Of a stretch of DNA of 64,000 nt, positions 1-64,000 are shown in pieces. The stretch lies in the IMG/VR virus record IMGVR_UViG_3300037755_001279, positions 62,510 through 126,509 of that record; one strand, given 5' to 3'. Below the pieces are notes generated by a model. That model was not told the DNA's origin and made no database searches. It was given only the letters and a program-made list of their open reading frames with translations. Each line of letters begins with the position of its first letter. The stretch's first letter is position 1. The translations under genes and the position numbers were made by a program. This stretch comes from a virus.

Positions 1-687
1 CTCAACCTTTCCGGTGCGCGGGGCGGTGTCACCTACCGCACGGAGGTCATCACCGACCGGACGCAGGTGCGGCACAGCCGCCGCGTCGAGTCCCGCGTCG
101 TCAAGACCATCGACAACGAGGCGCTGGTGCGCGAGATCGACGCGGTCATCAAGAACGTCGACGACACCGTCATGCGGCGTCTGTGCGTCAAGATGACGTT
201 CGGCCATTTCCTGCCGGAGCACAACGCCGCCGAGCTTCACCAGGAAATCGCGCAGCTGCGTGGGCGCGTTGAAGCACTCAACGCCGCCGCGGTGGCGATG
301 GGCAGCCGACACCATGGCAGCGTCGGCGTCTTGACGCCAGCGCTCGACATCGATGACCCGCACTTCGTGATGGAGTGCTGCCGCACGGTGACGGCCGCGC
401 TGACCGACGTGTACGCGGCGCTCCAAGCGGGTGACATCGACGACCAGCAGGCTGACGGCCGGGTCATTCGAAACGCGCTGAAGCCGGCGCTGCTGCGCGC
501 CAAGAACATCGAAGCGCTGGCTGAGGGAGACGCCGGCACGCTGCTGCAACAGGCCTTCGCGCGCGTGCGCAGCGTCAAGTCTGAGATCCGATCGCTCATC
601 GCTGCGGGCGCACCGCCGGATGAAGCTGGCCGCAACGTCAACCTGCGCGACGTCGAGCGCGCGCTGCAGCTGTTTCAAGTGCCATGA
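1..687 (+). CDS. Hypothetical phage protein, 5'-truncated by window edge
   Basis: Frame is open from base 1 to TGA at 685-687; helical, no recognisable motif. Confidence 0.6.
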   Translation, partial: LNLSGARGGVTYRTEVITDRTQVRHSRRVESRVVKTIDNEALVREIDAVIKNVDDTVMRRLCVKMTFGHFLPEHNAAELHQEIAQLRGRVEALNAAAVAMGSRHHGSVGVLTPALDIDDPHFVMECCRTVTAALTDVYAALQAGDIDDQQADGRVIRNALKPALLRAKNIEALAEGDAGTLLQQAFARVRSVKSEIRSLIAAGAPPDEAGRNVNLRDVERALQLFQVP

Positions 688-721
688 CGCTTTCGGCCGC
701 GGCTGATTCACTGCTCGTTGA

Positions 722-2508
722 ATGGCACGAGACTTTCGTTTCGCAGGCCAACGCCGCCCTCGAAAAATTCGTCTGGGACGCAACACAGGTAGCGCCGGTA
801 TGTACTTCAACCCTGGGCCATTCCTTGCGGACTTACTGACGAATGTTGATGCCTACGTCCGCGGCGAGGGCACGCAGATTGTCTACAGCGCCGGCAACGA
901 TTACACCAGTCGGCATCGCTGCGCCAAACCTCGCACAACTTCCGCCGACCTGCAGCAGGAAGACACGATCCTGGCTGCCTGGCGACAGCACGACGAAAGC
1001 CCAAAATGACGACACCCCAAAAATGGCACGTGCCGGCCAACCCTATCGCGCAGCAAGCCGAAACGCGCGGTGAACCGATGCCTATCGGTGAGACGGCCGC
1101 GGCGCTCACCGCGCGCGGGTACGACGTGCCGGCAGCGATTCCACCGGCGGCCGTCCTTGCCGCTGTCGCTGAAAGTCCGACGGGGTACGCCTGGCGCTGG
1201 GTAGGGTCGCGATTCGAGGCGGTAGACGCACCGCTCAATGCCGAAGAGCGCGCATGGTACCTCGCAACGTGAAGAACATGCCCAAACTCAAGTCGCCCAA
1301 GAAACTTGAACGCCGCTTCGTCATCTACGGCGTCAAGCCGACGTCCAAGCTGTTCCCGGCGTGCTGCCGGCTCTGGTTGTCCGTCGACGGCCGCAAGGTG
1401 TCGTTCGACGGGTTCGAGGCTGCGCCCATTTCGCGCCACTACACACCCGGCAGCCTGCCCGAGCGCTACCTGGCGCGCGCGCTGCGGGCCATCAAGGGCG
1501 AGCACCCGACGACGTGGGGTAAGCTGGAGACGGTGTGGCGGTGGCAAAACGAGTAGACCTGGCGACGCTTGAGGCGTGGCACGTGGCGCTCGCACAGCTT
1601 GACGTCGAGCTGCTGAAGTTCACGTGGACGCCGGAAGCACACCCGCGCCATGCGCTCAACGGCGAGGCCATGCGCGGCCGCGCCGTCGTTTTGTGGCAAC
1701 AAACAGGCGGCGTGAAGGTGTCGGTCTTTAGCAGTGCGCCGAGCAACATGATCGTGCGCGTAGCGGTTCCGTGGGCGGCTACAGCGCAGCTGACCGGTTG
1801 GCGGCCGCTCGACGGTGAACCTGAGCATTCACCCGAGCGCAAACGATTGTGGCCTCGCGGCGCTGCGTGGGAAGCTACGTTCACGCACTGTCTCGGCCGC
1901 GGCCGCGGTACGTGGTTGATCGCACGGCTGAGCGCCGGCAAGTACGCTATTGCTGCAGCAACGTTCACGTGTCGCGCCGCGCAGCTGCGTAAAGCCAGCG
2001 CGCGCGCCGCGCAGCTGGGCGCCGGCGAGCTTGGCCGTGAAGTCTCGCACATCGGCCACGGCGCTGTGTCGAACTACCCGCGGCACGTACTAGGTACGCG
2101 CCTGCTGCTGTCCACGGCGGACCGTGAAGCTGGCGATGCCTACCGGATCCCGTGGGCGACATGACCTCCGACGAGCTTCTGATTGCCTGGCACGAGGCGC
2201 TGCAGCCGTTCGCGGTGCAGCGCTTCGTGTGGGACGCCGTTGCCTGCGCGCCGGCGGAGTTGGCGTTCGCGCCACGCCTCGTGGCGCTGAAGATCAACGC
2301 GTTCGCGGCCCACGGGATCCTGTCCGTACACTATACAGACGTTGACGCTGACCAAACGTGCAACGTCGTGGTTCAGCTTCGCTGCAGCGGTGGCCGCAGC
2401 CGGCCGCCGTCCGCCGTTGTCGGAGAGATCCTGCGCAGGATTCCGGATCAGCTCTTGACATGGTCACATGCCGGATCAGCTCTTGACATGGTCACATGTC
2501 AGGACTAA
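722..2508 (+). other. Run of short, overlapping hypothetical phage genes (722-1009, 1006-1272, ~1269-1556, 1535-2164, 2152-2508)
   Basis: Consecutive same-strand ORFs with overlapping stop/start codons, typical of phage early regions. Confidence 0.55.
2443..2498. repeat. Perfect 28-bp tandem duplication CCGGATCAGCTCTTGACATGGTCACATG x2
   Basis: Copies read directly at 2443-2470 and 2471-2498. Confidence 0.95.
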
Positions 2509-2511
2509 GAT
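2483..2511 (+). promoter_or_regulatory. Sigma70-type promoter TTGACA-N17-TAAGAT overlapped by an imperfect palindrome (candidate operator)
   Basis: TTGACA 2483-2488, TAAGAT 2506-2511; TCTTGACATG-GTCA-CATGTCAGGA dyad at 2481-2504; AT-rich downstream. Confidence 0.7.
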
Positions 2512-2562
2512 TTAGTATACTATAAGAGTCACTGGTGGCGGCGGGGTTTTCTCGGGTGCGAA

Positions 2563-5500
2563 ATGCAGGATACCATGGCCATTCCCTCAAACAAGACCGT
2601 GCGCACGCTCGGCGCGCAGCGATCCGAAAGCTGCACCGGCCGCTGCCCACGGTGCTGTCCGTGTTCGAATCGCACCCCGACCGAACCGAATCAGGTCCGG
2701 GACTATCGGATCTCGTACTATGCCGCCGGCTGGAGGACGATCGACGTGCAGCTCACCCCCGACGAGTACAACACGGCGCCAGTCAAGGACACCCGCAACC
2801 CGTCCGACTACCGGAAGCAGTCCGCGCGCGCGCGCATCGTGCGGCGTGCCTACGGCGTGGATCTCTACGGCATGGACACCATCATCGAGTCGCTGGCGGT
2901 GCGCCGTGGGTAAGAAAGCAGGCAAGGCCAACATGCTCGACGCCGGCACCCATAGGGTCCGCGTCACCGCTTGCCGCGTCGTGAAGGCGCAAGCCGTCGG
3001 AACGAATGAACCGCGTCGCTGGTACGTCTACGCTGACTCAGCTGACCGCGCCATCGATGGCACCAAGCCGTTCATCGATTTGCACCTCGGGCCGTGGCCG
3101 GCTGATGCCTCGAAGCACGGTCAGCGGCTGCGCGTCGCCTACGCTGTGGTGCAGGTTGCGGTGGCCGCGGCGCAGCGCAACCGCAAGACTGCCGCCGACA
3201 CGGACCGGCGCAAGGTGCTGCGTGATGCCGGCGTCACCAAGCTGACGGACCTGGACTGTCCGATGCCGCGGTCAAGGACCTGGCGTTGCGTGAGGTACGA
3301 TGCCGGCGCCGGTCCGGCGGGTTGCACGTGCCCGACGTGCGCGCCGCAGGCGTCCGAACCCAAGCCCACGCCGCTCCCCGACGCCGTGCGCACCGCGCCT
3401 CAAACGGTGATCACCAACGCTGCGGTCCGCGCCAAGCTGCGCCTGTGGCTCGCATGGCTTGACGGTGAGGCGCCGCCGGCCGGTGTCATCGGCGGCCCGC
3501 CACCGGAAAACGTCGGTGAGCTGGTGCGCGTGATCCATGAAAAAGCCGACGCGTGGGTCTGCGAGCTGAACGACGATGAATATGGTGGTGATGGAGAGGC
3601 GGACTGAAATGCCCGCCGTCGTCACCAATCAGATCGGCGCGCCGATCACCGACCAGCCGCAGTTTCGCTGGATCGTCCGGCGCAACGGCGGCCGGATCTG
3701 GGGTTGGGTCACCGCCGACAGTGAAGCGGCCGCGCGGCAGGGGCTGCGTGAGGAAAGCGTCAAGCGCGGCATCAAGCTGACGTTGGGTGAGCGCGCACCT
3801 AAGCTAAGGTTGGTGCCGTGAGCGGGCCCGGCTGGCATCAAGGCCGCGGCCGCCCGCAATCGCGACGGTGGACCTGCCGTGGCTGCGGGCAGGAACCTGG
3901 CGCGCACTGTTGGTACTGCCGCGCGATGATCTGCACGAGCTGCACCACTGAGGACCCGACCGCTTGTGACCATTGCCGCAGGCCGTTGCGCGGTGTGACC
4001 GCGCGCAGCGTAGTGACGGCCATGATCAAACACGCGTGGGGCCTACGTTATGGCGCCGGCCTATTCGGCGACCGAGACCGACGAAACCACAAGCGCGCCC
4101 GTCGCCGCGGCGCCGGAAAAGACGCAGCGCCATGAGCCGCATGGATTCCGGCGAAGGCCTCGAAATCTGCCCGAAGTGCCAGATGCAGGTGCTCACGTTC
4201 GATGTCCGCAACGGCAACCACGGGCTGGATCGGTGCCACGCCAAAACCGGCGCGGCGCTGCACGCGCTCGCCAACGCCGTCGAACCGCTCGGCGTGAAGG
4301 TCGCCCGCAAGGGCTACGGTTACGGCAACTTCGGTTTCACGCTCTCGGACGGCATGACGCTGAAGATCGGCGGATACGGCGCCAGCGCAAAGCTGGAGAT
4401 CCGAGACATTTACAGCGGCAGGCCGGGCAGCGTCGATACGCTGACGAAGATGATCACCGCGTTGGTCGCGGTGCTGCGTGACAAGCCGTGAGCGCACCGC
4501 CTTACATCCCCGCCGCCGCTCGTGCGCGCAGTGATGCACAGCCGTTGACCGTGCTGCGGGCGTTGCTGGACCCGCGCGTGCGCCCGCCGCTCGGTCAGCG
4601 ACGTGGTACGCATGAAATCGTTGTTGATGACGACGGTTTCTACAAGACGACTTACCGGGTGTGGCGCGACGCATTCGGTGAGCTGAATATCAACGAGATG
4701 CGCCGTGATCGTGCGATGATCGACCGCCGCGTCGGCATCAGATCGGGTGTGACGACGGTGCTGTATATCGACGAGCTGGACGCCGTGTGCGCGATCCGAC
4801 CTTACGCGGACACGGTGCCCTGATGGCCTGGTGCTACTACAAAGACCTGCGGCGAAAGATCGGCGCGAGGCTCCGCGTGCGCGGTCTGCCGGATGCAATC
4901 ACACGCGTCGTACCGATCGGCATGAAGCTGTTGACCGCCGAGGTCGATAGCCGGTGCCAGGGCGTCGTCGTCTTACAGCTGTGGTGTCAGCCGCTGGTTG
5001 ACGTCGGCGGTAAGGCCGCGCGCCCCGACGACACGCAGGTCCACGGTTACTACATCGTCCTCATCGTCAGCACTCTGGAAGACCCCAACTGGATCGTCGA
5101 GCGATGAGCAACAAACCAAAGCACAGCCGCCGGATCACGGTCGACGACCGCACCTGGTTATGGCGTTGCAGCGCGCGCGGCACCGTCACGCTGTGGGCGC
5201 CAGACGGCGCCAAACACTACCTCCGGCCACCGCAGACCAGCGGCGTCAGCGACGACACGTACCGGCGTGGGCTGCGCAAGAAGACGTCGGATGCAGCGAT
5301 CACACCGCTGCACGTTGCCGGAGCCATCCGCAAGCTACAAACTGCGCCAGCGGTCAAGCTCGACCAGAGCAAGAACGGCGTGCGGGTGATCGTCCATCTG
5401 TGGTCTGACGGTGGCCGCGTCGTCGACGCGGATTGCCAGTGCTTCGGCGAGCGTGGCCGTGTTCATTCCGACCCGCGATGCCCGCGGATTCCCAAGTCCT

Positions 5501-7082
5501 CAAGGCCGGCGCCATGACCAACCTCGTCTGCAAGCAATGCGAACGCCGCCGCGCCGACACGCAGCTGTGCAGCCAGCTACACGGCGGCGACTACCGAACG
5601 GCGCCGCGCTGGGGACGCAGCTGGATTTGCGCCGCGTGTGCGCTCGACCTGATCCGATGCGCGGTCGACGGAACGCACCACACGGATCAAATCGACCGCT
5701 GGAGTGTCAGCAGCCTGCAACGATTCGTCGGGGCCCGGGTGATGCCGACCAGCATCCCGCCGACGAAGACACACCACGACCTGGCCGCGTGGCTCAACGG
5801 TCTGCGGATGTTCCGCGCGGTCGCCGAGTCGGCGAAGTCGAACACGGACATTCACCACGGTAAGATCCGTGTTCCCGGCCGCGGGCGCCGTGGCGTGAAG
5901 CTGACCGTCTGGTGGCGCCGCCCCAACGATATGGTGCGCGATCCCGACGAGGTCAAGATCTACGAGCATGACACCAGCGAGTGCTACCGGAAGCACGCCG
6001 AAGCGCGTGCGTGGATCAAGCACTTCCTCAACAACCGCGTGCCGGAGCCGATCCGCAGCGGGGAGACGATGACCGCCGTGGAATGGGTGAGGTACTGTCG
6101 TACGGCCGAGGCCGCGCGCCGGGGGCGGACGCAGTGACGTCGCTGCGCGGCATCACGATCTTTACGGTGATCGTCGGGGCGTTGTTCGTCGCGGTCATCG
6201 TGCTTGTGATCGGCCTCAGCATTCGCGACGGTCGAGCCAAGAATCGGTGCCGCGACGACGGCGGCACCGTCGTCGAGTACGACTGCCGCACGATCGTCAC
6301 CTGCACCACCAGCAACAACATGACGATCTGCACGCCGTCGAAGAGCTGCGAGTGGCGCTGTGACGGCTTGCCAGCGGAAAGGCCGCCTCAATGAACCGCC
6401 GCCCGACAATCCCGTTCATACCGCCAGCGGCACGCGAGCGGCCGTTTCAATTCCAGTTTCAGCCGATGTTGCCGCCGCCGTTTCAGTTTCCCACGGTGAT
6501 TATCCCAGAGCCGCTACCTCGCCTCACGGCCCACCCCGACACGCAAGATCGCTATCCCGACAGCTGCAGCCGCGGCGGCGACGGGCCGCCCTGCGGCAAG
6601 ATCGGGTGCCGAGGATGAGCGCCATCGGTACCAGTCCGAGCGTCACCGACGCACACACGGCGTGGTTGTTGAAGATGCACAACCGCCCTATCGTTCAGCT
6701 CGATTGGCACCCGGGCGCCGCGGTGCCGCGCGTCGCACGCTGGATGTTCGGTGATTTCGCCGTCGAGTTTTGCGGCATACCACGGTACGCCGCGCCAACC
6801 GACGGCCTGTTGGGTGTCTACCCCGCGTGGCTGCCCAAGTGCTGGGGTGACGTCGGAGGGCTCATCAACTCATGGCGTCTCTCCAGCGTGCTCTACCCGG
6901 TTTGTTGTTCCGTCTATACGGCGGATCCCGACAAGCTCGAAAAGGGCGTCACCGCGCTGATGGATTACTTGTCGTGGGGTGGACACCCGGCGCCTTTGAA
7001 GCGCCTCAACCGCGCGCTGCGTGGACTGCCGCCGGTAAAGCGTGACGGCAAAACGACCCCCAACCCTGCCTGGCCTCGCTGA
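2563..7082 (+). other. Dense array of small hypothetical early-type genes, several with CxxC zinc-ribbon motifs or single TM helices
   Basis: Translationally coupled ORFs, e.g. 2563-2913, 3818-4135, 4488-4823, 5104-5517, 5514-6137, 6134-6394, 6391-6618, 6615-7082. Confidence 0.5.
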
Positions 7083-7095
7083 AAGAAAAACGGAC

Positions 7096-7662
7096 ATGGA
7101 CCAATTGAAAGCTGACATCACTGCCGCCGCGGGGCGGTTCGCCGACGAGATCGCCGCGATCCAGCAGCGGCACTACGGCGCGCGCATCCGCGACCTTGTC
7201 GCTGGCTTCCAGCTACAGCCTGCAGACGTTCTCAAGGATGCCCAGGACCGTGACCGCGCCGCCGTCCTCGACCGCCGGCGCTACGGCCTTGCACCTCGCC
7301 GCAGCACGTCTGCGGTCGAGCCCAAGGCCAAGTGCGGCGCCACCGACAAGTTTCGGCGCCGTAGTCCTGAAGAACTGGACGCGCTCACCGCACGGCTGGC
7401 CGAGTACATCGTGCAGCACCCCGGCCAGCGCATCGAACAGATCGGCAAGGTGCTGAACGCGTCCACCGCAGATCTCACCCGGCCCATGAAGCGGCTGATC
7501 ACCGGCGGCATCGTGAAGTCCCATGGATTGCTGCGCGCGACGTCGTACTGGTCGAACACGCCGACGCCGGTGACGATCAAGCTCAAGCCCAAGGCCAAGG
7601 CCAAACCTAAGGCCAAGGCCAAGGCCAAGGCCAAGACCAAGAAAGGCGGCAAGCGTGGCTGA
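7096..7662 (+). CDS. Myxobacterial-type winged-helix DNA-binding protein with Lys/Ala-rich histone-like tail
   Basis: RRRSPEELDALTARLAEYIVQHPGQRIEQIGKVL...LITGGIVKSHGLLRATSYW resembles a family I recall from Polyangia/Myxococcota; C-terminal KPKAKAK repeats. Confidence 0.7.
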   Translation: MDQLKADITAAAGRFADEIAAIQQRHYGARIRDLVAGFQLQPADVLKDAQDRDRAAVLDRRRYGLAPRRSTSAVEPKAKCGATDKFRRRSPEELDALTARLAEYIVQHPGQRIEQIGKVLNASTADLTRPMKRLITGGIVKSHGLLRATSYWSNTPTPVTIKLKPKAKAKPKAKAKAKAKTKKGGKRG

Positions 7663-7954
7663 CGCTCCCAAGCGCCTCATCAAACCGCGCGGCGCGACGT
7701 GGACCGAAGCTGAGGTCGAGTACACGCGCTGCGAGGCGCACGACCTGTACAGTGCCATGGGGATCGTTGCTGGGTTGGAAAAGGCCATCGCCGCCGCTGC
7801 GGTGGCAGCGGGCACGCGCTTCATGAACGGCGATGACCGCGGCGCAGCCGCGCTCCGCGACCACGTCGGGGAACTGCGCAAGATTATCGACGAGGCGAAC
7901 CTCATCGAGTGTCGGGTGCGGTATAAGTACGGTCTGCCTGGCGGTGCGCCGTGA
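7655..7954 (+). CDS. Hypothetical protein
   Basis: 99-aa ORF overlapping the preceding stop. Confidence 0.5.
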   Translation: MADAPKRLIKPRGATWTEAEVEYTRCEAHDLYSAMGIVAGLEKAIAAAAVAAGTRFMNGDDRGAAALRDHVGELRKIIDEANLIECRVRYKYGLPGGAP

Positions 7955-8380
7955 CCAAGAAGCTGCCCAAGCCAGGCGACAACCACCGCGCGGCGTTCAC
8001 GACACCCAACCACCACACCGAGGCGCGGTACAGCGGCTGGGCTTCGAAAAGCTCGAAGACATGAAGGCGTTGCTGGCTGGCGGCGCCACACCCGCTCTGT
8101 CAGCTAGCCGCGCTGGCATCCACGTGGTGAGCACCGAAGTCCGCATCGCAGACCCGCTGGATCAGCACAGCTGGGAATGCAGCGCGCGGCTGCGTCGACG
8201 GCCGGGTGTGTGTGTGGCGTCACCACCGGAAACATCGACGTCAGGGGCGACGACACCGCAGCCATCTACGAGGTCGCGCACAACGACGGAACCATAGCTT
8301 GGTACGACCACGAGGAGCTGACGCCGATCAAAGCGTAAGCGCAACTCACGAAAATCGAACAGACCGGGGGGAATGTTCAC

Positions 8381-9019
8381 ATGATCCACGACGATGAAGA
8401 CCAGAGCGACGGTATTCCGAAGGCGCCGGCACCGCCGGCGATCCGCGGCACACCGACCGACCGGACCATCCGGGCGTTTTCGTTGACGCTGCCCAGCGGC
8501 GGCGTCCCGACGGCTGCACCGACCGCGGCAACGTCGGCCGTGGACATGCCCAACTTTGCTGAAGGCACAGCCGACGGCAACGTAGGCACAGCGGCCGTGG
8601 TTGCCGCTGCCCGCGCGGCCGTCGAAGCGATCACCGCCGACGATCCGACCGGCCTCGTGACGCCCCTCGACGTCGGATACCGCTACATCATCTTGCGGCG
8701 CGTCGTCGAGCTGATCGTCACCGGCGACGGTGGCGACTGGCGGCCGCTGCGCGCCGTCAACGGGGTGTCCCCTGGCGCAGAGGTGATCGTCGACCCCGCC
8801 GATCACCGCGTCGTCCTGGTGATCATCCGGCGCTGGCGCGATTTCGCTGCCTGGGTGCGCGCGCACGCGCTCGACAACTTCGTCGCGATGAAGTCGGTCA
8901 TGGACCCATGGCCGGGCGAGATCAAAAACGGCGCCCGCAGTGTTTTGCGGCGCCTGTCCGAGGCGTGTCACCAACGTCCGGCATGTGAACCCAACGGTGA
9001 CGTGCTGCTACGGCTCTGA
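8381..9019 (+). CDS. Hypothetical protein
   Basis: 212-aa ORF with G-rich SD-like sequence upstream. Confidence 0.6.
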   Translation: MIHDDEDQSDGIPKAPAPPAIRGTPTDRTIRAFSLTLPSGGVPTAAPTAATSAVDMPNFAEGTADGNVGTAAVVAAARAAVEAITADDPTGLVTPLDVGYRYIILRRVVELIVTGDGGDWRPLRAVNGVSPGAEVIVDPADHRVVLVIIRRWRDFAAWVRAHALDNFVAMKSVMDPWPGEIKNGARSVLRRLSEACHQRPACEPNGDVLLRL

Positions 9020-9030
9020 AAAGGAAACCA

Positions 9031-10119
9031 ATGTCGAACGACTACTTTTTCTACCATGACGATGCCACGAAATCTGAGGCGACGCGGACGGGGATCGTCG
9101 GCGGCGCGCTGTGTTACGCCGGCGGCGCAACGTGCACTAACGGCCTATTTCTCGCCGTGAACGGCAAGACGGTCATCCAGGCCGGCGCGGCCGTCGTCAA
9201 CAACCTCGTCGTTGTGTATCGTGACGCTGGCCGGCAGGGCTGGCACATCGCGCGACCCGACGTGCGGTTCGCGGTCGTTCAAGGCAAATATGAAAACGAG
9301 TGGGCCATCGGCTTCCTCCACGAGGAGAATGCACGGAAATTCGCCAGTGAATTGAACGCGATGCCCGCAGCCGAACGCGATCACGCGCGCCTGCACCGTG
9401 GTTTTTCGACGATCGACTATACCGCACGATGGGCGGTGATCGACCTGCTTGATTTCACGACGCAACAACACGTAGCGACCGCAGCACCGGACTGTGCTCC
9501 GCGCTATGTCGTCAAGCATCGCGACGAGCTGACACTCGGCGAGCCGTGCGCGCCGTACGGCCTTTCGTTCGGGATCGCTGGGATCCAACACGACTGCACC
9601 ATGTTGAACGCCGGCACCGGACTAGCCTTCGCTGCGTGGGCCGGCCGCAAGCTCTGGGATCACCGCAACGCCTCAAATGTAATGTACGCCATCGTCGACA
9701 CGCACGATGACTGGCATCGGCATCAACGGGCAGGCGTTGGCGTTGGCGCGCAGCTGCTGTCGGCGGTGCCCCGCGGCATCACCGACGCCGACGTCTGCAC
9801 TGCCTGGGTCGCGTTCCAGGCATGGCGTGAGGCGTGCGATATGGCACCGGCGCCTGTCGAGACGCAGCACGTTGACGGGCAGCTCGTGGGCGTCTACGTC
9901 GCCTCGCCTGACTTGCCGACCAAGGTGTTTTTTACCGTCGCGCAGTGCAGCACCGCGTGGACCAACGAGCTGCAGCGCACGCGGCCTGCACCGCCGCGGA
10001 AGCTGATGGCGCAGATCGATTGCCTCGACGACCACGAGGAAGCCTACATGCCTGACGAGCCTAGCCGGCTCAACGACATGGCATCGCTGGTGCGCGAGCT
10101 GTTCGTGGTGCCGCAGTGA
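9031..10119 (+). CDS. Hypothetical multidomain phage protein
   Basis: 362-aa ORF, AAGGA SD upstream. Confidence 0.65.
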   Translation: MSNDYFFYHDDATKSEATRTGIVGGALCYAGGATCTNGLFLAVNGKTVIQAGAAVVNNLVVVYRDAGRQGWHIARPDVRFAVVQGKYENEWAIGFLHEENARKFASELNAMPAAERDHARLHRGFSTIDYTARWAVIDLLDFTTQQHVATAAPDCAPRYVVKHRDELTLGEPCAPYGLSFGIAGIQHDCTMLNAGTGLAFAAWAGRKLWDHRNASNVMYAIVDTHDDWHRHQRAGVGVGAQLLSAVPRGITDADVCTAWVAFQAWREACDMAPAPVETQHVDGQLVGVYVASPDLPTKVFFTVAQCSTAWTNELQRTRPAPPRKLMAQIDCLDDHEEAYMPDEPSRLNDMASLVRELFVVPQ

Positions 10120-10334
10120 CCGACCGCGTCCAAACCCTGACCGTCATCCTCGCCAACGAAATGCGCACCGACGACGTCGAAGGCGTGGTGCACGCCATCG
10201 GGATGATGAAGTGTGTCAGAGCCGTGACGCTGGGCCCCGTCGCTGACGCGGCCACATACGCGGCGGTATTTACGGCGACGTTGGAGATCCGCGAGGAGAT
10301 CCTCGACGTGCTCAACAAACGGTTGAAATAACCG

Positions 10335-11075
10335 ATGCCGCGCGCGACCAAACCCAAGGCACCCGCGCTGCCTGCCCTCGCGGCCTGCGAAGCCGCGCTC
10401 AAAGAGCCGGCCGCGGCATGGGTGGCGCGTTGCTACGAGATCGCCAGCAAGATTGTCGACGCTGGCCTGGTCAAGGGCGCGGCGGTGTACGGACACTGGA
10501 CCGGCAGCGTGAACCGCCGCAGCCGGTTCTACGGCAAGCCGATCGTCCAGCACGGCTGGATCGCGCTCGACGCCGCTGTGTATGACATGAACCCTGGTGC
10601 TGTACTCGACCCGACACGGTGGGTCTTCGAAGCGGCGTCGCCGTACATCTACGTCGGCGAACCGGTCACCGGCTGGGACGTCGGGACAGCATGTGTCAAC
10701 TGCGACCTCGTCGAAGACGAGCATCGAGACGCGGACTTTGACCACTGCGGCGATTTCACACGACCCCCCTGGCCGTACGACGAAGGCGGCAACCGGCTAC
10801 GGCAGGCACGGCAAACAGCACCACCGCGGTTTGATCCAACGGCGCCCACGTTCACCCTCAAGCTACCGCGCGCGATTGCAGCGCACGTGGCGATGATCCT
10901 TGACCATCCGCTACCCGCCGTGACGCGCCCACAGCTCTTCTGGCTTGCGAACCTACCGTACGACCGGCTTGCACCGTTCGCCTGGGAGATCTACCGCGCC
11001 ATCAACAAACATACCGCGGGCCTCATTCCCATCGACAACGAACGGCGCGCCGCGCGCGACCACAAAGGAGCCTGA
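10335..11075 (+). CDS. Putative transglutaminase/papain-like fold protein (Cys-His-Asp)
   Basis: Ordered motifs RCYEIA...QHGWI...VLDPT. Confidence 0.45.
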   Translation: MPRATKPKAPALPALAACEAALKEPAAAWVARCYEIASKIVDAGLVKGAAVYGHWTGSVNRRSRFYGKPIVQHGWIALDAAVYDMNPGAVLDPTRWVFEAASPYIYVGEPVTGWDVGTACVNCDLVEDEHRDADFDHCGDFTRPPWPYDEGGNRLRQARQTAPPRFDPTAPTFTLKLPRAIAAHVAMILDHPLPAVTRPQLFWLANLPYDRLAPFAWEIYRAINKHTAGLIPIDNERRAARDHKGA

Positions 11076-11360
11076 CCCCAAAAATGCACACCCGAACAAT
11101 CAAACATGGCACGATCGTGATCTACGTACATCACAACAGCGATTGGTCCGGCGACGTCATCATCAATGCCGATCATCTCGGGTCGGTTCGTGTCCCGGGT
11201 TGTACGCTGATCGACGGCGGCCTGATTGACACCGGGTCACTGCCGGTCGACGTCGTCAGGCGCATCACCGCGGTTCTCGCGCGGGATCACGCACTGGATC
11301 AAGTTCGCGCCGCCGTCGATAGTCTTCCAAGCCTAAAGCTCTAAAAAAGGAGCCTAACCC

Positions 11361-12479
11361 ATGCCCCGAAAACACCGTGATGCCGCCAACGGCGCCGATC
11401 GTCCCGAAGCTGCCGCCGCCGGCGACCCCGGGAAAAAAACGCACGCCGAGCGGCTGCCCGGCCACGGCGCGGCCGTGCACCATGAGATGACCGACGTGCC
11501 GCTGGTCGCCCTGGGGCTTTACTGTGAGCGCCCCGAAGCCGCAGATGACACCGAAGGGTGTTTCCTTGCTACCGACCGCGGCCGGCTATTGTTGCAGTCC
11601 GTAGGGCTGTCAGCAGTCGGCTTCACCGCGCGCATTTTCGCTGCGATCCGCGCAGTGCGTGACGAGATCCGCGGCAACCACATTCCCTGGGGCTTGACCC
11701 AGGAGATGGTCTTCATGTGCGTCTCGACAGCGACGGCGTCTCTCCTTGGGTTGACTGCCACCATGGCCGTGGTGGCGGCACGCATCGAAAAGACCGCGGC
11801 GATGCTGGGGAAGGGAGTCCGGTCGGAGATCATGCACGGTGGCAGCACCGCACCGAGTAGTGACGAGGGATTCTTGACGTACCTCGATGACCGCGCCGGC
11901 GCGCTCCCCAACGTCATCATCCAAAGCGTCGCCGCGTCCAGCCTGGACCACCGCGAGATGCTCGCGCTGTACCACGCGCTGAACGACCCGGCGATCGTAA
12001 GTCAAGCTGTGCTTCAACGGCAGATTCACCAACAGCTGCAGCTGTTCCAGATCAACCGCGTTGCACGCGTCGGTGATCGTGTGTTCGGTGATCGTGAGCT
12101 TGCCGCCCCGGTGCTGGTGCGCGACCACCGCCAGACGTACATGACGCTGTGCGAGGCGTTCGGGTTGCGGCACCTTGCCGCAGAGCTAAACGGTGCGAAC
12201 ACAGGCAACACCGAGGAGCCGATCACGATGGAGAGCCTGCACTTCGTGCGCATCGTCGAGCCGTCGATGCACGATTTGATGCTCGCTGCCTGGCGACAGC
12301 GGCGGCCGCATGAACCCGTGCCGCACGTCAACCTCGACACGCGTGACGGACGTGACCACGTGCGCTGGGAGCACACGTTCCGCGCCGAGCTGGAACATCA
12401 CCCGGATCCGTTGAGCCTGGTGTACCAACACCGTGATGACGGTGACGGCGATGTGGTAGCAACGGCGGCGCAGTCGTGA
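11361..12479 (+). CDS. Hypothetical protein with disordered N-terminus bearing a PGKKT motif
   Basis: 372-aa ORF, AAGGAG SD; N-terminal GDPGKKTHAERL. Confidence 0.6.
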   Translation: MPRKHRDAANGADRPEAAAAGDPGKKTHAERLPGHGAAVHHEMTDVPLVALGLYCERPEAADDTEGCFLATDRGRLLLQSVGLSAVGFTARIFAAIRAVRDEIRGNHIPWGLTQEMVFMCVSTATASLLGLTATMAVVAARIEKTAAMLGKGVRSEIMHGGSTAPSSDEGFLTYLDDRAGALPNVIIQSVAASSLDHREMLALYHALNDPAIVSQAVLQRQIHQQLQLFQINRVARVGDRVFGDRELAAPVLVRDHRQTYMTLCEAFGLRHLAAELNGANTGNTEEPITMESLHFVRIVEPSMHDLMLAAWRQRRPHEPVPHVNLDTRDGRDHVRWEHTFRAELEHHPDPLSLVYQHRDDGDGDVVATAAQS

Positions 12480-12880
12480 AGTTGTCAACGCACAGAAACA
12501 GGTTGACTGCAACCCTGTATATCAGCGCTCTTGTAGCCTGCGTCGTCGGCATCATCCTGCCGTACATCGTCGTCGTCAAAGAATCCGCACACGCAGACCA
12601 CCTCGCCGCACAAATGGTGCAGATGCGGGACACACGCGCGGTACTTTGTCGTACGGCTGCCGTTCGGCTCGGCACCGGAGCCACGGCCGCGGCGCTGTTC
12701 GAGGCGGCTGCGTACGCGCCCGGTTGCCTCCGCACAGTCCCTGACAGCGTGACGAGCGCGATCAACCAGACGCTGACATCCGCGGAAACACCGCAGGTCG
12801 CTGTGCGCGCCGCAATGCTAGACTTGCGCGCCGCGTTTGCTGCTGCCGCAGCAGACGGCTGGCCGCTGCCGCCCAAATAA
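12476..12880 (+). CDS. Membrane protein, single N-terminal TM helix
   Basis: Hydrophobic stretch TLYISALVACVVGIILPYIVVV. Confidence 0.55.
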   Translation: MKLSTHRNRLTATLYISALVACVVGIILPYIVVVKESAHADHLAAQMVQMRDTRAVLCRTAAVRLGTGATAAALFEAAAYAPGCLRTVPDSVTSAINQTLTSAETPQVAVRAAMLDLRAAFAAAAADGWPLPPK

Positions 12881-12881
12881 C

Positions 12882-13832
12882 ATGGCCAAGACCATCGATC
12901 TCCTCGGGCTCGTCAAACGAGCCAACAGCCTGCGCCCCAACACCAAGCGGGCGTACAGCAACGCCGTGCGCCAGTGGATCGACTTCGCCGGCGACTCACC
13001 TGCGGCGTGGACCGTCGAGAATGCGCAGGCGTTCTACGACAAGCTCTTGGCTGACGGCATCGCCGTGGCGACGGCCAACAATATGATCACCGGCGGCCTG
13101 TCATACGTCTTCGGGCGTGCTGCGGCGCTGTACCCGGGCGTTGTCGCCGACATCACCGTCGCCGTTGACCGCGCCAAGGATCTGGACGAGGACGCGCGCA
13201 GTCGACCGCTCGCGCTTCACGCGCCACAGGCTCAAGCGCTGTTGACCGCCTGCGATGGACCGCGGCTGATCGACATGCGCGACCGCGCCATGGCGGTGAT
13301 CGGGCTGTACACCGGGATGCGCGTGATGTCCTTGGTGGACATCCACACAGATCGCGTCCATCAGCATCACAACTTCGTCCTGATCAGCGTGGTGCAAAAA
13401 GGCGGCAAGCCGTATCGCGTGCCGCTCGACAACCGCGCCTGGGCGCTCACCGAGAATTATCGCAAGTCGCTGCAGCGCACGCGCGGCAATGCCGGCCCAC
13501 TCTTTCCTGGGCTGCGATCACAGCTCATCCCGGGCGGCATCACCGAGGTCGTCGGCGAAGGCCTCACCGATAACGGCGCCTACAAGGCGCTCGCCCGGCG
13601 CGCTGACAAGGCGCACCTGAGCCACTTCCACCCGCACTTGTTCCGACACACGTTCGCGACGTGGTGCCGCAGCGCCAAGATCGAGGACTACTTGATCGAG
13701 GTCGTCACCGGGCACAAGAGCAACCGCGGCCTGGTGCACCGCGTGTACACCGACGAGACGCAGCTGCACGACGAAGTCACGACACGCTGCTACGAAGCAA
13801 TGTCCGCGCGATTGACGGAGCTGAAGCCGTGA
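12882..13832 (+). CDS. Tyrosine recombinase/integrase (XerC/D-like)
   Basis: Catalytic set R (TGMR), K (QKGGK), HxxR (HLFRH), H (TGH), Y (RVY); N-terminal SAM-like domain. Confidence 0.9.
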   Translation: MAKTIDLLGLVKRANSLRPNTKRAYSNAVRQWIDFAGDSPAAWTVENAQAFYDKLLADGIAVATANNMITGGLSYVFGRAAALYPGVVADITVAVDRAKDLDEDARSRPLALHAPQAQALLTACDGPRLIDMRDRAMAVIGLYTGMRVMSLVDIHTDRVHQHHNFVLISVVQKGGKPYRVPLDNRAWALTENYRKSLQRTRGNAGPLFPGLRSQLIPGGITEVVGEGLTDNGAYKALARRADKAHLSHFHPHLFRHTFATWCRSAKIEDYLIEVVTGHKSNRGLVHRVYTDETQLHDEVTTRCYEAMSARLTELKP

Positions 13833-14179
13833 CGCCAGCGCAGATCCGACGCCTGCGTGGGGCACTCGGCCTACGGCAGGATCAATTCGGCCAACTCCTG
13901 GGCCTGCACTCAGCAACGATTTCGCGCTGGGAGTCCGACGTGTCGCCGATCGCGCCCAGCGCCTGGCAACAAGAGATCCTGGCGACCATACAAGAGGCCC
14001 TGCAGCACCGCCCTGCCGTCGTCGATGAGGCGATCGGATTCCTCGGCGCCAGGCAGCCCGGCCTGGCGCTCGGGGCACTGCTCGGCGCGGCGGCCTCCGC
14101 CAGACCCGCACCGCCGGTGCGTCGAGCTACGGGGCGTCGCGCCCCACGTGGCCCACGGCAAAAGAAGCCGAAGCCATGA
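13829..14179 (+). CDS. XRE-family HTH transcriptional regulator
   Basis: IRRLRGALGLRQDQFGQLLGLHSATISRWE; GTGA overlap with the recombinase stop. Confidence 0.8.
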   Translation: MTPAQIRRLRGALGLRQDQFGQLLGLHSATISRWESDVSPIAPSAWQQEILATIQEALQHRPAVVDEAIGFLGARQPGLALGALLGAAASARPAPPVRRATGRRAPRGPRQKKPKP

Positions 14180-15953
14180 GCCGCTGGATGGAGTTGTTCG
14201 ACTGGCGCTTCGATCGTATCCCAGCGCCGGAAATCGACGATGGGCCACGTGTGCGCCGCGGTGCACCGCCGGCTATGGCACCGGACACGGAGTGGCCTTC
14301 CAAGTGCCCGGGGTGCGGTACGTGGCGTTTTATCTCGCGCATGACCGCGCCGTACTGCGGGCCAGCACGCCTGCCGCCGGTTGTCAAAGGACCGTATCGA
14401 TGATGTCACAGCAGCGTCGGCACGCGATCTCGCGCCGCATGAAAGACCTTGCAGTGCGCCGGCAATGCCCAGAGTGCGGTCGAAAAAACGCGATGCTGCG
14501 GTCACGCAGTACCGACGGGACGGTGACCATCAAGAAATGCCGCTGGTGCGGCTTCTTGAAGGAATGGCACCTGCCGATGCCCTGAGCCCGTCGGACCCCT
14601 GAGCTAGGAAGAAAATGACGTACATCAAAGAGCTGTCAGTGATCGTCAAGTTGCATACCAACAAGGACGACGACGTGCGCGCCGTGGCGCTTCTTGAAGG
14701 CGAGTCGATCGACGATTTCAAGAAGCGCGTGTGTGCGATGATCGAAAGGATGTTGTCCGAAAGGATGCTGCCCGAATGATCCGCAGCTGCACCTGCGGCG
14801 AAGGCCTCGGCGGCCGCTTCGGTGATTTCTGGGTGTACAACGACGCGCCCGCGGCCTGGCGCCACCGGTTGTGCGCCGCCTGCCAGACGTACAAAGACGC
14901 CACGCTCGAAGGTGCCGCGCCGATCTACGGTTCGCAGGTCTGGAAGCGCGTCGTTCTCTGGTTCTTGTACTGGCTGGAGGTGCTATACCTGCGAACCAGC
15001 GGCTGGTACCGGCTGCCAAGCGATGCCGACCACTGGCAGTCCCCACGCGACTACCCGTTCACGCGCAAGGACCCGTACACCCACGGCCACGCCGTCAACG
15101 CACAGAAACAGGTCGACGGCAACCCGCGCTACCGTCGGTTGGCTGACGCTGCGCGCAAACTCCGAGAGAAAGCCGATGCCTGAACACAAGATCCGGCGAC
15201 GCGTATGATCGCCGTCTGGCTGATTCTATTCTCGATTGTCTATTGGGCGATGGTCATCGGGGCGCTAAGCATCATCGAATACCTCAGCGCGCGCCGCGGT
15301 CGAGGCAAGCCGTCGGACCCCTGAGTTATGCTCGCCTGCCATGCGCCTGCCGATGCCCTTGACCAACGCTGAGAGCGTGACGCTGCGCAAGGCACTCGAC
15401 GGTGCCGTCGACGAAGCACAGCGCCTATTCCTGGCCACGACGGTGATCGTAGACCCCACGAACGGAACGCCGCTAGGTGGACCTGACCCGCGCGCGGTCG
15501 ACGCCGAGGTCTTGCTGTGGCTGGCCCGGCGGCTGGCGCGCAGCGGCCTGGACCTGGTCGGCGCGGCTGCGTTCGAGGCCAAGATCGCGGAGCTGGAGGG
15601 TGCGCTTGCCAACGCCGGACCACCGATTTGACACCGACTTGATCCTCTGGCATGAGGCGCTCGCCGCCCGCGGCATCGTCGTGACGACGTTCAAGTGGAT
15701 GGTGTTTCACGCGGTCGTTGGCATCATCGGCACCAGCCCGCTGCGGACGGTGTACGGCGCACCGGCGCGTATTGAAACGCCTGCGTGGACCTTCACGGTG
15801 CCGTACGGCGATACAACGGTAGCCCGAGTCTGGCAGGACATGACCCGTCCGCCATTCATGGTGAAGCTCTTCATCGGCGGGCGCACTGCGTACACACGGG
15901 CGCCTGCTGACATTCTGGACGACGTCTTACGAATGGTGGTAGCCTAAGTCACC

Positions 15954-16631
15954 ATGCACACGTACGACGCCCTGGGCGCCACCACCGCCAGCTTCGTGTG
16001 TGGATCCAGCGGCACGTGCACCGGATCCACGCGCGCCACGCAAGAAGCCTTCATCGCGCTGCAGACCCAGATCAACCGGGTCGGCGTGAGCTACGGCATC
16101 ACCAAGATCGCCACGGACGGCAAGATCGGACCGTTGACGCTGCGCGCCATGACCAACCTGGCACGGGGGTTGGCGGCGAAGCTCGGCGGCAACCTCGACC
16201 CGATCGTCGAAGAGCTGATCATCGAGGATCCGACCCACCCGGTTACCACCGCGGACCTGGCCATCAACGCCGAGCGACTCGCCGCGGCGCTACAGCGTGA
16301 CGGCACGCGCGCCGAGACCTGGGGCCCGCTGAACACCATCCGTGAAATCGCCCAGCAGATCGTCGCGGCCGGCGGCGCCGCACCGCAGGTACCGCCGATC
16401 TCCGCCGGCGTGCCGCTGGACCCCTACCGGTCAACCACCGTGCCGCAGCCGCCGGCGACGCCGTACCCCGCCACCGCGCCGAACCTGTGGGCCTACGTGC
16501 CGCCGACAAGCGGGCAAAGCCCGGCGCCGTACATCACGGCGCTGCCCCGGCTGTCACCCCTGTGGATCGCGATCGGCGTCGGCGCCCTGGCGCTGTTCGG
16601 CGGTGTCGTGGCGGCCGTCGCGCGGCGGTAG
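15954..16631 (+). CDS. Membrane-anchored protein with peptidoglycan-binding-like motif; candidate virion membrane protein
   Basis: ALQTQIN...DGKIGPLT, Pro-rich linker, C-terminal TM followed by RR. Confidence 0.55.
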   Translation: MHTYDALGATTASFVCGSSGTCTGSTRATQEAFIALQTQINRVGVSYGITKIATDGKIGPLTLRAMTNLARGLAAKLGGNLDPIVEELIIEDPTHPVTTADLAINAERLAAALQRDGTRAETWGPLNTIREIAQQIVAAGGAAPQVPPISAGVPLDPYRSTTVPQPPATPYPATAPNLWAYVPPTSGQSPAPYITALPRLSPLWIAIGVGALALFGGVVAAVARR

Positions 16632-17054
16632 GCCGATCGCGGCGCGCTGCATGGTGTTCAGCATCGCCGCCCACGTCCCAGAATCGAGCCCCGACGCGGC
16701 GAACAGGCGCGCGAGGATGCCCACCATGACCCCGGCGTCGTCCTCGTCAAAGTATTCGGTGAGCGCGGTCACCATGTCCTCGGACAACTGACAGCTCGCC
16801 GGGTCTGGGCACTCACCGGCATCGTTCAAGATCTCGTTGTGCGCAGTCGTGATGGCGATCAGCGTGTTCCACAATGCCGACGCCGCGCCGAACCCAAGCC
16901 AGCCGGTCATGACGGCGAACGCGCCGCCAACGAGGGACATCGCGAAGTGCTGCACCGGGTCTTCACCATCACCTGCGCCCGGCACCGCTGGGAACTTGCC
17001 CGTTACGGCACTCCGGGCCACTCGTTGAAACGCGGCGCGGTCGAGATCATCCAT
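16554..17054 (-). CDS. Hypothetical protein
   Basis: MDDLDRAAF start lies 8 nt after the -10 of the conserved promoter at 17063-17084. Confidence 0.55.
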   Translation of the reverse strand: MDDLDRAAFQRVARSAVTGKFPAVPGAGDGEDPVQHFAMSLVGGAFAVMTGWLGFGAASALWNTLIAITTAHNEILNDAGECPDPASCQLSEDMVTALTEYFDEDDAGVMVGILARLFAASGLDSGTWAAMLNTMQRAAIGLPPRDGRHDTAEQRQGADADRDPQG

Positions 17055-17062
17055 AGGCCGGC

Positions 17063-17093
17063 AGCCTACCACGTCGGACCGACATGCTAGCGT
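17063..17093. promoter_or_regulatory. Bidirectional pair of YGTCGG-N7-TGnTAnnnT promoters
   Basis: + CGTCGG-ACCGACA-TG-C-TAGCGT (17072-17093); - TGTCGG-TCCGACG-TG-G-TAGGCT (17084-17063). Confidence 0.7.
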
Positions 17094-17103
17094 CCCAAGC
17101 TGC

Positions 17104-17448
17104 ATGACCAAGACCAAGTCCGACAGCCTGACCATCGAGATCACCGACGACAACTTCGATGCCGAGGTGCTCAAGTCGGCCATCCCCGTCCTCATCGACG
17201 CCTGGGCGACCTGGTGCGGGCCCTGCAAGCACCTGGCACCGACGATCGACGCACTGGCGGACCAGTACGCCGGTAAGCTCAAGGTCGGCAAGGTCGACGT
17301 CGACGCTAACCACGACACGGCGAAGGCGCTGCGCGTCAGCTCGATCCCGGCACTGTTCATCTTCAAGGACGGCCTGGTGGTGTGGAGCTTCGTCGGCGCT
17401 GCGCCGAAGGCCAAAATCGACGCGGCGATCAAGGCGGCGCTGGCTTAG
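17104..17448 (+). CDS. trxA: Thioredoxin
   Basis: WATWCGPC active site, cis-Pro SIP motif, 114 aa. Confidence 0.95.
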   Translation: MTKTKSDSLTIEITDDNFDAEVLKSAIPVLIDAWATWCGPCKHLAPTIDALADQYAGKLKVGKVDVDANHDTAKALRVSSIPALFIFKDGLVVWSFVGAAPKAKIDAAIKAALA

Positions 17449-17975
17449 CTGTGCCGCCAGTCGATGGTGCAGCTGACCGCGATCCCTAGTCCGATGCCGA
17501 GGGCGAGTTTGGCGGCGAGTGAGAGATCGAGCGGCCATGTCTCAATGAAATAGGCGAACGAGATCACCACGAGCACGAGAAGCCAATCAAGAAAGTCGCG
17601 TGGCATCGTCACGCCGCCGCCGTTTTGAAATCGGCATCCGACGGCCACGGCGCCCATTGATCACCTTGCAACGCTGACTCCGGGATACCCGACACCGGGT
17701 GCCACGCCGTCCACACCGCCGGGCCGCGGCTCGCGCGCGAGTAGAACGTCACCAAGCCGTCGCGCAGCACGACGGCGTACTCACGCACTGCCGACGTGCG
17801 GACGGTGGCTGGACATTTGGCTTGTTGGAGAGCCTGGGCGAACGTCATGACGTCTTCACCGTCCCGTGCTCGACCGTTTCGCACCTGAAGTAGCCGTCGC
17901 TGTACAGCCACCAGCAGACGAAGTAGTACCGGCCGCGGCGGATGCCGCTGTCGATCAACGCGCGGCTTGACACAG

Positions 17976-18049
17976 TTGCGGGGACAGGATTTGAACCTGT
18001 GACCTTCGGGATATGAGCCCGACGAGCTACCAGACCGCTCCACCCCGCA
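17976..18049 (-). tRNA. tRNA-Met(CAT), initiator type, no encoded CCA
   Basis: TGCGGGG acceptor, TCGGG-CTCATAT-CCCGA anticodon arm with three G-C pairs, TTCAAAT T-loop. Confidence 0.92.
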
Positions 18050-18055
18050 GCGAAA

Positions 18056-18379
18056 AATCGTGTGCTCTATGCTGGCTGTCGAAGTTGGCGAGGCTGCCAC
18101 CCCTCGCAAGGTCACCGTTCATTCGCGTTATTCAGTCATGCGGTGGACGTCTCCACCAACCCAGGCAGTCACTGGTGTATTTTTTTACCCGGGGCGCCGG
18201 TCTTCGCGGGCCATCGTTCTCACGACCCTTGCGCACCTTACGCTACTAGATTGGCGACCTGCCGCTCAAGATGTCTGAGCGCACCTTCCCCTCGTGACAG
18301 GGGACGTTCGGTCACACCCGCACGCCGAGATTGTTCAAGCCTCGACGGCGTTTCGGCAGCCAGCTCACAGCACACGATT
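18056..18379 (-). ncRNA. Candidate ~324-nt structured ncRNA immediately upstream of tRNA-Met
   Basis: Ends pair (AATCGTGTGCT/AGCACACGATT and GCTGGCTG/CAGCCAGC); at least four internal hairpins; boxA-like TTGAAAACTGAAT at the 5' edge; no convincing ORF. Confidence 0.65.
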
Positions 18380-18478
18380 CAGTTTTCAAGCTCGACCTAC
18401 GGCCCGAGCAAGAGGACCCTCGCATACGCGAACGCCGACGTCAAGCGCCGCGGTCAGGAAGGCGCGCTAGCTTCTGCA

Positions 18479-18625
18479 TCACCGCCGCCGGCGCCGTCGC
18501 CGGCTACCTTGCAAGCGCGGCGAATACGCCGACGCGTTGCGGGCCGCACGGCCGCGCGGGGCCTTCTTGCACTTGCGGCGCTTGGTGGGGTGCTTGAGTT
18601 TGCCGTATCGACAGGAAGTTGCCAT
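18479..18625 (-). CDS. Small basic protein ending LQG-SRRRRRRR (48 aa)
   Basis: Manual translation MATSCRYGKLKHPTKRRKCKKAPRGRAARNASAYSPRLQGSRRRRRRR; TGATAGGCT ends 6 nt before the ATG. Confidence 0.7.
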   Translation of the reverse strand: MATSCRYGKLKHPTKRRKCKKAPRGRAARNASAYSPRLQGSRRRRRRR

Positions 18626-18629
18626 GGCG

Positions 18630-19064
18630 TCAGCCTATCACAGCCTCGGCGAGCGGGTCTAGCTCTAGCTGTTTCGCGATGTTGCGACGCTGCTGTTCGT
18701 CGGCGGCTGCGTCGAGGACGGCGTAGAACGTGTTGATGTCGGCCTCGTCCCAACGCTCATCGACGCGCAGCTGTAGCGAAGCGAGCGGCACCGCGACGAC
18801 GTCAACCAGGTCTTGGTCAGTGATCACGCGATCGGGCGCGACCTCCAGTTGCCCGATGGACCAGCCGTTGCCGCAGACACCGTTGTACAGCGGTGAGTAG
18901 GTTCCAAAGCCACCGTCGAACGGATCGACGTCGTCTGTAGATAACACCACTGCGTCTCGGTCGAGCGCGTCGTTCGGCGGCAGGTGCAGCAACGCGTCAT
19001 CAACGTCCCGCATGTGCGCTCGGTCGACGTACTGCCGGCGGTGATCATCACGGTTCCAGCTCAC
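18630..19064 (-). CDS. Hypothetical protein, LDAAxxEQxRR family
   Basis: 144-aa ORF containing VLDAAADEQQRR. Confidence 0.6.
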   Translation of the reverse strand: MSWNRDDHRRQYVDRAHMRDVDDALLHLPPNDALDRDAVVLSTDDVDPFDGGFGTYSPLYNGVCGNGWSIGQLEVAPDRVITDQDLVDVVAVPLASLQLRVDERWDEADINTFYAVLDAAADEQQRRNIAKQLELDPLAEAVIG

Positions 19065-19312
19065 GGCGCAGCCTGCCTTGCAGCGTCTCGGCGCTGTTGT
19101 TCGGCTTCGGCAGCGCGTAAGACGCTTGCCATGGCATCGATGTTGCCGCCGACCACGCTCACGGTTTGTTGCAGATCTAGATCAAAATGCTTGTACAGCC
19201 AGCGCACGGACCAGTGCACGCGTTCACCGTCGAATCCATTCGCGTCGTACCCGGGCAGGTCAGGAGGCGCCGCGCCAGTGGGCAGGAACACAGGGTATGG
19301 CAGGGGCGTCAT
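19061..19312 (-). CDS. Hypothetical protein, LDAAxxEQxRR family
   Basis: 83-aa ORF containing VLRAAEAEQQRR; coupled to both neighbours. Confidence 0.55.
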   Translation of the reverse strand: MTPLPYPVFLPTGAAPPDLPGYDANGFDGERVHWSVRWLYKHFDLDLQQTVSVVGGNIDAMASVLRAAEAEQQRRDAARQAAP

Positions 19313-21063
19313 GACACCACGAGCATGTTCACGGACCGCCCGGCGTGCTCAACGGTCGACGCGTCGACTCGTGCGGCGTCGTCACCGGCGTCGAGATCAC
19401 GCCGTTGCAGCTCGACCCATCCCTTGCGTTGAAAGAGCAAGAGCATCGGCGCCAGGCGCTTGAGCGGGATGCCGACCTCATCGGCAAGGTCCGCCAGGTA
19501 AACTTTCTTGGTGAAAGCGCCGTGGCTCTTGCCGCGTGCGGCGAGCGCTGCCGCCGCGGCGTTCACCCTGTCCGCCGTCGCCTTGAGCAGCGGAACGCGG
19601 TCCGGGTCAGAGTCGTCGGTTGGCACATCGACGGTGACCGTGCCAAGGGCGAGCGCCTCGGCATCCAACCGTCGGCGCGCTGCGTCGACAGGATCCTGCG
19701 GTTCGGCTGCCTGCAACCGCGCGATCAGCTTGTCGGCGACCGCCGCCGGGATCGTTCGATCGCGCTCGTGCTCGACGTCGGCCGCCAACGTTGCCAAGCG
19801 ATTTTGCCAACCCACGGCCGGCTTACGTTTGTTGAGTACGTCGAGGACGCGCTTGACCAGCTTCTGGCCTCGGTCGTGCACGAGGCCGCCGTCGATAAGC
19901 GTCGGGCCGCGGCCGCGCACCATCACCCAGCTGTTCGGCTTGCGCTCTGGTGCACTGAAGCCGTACGGCGCCATGACTTTGTAGAGCGCGTCGCTGAGGT
20001 CATAGACCTTGCTCTCCTGGGTCCACTTCAACGGCTGGCCGCGGACGCACTCACGTACGATCACGTCGTTGGACTCATCGTAGCGCTTGAACCGTGCGAC
20101 GTGTTCGCGCGCACCCGGGATCTTGTTGGCCTGCTCGAAGAATGCAGCTTCGAGCGCCAGCGAACCGCGGCCAGGTCGCCCGACCTTGTAGGCGGTGCCC
20201 CCATCACAGAACACAATGCCCTCGGCACCGGCGCCCATGTACTCCAACTCGCCGGACGCCCCGGCCTTACCGGCACGTTCAACGGCACCAGGCAGCTCAT
20301 CGGCTAGAACATCACGATCACGCTGCGGCACGGTATCATCGCGCAGGGTCGCCGGCGCGCCCTGTAACGGTCGCCGGGTTGCCACCCGGCCCAAGCCATT
20401 GAGCTGTCGGCGACGGCGGATCACCCAGGCCACGCCGGCGAGCGCGACCGCTGCAACCGCCGCCGCCGCCGGAATGCTCCAACGCACGCCGGTGACCGCA
20501 GGCATGAGACCGGCGCGCACGCGGTCTCGTGCCTGCAACCAGGCGTCAGCCAGCCGCTTGCCCTGGACCGCGGCACCGGCCGTGCTGAAATGCACGCCGT
20601 CACCTGACCGGCCCTGCAAATCGGCCGTGAGCGGGCGCCAGTCGATGACGCGCGAAGCCCCGAACACGGCGACCAGGGTGGTGTAAACCTGCGGCGTCTT
20701 TGACTGCAGGTCGACGCGCGCGAAGCTCGGGGGCCCGACGGCCCACAGCTCTGCGCTGTGAAACGCTGCCGCGATCCGAGCGAACGCCACCTGGTCGGCG
20801 CTCGCGCTCATCCCGAGGTCGTTGGTCCCAAGCATCACGATGACGATGTCGGGTTGCCAGGCGGCTTCCGTCGTCGCCACGGCAGCGCCGTCCTCACCGT
20901 TCTTGCCGGACCAGAAATTGACGGCGCTGCGTGAGACCTTGCCGTTGACGCGGACGGTTGCACCGGCGGCGCGCAGCAGCGCCGCCAGTACGCCACCGGG
21001 GGTGTTCGCCCCGGCCGACAGCGAGTCGCCGAGGATGAGGATTTTCTTGCCGCGGATGCTCAT
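19309..21063 (-). CDS. Multidomain protein: SGNH/GDSL hydrolase, TM helix, kinase-like domain, wHTH-like domain
   Basis: ILGDSLS, LGTND, DGVH; TM then RRRR-QLNGLG; YMGAGAEGIVF...AYKV...ERKPNSW...LIDGG; start could be 21063 or 21090. Confidence 0.75.
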   Translation of the reverse strand: MSIRGKKILILGDSLSAGANTPGGVLAALLRAAGATVRVNGKVSRSAVNFWSGKNGEDGAAVATTEAAWQPDIVIVMLGTNDLGMSASADQVAFARIAAAFHSAELWAVGPPSFARVDLQSKTPQVYTTLVAVFGASRVIDWRPLTADLQGRSGDGVHFSTAGAAVQGKRLADAWLQARDRVRAGLMPAVTGVRWSIPAAAAVAAVALAGVAWVIRRRRQLNGLGRVATRRPLQGAPATLRDDTVPQRDRDVLADELPGAVERAGKAGASGELEYMGAGAEGIVFCDGGTAYKVGRPGRGSLALEAAFFEQANKIPGAREHVARFKRYDESNDVIVRECVRGQPLKWTQESKVYDLSDALYKVMAPYGFSAPERKPNSWVMVRGRGPTLIDGGLVHDRGQKLVKRVLDVLNKRKPAVGWQNRLATLAADVEHERDRTIPAAVADKLIARLQAAEPQDPVDAARRRLDAEALALGTVTVDVPTDDSDPDRVPLLKATADRVNAAAAALAARGKSHGAFTKKVYLADLADEVGIPLKRLAPMLLLFQRKGWVELQRRDLDAGDDAARVDASTVEHAGRSVNMLVVS

Positions 21064-21088
21064 GAGGAAAGCCGGCCTGTCAAGCGCC

Positions 21089-21119
21089 ATCCTATCATGA
21101 CGGACCGACGTGGTAGGGT
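21089..21119. promoter_or_regulatory. Bidirectional pair of conserved phage promoters
   Basis: - CGTCGG-N7-TG-A-TAGGAT (21110-21089); + TGACGG-N7-TG-G-TAGGGT (21098-21119). Confidence 0.65.
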
Positions 21120-21125
21120 AGATCG

Positions 21126-21476
21126 GTGCCAACGGTGAAACTCAGTGACTGGACCGATGCGCCGGTCTGGGAAATGCTTGTGCGTGGGCGGCGACCGCCG
21201 AGACTTACCGGAGACCCGCGGCGCTGGCCGGACCTCGATGCGTCGTGGCGGCGCTCGCACCACCACGCGTCTTTTGACGTCATTCGTGTGTCCGCCGGGC
21301 TGCAAGACGCCGACCTGATCGAACCTGTGCGCCGCGCCTGGGACGATCTGTGGTCGTCCCGTACAGCCGACGACGAATGGACGTTCGCGCATATTCTTGA
21401 CGCCGCCGTCGACGAACAAGACCGACGCCTCGGCAAACCGCCGCGGCCACCTAGAGCTGCCGAAGCGCCGCAATAG
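21126..21476 (+). CDS. Hypothetical protein, LDAAxxEQxRR family
   Basis: RWPDLDASW...WTFAHILDAAVDEQDRR; GTG 6 nt after the -10. Confidence 0.65.
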   Translation: MPTVKLSDWTDAPVWEMLVRGRRPPRLTGDPRRWPDLDASWRRSHHHASFDVIRVSAGLQDADLIEPVRRAWDDLWSSRTADDEWTFAHILDAAVDEQDRRLGKPPRPPRAAEAPQ

Positions 21477-21921
21477 TTACGCGGATCGACAGCACCACGC
21501 CCAGGTGCGCGCACGTGATGCGCAACGCGTCAAGCGCTGTATGATCATAGCATTCAACCTCCAGGCCGAACGCGTCGTTCATATACAATTCGTACAGCTG
21601 CACGAATGGACAGCCGACGTGTGAAACGTCGACGACGCCGGGCGTACGTACCGGCGATGTGTAGACTCCGCCGTCCAACAGCCGCGCAAGCGTATCCTGC
21701 ACCATGACTTTGTGTCCATGCCGAAACACCACGCGCGTTGTATTGCACCACGCATGAAACGCGTCGCTTCGCGTGGCGCGCTCCGGCCCATTCGTGCACG
21801 CGCGCCAGCCACACAACAGGTGTAGCGCTTCGATGACGTTCGTCCGATAAAACGACGTGTCGGCCGTAGACAGCCGCCGCGCGGGATTACCCGGGACTTT
21901 ATCCCCGCGCGCGCAGAACAC
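21451..21921 (-). CDS. N-terminally truncated, diverged paralog of 22236-22889 (capsid-like)
   Basis: Colinear matches: VPGNPARRLSTADT, GWRA, SDAFHAWCNTT, ALRITCAHLG. Confidence 0.6.
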   Translation of the reverse strand: MFCARGDKVPGNPARRLSTADTSFYRTNVIEALHLLCGWRACTNGPERATRSDAFHAWCNTTRVVFRHGHKVMVQDTLARLLDGGVYTSPVRTPGVVDVSHVGCPFVQLYELYMNDAFGLEVECYDHTALDALRITCAHLGVVLSIRVTIAALRQL

Positions 21922-21939
21922 TGGTCGGAAGGTGGCACA

Positions 21940-22236
21940 TCACGCAGCGCGGCGTGCCGCTTCAGCCAGCGCTGCGGTAAGCACATTGTCGAACGCGGCG
22001 TCATCACTTGTCGTACTTGGCGCTGCAGCCACTAACGCCGCCACCAAATCCTCGTCGGTGACCCCCATGTACCTGAGCAACACGGACAGGTTCAACACCG
22101 GAAACTTGAACGCCAGGACGTCAGGCCACTTCGTGAGGTCGCCGGTCATCGCACCGCCGGCAACTGCGCGTGCACCTGCCGCGTAGATCATCCGGCACAT
22201 GCGCAGTTGCTGTTCAAGATCGAGGTCGAGCTTCAT
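21940..22236 (-). CDS. Hypothetical protein, distant LDAAxxEQxRR family member
   Basis: MKLDLDLE start coupled to the upstream stop; KWPDVL...VLTAALAEAARR. Confidence 0.5.
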   Translation of the reverse strand: MKLDLDLEQQLRMCRMIYAAGARAVAGGAMTGDLTKWPDVLAFKFPVLNLSVLLRYMGVTDEDLVAALVAAAPSTTSDDAAFDNVLTAALAEAARRAA

Positions 22237-22889
22237 CAGTACACCGTCGTTTTGTAGAGACCGCGCAGGAAGATCCGCACCGACATACGGCAGCCGACGT
22301 GCGCGGTCGTGATGCGCAGCGCCGACACGGCAGCTACGCACTGCGGCGTGACAAGCGCCTCGAAGCCCAATTGCTGACGCACCTCGATCGGCAACACGAA
22401 CAGCTGGCCGGTCTTCGGCGCGTCGGGGTCCATGTCAGACGGTGCGCCGGGCGCCTGGTATTTGGCGTCAGGCGGCAATGTTCGTAGCAACTCGGACAGC
22501 GGCCACTCGGCACGCAGCTTCATGTTGTATTTGAACTGAACGCTGGTGGTCGCGAACCACGCTTGCGCAGCGTCACTTACGATCACCTCGCGTGGTGCCA
22601 CGACAGCGGCGCGCCAGCCGTACATGATAAAATCGTGGTCTTGCGGTAGCCCACTGTACCCCGGCCGAGGCAAATTGGTGTCAGCATTGGTGGCAGAGCG
22701 CACCGGGTTTGATCCTGGAACGTACTGCGACCGTCCGACACTGAACGGATCGATCACGTTGAGCTGCCCGTTGAAATCGAACGTGCCCCACAACTCGGTG
22801 TCACAATAGTCGTCGATGCGTACCACGCGCCCGCTGGGGAACGTCATCGTCGAAACGCCGGGCGCAACGCCTACGAAGCTGTGTGCCAT
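22236..22889 (-). CDS. Putative single jelly-roll capsid-like protein
   Basis: 217 aa, beta-strand pattern ADTNLP-x4-GLP...LPIEV...F...VRIFLRGLYKTTV, which I recall from capsid proteins of tailless viruses; not verified by search. Confidence 0.5.
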   Translation of the reverse strand: MAHSFVGVAPGVSTMTFPSGRVVRIDDYCDTELWGTFDFNGQLNVIDPFSVGRSQYVPGSNPVRSATNADTNLPRPGYSGLPQDHDFIMYGWRAAVVAPREVIVSDAAQAWFATTSVQFKYNMKLRAEWPLSELLRTLPPDAKYQAPGAPSDMDPDAPKTGQLFVLPIEVRQQLGFEALVTPQCVAAVSALRITTAHVGCRMSVRIFLRGLYKTTVY

Positions 22890-22938
22890 GTTGTTGAGCC
22901 CGGTGGTTTTGGTTGAAGGCAGCGCCACGCGAAGCCGC

Positions 22939-22986
22939 AACCTACCAGCACCCTCCGACGGACCCGTCGGCCCGCCGTGCTACGGT
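22939..22986. promoter_or_regulatory. Divergent pair of conserved phage promoters
   Basis: - CGTCGG-AGGGTGC-TG-G-TAGGTT (22960-22939); + CGTCGG-CCCGCCG-TG-C-TACGGT (22965-22986). Confidence 0.75.
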
Positions 22987-22996
22987 TCGTTCCAAC

Positions 22997-23434
22997 GTGT
23001 CCGATCAACGTGGGTACCTGCAGCCGACCGGCGATTCATTTCGCTGGCCGGACGTGCTCGACGCATGGGCGTATTGGGAGCACACCGACCCGGCACGGAA
23101 GCTGCCGGCGCTGCTCGCGCCGCTGCGCGCGCGCAGCGGCAAGTCCCCGTGTGACTACTTCGACGCCGACCTGAAAGACGCGATCTGCGCCGCCGTCGAC
23201 GGCGTCGACATCGAAAACCGATCGGTCGACGAAGATTGGACCAGCGCCAGCATCATTGATGCTGCCGTCGCCGAGCAATGTCGGCGCGATGGCATCATGG
23301 ACGCCACGCGGCTGCGCACACCAGCGCGGCTCCAGTCGCTGTCCCGGTATCGCGGCAAATGCGACACACGCGACACGTACTTCGCCGAGATCAGGGCGAT
23401 CTACAACGGCGTGATCAAGCGCACCGTCGTCTAA
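22997..23434 (+). CDS. Hypothetical protein, paralog of 21126-21476
   Basis: RWPDVLDAW...WTSASIIDAAVAEQCRR. Confidence 0.6.
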   Translation: MSDQRGYLQPTGDSFRWPDVLDAWAYWEHTDPARKLPALLAPLRARSGKSPCDYFDADLKDAICAAVDGVDIENRSVDEDWTSASIIDAAVAEQCRRDGIMDATRLRTPARLQSLSRYRGKCDTRDTYFAEIRAIYNGVIKRTVV

Positions 23435-23733
23435 CGCTTCAAGAAGCGCGAACCGGCGCCATAGCCCCGGATCACCGCCGTGCCGACGGCGAACGCCAGG
23501 ACACCCCAGCCGACGGCCGCGGTGGTGAAGTCGGCGATGGCGTTGTCACCGGTGCCTGCAGCCGCCGCGTCATCGGACCAGGCGTCACCCAGCTGACCAC
23601 GCGGCAGACAGCCGACGCCAGGCGGACAGCCGAGCCACTGATCGCGGTCGTCACGACCCAAGCCGACGCGGCGGAAGAAACGGGTGACCGGGCCGGGGGC
23701 ACCGGCGCCGCTGAGGGTGAGGGTGGTGGGCAT
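23431..23733 (-). CDS. Small membrane protein with LSG/LG motifs; candidate virion membrane protein
   Basis: TLSG, VGLG, QLG, C-terminal hydrophobic helix; TGATACGCT upstream. Confidence 0.55.
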   Translation of the reverse strand: MPTTLTLSGAGAPGPVTRFFRRVGLGRDDRDQWLGCPPGVGCLPRGQLGDAWSDDAAAAGTGDNAIADFTTAAVGWGVLAFAVGTAVIRGYGAGSRFLKR

Positions 23734-23789
23734 GGTGGTTGCTAGCGTATCACGGCGTCGGTGGGCTGTGGTAACGTGAACCGCCGCCG

Positions 23790-24107
23790 ATGAGCACGTA
23801 CGACGTCATCTGGTACTGGCGTGGCCCTGGCCAGCTCAAGGAGCGGCCGCGCATCGAAGGTCTGACAGCGCGCGTTGCCGCCCGCGCTGCTGTTCGTGCG
23901 GTGCGTGACGGGGGTGACGCCGCGTTCGTCGTGCCTGCCGGCGCTAGCATCGCGAACCCCGCGATGCACTGCAAGGTCAGCCTGCGTACACGACGCCCGA
24001 CCGCGCGCGCTCGCCGGACGTTCGTGGCCTGCACGCCAACGGCGAGCTTCAAGAAGTTGCTGCAGACCCCGCGCGCAAAGCCGAAGCGCCGGCGGAGGGC
24101 CCGCTGA
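23790..24107 (+). CDS. Basic hypothetical protein with Arg-rich C-terminus
   Basis: Ends KPKRRRRAR; conserved promoter at 23756-23777. Confidence 0.6.
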   Translation: MSTYDVIWYWRGPGQLKERPRIEGLTARVAARAAVRAVRDGGDAAFVVPAGASIANPAMHCKVSLRTRRPTARARRTFVACTPTASFKKLLQTPRAKPKRRRRAR

Positions 24108-24430
24108 TGCCACGGCGTCAACGCAGCCCGATCCGCGTCGGGAATTGCTTCCCGTGGCCGTTCGAACCGCGGCGCCGCGATGAGCCCCGTATGGTGTGCC
24201 GATGGATCTGTGACCGTGCGCCGCGCGCTGCGGAATTCGTCCAGCGCGACGACCCGCGCCGCACGGCGATCCTGCACCCATCAACGAAGCGGAAGGGTTG
24301 GCAGGTGTCATTCTTCGACCAGGACGGCGCCGTCAGCGACGTGATCCGCGCTGACTGCAGCGCGGCGCTCTACGATGCCGGCATCACACCGGGGGCGTGG
24401 CGACTGCGCGCGGTCGAGCCACGGCGGTGA
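24107..24430 (+). CDS. Hypothetical protein
   Basis: TGATG-coupled 107-aa ORF. Confidence 0.55.
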   Translation: MPRRQRSPIRVGNCFPWPFEPRRRDEPRMVCRWICDRAPRAAEFVQRDDPRRTAILHPSTKRKGWQVSFFDQDGAVSDVIRADCSAALYDAGITPGAWRLRAVEPRR

Positions 24431-24461
24431 GCCCGTCGGAGGGGTGTGCTATCAGCACGGA

Positions 24462-24722
24462 ATGCCGGCCCACATCATCGTCATGTTCGCCGAGGGTGAC
24501 TTCCACCGCGCGACTAGTTGCGACAGCCCCGAAGAGGCCCGCGGCTTCGTCGCCGGCTTCACCGCCGGTGCCGATGCCTACGGCGCCGGCTCAGCCGCTG
24601 CGTACATCATCCCCGAGGATCAGCACGAGATGAAGGCGCACGAATCGCCGAGCGCCATCACGACGGCGCACGCCGCCGTGCGGCGGCTCGAAGCGGCGCT
24701 TGCGGCGCCAGCGACTAGCTGA
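24462..24722 (+). CDS. Hypothetical protein, probably leaderless
   Basis: ATG 6 nt after the -10 of the conserved promoter at 24434-24455. Confidence 0.6.
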   Translation: MPAHIIVMFAEGDFHRATSCDSPEEARGFVAGFTAGADAYGAGSAAAYIIPEDQHEMKAHESPSAITTAHAAVRRLEAALAAPATS

Positions 24723-24792
24723 TACAACCAAGCCGTCATGATCGCCCGCGCCATCGTCGACCGCCTGCAGCAACGCTGAACCTGCGTTTCGC

Positions 24793-24863
24793 TGGGGTGT
24801 GGTCTAGTGGCACGACGGCAGGCTCTGACCCTGCAGACGGTGGTTCGACTCCACCCACCCCAT
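24793..24863 (+). tRNA. tRNA-Gln(CTG)
   Basis: TGGGGTG/CACCCCA acceptor, GCAGG-CTCTGAC-CCTGC anticodon arm, GGTGG-TTCGACT-CCACC T arm. Confidence 0.9.
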
Positions 24864-24873
24864 CTAGCCGTGC

Positions 24874-24946
24874 TGGCGCGCGGTCAGGATGGCACTGACG
24901 CCGGCCTTTGAAGCCGGAGACGCGGGTTCGAGTCCCGAGGCGCCTA
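24874..24946 (+). tRNA. tRNA-Gln(TTG) with acceptor and T-stem mismatches
   Basis: CCGGC-CTTTGAA-GCCGG anticodon arm, TTCGAGT T-loop, GGCGC/GCGCC acceptor core. Confidence 0.75.
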
Positions 24947-25426
24947 CCGCCGTTTGCCGGTCATTTGTTCAACGCGACGCCGGCTGTCCGCCTGGTTCAC
25001 CCGCCGCGCTTCGGCCGCGGTCATCAAACGGAAGTCCGCGTTCGGCGCGTCGCGCCGAAACACCGCGAGCCATTCAGCTGCCGTGTCGTCGGTGACGTCA
25101 CGCTCGTGCACCCACCGCGGGCTGGCCGGGTTGGTGTCGTAGCGCCAAAGCCCGCGCGTCGCTGACACGCCCCCTTGTAACACACGAGACCGACGCCGGC
25201 GCCGAACCCCCGCCAACCCGCTCGTGCACCGTTTCGCCGAGCACTTCACCAACACCTCGGGCTCACGTCCACCGCACACCTGCGTCACCGTCGCCGCCGG
25301 ATGCCCGATGCCGCGGGCGGCGCGCTCGGCTGCGCGCTGCGCCGTCACCAGGCCCTTGCGCGTGGCCGCGAACGTGTCGATGTCGCGGCCGCGGACGGCG
25401 AGGACGAGCTTGCAGGATTTGGTCAC
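24944..25426 (-). CDS. Two-module protein joined by LAG-VRRRRRSRV-LQG
   Basis: Translation of the ORF from GTG at 25426. Confidence 0.6.
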   Translation of the reverse strand: MTKSCKLVLAVRGRDIDTFAATRKGLVTAQRAAERAARGIGHPAATVTQVCGGREPEVLVKCSAKRCTSGLAGVRRRRRSRVLQGGVSATRGLWRYDTNPASPRWVHERDVTDDTAAEWLAVFRRDAPNADFRLMTAAEARRVNQADSRRRVEQMTGKRR

Positions 25427-25433
25427 GGGGCCC

Positions 25434-25691
25434 TCAGCACCGCACCTTCCAGCCGACGTGCAGCGGGCTCTGCCAGTGCTTTTCCGCTTCGGCGCGCGTT
25501 GCGAGCCGTGCGCGCTGCGCCGAGCCGCCGGCACCACGCATGAGCTTCTTGCCCCGACCGCCGCCCGGCTGCACGTGGACGGTGCCGGTCCGCGTGTCCG
25601 TGAACGCGTAGAGCGTCCGTGAATCGCCGCCGACCCAGCCACGGCGCGCGCTGTACTGCGGCAGCGGCGCCTTGCGGATGCACTTTGCCAT
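25434..25691 (-). CDS. Small basic hypothetical protein
   Basis: 85 aa; TAGGCT ends 7 nt before the ATG. Confidence 0.6.
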   Translation of the reverse strand: MAKCIRKAPLPQYSARRGWVGGDSRTLYAFTDTRTGTVHVQPGGGRGKKLMRGAGGSAQRARLATRAEAEKHWQSPLHVGWKVRC

Positions 25692-25709
25692 GGTCGGTAG
25701 CCTACACCA

Positions 25710-26162
25710 TCACCGTTGCCGGCGTCGACGCCCACGGCCCAGGTCAGGCTGACGCCGCTCGCAGACCTGCACCGCGTGCTGCAACTTGAGGATCGCCCGG
25801 CGCTGCGTCGCCGTCAGCGCGCGACCACGCGCCATCTGCTGCACGATGTACTTGGCGTCATCGCAGTCTTTGCGACGAAACGCCAGGCGGAGGTCACGCA
25901 GCTGCCAGCCGAAGTCGTTTTTCGGGTGCCCCGCGATGCCGGCGGGGACTACTCGAACGCTGATGCGGGAAGGATCGACCTTGGACAGACGGTCAGCGAC
26001 CTTTTGTGCGTCATCCATGTTGGTGAAGACTCGGTCGTCTCCATCGGCATCGGTGATGAAATCGGTGCGGCCGGTGGTGTGCCGTTTCTGGAGCTTGAAC
26101 CCTGCCACGGTGCCCTCATTTCGGTAGGCATCAGCGCCTTCGCCTCTTGCCGCATCCGCCAA
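25710..26162 (-). CDS. Hypothetical protein ending DLG-RGRRRRQR
   Basis: 150-aa ORF; start uncertain. Confidence 0.6.
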   Translation of the reverse strand: MADAARGEGADAYRNEGTVAGFKLQKRHTTGRTDFITDADGDDRVFTNMDDAQKVADRLSKVDPSRISVRVVPAGIAGHPKNDFGWQLRDLRLAFRRKDCDDAKYIVQQMARGRALTATQRRAILKLQHAVQVCERRQPDLGRGRRRRQR

Positions 26163-26385
26163 ATTCCTTAGCGTCGATTGCCGCGATCAGTTGACGATCG
26201 ATGGCCTGTAGATCTCGTAAGCCATGCTTACGTAGATCTCGATCCAACCTCTTCCCGCCAGTGGCGATTTGAACCTGGATGAGTGCTTGCCGCCGACGAA
26301 GATCCTTGAGTGGCTTCTTCGCCAGCGCACAGACAACCTGCTGCACTTGAGCAGGCGTCATCCTTGATGGACGCGGCAAGCCCAT
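26131..26385 (-). CDS. Hypothetical protein ending FGG-CGKRRRR
   Basis: 84-aa ORF, TGATG-coupled to the upstream gene. Confidence 0.6.
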   Translation of the reverse strand: MGLPRPSRMTPAQVQQVVCALAKKPLKDLRRRQALIQVQIATGGKRLDRDLRKHGLRDLQAIDRQLIAAIDAKEFGGCGKRRRR

Positions 26386-26537
26386 CAGCGCCGCCGGCGG
26401 GCGCGCTTCACGCCCTGCAGTGGCCCACAGGCCTTCAGGTAGTTGGCCAGCGCAGCCGGGCCGCGGTCATGCGCCCGTGCGGCAGCCTTGCGGCTGCAAC
26501 GATTCGGACGGGAACGTGTACGTCGGCGCCATCCCAT
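26385..26537 (-). CDS. Small basic protein ending LQG-VKRARRRR (50 aa)
   Basis: Manual translation MGWRRRTRSRPNRCSRKAAARAHDRGPAALANYLKACGPLQGVKRARRRR; TGATAGGCT 6 nt before the ATG. Confidence 0.65.
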   Translation of the reverse strand: MGWRRRTRSRPNRCSRKAAARAHDRGPAALANYLKACGPLQGVKRARRRR

Positions 26538-26570
26538 GGTGGCAGCCTATCACGGCGGCGCCGCGGTCGG

Positions 26571-26642
26571 CTAGCGCCGACGACGCTTGCGGCGACCCGC
26601 CAGCTGGCCATCGGTCAGCTTGCAGCGCTTCAACACCAGCAC
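26571..26642 (-). CDS. Very short peptide or gene remnant ending LAG-RRKRRRR
   Basis: VLVLKRCKLTDGQLAGRRKRRRR-stop; start uncertain. Confidence 0.4.
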   Translation of the reverse strand: MLVLKRCKLTDGQLAGRRKRRRR

Positions 26643-26680
26643 CGTGCCCGGCGCCGTGATGGCTCTGGGCAGCGCCAGGC

Positions 26681-26989
26681 CTAGCCCTCGATGTTGCGCT
26701 TGGCCAGCCAAAGACCGGCCGCGACACCGGCAATGGCTCCGACGACCTTGGCGACGCCGCTGAAGCTCGGCAGCAGCGGCGCGCCCAGGGCACCTGACAG
26801 CCCGGGGGCGGTCATGTAGCCGGCCGGGCTGCCGGTCATCTGGAATTCATCCCCGAAGGGGATGGGACTCCAGCCGAACGCGCTGAACCCGCCACCGCCC
26901 GACGGGAAGGTCGGGAAATAGCGGATCTTTTGGTTCGGGTTGTTGGGCGCCGAGTGATGGTCCTGGCGCCACCGGGTGGCGGACACCAT
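26681..26989 (-). CDS. Small membrane protein with LSGALG motif before a C-terminal TM helix
   Basis: GLSGALG...VVGAIAGVAAGLWLAKR. Confidence 0.65.
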   Translation of the reverse strand: MVSATRWRQDHHSAPNNPNQKIRYFPTFPSGGGGFSAFGWSPIPFGDEFQMTGSPAGYMTAPGLSGALGAPLLPSFSGVAKVVGAIAGVAAGLWLAKRNIEG

Positions 26990-27010
26990 GGTGGGTGGGT
27001 CCTTCCCGGC

Positions 27011-27142
27011 TCAGCGCCGGCCGCGGCGGCGGATGCACTTGCCGCGCTTGCCCATCTTCCAGCCGGCGCCGCACGAGGCGGAGCCCAGGCCACGACGGCG
27101 ACGACGGCGACGAGAACGACCCAGGAGATTGATGCTTGCCAT
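27011..27142 (-). CDS. Protamine-like protein (43 aa)
   Basis: Manual translation MASINLLGRSRRRRRRRGLGSASCGAGWKMGKRGKCIRRRGRR. Confidence 0.7.
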   Translation of the reverse strand: MASINLLGRSRRRRRRRGLGSASCGAGWKMGKRGKCIRRRGRR

Positions 27143-27174
27143 GGTTTCGAGGATCGCACACGCGATCCTGGTCG

Positions 27175-29528
27175 TCAAGACCTACGCAACGCCTTGAGGG
27201 CCGCCAACCCGCGGTACGCTTTTGGGCCACGGGGGTGGTCCCACGCTGACCCAAGCCGTTCAGGGATGTGATGTCCACGAAGCCATGCACACACGGCGTG
27301 CCAACAACGTCGGTGCCAATGGTGCAGGACATTTGCCGCGTCGCGGTTGTGCACCGTGAGCCTGCCGGTAGTCTTGCCGCAACGACTGCACGCCGATTTT
27401 TGCTTCACAACGCCCCGCCGTCGTCCGCCCACACGGCGAGCTGCGCCGTGAGGATATTTGCGGCGGCGCGGTAGTCATCATCGTCGCTGTGCCTAGACGC
27501 GCGCAACGGCGCCAGCCATTGATCCAACATTTCGACGCGCGGTCCAAGGATGACTGCGTTGCGGCCTGGCCGCGCAACACATGAGGCAAGTGGAGATCCT
27601 GGCACGCCGATGTTTACGATCGCCTCTTGCAGGCCGCGAACGACCATGTTGATCCCAAACTGCATGAAGTCTTCATCCAGCTGGACGTCGAACACCATGA
27701 TGACCATGGCCCGGGTAGCTACCACCTTCACGGCCGGCCCCCGGCGATCCGGACGATCTCCGCGAGCGCGGCGACGGAGACGTTGAGGTCAGACGCCTCA
27801 TCGTCGGACAGCGCATCGAAGTATCGGTGCGCTGCGAACGCCGGCGTGAATGGCTCGACGACGGATAAGATGGCCTCAGCCGGCATCCCGATGATGATCG
27901 GCCTGGGGAGCGCACCGCGTTCGGTACGCGCGACGCGATAACCAGGACCCGTAAATCCAGCTAAGTCCCGGCGTGCTGCTGTCTCGAATGCCGTGACGAC
28001 GACCGCGGTGTCGTCACCGTCCGTCAGCGTAATGTCGATCTCGACAAACACGACGGCCTTCAAACGTTTGCGCGGTGGCAGGTTCACTTCCGCGCCGCCT
28101 CAGCTTGCGTGTAACAGCAGCTGTCGCGCACGCTGGTACAGATCCGGGCAATCTCCGCTGCAGCTGCGCACGCAATGTTGAGGGCCGCGCGGCAGTCAGC
28201 GCACCGGTAGTCAGGCCAAGGTAGGTGTCCGGATCCTGGCCTGACTGTACTCGTTGTGGCGTGGATACCGATGAGCTGCAACGCTGTATCGGCGTCCGCC
28301 GCTGCGAACAGATCCAGCAGTTGCTGCGCGGGTGCGCCGATCAGCACGGGGCGTGGGGTTGCCTGGGGATCGTGCATTTGCACCATGTCGACGTGCCAAC
28401 GACCTTCATGATGGCTAGACCCCGTGATACCACGGCCCACCTTCTGCGATACATCGTACAACATGTGGAGCAAGACGTGCGGGTCATCAACCTCAAGCTC
28501 GACCGGCACCAACACAACGGCCTTGTACTTCACGCGCCGTGATCCTGCAGGGGCAGCTCGCAGCGCGCACAGTCATGGTGCCGACAGTTGACGCAATCAC
28601 CGTCGTCGCAGACGAAGTTGTGATGCAGCCGGCCGTTGCTCCGAAGTTCGTTGAACGCAGCGGTGATGACGCTGAGCGGCGGCGGTGGCGTGTCTACGAC
28701 AACAACGTGCGCTGGGTGTTCACGCAATGGTCGGTTGCAGCGTTCACACATGTGATCCTGACAGATGGCGCACCAGTCGGAGGTGCACAACCAGCCGGCG
28801 CAGGTGGGTCTGCGGTAGGGCCCCGCATGGGGCGCGGTGCCGGATCCATTTTCCGGCCCGCGCGCTGCGTCCGCAGCGAGCTGGCTCCGTTCGCGGCGCA
28901 GCCCAGCGTTCCAGATAACCTGGACCACGATTGCAAAAGCAACCGCGCCGCCGGCGCCGATCACGACCAACCGCGGCTCGGCGCCACCCAACAGCATCAG
29001 ACCGATGAAGAAGAACATGGCGACGTATGCCATGGCTTCGCCAAACAAGGACTTGCGACCCACGGTTCAATCCTCCCCGGAAAACTCGGCGATGGCTTCC
29101 AGCTCGTCCAAACCTACCAGCACTGGCGCTGGCGCCCGGCGCACCACCCGTGCCGTGCCGCTGATCGGAAACGCGCCGACCGTGGCGTCGTGCTTGAACT
29201 GCAATTCCAGGCCGCTGTCCTCGACGATCAAGAACACCGGCATGTCCGCGGTGACGATCACGTAGAGGCCACCGTTGACGTAGTCATGGGCGACACGCGG
29301 CCGACCGCTGGCAAGCCGCGGCGGCGTGGCCAGTTCATTCGGCGATGCAGGCGCTGCGATCTCAGGGAGGACGTCAACCTTCGCATCGTCATCGTCGGCG
29401 CGTGGATTTCCACCCAAGGCTGCGGCCGCGCTCATGGCGCGCGTATACTTCCCAGGTTGACCGCCGGTTCCCACGGTCACGTCAGCCTCGGCCTGCACGA
29501 GATCCGCGTCGATCTTTAGCTTGGTCAT
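27175..29528 (-). other. Run of coupled hypothetical genes (27175-27432, 27405-27731, 27728-28087, 28084-28533, 28530-29063, 29067-~29528)
   Basis: Overlapping stop/start codons; 28530-29063 has two TM helices and Cys/His clusters. Confidence 0.55.
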
Positions 29529-29661
29529 CGCCGCCCCCCGATGTACGGCCACGGAAACCGTGGCGGCCATGCGCCCCAACGGCGCCGCCAAAGCAGCCGG
29601 CACCCGAGGTCAAACAAGACCAGGCCGACAGCACCGCCGCCCAGGAACATCACGGCTAGCA

Positions 29662-30639
29662 TCACGCCCCACCCCCTGCGCCGCGCTTACTGCTGGCCCA
29701 ATCCGGCGACGGCAGATACTGCTTGCGGCCCGTCTCCGCTTCGAGCCGCGCGGCGAAGATGCCCTTGACGCGCACGTAGCAAGGCGACCGGTCGCTGATG
29801 CGCATCTGCCGGCCCACCAGCCAAGCCAGGTACTGCGGGTCGGCCGACAACGCCATGAGGAGCGTACCGAACTGCTCCTTGGTCAGCTTGGTCGTCTTCG
29901 ACGAGTACGGCGTGATGACGAGCCGACGGTACAGCCACATGCAGATGGTCAGGTTGAGCGCCAGCCACAAGCGGCTGTACTCGGGGTCGCGCCCCCACGC
30001 ATTGATGGCCAGCTCGAAAAAGTCGATCATGACATCGGCCTCATCGAGGGTGAGTCGGTTGGCCGCTTCGACGGCGTTGACCGCAGCGCTCGTCGGCACT
30101 TCGGGCGTCGCGCCGACCCAGCAGCGCAGCGCCGCGCTCATGGAGATCATCGGCGACTTCGGATTGCGGCGCAGCTGATCGTAGCCGATGAACGAACAGC
30201 GCTTCCGCAGCTTGAGCAGCGCCGCCGATCCGGATTCCAGTGCGCGAAGTACGTCGTCCGGCTTCATCTGCACCAACCGGCTGTTCAGCTTCCAGAATTC
30301 CTCGGCCATCTCGGCCATCGACGCGTAGTGCGCGATGCGCACGTCGACGTAGCCGGTCAAGCACTCGCTGATCAGGAATGCCTCGCGCCGATGCTGCCCA
30401 TCGAGCAAGTACACGACCTTGTCGAGCACACCGAGGGTCAAGATGCCCGGGATGACACCGTCGTCCGCCTTGATGTCGACGGCGACCTGACGCACCTTGT
30501 CGTTGACCTTCAGCGGGCGCTGAAAGGGCGGCGACTTCCAGGCCGTGACGCTGTCGGGTGTGACCTCCCAGCAATCCGTGGTCGTCCGTGTGGTTCGCTG
30601 CGCTTCGGTGGCCGGTTTGACGATGCGAAGGTTGGTCAT
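29662..30639 (-). CDS. ParB-superfamily DGQHR-domain protein
   Basis: FQRPL...LLDGQHRREA...F-x-x-LN. Confidence 0.8.
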   Translation of the reverse strand: MTNLRIVKPATEAQRTTRTTTDCWEVTPDSVTAWKSPPFQRPLKVNDKVRQVAVDIKADDGVIPGILTLGVLDKVVYLLDGQHRREAFLISECLTGYVDVRIAHYASMAEMAEEFWKLNSRLVQMKPDDVLRALESGSAALLKLRKRCSFIGYDQLRRNPKSPMISMSAALRCWVGATPEVPTSAAVNAVEAANRLTLDEADVMIDFFELAINAWGRDPEYSRLWLALNLTICMWLYRRLVITPYSSKTTKLTKEQFGTLLMALSADPQYLAWLVGRQMRISDRSPCYVRVKGIFAARLEAETGRKQYLPSPDWASSKRGAGGGA

Positions 30640-31003
30640 TCGAGGTTGTCCTTGATCCGCTTGATCGCGTGCCGGATGGCGAGTCCGTGGTCCTCAGCGT
30701 AACAAAACGTCAGGCACACCACAGAAGACCCACCAGCGCTTTGCGGACCACGACCAGGCAACAATACAGCAGGCGCCGACACGTCGATGATCTCGACCGC
30801 GCCACGCACGTGCTTTTCTCCGAGCGCCGTGAAACCTTCGGCCCGCGCTGTCCGCTGCCACACCGCCAACTTACCCCCCGACGCAGCGCAACGCGTGTCG
30901 CTGGCATCCTTGTGCGACCAAAGGTCGCGCGCCGGCAAGCGAATCCAGGTCGGCCGACCGCACCGCGGACAGTTGACCCGTTCCTTCTTGGGAGCCGCTG
31001 ACG

Positions 31004-31264
31004 TCACGGCGCTTCGGGTGGCGGGCAAGGAATACTCACCATCGCGACGTTGATCTCAGGGAAGACACCGATGATCACACAGGCGCCTGCGACACGGTGC
31101 AAGGTCAAGCGAGACTGCCGCCATGCGTAGTCGGTTGGCGTTGAAGCCGTCTCGTAGTCCCCTTCGTTTTTCTTCTTGCAGCCTGTGAACCCGGTAACCG
31201 CGTACACGGCAAGCACGAACACCAGGATCAGGCCCATCCAGCTCAGCACAGCCCGTTTGTTCAT
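31004..31264 (-). CDS. Putative lipoprotein
   Basis: MNKR, hydrophobic stretch, FTGC lipobox-like motif. Confidence 0.5.
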   Translation of the reverse strand: MNKRAVLSWMGLILVFVLAVYAVTGFTGCKKKNEGDYETASTPTDYAWRQSRLTLHRVAGACVIIGVFPEINVAMVSIPCPPPEAP

Positions 31265-31274
31265 TTCGCATATG

Positions 31275-31303
31275 AGACTAGGTCGGCCGACGCCGCATGT
31301 CAA
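31275..31303 (-). promoter_or_regulatory. Sigma70-type promoter TTGACA-N17-TAGTCT with GTCGGCCGAC palindrome in the spacer
   Basis: Read directly on the minus strand upstream of the lipoprotein gene. Confidence 0.6.
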
Positions 31304-31306
31304 GCC

Positions 31307-31729
31307 CTACCGCGGCGCGTCCTTGGCCAGGTTCCGTAGAAACGCCTTCACCGTCGGAAAGAACAGGTACAGGCTTGGGACACAAGCCAGTCGCTCGACG
31401 GCGTACAGCGGGTCAACCCATAGGAGATCCGTGTGCTCGACGGCCTCGGGAACCTGCGCGCCAATCACTACGTGGAACAGCGAGATCACCACCTGGCTCT
31501 CCAGATCGAACGTCACCCGGGCGATGCGCCGCCGAACCGACGGCGTGATCTTCAGCTCTTCCATCCACTCGCGGGCTAGGGCAGTCTCATCGCCCTCGGC
31601 ACGTTCGACCTTGCCGCCCGGGTACTCGTACATATCGGGTCGCTTTTTGTCCGGCGGCCGCTTGGCGACGAGGACATGGTTGTTGTGATCGACGGCGAGA
31701 CCAGCGACGACGCGGATACGATCGGTCAT
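31307..31729 (-). CDS. Nudix hydrolase (MutT-like)
   Basis: Nudix box GGKVERAEGDETALAREWMEEL. Confidence 0.9.
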   Translation of the reverse strand: MTDRIRVVAGLAVDHNNHVLVAKRPPDKKRPDMYEYPGGKVERAEGDETALAREWMEELKITPSVRRRIARVTFDLESQVVISLFHVVIGAQVPEAVEHTDLLWVDPLYAVERLACVPSLYLFFPTVKAFLRNLAKDAPR

Positions 31730-32102
31730 TTGGAATCTTTCTCCATCAACGCGGTCACCGCACGAATGATGGCGATGGTCACCGGTGATCCATTTCGCTG
31801 CGGCGATGTCTCCGGCTTCACGCGTCGAGGACGTTTGAGCCGTTGTTCGAGCGCGTGTGCCGCAGCGCTGGCCGGACTGCGGCCACCGACGCGTGGTCGG
31901 CCTTCACGTGCAAGTGCACGTGCTACCTGCAGCACTTTGAGTAAATCAGCCGTCGTTACCGGCTGCGGGCGCGTCTCGTAGGCTTCGATGCACGCTAAGC
32001 AAGTGGCCTCAGCCGGCCTGCTGGTCACCGTTTTGTGTTCCACGCCGCTCACCGGTCCAGGACGGCAATACAGTCCGATGTCGTTGGCGAATAGATGAAA
32101 AA

Positions 32103-32957
32103 TCACCCGTCACCTCCGGGCACCGCCGCCGGCGGCGGGTAGCGCGTCGCGGCCCACTGCAAGAACGCCTGGCCCTTGCGATTGATCGCCTGTTGCACTA
32201 CTTCCATGACGTGCATCGGGAAATCTTGTTTGAGCATCCACTTCAGGTAGCCAGCCTGCGACGACGCCAGCTCGTGCAGCTTGGCATCCTTATGCTTACC
32301 GAACGTCACGACAACGACGTCGCCTTCAGCGGTCCACCGAAAGTGATTGGTGTGGCCAAGCCAAAACTTCCGCTCCGGTTCGCACTTTTCGGCGATGTCG
32401 TGCCACGCCTCGCCAGACAACCCGAAGGCATCCAGCATGGCCAGGGTCACGCGGCCGGTTGCCGCGATGTCGGCGGCGGCCGTGTGCTGGTCGGCGAAGT
32501 CATCGCCGACAAACCGGCGATGCGCCGCGGCTAGGGTGCGCGGTTCGCCGAAGTGCCACAAGCGCAGTGTGTCAACGATGGCCTTGTCCTTGAGATCCGG
32601 CGGCCGAATCTTGGCGCGGATCAGCTCGGCGAAGAGCCTGTCGATGTCGAACTTGATGTTGTAGCCGATCAGCACCAGGGCGCTGTCGAGCAGCTCGGCG
32701 ATGTCCTGTGCCGACGCGATGAACGGCAGCTCGTTGGCAAGATCAACCGCACTGATCCCATGGACGCGCTGCGCGCCGGGATGAATCGGTACGCTCGGCT
32801 TGAAACGCCAGGTGCGGACGGCGGGCGGGATGTCGCCGTAGATGTCGCCGAAACCGAACTGAACGGCCAGCTCGATCACCTGCGCGTCAGCTTCAGCACC
32901 GGTCGTTTCCACGTCCAGCAACAAAACCGAGCCGTCCAACCCGTCATCGATAGGCAC
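32103..32957 (-). CDS. DEDDh 3'-5' exonuclease (DnaQ-like) with C-terminal FGKHK domain
   Basis: DVETTG, GYNIKFD, HTAAAD; TFGKHKD...YLKWM. Confidence 0.9.
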   Translation of the reverse strand: MPIDDGLDGSVLLLDVETTGAEADAQVIELAVQFGFGDIYGDIPPAVRTWRFKPSVPIHPGAQRVHGISAVDLANELPFIASAQDIAELLDSALVLIGYNIKFDIDRLFAELIRAKIRPPDLKDKAIVDTLRLWHFGEPRTLAAAHRRFVGDDFADQHTAAADIAATGRVTLAMLDAFGLSGEAWHDIAEKCEPERKFWLGHTNHFRWTAEGDVVVVTFGKHKDAKLHELASSQAGYLKWMLKQDFPMHVMEVVQQAINRKGQAFLQWAATRYPPPAAVPGGDG

Positions 32958-32996
32958 GGGTCGTTCGTACCATACAGGTCCGACGGACAGCCCCGT

Positions 32997-33251
32997 CTAC
33001 AGAAAGAACCCGGTCCACAGCACGTAGTCAAAACCGCGCACGTCGATCGGCGACGTGCTGTCAAGCTGCGGGTGATCGACGAGCAACTCTGCCAGCGCCG
33101 TCAGCGCGGCCTCAACGTCATCGGTGTTGTCCGCACCGTTGACGAAACACCCGTGGGTGAGCTTCAGCCGATCCCACTGATCGCCCGTGACGTCCATGGT
33201 GTAAAACTTCGTGGACTCCGGCACTTCTTCGTAGATGATGAGGATGCGCAC
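32997..33251 (-). CDS. Hypothetical protein, probably leaderless
   Basis: GTG 7 nt after TAGCTT of the conserved promoter at 33259-33280. Confidence 0.6.
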   Translation of the reverse strand: MRILIIYEEVPESTKFYTMDVTGDQWDRLKLTHGCFVNGADNTDDVEAALTALAELLVDHPQLDSTSPIDVRGFDYVLWTGFFL

Positions 33252-33470
33252 GTGCGGCAAGCTATCACACGGGTCCGACAGGCTCGGCGTGCTCCGGGCA
33301 GTAGTCACAAACGCGAACGGTTTGAACGCCGCGGGTTCTAACAACCACGGCGACACGCCAACCGCCGGCGGCTGCCGCGTGACGTGCCGGGCCGACTTGC
33401 CGGCCGTCGTGATCAAATCGCTGCCCGCACCGTGGTTTGTCACACCACAAGACGTAGCGCAGGCGCGCGG

Positions 33471-34064
33471 TCACCCCGCCAACGCCTTGACGACGTTGAT
33501 CACAACGCTCCAATTCTGCGTCCGCACCCCATCCCACGGCTCGTTGGCGTTGGATTCCATGTCCCAGAGCACGGCGATACCGCGCGGAAAACGCGCCGCC
33601 CACGGCCGCAGGTTTGGCGCCTTGTCATCGATCAAAACGTGACCGTCAACCAGCCATTTTTGTTCGGTCTGCACAACAGCTACACGGTCGATGTCAAAAT
33701 GCTTCTCCAGCCACGCTTCACGCTCAGCGGCCCAGGTCGGGCTGTCGAACGGCGCCGTCACCGGGTAGACGTTGGCGATGGACTTCAGCTGATCGATGGC
33801 TTCCTGCGCGCCAGGCTGCACCGGCAGGTTGACGCAGAACCCAGGGCGCGTCCAGCGCTGCTTGAGCGCGCGCATCTCACCCTGTTCGAGCCCCAGACAC
33901 GTCTCCAGCCGATAGCTGACGACGTCCTTGTGCGTGAAGTTATGGTCGCGGCGACCAGGAAGGTACCGCAACTCATTCAACGCCCCGCCGTTGAAATCGG
34001 CAAGCGGGCCGTCGACGTCGACCAGGACGATGGGCTTGTTGGGGTCGGGGATGAGGACGGGCAT
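33471..34064 (-). CDS. 5'(3')-deoxyribonucleotidase (HAD, NT5C-like)
   Basis: DVDGPLADF, VTAP, K, LIDD. Confidence 0.88.
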   Translation of the reverse strand: MPVLIPDPNKPIVLVDVDGPLADFNGGALNELRYLPGRRDHNFTHKDVVSYRLETCLGLEQGEMRALKQRWTRPGFCVNLPVQPGAQEAIDQLKSIANVYPVTAPFDSPTWAAEREAWLEKHFDIDRVAVVQTEQKWLVDGHVLIDDKAPNLRPWAARFPRGIAVLWDMESNANEPWDGVRTQNWSVVINVVKALAG

Positions 34065-34067
34065 GGT

Positions 34068-34793
34068 TCAGGTTCCCTCACAACGCGCGCACGGCAGGTG
34101 ATCGCGGTAATCCGCTGCCGATCGAAATCCGCTGCACTTGGGCAGCTTGACCTCAACCGCCGCCAGCCTGGTCTGCAAGTCACGGACGGTCAGGCACAAC
34201 GGATCATCGCAGCTCTCACACGGTTTGTACGGTATGTACGCCTGTCGTGTGTCTGGGGGCATTTGTCGGTGCGCCAACTCGGCGCGCGTCGCGATGCTGG
34301 CGCGCTCGATGGGGTGTGCATCGAATCGTGCCGCGCCGTCCTCGACAATCTTTGCCAGCGGCACCGCCATCGCTGCTAGCTGCGCCATCGGTGTTTCCAA
34401 TGCCCGGCGCTCGGCGTCGAGATCTCGATTCAGCGCTGCGCTGGCGGCGAACTTGTCGCCGAACCGCGCCTTGAGCTTGGCGATGTTCTTGGTCCAGCTC
34501 TCCTCCCAGCTCGACTGCACCGCGGCCAGGAACAGGTTGTCGTACCAGCTCCGATCGCCGTGTTCTTCGACGAGGTTGAGTTTGTCCAGCTCGGTGCCGT
34601 AGACGATGTGGCGCTTCAAGGCGTCGGCAAACTCGCCGGTCTCGGTCATCAACCCGAGGACGCTGTGCAGCAACCGCGCCACCATCTTGTTGTGCTCAGG
34701 CGCGCGCGGGTTGCCGGCCGCATCGAGCAGTCGAACAAAGTCCGGCGTGTGCTCGGTGCGGAGCGCGTCGGTCTGGTACTGTTGTGGGTCCAC
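34068..34793 (-). CDS. MazG-like NTP pyrophosphohydrolase
   Basis: GLMTETGEFAD-x-x-K...EEHGD...NIAKLKARF. Confidence 0.85.
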   Translation of the reverse strand: MDPQQYQTDALRTEHTPDFVRLLDAAGNPRAPEHNKMVARLLHSVLGLMTETGEFADALKRHIVYGTELDKLNLVEEHGDRSWYDNLFLAAVQSSWEESWTKNIAKLKARFGDKFAASAALNRDLDAERRALETPMAQLAAMAVPLAKIVEDGAARFDAHPIERASIATRAELAHRQMPPDTRQAYIPYKPCESCDDPLCLTVRDLQTRLAAVEVKLPKCSGFRSAADYRDHLPCARCEGT

Positions 34794-34807
34794 GAGCCTT
34801 GATCCTT

Positions 34808-35362
34808 TCAGTGCGCCGTTTTGGTGGGCGTGGGTTGATCGCCGGCTTCAGTCACGCGACGGCGTCGCGCTGTTTGCGGCCGCGGTGGGAACGCGTCGTT
34901 GATCACCTCTTGGTAGATGTTGCGGTGGCTGAAACCAGAGACATCATCGACGCTAGCGTGCACGTTGACGGCGATGCCGCGGCGATGATAGCGCAAGACG
35001 GCGTCGCGCAAGAACCACCAACCGGCCGGAGTCGCAGCCGTGGCATGGATACGCGTCGGGCGCCAGAACGCGACGCCGTGATCCCACATGCGGCGAGCCA
35101 GCCCTTCACGCCGATACCGCCTTGCCACATACGTCATCGTCGACCCGATGTTGACGACTTCCTGCTTCAGCTTGTTGTTCTGCCAACCGTTGACGTGGAA
35201 CATCCAGTACCCAACGATGCGCTTGCCGGAGATGGCGAACACGTTGAACGGCCCGTACTCGGGCACCTTCATCCCGTCTTTTCGTTCCTGCGGCCACGAA
35301 AGGTGTAACCAGTCCTCACGGGTGAGCTGTGCCGAACAGACGATGCGGATGTCTTTGGGCAT
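34808..35362 (-). CDS. GNAT-like acetyltransferase
   Basis: TYVARRYRREGLARRMW acetyl-CoA motif, ATPAG; start uncertain. Confidence 0.55.
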   Translation of the reverse strand: MPKDIRIVCSAQLTREDWLHLSWPQERKDGMKVPEYGPFNVFAISGKRIVGYWMFHVNGWQNNKLKQEVVNIGSTMTYVARRYRREGLARRMWDHGVAFWRPTRIHATAATPAGWWFLRDAVLRYHRRGIAVNVHASVDDVSGFSHRNIYQEVINDAFPPRPQTARRRRVTEAGDQPTPTKTAH

Positions 35363-35890
35363 CAGCGCACCACCCAACGCCCTGGTACCCAGCGCCTCCG
35401 CGGCTTGCCCTTCAAACACTTGCGCGGTAGCGCACGGTTTTTCTTGAGCCGCGCCTGTCGCTTTTTCTCGTCGGCGATCAGCGGATCGATGGTGCCACTG
35501 AGCAAATCAGCATAGGCGCCACCCCACGCGGTGGCGAAATTTTGCGCGTGCAGCTTCCGCACGCGCGCCTGCACGACGAGCAGCGTCTTCAGCTCCAACC
35601 GCGATCGGCAGGCCATCATACACGCACCTGTAAAACGCCGCCGGTGGCAAGCATCGCTCGCCGCAGTTTTGACCAGGCTTCGTCGGTTGCGGCAGTTTCA
35701 AACCGCGCGCCACCCCGGAAGTACATAGTGCCCAGCATACGAAGCTCCCCAGACTGCGCACCATACTGCGCATCAGCACGCAGAAGCGCAATTTCTGCCG
35801 GACGGAGCAACACGATGGTGTCTTCGTAGCCTCCTCTGCCATCAAGGCGTTCGAGGTAACACGGAAACGCGTAGGTAGGGTCGTCCGCCA

Positions 35891-36754
35891 TCACCAACGC
35901 CCCGTGACGATCACGCAATGCGCTGATTTGCGCGCGCGCGGTTGCGCGGCAACCGGACGGTCTTCAACGATCGCGTCGAACTGCCAGCCAGTGTACAGCT
36001 CACGGATGAACGGCGTGTCAGCGTTGGTCATGATGACCGTGGCGCCGCGAGCAACGGCGTCATAACTGACTTGTGCCAGACGAACCTGTGCGGTTGCCTC
36101 GACGCCGTTCCACCGCTCAAACGTGCCCTTGACGTATCCGGTGAACGCCGCCTTACCGCCGTGATACGGCGGGTCAGTAAAGATAACGTCACCAGGCCTA
36201 GCCTCGGTCATGACGTCCTCGAAGTCCCATCCAGGCCGGATGTCAGCCGTCGCAATGTGGTCGGCGATGGCGCGCAAGTCAGCCGCCGTCGGCATCGCGA
36301 TCCGCTCGCGCGCGCCCCATGGAACGTTGAACACGCCGTCCTTGTTTTCACGGTAGATGCCGTTGAAGCACGCACGCATGAGCCACAAAAAGCGCGCTGA
36401 CGGGCGCCAATCAGTAACGCTGAACGGCTCGGCTTTGTGCTCCTTGCGCAGCAAGCCGTACCGCTCGCGCGTATTCCACCCGGTGTTGTTCATCACCAGG
36501 CCATAACCAGCGGCGTACTCGGAGATAGCTTCCGGCTCACGCTGCAACCACCACCACAAGTGCCCAAGCGGCAGGCAGGCATCGCCGAGAATCATCGGTG
36601 TGCCCGGCGGCATCGCAAGCGCCACCGCGCCGGCGCCGAGAAACGGCTCGATGTAACGGCCGCTAGGCTGCAGGTGCTGCAGCACGCGCTCGACCAACGC
36701 TTCAGCGTGCTTGCGTTTACCGCCGGGCCAGCTCAACGGCGGATCGAGTGCCAT
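35891..36754 (-). CDS. dam: DNA adenine methyltransferase (Dam/D12 class)
   Basis: WPGGK, EPFLGAGAV, FNGIYR-x-N, DPPY. Confidence 0.9.
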   Translation of the reverse strand: MALDPPLSWPGGKRKHAEALVERVLQHLQPSGRYIEPFLGAGAVALAMPPGTPMILGDACLPLGHLWWWLQREPEAISEYAAGYGLVMNNTGWNTRERYGLLRKEHKAEPFSVTDWRPSARFLWLMRACFNGIYRENKDGVFNVPWGARERIAMPTAADLRAIADHIATADIRPGWDFEDVMTEARPGDVIFTDPPYHGGKAAFTGYVKGTFERWNGVEATAQVRLAQVSYDAVARGATVIMTNADTPFIRELYTGWQFDAIVEDRPVAAQPRARKSAHCVIVTGRW

Positions 36755-36790
36755 CACCACCGTCCTACCACGCGGGTCCGACGGACCTGG

Positions 36791-39553
36791 CTACGCCCCC
36801 ATCGCCTTGAGCTTGAGCTTCTTGAGCCCCGGACGGCCACACGGCCAGACCAGCTGCGGGTTCTTCTCTTTCTGCCGGTCCGACGCCTCAACGTGATACG
36901 CGTAACCCAGCTTGACTTCGTTGGGGAACGCGATCACCTGTCCGTTGACCGCCGTGACTTCCATGTAGAACGACTCGTCGATGTCACGGGCCAGGCGCTC
37001 GCCGTCTTCTTCGCGACACTCAAAATAGATGGCGTCGTGCTGGTGCAAGATGGCCCTGGGCCGCACCTTGTACGTTACGAGGCGTTGCAGCAGCTTCATC
37101 AAGCCGATGTCCATGATGTCGGCGCCGGCGAACTGGTTGGGGTTGTTCGCGATGTCCGTCGGCGGCGGGTTGCCCAGCGGGAACACGCGACAGCGTCCTA
37201 GTAGATAACTTCGCAGCGTGTACGGCGGCAGCGACGTTTCACGCAGCAAGCGTTGTTGCCAGGCAAACACGCCGGGGATCGCCTGTTTCATCTTGGCGAT
37301 GGCGGCGCGGATCATGCCGAAGCCGGCGGGGCCAGCCAGCTCCGGCTTTTCCGATGCGATGGCCTTGTGCACGGTTGCGTCAGCGCCGCCGTAGATGGCG
37401 CCGTACTCGACGCGCTTGGTCAGGTCTCGTTGGTCACGGTACGCGTCGCTGTCTTTCTCCAACGTGCGCATCGCCGTGAAGACCAGCACACCGAATTCAT
37501 GATGGATGTCCTTACCGTCAGCGAAGATGCTGCACAAAAATGGGTCGCCGGACTGCACGGCGATGAGCCTGGCTTCGAGCTGTTCCTTGTCGAACGCGAC
37601 GATGACGTTACCGGGCTCTGCAACCAGCTGCCGTCGAACGTTCGGAAGGCGTTTGCGCGGGTCGGGGTTGGACTCGTCACCGCTGGTCCAGTTGGAGCTA
37701 GCCGGCTCACGCGAGCCGTAGCGTCCTGAGATCTGCGTCCCGGACCAAATCGGGTGGCACCGCCCGTCGTCTTGCACGAACGGCGGCCGCCACTTGCCCT
37801 GGCTGTCCTGCGTCCACTCGAACATGCGCAGCCCCAGGCTTTCGTGAATCTGTTCGTTGGCGCGCAGTCGGATGAGCGCATCGACCTCGGGATAGGTGTT
37901 GAACTTTTCCAACACGGCACCGCCAGTCGCCGTGCGGCCGCCGTCGGTGGTTTGCCACAACGGGACGCCGGCAGCTTTGAGGAATGCCGCGGCGTGCCAG
38001 TCGTTGCTCAGTTTGAACGTGAACCGGCCCTTGTCGACGTCCTTTTGCAGCTCTGCTTCACGGATGCGGATGCGGTCGGCGTAGCTCGGTGGGTCGGCCT
38101 TACGCTGCGTCTTGGCGCGCTCCGCGGCCAGCTTCCGGTGAAACTTTTCCTGCAGCTCCGCGCACCGTGTGTTGGCCGATTCGTTGCTCTCGTCGATGAC
38201 CGTTTTTAGCCGGCGCTTGATCTCCGTGTTGACGTCCGGGTCGATGAAGAACCCGTTGAGGTGCATCTCAGCACCGAACGCCGCCTTGATCTTGTCGGCT
38301 TCGTAGACTTTCTCGACGCCGTTCTTCTTGATCCAGAAGTGTGTCGGACCGATGGTCTGGTCAGTCGAAAAAACGTCCTTGGCGTTGTAGATCGCTTCGT
38401 CTTCGAGGCTGTCACCGGAGTCACGGTGCTCACTCTTCCAGGGTTCAGCCGCACGATACTGACAAACCACGTGCTGCAGCTTCTTTTTGGCACCTGGCCA
38501 CGCCGCGTGCTGGCCGAGCATGGTGTCCTCCGTCGGCCCTGCCAGCTTGAAGCCGTACCACTGGTTCTGCAGCACCGCCGTGTCGTACGCCTGGTTGTGG
38601 TAGCCCTTGGTGATCGACTCGTCGGCCAAGATCTCCGCGAACGCGGCGATGATGCCCGGATCCAGCAGGTCCCATTTGACGCTGCAGGCGATGCCGTTGG
38701 CGGCTAGACCGAGTAACCGGATCTTCGCGATGAACCCTTGCAGCGTAGAATTGCGTTGCGGATCTTCAACGCCGGTCTCAAGGTCGATCGAGAGGCGCCC
38801 GGTGTGCCTGGCGTGACAAATCAGGTCCCAGACCAACTCGCGCGCCCGCTCAGCGTCGACCAGCTCAACGAAGATCTCCTCGTTCAAGCGCATGTACAGC
38901 CGGATATCGCGGCCGGCGGCCAGGTTCTTGACCTTGAGGATGTCCCACTTCAGCGACCAGTAAGCGAGGTCAGCGACGTGGCTGCCGGTTTTCTCCGGGC
39001 CTTTGTCACCATCACCGCTGGCACGGAGGATCGCCGCTGGGTGCACCGTCGGGATGACGCTGCGGATACCGCTGCCGTCAACGTCGGTTTCGAAATGCGC
39101 GCCGGCGATCTCGGTGATCGGCAGCTTGGTGACGTCCTGCAGCAGCGCGTGCGCGGCAACACCGCCGAGCGCCAGGACCGGAATGTCCGGGCGTTCCAGC
39201 AGCTCACGTTCGAGCCGTCCCCTACACGCGTCGGCGGCCAGCTTCCGGGTCTTGTCGTCTTTCTTGTTCGGGAAGCACAGCGTCGCGTTGGTTACCCAGA
39301 TCTTTGCACGGTCCGTCGCGGTGTCGCGCAGCGCCTTGTTGACTAGATCGCCCGTGACGCCGCAGAATGGGACGCCTAGCCGAACCTCGTTCGACCCCGG
39401 CCCTTCACCGACGAAGATCATCTCCGGGGTCGCCGGACCGATGCCGTAGACAGGCTGACCTGCAACGCCGTTGACCGCGAACGGACAGGCCGCACAGTTG
39501 GCGCCGTCCAGGGTGCCGCGGACCGGTTGGGACGGCGCGCCGTCCGCGGTCAT
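36791..39553 (-). CDS. polA: Family A DNA polymerase with N-terminal family-4 uracil-DNA glycosylase domain and 3'-5' exonuclease
   Basis: CxxC, VGEGPG, HPAAILR (UDG); DLET, HNQAYD, YNAKD (exo); DKEQLEAR, RDLTKRVEYGAIYG, QHDA (motifs A, B, C). Confidence 0.92.
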   Translation of the reverse strand: MTADGAPSQPVRGTLDGANCAACPFAVNGVAGQPVYGIGPATPEMIFVGEGPGSNEVRLGVPFCGVTGDLVNKALRDTATDRAKIWVTNATLCFPNKKDDKTRKLAADACRGRLERELLERPDIPVLALGGVAAHALLQDVTKLPITEIAGAHFETDVDGSGIRSVIPTVHPAAILRASGDGDKGPEKTGSHVADLAYWSLKWDILKVKNLAAGRDIRLYMRLNEEIFVELVDAERARELVWDLICHARHTGRLSIDLETGVEDPQRNSTLQGFIAKIRLLGLAANGIACSVKWDLLDPGIIAAFAEILADESITKGYHNQAYDTAVLQNQWYGFKLAGPTEDTMLGQHAAWPGAKKKLQHVVCQYRAAEPWKSEHRDSGDSLEDEAIYNAKDVFSTDQTIGPTHFWIKKNGVEKVYEADKIKAAFGAEMHLNGFFIDPDVNTEIKRRLKTVIDESNESANTRCAELQEKFHRKLAAERAKTQRKADPPSYADRIRIREAELQKDVDKGRFTFKLSNDWHAAAFLKAAGVPLWQTTDGGRTATGGAVLEKFNTYPEVDALIRLRANEQIHESLGLRMFEWTQDSQGKWRPPFVQDDGRCHPIWSGTQISGRYGSREPASSNWTSGDESNPDPRKRLPNVRRQLVAEPGNVIVAFDKEQLEARLIAVQSGDPFLCSIFADGKDIHHEFGVLVFTAMRTLEKDSDAYRDQRDLTKRVEYGAIYGGADATVHKAIASEKPELAGPAGFGMIRAAIAKMKQAIPGVFAWQQRLLRETSLPPYTLRSYLLGRCRVFPLGNPPPTDIANNPNQFAGADIMDIGLMKLLQRLVTYKVRPRAILHQHDAIYFECREEDGERLARDIDESFYMEVTAVNGQVIAFPNEVKLGYAYHVEASDRQKEKNPQLVWPCGRPGLKKLKLKAMGA

Positions 39554-39716
39554 CCGCGTAGCGTGTGGATCAACGCCGCATAGCCGAGGCTGATCACGGC
39601 GCCGCCGGCGAGCTGCGCGGCTAATTTGGCCTCACCGACCACTACCAGCACAGCAGCCAGCGCAAAAAACGCTGCGGCCACCGCGAAGACGATGATCCAA
39701 TAGACCTTCGGCGGCA

Positions 39717-40745
39717 TCATCGACCTCGGATGGCATCGAGGCTCGGCGGGCGTTCACCGGCGCGAATTGCCTGACCGATTCGACACGGGTTGGCGTGCTG
39801 CCCGCCCCAAATGCCGCAGGCCTTGCACCGGTTGGATGTATCCGGGCCGGCCTCCAGCTTGAACTGTTTGCGGTACTGCATCCATCCGGTGAACGGCCCG
39901 TGCTTTTCGCCAGGTGTGGCCATGTTCGGGTGCTCGAACGGGCTGAAATGCCCCGGGCCGCCGTCAGACATGTTCGACAGCAGCTTGTCGTGCAACGTGA
40001 TGTCTTCGGAGACGTCGCGGACGCCGTTGTGGGTCAGGTAACTGACGCGGGCACAACGACCGGTGGAGATCTTCTTGAGAGCGTCGAGCGTACGGTCACC
40101 GACGGCATCAAGTGCAGCTACGTCATACGGCAGGCGGTCAACCGCTTGCGTAACGTGCGGTGCTGCCGCCGCGGCTGACGTCATCGCATCATCTGCCATC
40201 GGCAGGTGCCACTCACCGCGCGCCCGGTAGACCGGCATGTTGTCGTGGTACAACTCCCACATCAACGTCGCCAGGCGCTGGAAGTGCGGCTCGGCGTCCT
40301 TGTGCTTGCGCAGGTGGAAGAAGTTGGCCCACTCGGTAGCCGTGATGATGATCGTGATCGACATCCACGGCTCGATGACACGGTTGACGATCTGCTTGTG
40401 CAGCCCCAGCCGCTCACCCTCGGCATGGTGCGCCGTCATCAGATCGACGCCACGCATCCACCAGTCGTACGCAGCGACCGCGTCGTCAACCTCACCGCCG
40501 GCCTGCATCCCACGCTGGTTCTTGCCCCACTCGATGGGCACGAATGGGTGATCGACGATGCGCTGACGCAGCGTCGCCGCCGGGATGGCCCGGCTGCTGG
40601 CACTGTTTCGGCGCAGCATCCCGTGCGTCAGAACTTCAGAATGAATGGCGCGCGGGTAGGTCCACTCGGCGGTCGTGATGCGGTCGCCGTTGTCATTGAT
40701 CGAATCGGCGATGGGCTTGACGGTGATTTCGGCGGGGCTGATCAT
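39717..40745 (-). CDS. thyX: Flavin-dependent thymidylate synthase
   Basis: NSASSRAIP, HKQIVNR, W-x-NFFHLR, CARVSY, SPFEH. Confidence 0.88.
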   Translation of the reverse strand: MISPAEITVKPIADSINDNGDRITTAEWTYPRAIHSEVLTHGMLRRNSASSRAIPAATLRQRIVDHPFVPIEWGKNQRGMQAGGEVDDAVAAYDWWMRGVDLMTAHHAEGERLGLHKQIVNRVIEPWMSITIIITATEWANFFHLRKHKDAEPHFQRLATLMWELYHDNMPVYRARGEWHLPMADDAMTSAAAAAPHVTQAVDRLPYDVAALDAVGDRTLDALKKISTGRCARVSYLTHNGVRDVSEDITLHDKLLSNMSDGGPGHFSPFEHPNMATPGEKHGPFTGWMQYRKQFKLEAGPDTSNRCKACGIWGGQHANPCRIGQAIRAGERPPSLDAIRGR

Positions 40746-41527
40746 GATTTCCTTGGTGCACGCTTGCGCTTGCGTTCCTTGGCGACGGCAGCGCCCGCTT
40801 GTCGGGCACGGTACGGAGCATCAGAACACGACGATGCCGAGGTAGAGCACTTCGCCAGGTCCGATCGTTGCCTCGAATGCCTTGCACACCACCTCGACGT
40901 CCAACGATGGCACCGGCAGGTACATCGGCTCGAACACCGACCCGTCCGGTTGCACGGTTGGCAACATCTGCTGGACGTCCCCGAAGACGTAGCAAGTCAA
41001 CGGATTCCCGCTACGCGGCGCGCCATCATTGTCGATCCAGCACACCTTGCGAACCAACGCGGCTAACGCATGGTGCACGGGAAGCGTACAACGATCACCG
41101 CTGATCCACGCCGCGTCGTCGTCCACGTACCCGGGCGCTGCAGCAGGCAACCCATACTCACCGGTTTTGACCAGACGCATTCCATGTCTCCTTTTCAAGC
41201 GCGGCGCACCAACGCATCGTTGACAGCAATCGCCGCCGACGGCAATGCGCGCAGCGCTTAGTCTGTGACCGCGGCCGCCGGATACCCATCACCGATCATC
41301 CCGCAGCCGACGCAGCGCGAACGCCGCCTCCGAGAGCTTGCGCTGCCCGACTTCGTCAAGGGTGAATCGAACGTCGAGATCACCCTTGCGTGGCCGCCGA
41401 GCCTTGTCACCGAGCGCCAGGATCTCGCGTTCCAGTCGGTGGATGATGACGTAGAACGCCGTGCTGTTCTTCGCGCGTCGGTCAGCCACGGCCTTGCGCC
41501 GTGCGCGCGTCTGCTTGAGGCTACGGG

Positions 41528-41890
41528 TCATTTCGGTTGTCCGTTCTTCAGGTAGTCGATGTAGCAGTCGAGGTACCACCGCGACTTTTCCAAGTCCTCG
41601 ATGGTCTTCGCTGGGTCTTTCTTTCCCGCACGGCTGATGTACTTGACGGCGTTGCCGAGACAAAACCCCAGCTGCCAGGCGAGGATGACCTTGATGGCTT
41701 CGTACGGATTGTCCCCACCGCCGTAGTGCGCTGGGTGGTTGACGGTTTCACGATCGACGGCCTCACCGGCTTTGGACACAAACCCGGCGCACCCGCACAT
41801 CACGGTCATACCACCGGCACCACCGATCAACACGCGCGTAGTACATTGTGCAGTGGTATGCGCATGGCCACAGACGCAGACGTCAGCCAC
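41528..41890 (-). CDS. DUF3310 (SaV-like) protein
   Basis: VNHPAHY...GFCLGNAVKYISRAGKK...EDLEKSRWYL. Confidence 0.85.
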   Translation of the reverse strand: MADVCVCGHAHTTAQCTTRVLIGGAGGMTVMCGCAGFVSKAGEAVDRETVNHPAHYGGGDNPYEAIKVILAWQLGFCLGNAVKYISRAGKKDPAKTIEDLEKSRWYLDCYIDYLKNGQPK

Positions 41891-42590
41891 AGGCCACCGC
41901 CGACGCGCGCGTCCACGACAGCTCGGCCGCGTCCGTCGACCGATCGCCGACCACCGACATGAGGTCTTTGAAGCCGCTCGGCGTCCACAGCTTGGGTGAG
42001 TCGTAGCGGATGTAGAACCCCGGTGGCTGAATGTGCGCGGCGCGCCGCGTCGCCGGCGTCACCCATGAGCTGGTCAACGATGCGACCTGCCGCCTGTCGA
42101 TCAAGACGCGCAGCGCACGCTGGATGCCGCGGTCCGAGATGCCGCCGTAGTCATTGCGAACGGCGTTGCGCAGCTCATCAAACGACCGCGGGACGTAGTT
42201 CCCGATAGCATTGAACGTCGAGTTGACCAGCTCTTCACCGGCCTCGCAAAACCGCGCCCTGGCCTTGAAGACCATGCGATCATGCTGCCGCGCGCCGGTG
42301 CAGTAGACGCAACGATCGGCGTCCGCGTCCCAGGAAGTGCCGCAGTCGCTGCACGCCGTCTGCAGCGGCCCGAGCTGATAGACCCAACCGGTGGGTGCGG
42401 TTTCGTCACCCTCGCCGTCGTCGTCTTCGTCCTCATCGTACGCATCCTCGTCGAAGTCGTCGAGGATAGCTTCACGCCGCGCCACGATGGTGCGGGCGGC
42501 GACGCCATGGGCCTTGTGAACCCACTCGCGATCGCAGTCCGGGTCGCGGCAGTACGAGAGCAGTTCAAGATCGAATTTGTCAAACGCCAT
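41883..42590 (-). CDS. Acidic zinc-finger protein with C-terminal wHTH-like region
   Basis: CxxxxC/H cluster, Asp/Glu tract, CxxC pairs, ISDRGIQRALRVL. Confidence 0.5.
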   Translation of the reverse strand: MAFDKFDLELLSYCRDPDCDREWVHKAHGVAARTIVARREAILDDFDEDAYDEDEDDDGEGDETAPTGWVYQLGPLQTACSDCGTSWDADADRCVYCTGARQHDRMVFKARARFCEAGEELVNSTFNAIGNYVPRSFDELRNAVRNDYGGISDRGIQRALRVLIDRRQVASLTSSWVTPATRRAAHIQPPGFYIRYDSPKLWTPSGFKDLMSVVGDRSTDAAELSWTRASAVACG

Positions 42591-42630
42591 CCGCGGAGCC
42601 CCCACTCTACGGTTTGAGGTTTTTGCAGCC

Positions 42631-42701
42631 GATGCTTCGAAGCTAGCGCGTCCATGGTCCATGGCCCCCGCAAGCGGTGGGCGCGCTAGCTTCCAGGCAT
42701 C
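42631..42701. repeat. Long intergenic hairpin
   Basis: GAAGCTAGCGCG (42639-42650) and CGCGCTAGCTTC (42682-42693), extended by GATGC/GCATC. Confidence 0.75.
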
Positions 42702-42742
42702 GCCTGTTACCAAGGCAACGACCGAAAAGATCGCCTACGCGA

Positions 42743-43339
42743 TCACCGGCTGGCCGGACGGGTCGGGGGCGCCGCCGGCCGCGAGGGGGGCGCGGCCGGA
42801 CGGGCCGGCGCCGCCGGCGGGCGCGACGGCGGAGCGCTCGCGGCCTTGGCACCACCGGTGGCGACGGCCGCCTCGTCCTCGATCGGACGTTCCATCGAGA
42901 GGCTGGCGCTGGTCATGTCGACGGTCTGCTGAGTCTCGGGCTTGTACACGCCGCGGGTCTCATGCCGGCAGGTCGCGTACATCCGCTTGCCGACCACATC
43001 GCCGCCGGCGAAGCCGCCGTTCTGGTCGAGCGGCACCCGCAACGAGTTGCGGAAGACGTGGACGATGCGGCCGCGATGCGCGGGCTTGAACTTGTCACCG
43101 GCGCACAGGTACCACTGCGTCATCTCCTCGCCAGCCGCGTTGCCGTCGACGACCTTGTACTTGACGACGATGTTCATGCCGTCGCCCGCCTTGGTCGGCG
43201 TCTGCGTGCACTCGATCGCCTCGAAGAGATGCTCACCCTCGGGAACGTTGGTGCCGCCGTTGCCACCGACGCCGTCCCACGGCTTGATGGTCTCGTCGGC
43301 CATGTTGAAGCCGTCGTACACAAAGTTCTGCTCGCTCAT
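42743..43339 (-). CDS. DUF669-like ssDNA-binding protein
   Basis: VPEGEH-x-F...IVVKYKVVDG...G; lies next to the Sak4-like ATPase; Pro/Ala tail. Confidence 0.6.
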   Translation of the reverse strand: MSEQNFVYDGFNMADETIKPWDGVGGNGGTNVPEGEHLFEAIECTQTPTKAGDGMNIVVKYKVVDGNAAGEEMTQWYLCAGDKFKPAHRGRIVHVFRNSLRVPLDQNGGFAGGDVVGKRMYATCRHETRGVYKPETQQTVDMTSASLSMERPIEDEAAVATGGAKAASAPPSRPPAAPARPAAPPSRPAAPPTRPASR

Positions 43340-43415
43340 TGTCTTCTCTCTTGTGGTTTGGTTGAGGGCTAGATGCCCGCTGACGCCGCCCTCAACGGGT
43401 GCGCCAGATGAAAAA

Positions 43416-44321
43416 TCAGCGCGGCCGCGGGCCGGGCTTGGTCGGAGACGCCTTGGGTGCCGCTGGTGCCGCGCGTGCGGCCAGCAATGCCGCCACGGCC
43501 TGAGCCTGTTTGGCGGCAAGCGCCGCCTTGACCGTGTCCGGGACGTTCTTCGGCGTGTACTCCGGCAGCGACAAGATGTCAGCGATGCCACGAAAGCTCG
43601 GGAACTGGATCGCGTCCGGCAGCTTGCCGCCGTCACGGCCACCGCCGATGTACCCACCGAAACCGTTGGTCTGGACTTCCCAGACCTTCACCATCGGCGG
43701 CAGGCTCGGGTCCTCAGCTGCGTCGATGTTCGGCGCTTCGTATCGGCGGTGGTAGAAGATGTAGTCGCAGCCAGCCGGAAAGCGCATCCGCGACTTGCCC
43801 GACAACATCGGACCGCCGGGATTCTCATCGTCCGGCGCCGCCGCTAGCGCCGTCCAGACGACGTTGCAAGGCAACCGGTGGATCTGCTGCCGTGTGTACG
43901 ACAGGTGATTTGCCATCGCGCCGTAGAGACCGCGCGTGTCGACACCCTTGGGGCCAGGGTTCTTGAGCATCTTCTGATGCTCGGCTTGAAACCACGACTC
44001 GGCGTAGAACGTCAGCGAGTCGACGACGATGGTGTCGATGTACCCGAGACGAACCCACTCCTCGGCGATGGCGATGGCCTCGGTCATGCTGCCCTGGTCG
44101 TAGACCGGCAGCACCTCGGGCCCCTTGTCGTGATAGAACCACGCCGCGTTCATCTCTTCGAGCGTGGTCCAGCCGCGCTCGGTGGCGTCGGCGATGAAGA
44201 CGGCGTTGGGAAAAGTCCCTGCAAACTGCGTCTTGCCGCTGCGAGGATCGCCGTAGCACAGGAACGTGCGGAACTGCGCCGCCGACGACTTGCCGGACTT
44301 GATGGTGATGGGATTGATCAC
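43416..44321 (-). CDS. Sak4-like AAA ATPase (recombinase)
   Basis: YGDPRSGKT Walker A, TIVVDSLT Walker B. Confidence 0.8.
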   Translation of the reverse strand: MINPITIKSGKSSAAQFRTFLCYGDPRSGKTQFAGTFPNAVFIADATERGWTTLEEMNAAWFYHDKGPEVLPVYDQGSMTEAIAIAEEWVRLGYIDTIVVDSLTFYAESWFQAEHQKMLKNPGPKGVDTRGLYGAMANHLSYTRQQIHRLPCNVVWTALAAAPDDENPGGPMLSGKSRMRFPAGCDYIFYHRRYEAPNIDAAEDPSLPPMVKVWEVQTNGFGGYIGGGRDGGKLPDAIQFPSFRGIADILSLPEYTPKNVPDTVKAALAAKQAQAVAALLAARAAPAAPKASPTKPGPRPR

Positions 44322-44655
44322 GCGGCAGGCTCCTGCGACGCCACGGCGCCAGGCTCGGTCCAGTTGATCTTGAGCGCGCCGGTGCGCGGGTTGTACTGAT
44401 CGTCGGCGACGTACGCCAGCGGCAGCTCTGCAGCCGCCAACAACACGCGAACGAAAATACGGACGCCGTCCGGCGGCACGATCGGGTACCCCTGCATCTT
44501 TTCGGGCGCCGTTACGGCCAACACCCAACACCCGGGCGGCGCGCGGTCCACGGTGATCGTCCAGCCACCGACGCGGCGCACAGCTGTCAGCCCACTTCGC
44601 GCCTCTTCAAGCAGCTCGCCGGTGATCCGTTCCACTTCCATCCGGCTGGATAGCG

Positions 44656-45780
44656 TCATGCACCCTCAATTTCACGCGGCGCGTCGATATCACCGCCAGC
44701 ACAGTGATCGAACAGCTCGCACAGCGTCTGGTACCGCGTGACGCACGCCGAGCGCGACGGCGGGTAGCTGCCGGTGGCCTCGGCCATGGCCATCTCCGCG
44801 TCCCAGACGCGCAGCGACCGGCGGTGGTTCTTCAGCACGGCCTTCGGCGGCTGCACCGGCACCCGGTCGAACTTTGGGATCTTGGTCTTGATGATGCGGT
44901 TCACGACCGCGCCGCGCAGCGGGCCCCACTTCCGGTGGTAGCCGAGCTGTTCGTACAGGTCGATCTCCCCGAAGATCTGGCCGTCGTTGCGCCACTCCTC
45001 ACGGCTAGCGAGCGTGTCAGCTGAGGTCGACTTGTGATTGCACACGTAGACGCCGGGCAGCCACGATTCAAAGGGCGCATCGACGCGGAACACGAGGTCC
45101 CAGCGGCAGCTCTGCCCCGTCCGCGGATCGACCACCAGCTCTTCGACGGCAAGCGGCACGAGCCACGACTCGTCGCGGTACTCCAGCCGATACGCGTCGT
45201 ACAGCCGCCAAGCCTCTTCGAGAAACTCCGGCGTGACCGGGACCAACTCAAAGAAGCGCTTGACCTCGTCGGGCCCGACCGGATACAGCGGGTTGATCCG
45301 CTGCATGTAGTGCACCGCCAGGAAAAGGTGCAACAAGCTGCCGACCTCCAGCGCCTTGGGTCCGGCGCCGTCACCGCGCTCACGCTTGGTGCCGTACTTA
45401 TGCTTCCAGAGGTAGCGGCACCGCTGAAAACAGCTCACGCTCGACCAGCCGCGGGCGCCGGACATGCCGCCGAGCAACGGCAGCTCGACGGCCTCGAAGA
45501 GTTTCTTGGCTGCGTAGTCGGTGCTGTAGAACGTCGGTTCAGCGTTGCCGATGATGAAGGTGCCTGGCGCTGCCACCGTAGCCACCACCTCCGTGCGCAC
45601 CCAGATTTCGCCAGGGGTGTCGGCCAGCTCATGCGTATCGTCCACCGACAACCCGAAGTTGTCGGTGATGACGACGGTGCACGTGCCGCTCTGCGGATGG
45701 AACCACAACCCGTCGTATTGCGACGCGGTCAAGGCTCCGCCACAGAGGAAACATTTCCTCTTGGGGGTACGGGTCTTCAT
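44656..45780 (-). CDS. PD-(D/E)XK (RecB/Cas4-like) exonuclease
   Basis: WSS-x-x-x-FQRC, GSLLH, VEE, RWDLV, NHKST, C-terminal Cys cluster. Confidence 0.75.
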   Translation of the reverse strand: MKTRTPKRKCFLCGGALTASQYDGLWFHPQSGTCTVVITDNFGLSVDDTHELADTPGEIWVRTEVVATVAAPGTFIIGNAEPTFYSTDYAAKKLFEAVELPLLGGMSGARGWSSVSCFQRCRYLWKHKYGTKRERGDGAGPKALEVGSLLHLFLAVHYMQRINPLYPVGPDEVKRFFELVPVTPEFLEEAWRLYDAYRLEYRDESWLVPLAVEELVVDPRTGQSCRWDLVFRVDAPFESWLPGVYVCNHKSTSADTLASREEWRNDGQIFGEIDLYEQLGYHRKWGPLRGAVVNRIIKTKIPKFDRVPVQPPKAVLKNHRRSLRVWDAEMAMAEATGSYPPSRSACVTRYQTLCELFDHCAGGDIDAPREIEGA

Positions 45781-45877
45781 GCTGTCCGATGCGGCTTCGC
45801 GCGGCGCCCTTGATTCCCATCCGAAGGCGCCGTGCTAGCGAGGCTCAACCTGTAGCACAGGGGTCCGACGGCACGCG

Positions 45878-47437
45878 CTAACGCTCGCCGGAAAAAGCGC
45901 CGGCGCCCCCCGAGACGATCTCGTTGAGCTTTGCGAGGAGCGCTTCATCCACAGGTTCGTCTGTGGATAAATCGAAGCCGGAACCTGCGGCCGGCATTGC
46001 AGAAGCTGCACCGCGGGCGAGCTTTGCCACCACTTTATCCACAAGCAGCTGTTCGACCGGATGGCGCACGCGAAAAAAAGTTGAGGTCATCACGCGGGTC
46101 GGGTCAAACCCGCGCATCTCACCCTGGTAGACCACCGCCGGCGTCCAGTCGATCTCAGTGAAAAGCGTGTCCGACGCGTGCGACAGGTCAAGGCCGACCT
46201 GGCCGACGCTCAGCGTGGCGGCAAGCGCGCCGTACGGGTCATCGCGCCACGCGTCGAGTGTCGCCATTCGCTTCGCAACGGGCATGTCGCCGTGGATCAT
46301 GTATGCGTGGCGCCCGGCCTCGTTGATCAGCTTGGCCGTGGCCTTAGCGACGTCCTTGTGCCAGCTCCAAATGATCGACGGCCCCGCCAATGCCAACGCC
46401 GCCGCCGCCACCGCAGGCACCTTGAGTTTTGCGGTCGCCTGCCGGTACCGGTTGATGGCGCCGATGGTGCTGTCTTCGACCGCAGCGTCACGCAGCGCCT
46501 CGGCCGTGATGTCCAGCTCGTCGAACGCAGTGCTGTCGATGTCAACGTCGACGAATCGGCGGATCGTTGGCGTCAGGTCCGGGCGCTCGGTGCGCCAATC
46601 GGCCTGGAAAACGACCTCGGCACGCCGCTGATGCCACTCTTCCTCGTTGGAGATCTCCCCGTAGATCCAACCGTACTCGCCGGGGACCGGCGAACAATGC
46701 CTCTGGTTGAAATTGAACGGCGATGATCCCCACGCGCCCGGGTTGGCAATCGTGAGCAGCGGCCACAAACCCTTCGTCGAATTCCACAGCGGCGTACCGG
46801 TCAAGACGATCACGCGCTTGGCTAGGATGGCGAAGTTGCGGACCGCCTTCGAGCGCTGGCTACCAACGTTAGCCAGCAGGTGTGCCTCATCGACGATCAA
46901 CGTCCCGGGCGCAAGCGCAAGCAGATGCTGGTGCGCCGCGATATCGTAGTGGCAAAAGATGAAGTCGGCCTTGCGGATCGCGGCAACGTCAAGCGTGCGC
47001 CCTTCCAGGCAGAGCACGTCGGCGCCGGGGAACACACGTTCGATCCAATCGACCCAAACCTGGCGCACGTCGAGCGGCGCAAGAATGACAAGTGGGCCGG
47101 TCTTTGGATCGTGCAGCGTCAAGGCAAGGCTCGTCTTGCCCATGCGCGGCTCAGCTACAATCAGCGTGCCGCGCCGCGTTTCCATCCATGCGCGCGCGCG
47201 CCGCTGCCACGGGCGGTACGTCACGCCGCGGTCTTCGTCGACCTCGGGCACCTCCGGCGTCGCCGGCACGGGCAGCCCGGCGGCGCGCAGCAACGGCAGA
47301 TGCGATCGATGGATTTCGCAGACGCCACCGGGGCGCCCGATGACGCCCGGGACGCCGGGGTCCAGCAGCTGCGCCCAGGCGATCGGGATGAGCCACCAAT
47401 CGTTGCGCCCGGCCGGGGTGATCGCCGGCTTTGTCAC
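45878..47437 (-). CDS. SNF2-family helicase
   Basis: EPRMGKT, VDEAH, LTGTP, VGLDL, DWTP-x-x-x-x-QGEMR. Confidence 0.88.
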   Translation of the reverse strand: MTKPAITPAGRNDWWLIPIAWAQLLDPGVPGVIGRPGGVCEIHRSHLPLLRAAGLPVPATPEVPEVDEDRGVTYRPWQRRARAWMETRRGTLIVAEPRMGKTSLALTLHDPKTGPLVILAPLDVRQVWVDWIERVFPGADVLCLEGRTLDVAAIRKADFIFCHYDIAAHQHLLALAPGTLIVDEAHLLANVGSQRSKAVRNFAILAKRVIVLTGTPLWNSTKGLWPLLTIANPGAWGSSPFNFNQRHCSPVPGEYGWIYGEISNEEEWHQRRAEVVFQADWRTERPDLTPTIRRFVDVDIDSTAFDELDITAEALRDAAVEDSTIGAINRYRQATAKLKVPAVAAAALALAGPSIIWSWHKDVAKATAKLINEAGRHAYMIHGDMPVAKRMATLDAWRDDPYGALAATLSVGQVGLDLSHASDTLFTEIDWTPAVVYQGEMRGFDPTRVMTSTFFRVRHPVEQLLVDKVVAKLARGAASAMPAAGSGFDLSTDEPVDEALLAKLNEIVSGGAGAFSGER

Positions 47438-47748
47438 GTCAATGCCTCGGCGCAGCGCAAGCACGGCCAGCTGGTCGGCGTCTGGGGACTTCGATCCGCA
47501 ACCGCCGGCTGCGCCTCAACCGTATGCCCGCAGGTCAACGTGACGCGCCAACCACGCAGCGCACCGGCCGTCGTCAGCTGAACAACGCGCACAACGGCGT
47601 GCACCGGGATCTCCACGGCTCGCCATACCACAAGGCTCCGACGGGCTACGACGGGTGGACGGCGTGCACCAGCCGACCACAAGATCTAGTAGACGAAGGC
47701 CATCATCACCGACACGTCGGGCCCCGGTGCTAGGTTGACGATCCGCCT

Positions 47749-49383
47749 GTGACGTTGCTCCTCCCCGCAGATTTCCAGAACCATCGTATGCGGTTGCGGA
47801 CGGTCATCGAAGGCCTGCGCAACGCACCGGCCAGCGACCAGGCGCAGGGCGCCGGGCAGAACATCCTCGACATCGAACAGGCCAACGGCGGTCGTTTCAT
47901 CATCGTTGATGGTGAGCCGCATCTGTTCACGGGCTTCGGCAAGAAGTTGCTGCCGCTACAACACGGCGATCCGCGTTGGGCGGCACACCTCCTGATGATC
48001 TATGGCCTCAACACCAAGGACAAAGAAGTGTCGCCCAAAATCACCAACGTGCTCGCCAGCTTCGCGCTGTGGAACGGTGCCAAGATGTCGCCGCGACGCT
48101 GGACGGCGTTCGTCGATGGCGCCTTGTACCTTAGCCGATACAACGGCACGATGCTGCGCCTCACCGGGTCCGGCGTCGAAGAGGACGAACGCGGATTCTT
48201 GGTCGACGACGCGTGGCGCCGCGGTACGCCGGCGGGCACCAACCCGATCGTGGCCGACGTGATCGACAACGGCCGCACGGTGCTCTTCGCCGATGATGAC
48301 AGCGGATCGATGCCCGACGAGCCGGTCATCGGCCGCAACGGCCGGCTATTTCGAATTCTACGCGGCGTCAATTGGTCGCGCAGCACCGTCGGCGGCTTGA
48401 AGCCCAAGCACCAGGTGCAGGTATTGATGATCTGGATGCTGGCGACGGCGTTCCCGGACATTTTCCCGACCAAGCCGATCTTACTCGTCGAGGGCGCGCC
48501 CAACTCCGGCAAGAGTACCCTCATGCAGATGATCCAGCAGGCACTGTTCGGCGCCATCGAGCCGTTCGTCGTCAGCGAAAACGGCGAGCGTGATTTTTGG
48601 GTCGCGCTCATGCGCAGCCCCCTCATGGTGCTCGACAACGCCGACGATCTGATCGACTGGCTGCCGTCAACGATCAACGCATACGTCACCCGCGGCTACC
48701 GGACAGAGCGCCGGCTGCACACCAACACCGGCCGCGTCGAGATCCGGCCGCAGTCGTTCATCGCCGTAGCATCCAAGGACCCCAAAAGTTTTCGTCGCGA
48801 GGACACCGCGGACCGCAGCATCGTCCTGCGGATGGATAGTCGCTTCGTACCCGGCGGCGTCGGCGGTGACAGCGCGCAGGCGCTGACAGCCGCCGTGGCA
48901 CAGGACCGCGCGCGCATCTACGGCGAATGGTTGTACTATCTCAACCGCGTCGTTGCCGCGCTACGGCTTGAACCGCCGCGGCGTACGACCACGCGCCTGG
49001 GTGATTTCGAACTGTTCGCGTATGCCGCGTGCCGCGCGCTGGGCTGGCAAAGCAGCGTCGTCGTGCCGGACTTGATGGCCGCGCTCGGGCGCGAGCGCGC
49101 CGTGTTCGCCGCCGAAGCTGACATTGTCCTCGACATTATCAACGATTGGATCAGCGGCTTCCCTGCGAATGAAGGGCGGCAGATCAGCGTCCGCGATCTC
49201 TTCCGCGACCTCGCCATGCTCGCCCAGGCCAACAACAAGCCGTTCGTCAAGACGCCGCAAGCGTTGGCACAGCGGCTGCGCGCGCCGCACATGCGCGTCG
49301 CCTTTGACATCTACGACCAGATGATCGGTGACAAACGCATCTACCAGATCTTCACGCCGCAAAAACCGACGGAGGCAAATTGA
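47749..49383 (+). CDS. SF3-like replicative helicase (primase-associated type)
   Basis: GAPNSGKST, MVLDN, RRLHTN, DRS; conserved promoter at 47715-47736. Confidence 0.75.
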   Translation: MTLLLPADFQNHRMRLRTVIEGLRNAPASDQAQGAGQNILDIEQANGGRFIIVDGEPHLFTGFGKKLLPLQHGDPRWAAHLLMIYGLNTKDKEVSPKITNVLASFALWNGAKMSPRRWTAFVDGALYLSRYNGTMLRLTGSGVEEDERGFLVDDAWRRGTPAGTNPIVADVIDNGRTVLFADDDSGSMPDEPVIGRNGRLFRILRGVNWSRSTVGGLKPKHQVQVLMIWMLATAFPDIFPTKPILLVEGAPNSGKSTLMQMIQQALFGAIEPFVVSENGERDFWVALMRSPLMVLDNADDLIDWLPSTINAYVTRGYRTERRLHTNTGRVEIRPQSFIAVASKDPKSFRREDTADRSIVLRMDSRFVPGGVGGDSAQALTAAVAQDRARIYGEWLYYLNRVVAALRLEPPRRTTTRLGDFELFAYAACRALGWQSSVVVPDLMAALGRERAVFAAEADIVLDIINDWISGFPANEGRQISVRDLFRDLAMLAQANNKPFVKTPQALAQRLRAPHMRVAFDIYDQMIGDKRIYQIFTPQKPTEAN

Positions 49384-49384
49384 G

Positions 49385-49858
49385 ATGAGCGACGCGCTGA
49401 ATGACCGGATCGAAGAGCTGGAAGCGGCCATCGCTGAGTTGGGTCCATGGACAATGCTCAACCCCATCATCGCGAATATTTTGATCGCGCGTGACCGGGC
49501 GATTCTCGACGTGCTGTACCGCCGGCGCGGCGACAACCCGTCGCGGCACAGCGCGGAACCCATCAAGCTACAAATCCGCGACGGCAACACGGCGCAGCGC
49601 ACGATGATGATTGCCACTGCCGTCGTCAAAATCGGAAGCGCTGCAAGCAGCCATGTGATCGTCCCGCGCGCAGAGCCGGTACACGTGACGCTGCATCGAG
49701 CAGCCGACGGTACCGTCTGGGGCATGAATATCCATCCACGTGGTGAAGGTGTCGCTTACAGCACACCGGCAGCGTCTGGCGACCTGCAGCACACCGTGCC
49801 GCTGCCATCCGGGTCCTGGATCCGCATCGACCGCACCCTGATCACTATCGACGGCTAA
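49385..49858 (+). CDS. Degenerate FHA-domain protein
   Basis: VVKIGSAASSHVIV...VHVTL...LPSGSWIRIDRTLITI follows the FHA strand pattern. Confidence 0.5.
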   Translation: MSDALNDRIEELEAAIAELGPWTMLNPIIANILIARDRAILDVLYRRRGDNPSRHSAEPIKLQIRDGNTAQRTMMIATAVVKIGSAASSHVIVPRAEPVHVTLHRAADGTVWGMNIHPRGEGVAYSTPAASGDLQHTVPLPSGSWIRIDRTLITIDG

Positions 49859-50382
49859 GCCCGTCGGGCCCCCATGCTAAGGTATCTCCATCACACGATC
49901 CGCCCCATGAACAACATCGCAGGCATTGCCCCCGGTTGGTTGATCGGCTACCTCGTCCACGAAGACGACGCAGGCTGTGAATACCGACTACTGCCGGTCA
50001 TCAGCCTTGCGGGCGACCCAGGCGGCGGCCCGGCTATTGATCCGATCGTCATGCTTCCCGACGGGCAGACCGCACGCGCCAGTAGCGTTGCCGAGACCGC
50101 GTTCTCGGTCGGGCCGACCGACGACGCACAGAAGATTGCGGCAGCGCACGCCGCCACCCGCGGCCGCAGCCTACGGAGCGCAGCGTGAAGTTCCTTGCCG
50201 CCCTGGCAATTTGGATCGCCCTGGCTGTCACGATCGGCTGCGCGGTCGCTGTGTACCGCGGCGCGGCCGTGTGGGTCGCCGCTGGCATCGTCCTGGCCCC
50301 CACCGTCGGCAGCCTCATTGCCATCGCGCTGTTCGAACGAAGCCACCGCTAGCCCACCAAGCTGTGGTACCGTGGTTGCACA

Positions 50383-50868
50383 ATGCTCGCAGCCACCCGT
50401 TTCACCACCCGACGCCGTGGCTTCCTCGGCGCCATCAAGGAGCCGCTCGCCAACCTGCGCCAGCCGATGCTGGACTCGGGCACCGGTGAAGCTGGCGGCA
50501 CCCGCAACGTCAAGTTCCTGCCGCCGCCGAGCTGGGGGAGCACCGGCGGCACAACGCAGGTGAACTGGATGGGCCCGGCCATCAAGTCCTACTGGTTCAC
50601 CGCCGCGGTGGGGCCCACCGCCGGCGGCTCGGGTCCTGGCGCCAGCCAGCCGCCCGGCTTCCAGACACCGGCCGGCGCGGCCGTCAACACCGTCAACGGC
50701 GGCAATGGCAACGGCGGGACCCTGGCGCCGGCCAGCGGCGCCAGCGCCACGCCGGTGGCGACGGAGCCGACCGCGACGATCCTGCCGGCGCCGCCGAAGA
50801 GCTGGTGGCCGTGGGTGATCGCCGGCGTGGTGGCGGCGGGCGTCAGCGCGTACTTCGTCAGTCGCTGA
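50383..50868 (+). CDS. Gly/Thr-rich protein with C-terminal TM; candidate virion membrane protein
   Basis: N-terminal RRRGFLG; C-terminal WWPWVIAGVVAAGVSAYFVSR; TGGTACCGT upstream. Confidence 0.65.
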   Translation: MLAATRFTTRRRGFLGAIKEPLANLRQPMLDSGTGEAGGTRNVKFLPPPSWGSTGGTTQVNWMGPAIKSYWFTAAVGPTAGGSGPGASQPPGFQTPAGAAVNTVNGGNGNGGTLAPASGASATPVATEPTATILPAPPKSWWPWVIAGVVAAGVSAYFVSR

Positions 50869-50873
50869 CGGCT

Positions 50874-52427
50874 CTACCGCCCCCGCCCCCGCCCCCGCTC
50901 GCACAGCAGTAGAATCACGGGAATGTCAAGGACACGGGCTATGTCGAGTAGGACGTGCAGCATGACCCGCTGGCAAGCCGCCTCCATGTTCGACACGGCA
51001 GCACGGGTCAGCGGCGGGTGAAGGCTATCGCCCAGAGCGGCCTGTGACACGCCGCGGTGTTCACGTGCCTTCCTGATGCGCGCGCCGATGCCAACGTAGA
51101 CCGATTCGACGCGCATCACCCGATCCCGACGGCGTCCGTCTCGGTCACCCCGCTCGTCCCGCAGCGCCTCGGCCACGGTGAGCACCCCACCCGCCGCCGG
51201 GCTGCTCGGGGCGCGATGCTCGGCATCCTCCTTGTCCCGCAACGCGGCCAGCAGTTCGGCGTCAACGCTGTCGTATTCGTTGCGCGCCTCTACGATGGCA
51301 TCCGCGGCGGCGGCGGTCGGGCACTTCGCCACGAGCTTTCCGTCCGCCGCGATCACCTCGTACGTCCAGTCTTGATCGACTCGCCATGGCCCCGGGTAGC
51401 CGTCCGGTGACCCCATCGCCTCCTCGACGGTCGCGCGCTTCGCCGGGCTGCTCGGGGCTGCGGTGGCGATAGCGGCGATGGCGTCGCGCAGCTCGATGCG
51501 CGACGGGTGCCCCTCGGCGTCCGGGTCACGGCTGCTGCCGTCGCCCTCGTGAGACCACCAGTCGGCGGCGATGTCGAACCCTCGCCGCATCCCGCGCTCC
51601 TCCGCCCCTCTCAGGTCCGCCCCCGCCCCATCCGGCCCGACGGCGGGTGCTGGGGGAGGGGAGACATCCGAGCGGGCCATGAACGCGTGCGCCCACGTCT
51701 GCGTGTAGTCGCAGTACGGGCAGAGCCAGCCCCGCGCGGTGGCCACGAGGACGCCGGTGTCGTGGCCGTCGTCGACGTGCAGATTGCTTCCTCTGTCGCC
51801 GCAGGTGAACGGGTGGCGGTCGGTGCGCCGCTGCCACACGTTGAGCGCCACGATCTCCGGCGGCGTGAACGGCGCCTCGATACGTTCGTCGCTGCGGTCG
51901 ATGGCGGCGGGGCGAGCGGCCGCGCCCGCGTCGCACTCGGAGGCGGTGCGGGCCGGGGCCGTCGCCTCCCACGCGGCGAGCAGCGCCTTGCCGCTGCGGT
52001 CGACGGGCGGCGGGGCGAGCAGGCGGTCGATGACCGCAATCGCCGCCGGCACGCCGTCGTACAGGGCCGACCCGCGGTTGCCGGCGACCTCCGCTCGGTA
52101 CAGCTCGCGGTTGATCGCCGCCCTGACGTCGGCGAGCCCCCGTCGTTCGCGCTCGCTCAGCCCCGGACGGGCGGCAAGGGCGCGAGCCGCACACCCATGG
52201 CACAGCCACATCGGCTTGCCAGTCTCGCCGTAGTTGAGCAGTCCCGTGTTGGCCCACTGGCACGATGGGCAGCGGTCGGGGGCGTACGGGTGCTTGGCGG
52301 CAAGGGCGGCGGACTCGACACGGCGGCGGCGTATCTCGGTGACCATGCTGCGCGCGCAGGCACTGTTCACGCTGCCCACGCCTTCCAGTTCCGTCAGTTC
52401 CTCGTCGGTCAGGTCTTCACTCGGCAT
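50874..52427 (-). CDS. Mosaic multi-module phage protein ending in an XRE HTH domain
   Basis: MPSEDL start; zinc-ribbon modules; repeated APSSPA linkers; IGARIRKAREHRGVSQAALG. Confidence 0.55.
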   Translation of the reverse strand: MPSEDLTDEELTELEGVGSVNSACARSMVTEIRRRRVESAALAAKHPYAPDRCPSCQWANTGLLNYGETGKPMWLCHGCAARALAARPGLSERERRGLADVRAAINRELYRAEVAGNRGSALYDGVPAAIAVIDRLLAPPPVDRSGKALLAAWEATAPARTASECDAGAAARPAAIDRSDERIEAPFTPPEIVALNVWQRRTDRHPFTCGDRGSNLHVDDGHDTGVLVATARGWLCPYCDYTQTWAHAFMARSDVSPPPAPAVGPDGAGADLRGAEERGMRRGFDIAADWWSHEGDGSSRDPDAEGHPSRIELRDAIAAIATAAPSSPAKRATVEEAMGSPDGYPGPWRVDQDWTYEVIAADGKLVAKCPTAAAADAIVEARNEYDSVDAELLAALRDKEDAEHRAPSSPAAGGVLTVAEALRDERGDRDGRRRDRVMRVESVYVGIGARIRKAREHRGVSQAALGDSLHPPLTRAAVSNMEAACQRVMLHVLLDIARVLDIPVILLLCERGRGRGR

Positions 52428-53124
52428 CGGTCGGCTCCTTGGCGGTGGCAGTACGGTAGTCGTCGGCGACGGACCGGTGAGCGCCACACCAGCACGGCTT
52501 GTCTTCCAGCCGACAGCGAGTAAACGCCGCTTCGCATGTTGACGCCATCGCCTCCACCGTCTTGCGCAGGGCGGCAGCTTCGGCCTCGGCTTCAACGGCG
52601 CGCGTGAAAAACGCGGACCGCGAGGCCATCTCCTCGGCACGCTCCGTTGCCAGCGTCTCGGCGGCGGCGGCAAGGACATCGACGGGCGCTTCAGGAACGA
52701 GGCCGAACGCGCCGAGGATGGCTCGGAGGGTGGCGGCTTCGGTGCGGGCGGTGTCGCGCTCTCGTGACACGTCGGCGTAGTTGGCCTTCCATTGCGCCAC
52801 CTCGGCCGCCGCTTCGTCAGTGTCCCGGTGCGCTTGCCCGAGCGCGCGCTCCAACTCGTCTACTTGCGCGCCCCTGCGCAGCACGGACCGCAGCGCCTCA
52901 TCCCGCTCCGTCGTCAGCGTGACGACCGTGGCCTCAGCAGCGAGGCAGCGGGTGCGCCAGTCGACGGCGCGGTCAGCTTTGACACCCTTCTGGGCTTGCA
53001 CGTTCCGCCACCATGCCTCGACCTGCTCGCTCTCGGTTGTCTTGTGCTTGTCGCAGGTGACGACGCGGCAGTGGTCGATAACGTGCTCGCAGAACGGGCA
53101 CACGATCGGCAGGTCGTCGGTCAC
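52417..53124 (-). CDS. Coiled-coil protein with terminal Cys clusters
   Basis: 235-aa coupled ORF. Confidence 0.55.
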   Translation of the reverse strand: MTDDLPIVCPFCEHVIDHCRVVTCDKHKTTESEQVEAWWRNVQAQKGVKADRAVDWRTRCLAAEATVVTLTTERDEALRSVLRRGAQVDELERALGQAHRDTDEAAAEVAQWKANYADVSRERDTARTEAATLRAILGAFGLVPEAPVDVLAAAAETLATERAEEMASRSAFFTRAVEAEAEAAALRKTVEAMASTCEAAFTRCRLEDKPCWCGAHRSVADDYRTATAKEPTDAE

Positions 53125-53610
53125 CAGTCACCTCCGCCCGCACCGCAGCCCTCGTGCGCAACGATACGGTCCTGACGCGGCCGGCCGCCATCCAGCCACG
53201 GCTCGTGCGACGGTCCGCTCATCAGGTTCATGTTGCCGGTGCCGTCGAGGTACAGGTGCCAACCAGATTCCGCCAGCCTCTTCAAGTCACGGCAAGCCTT
53301 GCGGAACCTGGCGACCTCGCGCGGCGTGGGTGCGCGCGCCATGAGATTCTCGTGATTCTCGCCCGCCATCACCCACCCCCACGGAGAGCGGCGCGAGCAG
53401 GTTCGATGGCGCGCTCGTAGTCCTGACGGTCGAGTCCGTCATGCCCGCACGCCCATCCCTGAATCGTGGACGTCACGGAATCACACCGGTCGACCACGTG
53501 CCGTCCAGAACGGTGGCCAGCTCGCCGTCGAGAAACGGACGCCAGGTGCCAACGGCGGTGACGTCAACATCGTCCGTTTCGCGGCCATCTTTGAAGTTGG
53601 CGGTTGCAAC

Positions 53611-54441
53611 CATGCTTGTCCGGTTGTCACCCAAGCCTCCGGGTGGAGATGTCGTGGTAGGCGCGCACTCGCTCGGCGCCGACGCACCGGCGTGTGAGAT
53701 CGGCGCACGCTCGGGCGACGGTGCCCGAGCCCATGAAGGGGTCGCACACGAGATCATCGGGGTTGCTCCACACGCTCACGGCATCGCGGGCGAACCGTTC
53801 GCTGAACGTTGCAGGGTGGCCCAGGCTCGACGATGGATCGTGACCGTGGCCGTTGGCGCCGTAGTCCCAGATCGAGCCGCGGTGACGGATGGGGCGCACC
53901 GGCCGCACGTTGTTGCGCCGCTTGGTCCCGGCGCGCTCGGTCGCCCACTGGTAGTGACCGGCCGTCGTGTCGACGCCGTACTTCGCCGGCACGGCCAACG
54001 TGTCTTTGTTGCACACGATTGGGCCGCCAGCCTTGCGGTAGACGATCAGCGGCTCGTGGTCACGGCGGAAGCGGTGCCGGTACTCCCCGGGCTGGCCGTG
54101 TCGCCCGTACGCGAGCACTTGGGACAGGTACCACTCGGGGCGGGCCGACCACTCGCAGATCACCCGGTACGGTGTGACCGACAGCGCCATCGCGTTGACC
54201 GCGCCATCCAGTACCATCGCGAGCGTGCCTCCGGGTGCGAGCACCCGGATCGCGAAGTCAGCGAGCGCGGCGAAGTCGACGGCGTCCGCGGTCCCGTCGT
54301 ACGTGCGAGCGTTGTCGTACGGCGGCGACGTGAGGATCAGCCGCACGGATCCGTCCCCCACGTCGGCGAGGACATCGCGCCAGTCACCGAGCCGCAAGTC
54401 AATCACTTACGCGCTCCTTGGGTGACAACCGGACAAGCATG
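53611..54441. mobile_element. 831-bp non-autonomous cassette with 25-bp perfect terminal inverted repeats and 8-bp flanking duplication
   Basis: CATGCTTGTCCGGTTGTCACCCAAG at 53611-53635, reverse complement at 54417-54441; GTTGCAAC at 53603-53610 and 54442-54449. Confidence 0.85.
53627..54406 (-). CDS. Beta-class N4-cytosine/N6-adenine DNA methyltransferase
   Basis: TSPPY precedes HPATF and DPFMGSGT. Confidence 0.9.
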   Translation of the reverse strand: MIDLRLGDWRDVLADVGDGSVRLILTSPPYDNARTYDGTADAVDFAALADFAIRVLAPGGTLAMVLDGAVNAMALSVTPYRVICEWSARPEWYLSQVLAYGRHGQPGEYRHRFRRDHEPLIVYRKAGGPIVCNKDTLAVPAKYGVDTTAGHYQWATERAGTKRRNNVRPVRPIRHRGSIWDYGANGHGHDPSSSLGHPATFSERFARDAVSVWSNPDDLVCDPFMGSGTVARACADLTRRCVGAERVRAYHDISTRRLG

Positions 54442-54704
54442 GTTGCAACGGCAACGTTGCCGGTCCAGATGGCCAACCCCGGTGCCGTCGGCGCACCAGG
54501 TGAATCCATGATGTAGTCGAGCGTGGCGACGTCAAAGTCACCCTCGATGATCTCGTGGCGGCCCATCGGCCCGCGCGCATCGAGGATCGCAACGCGAAGT
54601 TGTGAGGCGGCGGCCGGGCGTTGCGTCAAATGCGCCACCTCGGCCGCCGTCAACGGGGTGGCGTACAACAGGAATTCGACAGGGCCATTCATGATCAACA
54701 CCGC

Positions 54705-55124
54705 CTAGTCGCCCAACGCCGCGATGCGCTTCTGCAGCTCTCGCTCGGACAGCTCGCTGAGCTTGCCGACCTGTTTCTCGGCGAGGATGTCCAGGAGCTG
54801 CTCGCGCTCCTTCTTGTTGGTGGCGCGCGTCTTCGCGGCCGCTTCCTCGGCAAGCTTGATGGTGATCACGTACTTGACGACCTCCATCGCGGTCTCGCGG
54901 CGCGTGTGCTCGGGCATCTTGGCGGTCTCGACGAAGCTCTCCTCCGAGATGTCCTTGAACGCCTTGCTGGCGGCCTTGGCGATGGCGTCGAGGTTGAATC
55001 CGTCCTTTGGGTCCTTCGAGCGGAGCGGGACGTCCCAGAGCTGCTCGACGGTCAGCTCCCCCCGGATGGACGCGAAGCGGAGCATGTTGCGGGTGGCGTA
55101 CTCGAAGATATTCTGCGTGGTCAT
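54705..55124 (-). CDS. Conserved phage protein (NIFEYATR...LRF...EQLWD family)
   Basis: Recognisable phage family pattern, C-terminal coiled coil. Confidence 0.7.
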   Translation of the reverse strand: MTTQNIFEYATRNMLRFASIRGELTVEQLWDVPLRSKDPKDGFNLDAIAKAASKAFKDISEESFVETAKMPEHTRRETAMEVVKYVITIKLAEEAAAKTRATNKKEREQLLDILAEKQVGKLSELSERELQKRIAALGD

Positions 55125-55392
55125 GTTTGCGTTTCTTTCTGTGGGGGGCGGGTGGTTCTTGATGCTCTCGACAAGATCGTCGATGAACGCGCTCATTGGC
55201 CATTTGCGGTGGTGTTGGTAGTAGGTCTCTACCAACTTGAGGCGTAGCTTGTTGTCTTGCTCGTACTGCGCCTGCGCTCTAACGCAGCTCAAGCATGGGG
55301 ACCCCGTGCAGTCTGGCAGGTCACAGTATCCGACGAAGTAGTCGGATGTTTCTGTCGTTACGTGATGTCCCATATTCTCGGTCCTGGCAGTG

Positions 55393-55581
55393 CTACTCGG
55401 CACCTTTCGGGACGAACACTAACGGCCCCCAGGTGGGCGATCCGCGGTCTTCCGCTCTACCAACCGTTCCGTAAACGGAGTTGTACTCGCGTCCGTTCTG
55501 CGTTTGGTAGATCCAGCCGCCAGGGACAGCAAGCCGGCGCACGGACTCTTCGCGGTCATCGACGATGATTTCCCACTTCAT
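55393..55581 (-). CDS. Small conserved phage protein
   Basis: RLAVPGGWIY...LVFVP. Confidence 0.55.
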   Translation of the reverse strand: MKWEIIVDDREESVRRLAVPGGWIYQTQNGREYNSVYGTVGRAEDRGSPTWGPLVFVPKGAE

Positions 55582-55585
55582 GAGA

Positions 55586-57667
55586 TCAGGCCCCGGCGTT
55601 GACGTTGAACAGGCGCTGCTGCTTGCCCTGCTGGACCTTGATGAGGATATTCGTGCGCTTCGTCGACGAAAAGCCGAGGCCCGAGAGCTGTCCGTCCACA
55701 GGCTGGCACTTGGTCTTGTCGCCGATGACCTCGAAGACCTTGCGGTGCGGCTCCAGGCGCGGGTGCAAGAATTCGTTGTAGATGCCACGCGTGGGCTCGT
55801 CGTTCTTGGCGTCGTGCAGGACGAAGAACGTGTGCTTGTTGCCGACCGCGTTGTCGCCCCAATAGTTGGGACTCAGCGTGACGGCATCGACCTTGACGTA
55901 CTGCTCGGTCGTGAGCCCCCACTTGGTCTGGGAGATGTTCGACGCCGTGATCGCCGGGTCGCCCGTCTCGACGCTCTCGATGCGCCCCGCTTTCATGCGC
56001 AAGGTCACGACGTGGACGTCCTGCTTGTCGCGCACGCCCTTGTTGTAGGAGAAGTGCGAGAGCTTGCCGCCGCACTCCACCTCGACCACGAAGCCGACGG
56101 CACTCGACTCACGCCGGGCGAAATTGTTCACGACGATCTTGTAGGTGCCGTTCGGCATCTGGTCCATCCAGACGACGTTTTCGACGGCCTCACGCGACGT
56201 GCCGCTGCCGGCGTTCATGTCGACGTCGAGCGTGCCGCCGGTCGCGCCACGCTTGTTGCCGTAGAAGATATGGTCGCGCGTAGCGTAGACGCCGCGTCCG
56301 GCCGGCTCGTAGATGTGCAGGTCGAGGTCATCGTAGTTGAACCACGAGAGCGACACGCGCAAGGTCGCACCCTCGACCTTGCCGCCGGCCTTCTTCACGC
56401 GCTCGGCGATCGAGTCGGTCACGTTGCCGCCGTAGCTCCAGGCGAAGTCATTGTTCCAGCGGAAGAGCTGCTTGGGCTCCGGGTTCACAGGCGCCGTCAG
56501 CGACATCAGGTTGCCGAGGTGCTCGCCCCTGAGCATGATCTCCAGGCTCGTCGCCTCGGGCAGTACCTGCGCAATGAACGCATCGAGCCCGATGTCCTCG
56601 GCGCGCTCCTCGTCCTTCTTCGTGTTCTTCGGGTTCGCCGCCGTCGCGACCTGCATGAGGGTGTCGACGAGCCCGCCCTTCATAGCCGGCTTGACGCTGC
56701 CGTCGACCCACAGCACGTCGTTGACCGAGATGTCGCTGATGGTGGCGAAGCGGCGTTCGAGCGCGGATGCGAGGTCCAGCGTCTCGATGGTCTCCATCGC
56801 TTGCTTCACCATGGCCGGCGTGATCACGGCCGTGGTGCGCTTGTAGTTGGTCGGCGCCACCTTCTGCTCGAAGCTGGCGACGGCCTGCTCGACGTCGACG
56901 CCTTCACTGAGGTCTTGCACGAGGGTGCCGATCACCGTGTTGCGGAATCGCGACGCCGGGCCGACGGCGTTAGCCCAGGCGAAGACGGCTCGTTCGCGCG
57001 GAGCCTTGGCCTGGAACGCTTTCTGCGCCTTCACGAACTCCACGACCGCGTTCTTGTGCTCGGCACCGCGGTACAGGTTGTTGGCCTCGATGAGCGCAAG
57101 CACGGTATCCAGGGCATGAGGCTTCAGCTCGGTCAGGCCCCGCGTGAAGACCTGCACCGTGGTGCGGTAATCGCCGCAGACCTGGTCGGGCGACACGGCC
57201 TGCAGCGCCTGCGGAATCACGTCCGTGTAGAGGTGGTTCCAGGTGAGCGCCTTGCCGCCAGCGTCGAGCGACCGCGAGGTGGCACAGCCGAAGTTATTCT
57301 CCTTCGGGCTCACACGAAACAGATCAGAGATGTCAGCGGCAAGTACGACGTCACGCAGACCGATGGCCACGACGTTGTACGGGTACGGCGCCTTCTTGGC
57401 CGCCTCGTCCCAGACGGTGCTGACCACGCCCTGATCGCTGACGGCCACGACGTTGCCCGCGCGACGGATGAACTGCCTGCAGCTCGAACACGCGTGTTCC
57501 GTCTCCTTCTTGAAGATCGGGTTGGTGCCGCTGGGAAACGTCGCCAGGTACAGTCCGTAGAGCGCATCACCCTCCACGCCGGTGACGCAGACCTGCGAGG
57601 CCTTGGCGATGGACTGAAAGGAAGATGCGACGATCTTCGCGAAGGGCGGGAAGTGATTGGTGGTCAT
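55586..57667 (-). CDS. Large conserved phage protein with HxCxxC motif and YfaP/DUF2135-like domain
   Basis: EHACSSCRQF; LRVSLSWFNYDDLDLHIYEP...LDVDMN...VENVVW; GAGG SD. Confidence 0.75.
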   Translation of the reverse strand: MTTNHFPPFAKIVASSFQSIAKASQVCVTGVEGDALYGLYLATFPSGTNPIFKKETEHACSSCRQFIRRAGNVVAVSDQGVVSTVWDEAAKKAPYPYNVVAIGLRDVVLAADISDLFRVSPKENNFGCATSRSLDAGGKALTWNHLYTDVIPQALQAVSPDQVCGDYRTTVQVFTRGLTELKPHALDTVLALIEANNLYRGAEHKNAVVEFVKAQKAFQAKAPRERAVFAWANAVGPASRFRNTVIGTLVQDLSEGVDVEQAVASFEQKVAPTNYKRTTAVITPAMVKQAMETIETLDLASALERRFATISDISVNDVLWVDGSVKPAMKGGLVDTLMQVATAANPKNTKKDEERAEDIGLDAFIAQVLPEATSLEIMLRGEHLGNLMSLTAPVNPEPKQLFRWNNDFAWSYGGNVTDSIAERVKKAGGKVEGATLRVSLSWFNYDDLDLHIYEPAGRGVYATRDHIFYGNKRGATGGTLDVDMNAGSGTSREAVENVVWMDQMPNGTYKIVVNNFARRESSAVGFVVEVECGGKLSHFSYNKGVRDKQDVHVVTLRMKAGRIESVETGDPAITASNISQTKWGLTTEQYVKVDAVTLSPNYWGDNAVGNKHTFFVLHDAKNDEPTRGIYNEFLHPRLEPHRKVFEVIGDKTKCQPVDGQLSGLGFSSTKRTNILIKVQQGKQQRLFNVNAGA

Positions 57668-57697
57668 GTCGGTGTCCTCAGTGAAGTGATTCAACAG

Positions 57698-57794
57698 TGG
57701 AGCCGACGGGAATCGAACCCGCCTTCCCAGATCCACACCGAGCAACGCCAGCATCCTTCGGCGACTGACGCAGCGCTCCGTGGTCTACGGCCCC
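57698..57794 (-). ncRNA. 97-nt RNA resembling the tRNA-like domain of tmRNA (Ala identity)
   Basis: GGGGCCG/CGGCTCC acceptor with G3.U70, discriminator A, GCGGG-TTCGATT-CCCGT T arm, one long hairpin in place of D and anticodon arms. Confidence 0.7.
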
Positions 57795-58119
57795 GTTCAT
57801 CATCCCCGCTTCGCCTTCGCGCCGAGCCGCCGTGCAAAGTGTGCGGCGTTATTACGTTCGTGCGGACTGATGTTGACCTGCGCCGCCAGCGCCGCTGCTT
57901 TGGCCGCGCGCCGTGCGGCGCGCAGCGTGTCTGCCGACGGCGGCGCCGGCGGCGGCGAAGCCGCGCACACCTGCGCCAGCTCCAACTCCGCTATGTGCCG
58001 CTTCAGCAGCCGCACCATCGCGCGTAAATGATCACGCGACATCAACAGGTTGAACGCGGTCAAGCCCAAGATACCGCATAGACCGGCGAGCATTGCGATA
58101 ATGGCTTGTGCGGCCGGTG

Positions 58120-58623
58120 TCATGACGGCCCTGGTCCTGGGCGCGCGCCGCACGCACACGGTGCACCGGCGTCGGCGACAGGACAAGGTGACGGCGGCCC
58201 GAAGTCGTAGCACCGAGGCCCCTGAACGGTGACAACAAGGTGACCGTGCTGACGGACGGCGGACGATCGCGGCGGTGTCGGGGCAGATTTGGCCGTCATC
58301 TTCGGTAGCTTGGCCGCACGTGGTGTACCAAGCCAGCGGCCGGCGGCGTGCACACGATCGACGACAGCAAGCCAACCATGCACAACCCAGCCCGCGGCCA
58401 CACGCAAAACGCGCAGGCTGCGCAGTGCGCAAATCACCCAGGCGACGGGCCACAGGATCGAACCAAAAACGATGGGCTCCGTGTCGCAGCCGCCGTCCGG
58501 GCGATAGCGCGCGCGCAAGTATCCATACGTAAGAACCCCCAGCAACGCGTATCCGCCGACGACGGCGCACGCAATCCCGAGCGGCAGAAGAAGCGAACCG
58601 AGCGACAGAAGAAGCGAACCCAT
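58120..58623 (-). CDS. Membrane protein, probably leaderless
   Basis: ATG 7 nt after TAGGAT of the conserved promoter at 58631-58652; hydrophobic helices. Confidence 0.5.
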   Translation of the reverse strand: MGSLLLSLGSLLLPLGIACAVVGGYALLGVLTYGYLRARYRPDGGCDTEPIVFGSILWPVAWVICALRSLRVLRVAAGWVVHGWLAVVDRVHAAGRWLGTPRAAKLPKMTAKSAPTPPRSSAVRQHGHLVVTVQGPRCYDFGPPSPCPVADAGAPCACGARPGPGPS

Positions 58624-58980
58624 GCCGACCATCCTATAATACCCCTCCGACGTCAACGCAATTTCTCGTTTGCGAAATCGACCGTCACCGTCGACAAACG
58701 CTTGACGATCCCGCGCAACCCATGGCAATGTCGGCATCCCGTGGCGGGTCATCCACCAAACCGCGGGCCTAGACTCGACCGCCGCCTGGGGGGATTGGCG
58801 ACGCGCCGTGATCAGGCCCGACACCGCGGAGCGCCTATGCAGCTCGACGCGGCGATCTCTACCGACGCCGACGAGCAAGCTTGGTTCACCGAGCCATGGC
58901 ATGACGGTCGACATGCCGTTCGCTTGCTCGAAAACCTCGGCATCCTGGGCGGCGGGAACTTCCTACCCGAGCCGGTGCAG

Positions 58981-59928
58981 CTAGCGCTTGCGCTCCGGCC
59001 GGATGAAGCGACCGCCGATGACTACGCCCGGGTTGATCAGGCGGGTGTTTTGGCTTCCGTGGTCAAGCCTGACGTTGATGGCGTGGTCTGGCCGGCAGCC
59101 GCCAGTTGCCTGGCCAACTGGCTCGCCAAGAGCCACGGCGGCGGGCACGTCCCCAACGTCTTCCTGCGATCCGTCACCGGCTGGCTCTTGTGGCGTGGCC
59201 AGCTCACGCCCGAGCTGGCGCGGTGGGAGACTGGCCGGGCGCGTGCGCGCGACCTGGGGCTCGATGCCGGTGTGACCGCTGAATTCACTCGGCTGTGGAA
59301 CCTGCGTCGGTACGTCGCCGCGTGGCGGCTGCGGTCGGGCTGACGCAATGCGCCGCAAGACATTGTGAAGCCCGACGCGGCGCACCTCGGCATGTTGTGC
59401 TTGCATTGCCTCGAACACAACATCGAGCTGCAACCCGCCAGATTTAGTGTCGCGCACAAATCGCTGCCGGAAGCTGACGCCGGTAGCACCGGTGCGGATC
59501 GCGTGGCAGCTGTCGCAGTACACATCACACGCGGTGGCGGCGGCAAATAGTTGGTCGATGTCGGCACCCTGTGCGGTCAAGTCGAACATGGACGGCGTGC
59601 CGCTACGGTGCGGAACGAAGCGGAATGCCAGGATATTTTGCACAGTAGCTGCCGTATCAGCGCGAAGCCCACAATCACGGCACGCTGATTGCGTCAACCG
59701 GTGGCAGACCCACAGCTGGGCGACCTCAACACGCGCAGTCAAGCCTGACCGCGGCCGCGGCGCAACACCCGTCTTTCGGTTAGTCCGTGCACGGGTTGAT
59801 GCGGCAACGCTCCGTTGGTGCCGGCACGGGTCGCAGTAGCGTTGCTTGGTCGCCGGCATCCCTGGCCAGGGGCGCAGCTCGATCCGGTTCTCACATGCGG
59901 CATCGGCGCACGCCTTGGTTTGGGGCAT
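58981..59928 (-). CDS. Degenerate HNH-like zinc-binding protein
   Basis: CRDCG...CDVYCDSCHAIRT; catalytic DH not evident; 3' part overlaps a + strand ORF. Confidence 0.5.
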   Translation of the reverse strand: MPQTKACADAACENRIELRPWPGMPATKQRYCDPCRHQRSVAASTRARTNRKTGVAPRPRSGLTARVEVAQLWVCHRLTQSACRDCGLRADTAATVQNILAFRFVPHRSGTPSMFDLTAQGADIDQLFAAATACDVYCDSCHAIRTGATGVSFRQRFVRDTKSGGLQLDVVFEAMQAQHAEVRRVGLHNVLRRIASARPQPPRGDVPTQVPQPSEFSGHTGIEPQVARTRPASLPPRQLGRELATPQEPAGDGSQEDVGDVPAAVALGEPVGQATGGCRPDHAINVRLDHGSQNTRLINPGVVIGGRFIRPERKR

Positions 59929-59989
59929 CCAACATCCGTATACGGATTTGTACGTCGGGACAAGATCCAGGATGCGTAAATTCAGCAGT

Positions 59990-60190
59990 AGTTATCGACG
60001 GCCGACATCTTTCTATTTTGGGTTTTCCCAGCTGACATCTTTTTCCTGTGGGACTTTTTCCTTGGAAACTAGATATTGAGCCCAAATCGATGCCAGCAAA
60101 AATACTTCCTGGTAGAGATCACTTTTAGAAAGATGTCGATCTATTGATTTTGTTATGGTTTTTTTGAATCGTTATTCGCATCACGCTACC
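59990..60190. other. AT-rich intergenic region with inverted repeats; candidate replication origin
   Basis: T/A tracts in a GC-rich genome; CGACATCTTTCTA (60003-60015) inverted at 60126-60138; partial third copy at 60034-60042. Confidence 0.45.
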
Positions 60191-60330
60191 AAACGGCGTA
60201 CTGTTGTGTGGCGGCTTACGGTGCGCACTGCGGTCGGCCCGAGCAAAGTAGCAAAATCGTGATGCACGGTGGCATGGGTGATAGCCCCCGGTATTGACGG
60301 CGTAACGGTGCCGCGATACGTAATGACGAC

Positions 60331-61401
60331 ATGCCGCCGACGCCCAAGATCCACGTTGCGTTGACCGCTGCCGTCCTGAAGCGTTTTGAAGAGTCTGCGG
60401 CTGCAGCCGGGCTGCCCGTTGCCGACTACGCTGCGTTGGTTTTGGCGCAGCACGCCATCGGTGCATCGCCGCCCGGTAAGCGACCTGTCGGACGGCCGAT
60501 CACACCACACGAGGACATGCCGCCGGGTATTGAGCGTGCTGTGACCGTCAGCGGTTTCGTCGGCGTGACGAAGCACGGCCGGAATTGGCAGGCCAAGGCC
60601 GGCCGTGAAGCGATCGGCGTCTTCAGCTCGCCAGAGCTGGCGGCGTTCGCGCGGCACTTCGTGTTGCAGGGGTTCTACGTCGGTCGCGGCGCGTACTTTG
60701 AAGCTGCTGGGATGGCACCTGACGCAGCCCAGGAGTTGGCACGCCGCGCTGGGTTTGGGTCGATCCGCCCCAAGGTGATCGCACCTGCGTCGCCCACTGC
60801 GCTGACGACCGCGCCGCACACCGGCGATTGGGACGACGCCTGCCATACCTGCGGCTACGTGCCTTGCCGCTGCGATGACCGGTTCGACTTCAAAGAAAGC
60901 GGCTCCTCGGCCGGTCCGACACCTACCGAAGAGCCAAGGGAGACGCCTGCACCCGCTGATGGGGGGGACGGGGCGATGTCTACGACCTCAACCGAGAGCG
61001 TCGCACAGATGTCCGTGATGGATCAAGTGCGTTCGGGCATTTCCTTGCGCGACGTACCTGGCCGCGGGCTGCTGCCGGGCAGCGTTATTCGCCTTCCCGC
61101 AGCTCGTCGAATCCGTGACGTGAGCGCAACGGCGCCGCGCGTTTCGCCGCGCACCGTCGCGGCCGCACTCGGCGCTGTCGTCTGGGCTCAGTGTCCGGTC
61201 TGCAATGGACCGATGGACTACGCGGTGCCACGGAAACATGAAGCGCTGTGTCCACCTTGTAGCGAGCTTCGTGACGCCTGGGACGCGTTGCCACCGGCTG
61301 GCACACCGCCCGAGCCAGCCGCCGACGGCAGCTACACGTTACAGAGCGCGCCGGCGGCGGAATCGTTCGTCGAATACGTCAAGCGAGTGCGCGGGCTGTG
61401 A
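60331..61401 (+). CDS. DNA-binding protein with RHH-like N-terminus, AT-hook-like motif and AP2 domain
   Basis: KIHVALT...AAGLPVADYAALVL; KRPVGRP; SGFVGV...WQA...IGVFSSPELAA. Confidence 0.65.
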   Translation: MPPTPKIHVALTAAVLKRFEESAAAAGLPVADYAALVLAQHAIGASPPGKRPVGRPITPHEDMPPGIERAVTVSGFVGVTKHGRNWQAKAGREAIGVFSSPELAAFARHFVLQGFYVGRGAYFEAAGMAPDAAQELARRAGFGSIRPKVIAPASPTALTTAPHTGDWDDACHTCGYVPCRCDDRFDFKESGSSAGPTPTEEPRETPAPADGGDGAMSTTSTESVAQMSVMDQVRSGISLRDVPGRGLLPGSVIRLPAARRIRDVSATAPRVSPRTVAAALGAVVWAQCPVCNGPMDYAVPRKHEALCPPCSELRDAWDALPPAGTPPEPAADGSYTLQSAPAAESFVEYVKRVRGL

Positions 61402-62153
61402 CAGGGCGCGGGGAAAACAGTCACGTGAGTCAAGCTGGTCGTTGGGCGCTGTGTTGGGTACACGCCGATCATATCAGCCCGTGGGTCGGCATAAATAATG
61501 CTGGCCGTGTTTCGTACACCGTCCACGCGACGATCAATGACGGTGCTCTACGCTCCGTTAGCTTCGTCGTCACGAACACTTTCATAGCGGTCCGCGCCGC
61601 CGTACAAGAGGCGGTCATTGCATTGCTGGACAACCTCCAAACAGCACCCGACTGGTCGACGTGCCTGATGGTCATCGCACAGTGCGACTGGCGGTCTAAC
61701 GATGACGTTCAAACTGTGTTCAACGTCCTCGCCGCGGCACGGGCGGCGATGTGACAGACGCTGGACGGTATCGGATGGGATGGGGGTCCTGGATTGCTAC
61801 GTACAGGGGCAACGACCACGTGATCGGCCTTCGACGACTAGGCTGGGGTGTGTTCGACGTGCCCGACAGGGCGTTCGTTAGCCTGAACACTGTTTATCAT
61901 AGGCTCAATAACCTAAGTCGCTTTAGCTTGAGAGCGGTGATGAAATCTAATCAATTCGCTTCTTGGCACAGCATCGCAACCAAAATACGTGACCGCAGCG
62001 CCGTATTTTTCGCTGCCGTCTTCACGCGCTTGTTCTTACTGCCACCTGACCTCCGTGAGTTGGTGATCATTGCGCTGCTTGACGTGGGCGAAGAAATCTC
62101 AGGTGTCAAAGATTCACAGGTCCGCGTCTTTTGGAATGTCTACAAAGCCGCCG

Positions 62154-62849
62154 TCAGCGAGGGTCGTCGAAGGTGCCGCGCTGAAGGAACCGCAGCACCA
62201 GGCGGTGTACCTCCGGCGTGTCCATAATGGCCGTATGGCTAGCATCTACGGTGGTGAACGCGGCCACACCATCTAGCTTGGTTTCTTCGACGGCCACCGT
62301 GCCGTCGTGTTCGGTTTTACCGTCGAAGACACGGTGAGAGATCAAAACGCTGGTCGGGTTCATCACGTCGCGCTTGCGCGTGCCGGCGATGACAGCGAAC
62401 GGCGCCGGTGGGAAAGGCCAGGCACGGTGCGCAGATGCTTCTGTCACCGCACCGAGCGCTTTCCCGGCGGGGCCCATCACCGTCGTGAACGCCCAGCTGA
62501 AGGCACCGTCCATCATCGCTGCTGCCACCGCGCTGCCCTGGTTCGGCGGCGCCAGCATGACGATCCGCCGCCAGCGGATCCGATCGTCGCGGATGTGGCG
62601 CAGCAAGATGCCGCCCAGGGAGTGCGTCACCGCGTGCAGCGGTCGGTCTTTCCAGTCCTGGCGTAGCCGGCTGGCGAGCCGGCGCGCTAGCTTGTCGATC
62701 GGCAGCGTTGTCGACGGATAGTCGTAGGATTTGGTGTCCTTGAAGCCACCAGCGTTGAGTGCCGCCTCCAGCTTGTGCATCGAGCTGGCGCCACGGGCCA
62801 GGCCGTGCAGCAAGATGACGGCGGGCGGTTTGTCAGGCTTCTTGGCCAT
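62154..62849 (-). CDS. Alpha/beta-hydrolase (lipase-like)
   Basis: LHGLAR, THSLGG nucleophile elbow, APPNQGS, HDGTV, catalytic His in ASHT. Confidence 0.9.
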   Translation of the reverse strand: MAKKPDKPPAVILLHGLARGASSMHKLEAALNAGGFKDTKSYDYPSTTLPIDKLARRLASRLRQDWKDRPLHAVTHSLGGILLRHIRDDRIRWRRIVMLAPPNQGSAVAAAMMDGAFSWAFTTVMGPAGKALGAVTEASAHRAWPFPPAPFAVIAGTRKRDVMNPTSVLISHRVFDGKTEHDGTVAVEETKLDGVAAFTTVDASHTAIMDTPEVHRLVLRFLQRGTFDDPR

Positions 62850-64000
62850 GGCGAGTGAACCGTTCGATCAATGTTACCGTCGCGCATAAGCACGGCCCAC
62901 ACAGCTCGCCGAGCACACCGCGCGGTCGTGCGTTGCCGTGGTCCGCGCCGGCGTGGCAGCGCGCCTCGGGAACTTCGACCGTCGACGGGTGGATGACCCG
63001 GCCGAGCACGATCTCGACGGCCGGTGGTTTGTCAGGTTTCCGGGGCAGCATGGCCATTTCGCAGGCGCAGCAATTCGGCGACGACACCGTACGGTTGACG
63101 GTGCACCAGACAACCATGGTAACGACCGTAAACAACGCGAACGAAGAAGTGACGCGCACCGCAGTATACGACCAAACTGTCGCCGCCGTCACCAGACATC
63201 GCAATGACGCCATTGAACGCGATCCAAATTGGTAGCCCGCCCCAGACCAGGCCCCACTTGAATTGCGTGGGCACGATCTCGTGTGTTGCAAAGGCTTCGT
63301 GCCACACGATGATGTCGTACGGCAAGCGGCTCACGGCGTCTCGCACTCCTCGTAACTCTGCACGCCTTCCTTGACCTCGTTGAGCTTGCCGCGCAATCGG
63401 TTGACGTCGTCGAGCGACAGCGTGCGCCCGTGTGCATCAAGTAGCTGTTCGCACACCTCGGCGAGCATCGCGACAAGCTGCCAGGCGACCGATGGCCCTC
63501 TCACTGTGCCACGCCGACGAACAACGCGGCGTCCGCGCCAATGTAGCAGCGCACGTTCTTGCCCTCCGCGGCGTTGTAATCCGCGATATCCTCGCGCGCT
63601 TTGTTGATCAACTCGACGCCGTGTACACCATCCTCGGTGGCGACGCGAATGTAGTGCGGGCTGTCCGGTGTGTCAGCCGGGGTGATGAACGGCACGATGG
63701 GTTGACCTGGAAGGAAGTCGGCGATCTCCGGGTGGATGACGATGGCCTCACGCATGACGGTTGACAGGCGCCAGTGCCAGCGCTGCCGAGCCGCCTGAGC
63801 GTCGAGGATCGCTTGCACCCTGGACCACACGGCGGCAAGCACCTCCGCTTACCGCAACCGCGGTGGCCCGCGCTTCGATTGGAGAAATCGCCGTGGCGTA
63901 GATGACGTGCTTGCCGTCGATGTGCAGCCGCCACTCAGCTGTGTCGTTCGTTGACAACCGGCAGGGACCGATTGTGCGTGCGACCTCGTTGATATAATCA

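Follow-up and report, generated by a model that had tools for sequence, protein, structure and literature searches.

A terminally redundant 126-kb virus genome encoding jelly-roll proteins and no detectable tailed-phage hallmarks

Genome organization and gene content

The window analysed here is a stretch of 64,000 nucleotides, corresponding to bases 62,510–126,509 of a single IMG/VR virus contig of 126,509 bases with a G+C content of 65.5%. The first 126 bases of the contig are repeated at its end, and the genome is complete and terminally redundant, at ∼126.4 kb. The molecule is either circular or circularly permuted, and the uncultivated virus it comes from has a prokaryotic, most probably bacterial, host. 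A sequencing-run search pointed to a sediment metagenome as the probable source, with one further run at a share of 0.05. Relatives were found on 18 IMG/VR contigs of 39–221 kb, of which seven have terminal repeats; family genome sizes backed by such repeats are about 77–138 kb, although contigs reach 221 kb. The virion module is conserved, with its gene order kept across 23 loci. The general features of the window, and the main features outside it, are shown in Table 1.

Table 1. Features of the window (window positions) and of the remaining genome (marked 'genome').
Feature	Position	Strand	Remarks
Second half of genome	1..64000		Early/accessory genes, second small structural-like block, replication module
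188-aa basic protein (pI 10.6)	7096..7662	+	Lys/Ala/Pro repeat tail at C-terminal end
Tyrosine recombinase/integrase, 316 aa	12882..13832	+	Phage_integrase E 5.4e-18; phrog_1
225-aa tail-anchored membrane protein	15954..16631	+	50% identity to G156 counterpart
Thioredoxin (WCGPC), 114 aa	17104..17448	+
tRNA-Met (CAT)	17975..18049	-	ARAGORN and Rfam
593-aa protein	19309..21090	-	N-terminal GDSL/SGNH acylhydrolase domain, one hydrophobic segment
203-aa diverged paralogue of 236-aa coat candidate	22236..22847	-	30% identity (alignment A4)
100-aa tail-anchored membrane protein	23431..23733	-
105-aa protein, pI 12	23790..24107	+	Arg-rich C-terminal tail; weak gene call
Two tRNA-Gln (CTG, TTG)	24793..24948	+	ARAGORN and Rfam
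132-aa basic protein	25710..26108	-	Ends GRGRRRRQR; 48% over 63 aa in G156
102-aa tail-anchored membrane protein	26681..26989	-	72% identity to G156 counterpart
NUDIX hydrolase	31307..31729	-
Family A DNA polymerase (PolA), 920 aa	36791..39553	-	N-terminal UDG-like domain
ThyX-like thymidylate synthase	39717..40745	-
Sak4-like RecA-type ATPase (AAA_24)	43416..44321	-
PD-(D/E)XK exonuclease	44656..45780	-
SNF2-family helicase	45878..47437	-
P-loop helicase	47749..49383	+	Weak SF3-type matches; kept in all relatives examined
161-aa basic (pI 11) tail-anchored membrane protein	50383..50868	+
517-aa protein	50874..52427	-	C-terminal HTH_3 domain
693-aa phrog_1735 member	55586..57667	-	Family without known function
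Conserved virion module	genome about 4.4–38.3 kb		Outside the window
Coat candidates, 236 aa and 171 aa	genome 20821–21531 and 21638–22153		Outside the window

The replication module is real; the preliminary description of it as a complete phage-type module is firmer than the genes named here, which include no primase, ligase or clamp. One batch of 26 proteins also has an exonuclease subunit, MazG, a nucleotide kinase and DNA methyltransferases among the matches listed. ARAGORN makes four tRNA calls in the window, and Rfam confirms the three in Table 1, placing tRNA-Met at 17976–18049 (-) and the two tRNA-Gln at 24793–24946 (+); the fourth, a 98-nt call at 57697–57794, falls below the Rfam tRNA cut-off. 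The integrase matches were tied to their gene by an HxxRHTFAT..Y motif and by length, and homologues are present in relatives G156, G158 and G160. The GDSL/SGNH protein is 45% identical to its G156 counterpart. The phrog_1735 gene is common to many tailed phages yet missing from the nearest relative, and its product has no PDB match.

Searches for tailed-phage hallmarks and a packaging ATPase

The hallmarks of Duplodnaviria, as given in a section of PMC10848233, are an HK97 major capsid protein (MCP), large terminase, portal and maturation protease. PHROGs scans, which took in 157 of the 203 gene calls and left out those under 90 aa, combined with six-frame Pfam searches, identified no terminase, portal or HK97 capsid in this genome or its relatives, and the PHROG scans detected no maturation protease either. 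No PHROG capsid family matched any of the 157 proteins at the level of sequence profiles (two proteins were also folded). With Phage_capsid (PF05065), six-frame searches of this genome and four relatives were empty at E ≤ 1; Terminase_6N found nothing in this genome or five relatives, TerL_ATPase nothing in this genome or four relatives, and Phage_portal (PF04860) nothing in five genomes. The only 'portal' PHROG match (phrog_15528 positions 519–622, E 0.00037) falls on the NUDIX protein, beneath stronger NUDIX matches. The reported lack of terminase, portal and tail genes in the window thus holds for the scanned proteins (in one batch, among the 25 of 49 matching families listed), and TerL, portal and HK97 capsid genes, when sought genome-wide, were not found elsewhere on the contig.

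A packaging ATPase of the FtsK/A32 type had been predicted, and this prediction was not borne out by the FtsK_SpoIIIE and Pox_A32 profiles. FtsK_SpoIIIE matched only the helicase P-loop in this genome (10.7 bits) and nothing above cut-off in the 18 relatives, and Pox_A32 gave no match; the same FtsK_SpoIIIE scan scores the P-loop structural protein of phage SSIP-1 at just 11.4 bits. True P-loops occur only in Sak4, SNF2, the helicase and a MoxR-type AAA protein. The last of these, together with a DUF2201/VWA protein (genome 59616–62023), was weighed as a possible assembly ATPase pair. One sequence with a fused FtsK gamma domain (P0081) was disregarded, as it looks like a chimeric short contig.

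Candidate coat, membrane and DNA-binding proteins

The best conserved non-replication gene encodes the 236-aa protein and adjoins the gene for the conserved 171-aa protein. Structural models of both are jelly rolls, and their best structural matches are the coats of the membrane-containing tailless viruses SPV1, HHIV-2, HCIV-1 and SH1, with the P23-77 coat also among the top matches; Foldseek with the 171-aa model returned HHIV-2, HCIV-1 and SH1 chains at the top. Since all Z scores are 8.1 or lower, and non-capsid jelly rolls score equally, we regard this likeness to coats as suggestive. At E ≤ 0.001, a fold search of BFVD returned 17 matches, mainly to unnamed proteins or CRESS capsids, none of them decisive. 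Complex prediction gave an ipSAE of 0.00 in two runs that covered the pair alone, and speaks neither for nor against binding. Profile-profile comparison detected no similarity between the two families, the A4, A6 and A8 profiles found nothing meaningful among PDB sequences, and Pfam identified no family in 80 members of the 171-aa family. The latter comprises 166 representative clusters at 50% identity; in the automatic labels of the ESM Atlas, Uroviricota is commonest among the few cluster members with a recorded phylum. The two proteins would most likely make up the capsid shell.

Capsid-like paralogues had been noted in the window, and one of them is clear: the 203-aa protein shows 24–29% identity to the 236-aa orthologues in all 23 related loci and has its own orthologue in G156 (42% identity). 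Its neighbour at 22997–23434 (+) shares only a C-terminal motif. A single tail-spike-like protein, carrying an S74 chaperone domain, is encoded outside the window, and in relatives the fibre/spike gene comes after the jelly-roll genes.

The C-terminally anchored membrane proteins noticed in the window are confirmed, with four clear cases (Table 1), and the conserved virion module holds many small membrane and tail-anchored proteins, which are indirect evidence of an internal membrane in the virion. One core protein, a membrane-anchored transglutaminase-like protein with a Cys-His-Asp, cysteine-peptidase-like arrangement, is homologous to the SSIP-1 virion protein gp34 (E 2.7e-20). Two further weak family-profile matches are both to SSIP-1 gp47 (E 0.0019 and 0.047), and for ten other core family profiles no SSIP-1 protein scored below E 0.01. 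A tblastn search of 50,697 phage records with the 236-aa, 171-aa and peptidase-like proteins found no match.

Basic tails that prompted the label protamine-like are indeed present in the 188-aa, 105-aa and 132-aa proteins. The first has a 39% match over 64 aa in G160, while the other two have low coding scores and match the nearest relative only weakly. These basic proteins may condense the DNA. At 710 aa (genome 6001–8133), the longest core protein outside replication is mostly coiled coil and low-complexity sequence and, by eye, Q-rich; PHROG, Pfam and phage tblastn searches gave no match to it, no PDB match fell below E 0.2, and no relative of it was found in IMG/VR. No match was found for a 616-aa protein at genome 42573–44423.

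Nature of the virion, host and relation to known viruses

The window is that half of a complete prokaryotic-virus genome which carries the replication and accessory genes, and we think it probable that the virion is tailless and icosahedral, with a jelly-roll shell over an internal membrane. In this arrangement the two small single-jelly-roll proteins would build the shell, the membrane beneath it would carry the many small tail-anchored and multi-pass proteins of the module, the S74-chaperone fibre protein would form vertex spikes, and the peptidase-like protein would be a virion component, as is gp34 in SSIP-1. A virion of this kind had been put forward from the window alone; the genome-wide absence of hallmarks, the jelly rolls and the gp34 homologue are in its favour, but the expected packaging ATPase did not appear, and the principal coat candidates are encoded beyond the window.

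Alternatively, the virus could belong to the tailed phages (Caudoviricetes), with an HK97 capsid, portal, terminase and tail proteins too diverged for HMM detection and with the jelly rolls serving as decoration, cement or fibre. We consider this unlikely: neither the 157 scanned proteins nor the six-frame searches of the genome and four to five relatives gave a hallmark, and none of the conserved core proteins is as large as a terminase, portal or capsid protein would be, replication proteins aside. The 710-aa protein is mostly coiled coil and has no phage match, and it is a jelly roll of 236 aa that is the best conserved protein outside replication. Slightly less probable still is a pleomorphic, enveloped or otherwise non-icosahedral particle, or a plasmid-like element, with jelly rolls of non-capsid function. 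The homologue of a structural protein from the virion of a cultured icosahedral phage, the position of the fibre/spike gene and the module order common to the 23 loci all argue against it, as does the lack of any partition, relaxase or conjugation family in Pfam scans of 105 proteins.

Because no packaging ATPase was recognised, we can only infer how DNA enters the jelly-roll particle. It could be condensed into a core by arginine-tailed protamine-like proteins and then wrapped by membrane and shell, a route proposed for the archaeal SPV1. That the family is a deep-branching bacterial virus lineage, so far undescribed, with jelly-roll/membrane capsids at 77–221 kb, filled in this way and not by an ATP-driven motor, is a speculative extension that we view as doubtful; if true, it would be a bacterial counterpart, in size range, to the relatives of eukaryotic giant viruses.

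The preliminary assignment to a myxobacterial host is unsupported. The six MAG contigs with relatives are labelled Polyangiales, Tessaracoccus, Actinomycetes, Gemmatimonadota, Alphaproteobacteria and Woesearchaeota, six taxa in five phyla, and the closest relative (85%) is in the MAG labelled Tessaracoccus. A host in the Myxococcota thus agrees with one label, against five pointing elsewhere, and with a compatible G+C content. The top thioredoxin match among 61 genomes of this phylum is marginally the highest of three (57% identity, 116.8 bits), but the top matches among 61 genomes each of the Gemmatimonadota and Actinomycetota phyla reached 110.9 and 109.4 bits, differences within noise. Against 151 genomes from the phylum of the Polyangiales MAG, matches of the tRNA-region DNA did not exceed 90% over 41 nt, and neither comparison discriminates between phyla. 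We therefore judge a myxococcal host improbable. An apparent integrated prophage in a Gemmatimonadota record was rejected: this 'chromosome' consists of contigs joined by 100-N linkers, with the viral parts as separate contigs between them, and so provides no evidence of integration.

For bacterial and archaeal viruses that contain a membrane and lack a tail, listed genome sizes are 9–44 kb (PMC6260650, Table 1), and the build suggested here, of jelly-roll shell-like and many membrane proteins with no tailed hallmarks, is so far known only from viruses several times smaller. A widespread family at 77–221 kb would raise the limit several-fold; none was described in the open-access literature searched. 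Under this reading, some large 'phage' contigs in viromes would come from tailless viruses, and there would be a bacterial regime, so far unexplored, of capsid-size determination and genome packaging in jelly-roll viruses. Such viruses could then be sought with the two coat families as markers.

Compared with Caudoviricetes, the genome shares PolA/Sak4/SNF2/ThyX replication genes, phrog_1735 and an S74-chaperone fibre, but all four hallmarks (HK97 MCP, large terminase, portal and maturation protease) are undetected. The set that defines Sphaerolipoviridae-type viruses, according to passages in PMC5332951 and PMC10848233, is two MCPs, a major membrane protein and a packaging ATPase. Helvetiavirae (SH1, HHIV-2, HCIV-1, P23-77) differ from the family here in genome size (about 30 kbp in HHIV-2 versus 77–221 kb), in showing no sequence or profile similarity to the coat candidates and in the packaging ATPase, for which no equivalent was found. 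The family may resemble them in its two separate small proteins of 236 and 171 aa, each a predicted single jelly roll and a candidate coat, which are encoded close together in a block rich in small membrane proteins. Among the Portogloboviridae, the coat of Sulfolobus polyhedral virus 1 (SPV1; PDB 6OJ0) is one of the best structural matches. SSIP-1, grouped with sphaerolipoviruses in a passage of PMC5332951, is a cultured, icosahedral, tailless membrane phage. Its structural block includes a P-loop protein, gp40; the genome here has no P-loop protein in that place, and this genome is about three times larger, with contigs of relatives up to five times. Both genomes are nonetheless circular dsDNA molecules without recognisable tailed-phage hallmarks.

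Genome structure and gene content of the window

The contig is a single IMG/VR virus record of 126,509 bases (the window being bases 62,510-126,509) with a G+C content of 65.5%. The 126 bases at its start are repeated at position 126,377, seven bases short of the end, and the contig therefore closes on itself with a unique length of ~126.4 kb; IMG/VR labels the record 'linear', and CheckV estimates its completeness at 98%. A codon-usage gene caller gives 203 genes for the whole genome at a coding density of 84%. Of 128 genes that score well, 62 have a Shine-Dalgarno-like motif upstream, as against 12% of random windows; this excess fits a prokaryotic host. Family profiles from PHROGs were applied to 157 of the 203 gene calls, the other 46 being 44 calls shorter than 90 aa, one that spans the edge of a locus, and the gene at 26543-27457, scanned with Pfam only; the Pfam scan covered 105 calls.

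From the window's first 30 kb, Pfam and PHROGs yield nothing beyond a thioredoxin and a tyrosine recombinase. The replication genes are listed below, and a batch of 26 neighbouring proteins includes, among the matches listed, a polymerase exonuclease subunit, MazG, a nucleotide kinase and DNA methyltransferases. The preliminary description had proposed a complete replication module; polymerase, ThyX, exonuclease, helicases and Sak4 were all found, but completeness is not established because primase, ligase and clamp were not identified. The divided polymerase homologue of the G001 virus may reflect an intein or other insert.

Principal features (genome or window coordinates as stated)
Feature	Coordinates	Size	Remarks
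Core protein	genome 17061-17810	249 aa	N-terminal membrane anchor; GDCDD, H and D-T-L motifs invariant
Coat candidate	genome 20821-21531	236 aa	predicted jelly-roll
Coat candidate	genome 21638-22153	171 aa	predicted jelly-roll
S74 fibre	genome 35717-37726	669 aa	Peptidase_S74 chaperone domain
Conserved protein	genome 37785-38255	156 aa	directly after fibre gene, outside window; 87% identity in nearest relative, G156
MoxR-type AAA ATPase, then DUF2201 metallopeptidase/VWA protein	genome 59616-62023 (L005:616-3023)		outside window; pair conserved in G001, G156, G160
Capsid-like paralogue	window 22236-22847 (-)		30% identical to 236-aa coat candidate
DGQHR protein	window 29662-30639 (-)	325 aa	64% identity in G156
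phrog_1735 protein	window 55586-57667 (-)	693 aa	function unknown; E 4e-231
'tRNA-Pro(agg)' (ARAGORN)	window 57697-57794 (-)	98 nt	just downstream of 693-aa gene
Family A polymerase	window	920 aa	N-terminal UDG-like domain
ThyX-like thymidylate synthase	window		
PD-(D/E)XK exonuclease	window		
SNF2 helicase	window		
P-loop helicase	window		weak SF3-type matches
Sak4/AAA_24 protein	window		
NUDIX hydrolase	window		
PolA homologue, G001 virus (L013)	G001:C1:2239152-2240897	1,503-aa open frame	three separated matching pieces
PolA homologue, G002 (L012)	G002:C9:27309-30077		63% identity; one in-frame TGA

Several other features read from the sequence alone were borne out. ARAGORN finds four tRNAs, three of which (Met and two Gln) are confirmed by Rfam; no Rfam family reaches its gathering score at the putative tRNA-Pro. 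There are four clear tail-anchored membrane proteins in the window, and three proteins with the protamine-like Lys/Arg tails that had been noted, two of them weak gene calls. The capsid-like paralogs come down to one clear gene. The reported absence of terminase, portal and tail genes holds in that no scanned window protein (at least 90 aa) matches such a family; for the batch of 26, this applies to 25 of the 49 families matched. The DGQHR motif of the 325-aa protein is presumably ParB/DndB-like. The 693-aa protein shares 43-46% identity over its full length with proteins in 556 tailed-phage records, including Pseudomonas Zuri and pf16, DSS3_VP1, and Salmonella, Klebsiella and other phages. 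It has no match in G156, and for that reason the gene is probably accessory and of recent acquisition.

Packaging and capsid hallmarks across the whole genome

The search for TerL, portal and HK97-type capsid genes was extended to the rest of the contig, and none was found with PHROGs, Pfam or six-frame searches. The 45 proteins encoded in genome 1-40 kb hit no PHROG families other than cysteine dioxygenase, glycosyltransferase and thioredoxin. The sole structural match is the S74 fibre, with hits to families named 'virion structural protein' and 'tail spike'. Six-frame searches gave no Terminase_6N match in this genome and five relatives, and no Phage_capsid, TerL_ATPase or Phage_portal match at E ≤ 1 in this genome and four relatives.

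The FtsK/A32-like packaging ATPase expected of an internal-membrane virus was likewise not found by FtsK_SpoIIIE, Pox_A32 or Walker-A scans. FtsK_SpoIIIE detects only the helicase P-loop (10.7 bits), Pox_A32 has no match, and in 18 relatives no FtsK hit rises above cut-off. The true P-loops in the six-frame Walker-A scan are those of Sak4, SNF2 and the helicase, the MoxR-type AAA protein being a fourth NTPase. As a control, the same FtsK scan scores gp40, the P-loop structural protein of the cultured tailless membrane phage SSIP-1, at only 11.4 bits, so that a distant packaging ATPase could go undetected.

A family of related viruses and their possible hosts

A profile of the 236-aa coat candidate recovers 18 IMG/VR contigs of 39-221 kb and six MAG contigs. 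Direct terminal repeats are present in seven of the 18, at lengths of 77.5, 81.5, 85.2, 85.3, 85.7, 123.9 and 137.9 kb. Gene order is kept: genes for a 710-aa protein, a 2-TM protein, an Arg-tailed protein, a peptidase-like protein, small proteins and a basic 219-aa protein lead to that of the 236-aa protein, followed by a variable insert, the 171-aa, 105-aa and 3-TM proteins, small proteins, a tail-anchored 294-aa protein and the fibre genes. In G156 the coat candidate is the most conserved protein and the 156-aa protein the second. A metagenomic protein of 855 aa (P0204) matches the 171-aa profile in seven separate stretches, and so looks like a tandem repeat of this domain.

Comparison by tblastn with G158, G160 and two G001 contigs, representing three distant relatives that are whole or nearly whole, shows that the small virion-module genes, replication genes, recombinase, PEP-utiliser-domain protein and MoxR/VWA pair are common to them. 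No protein of terminase-, portal- or HK97-capsid-like size and conservation is among those shared.

The proposed Myxococcota host is unsupported; labels on the six MAG contigs fall into five phyla (six taxa), and neither the tRNA nor the thioredoxin comparison tells phyla apart. The sequence turned up in one sequencing run only, from a sediment metagenome that is probably its source. The Gemmatimonadota MAG 'chromosome' (CP070815.1; locus L007 of G001) is interrupted between segments by linkers of exactly 100 N, and two distinct contigs, 61 and 47 kb long, make up its viral parts. The linkers identify it as a chain of joined contigs, and adjacency within it cannot be taken as a sign of integration. 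Family members share the recombinase, yet no integrated copy was seen.

Relationship to SSIP-1 and a putative virion

The 249-aa core protein is found in 21 of 23 loci. As a single sequence it matches nothing at E ≤ 0.1 in 50,697 phage records and no PHROG family, so this domain is not common in tailed phages; there is a weak Transglut_core match (E 0.005). Among 57 targets searched, the 21-member family profile finds gp34 of SSIP-1, which carries the annotation 'structural protein', with E 2.7e-20 and 64.6 bits over 155 residues, all three motifs being aligned. From the remaining profiles came nothing but weak matches, to SSIP-1 gp47, with the 171-aa (E 0.0019) and 105-aa (E 0.047) families.

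What the preliminary description observed is largely right; its host assignment is unsupported. That this is a tailless jelly-roll virus is our main reading, which we hold with moderate confidence from predicted folds with middling scores and the absences in HMM scans; it withstood the search for TerL, portal and HK97 capsid genes that could have refuted it, and it has gained one solid tie to a cultured tailless phage. In such a virion, the 236-aa and 171-aa proteins would form the shell lattice in the manner of the large and small sphaerolipovirus coat proteins, with the 105-aa beta protein encoded after them as candidate vertex protein and putative spikes made by the S74 fibre together with its upstream partner. 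An internal membrane would house the many small membrane and tail-anchored proteins, and the anchored peptidase-like enzyme would be a virion passenger serving wall penetration or maturation. The coiled-coil 710-aa protein may be a scaffold or size ruler. DNA might enter through a packaging ATPase too divergent for detection, or the Arg/Lys-tailed proteins might condense it to a core that is then enclosed.

Realm definitions follow PMC10848233. No description of jelly-roll bacterial viruses this large was found in the open-access literature searched, supplements aside; the known genomes of tailless membrane viruses of prokaryotes given in PMC6260650 are 9-44 kb. Its Table 1 lists SSIP-1 at about 100 nm with T = 49, the entry 'single jelly roll?' and a circular dsDNA genome of 44 kbp. 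PMC5332951 groups SSIP-1 with the sphaerolipoviruses.
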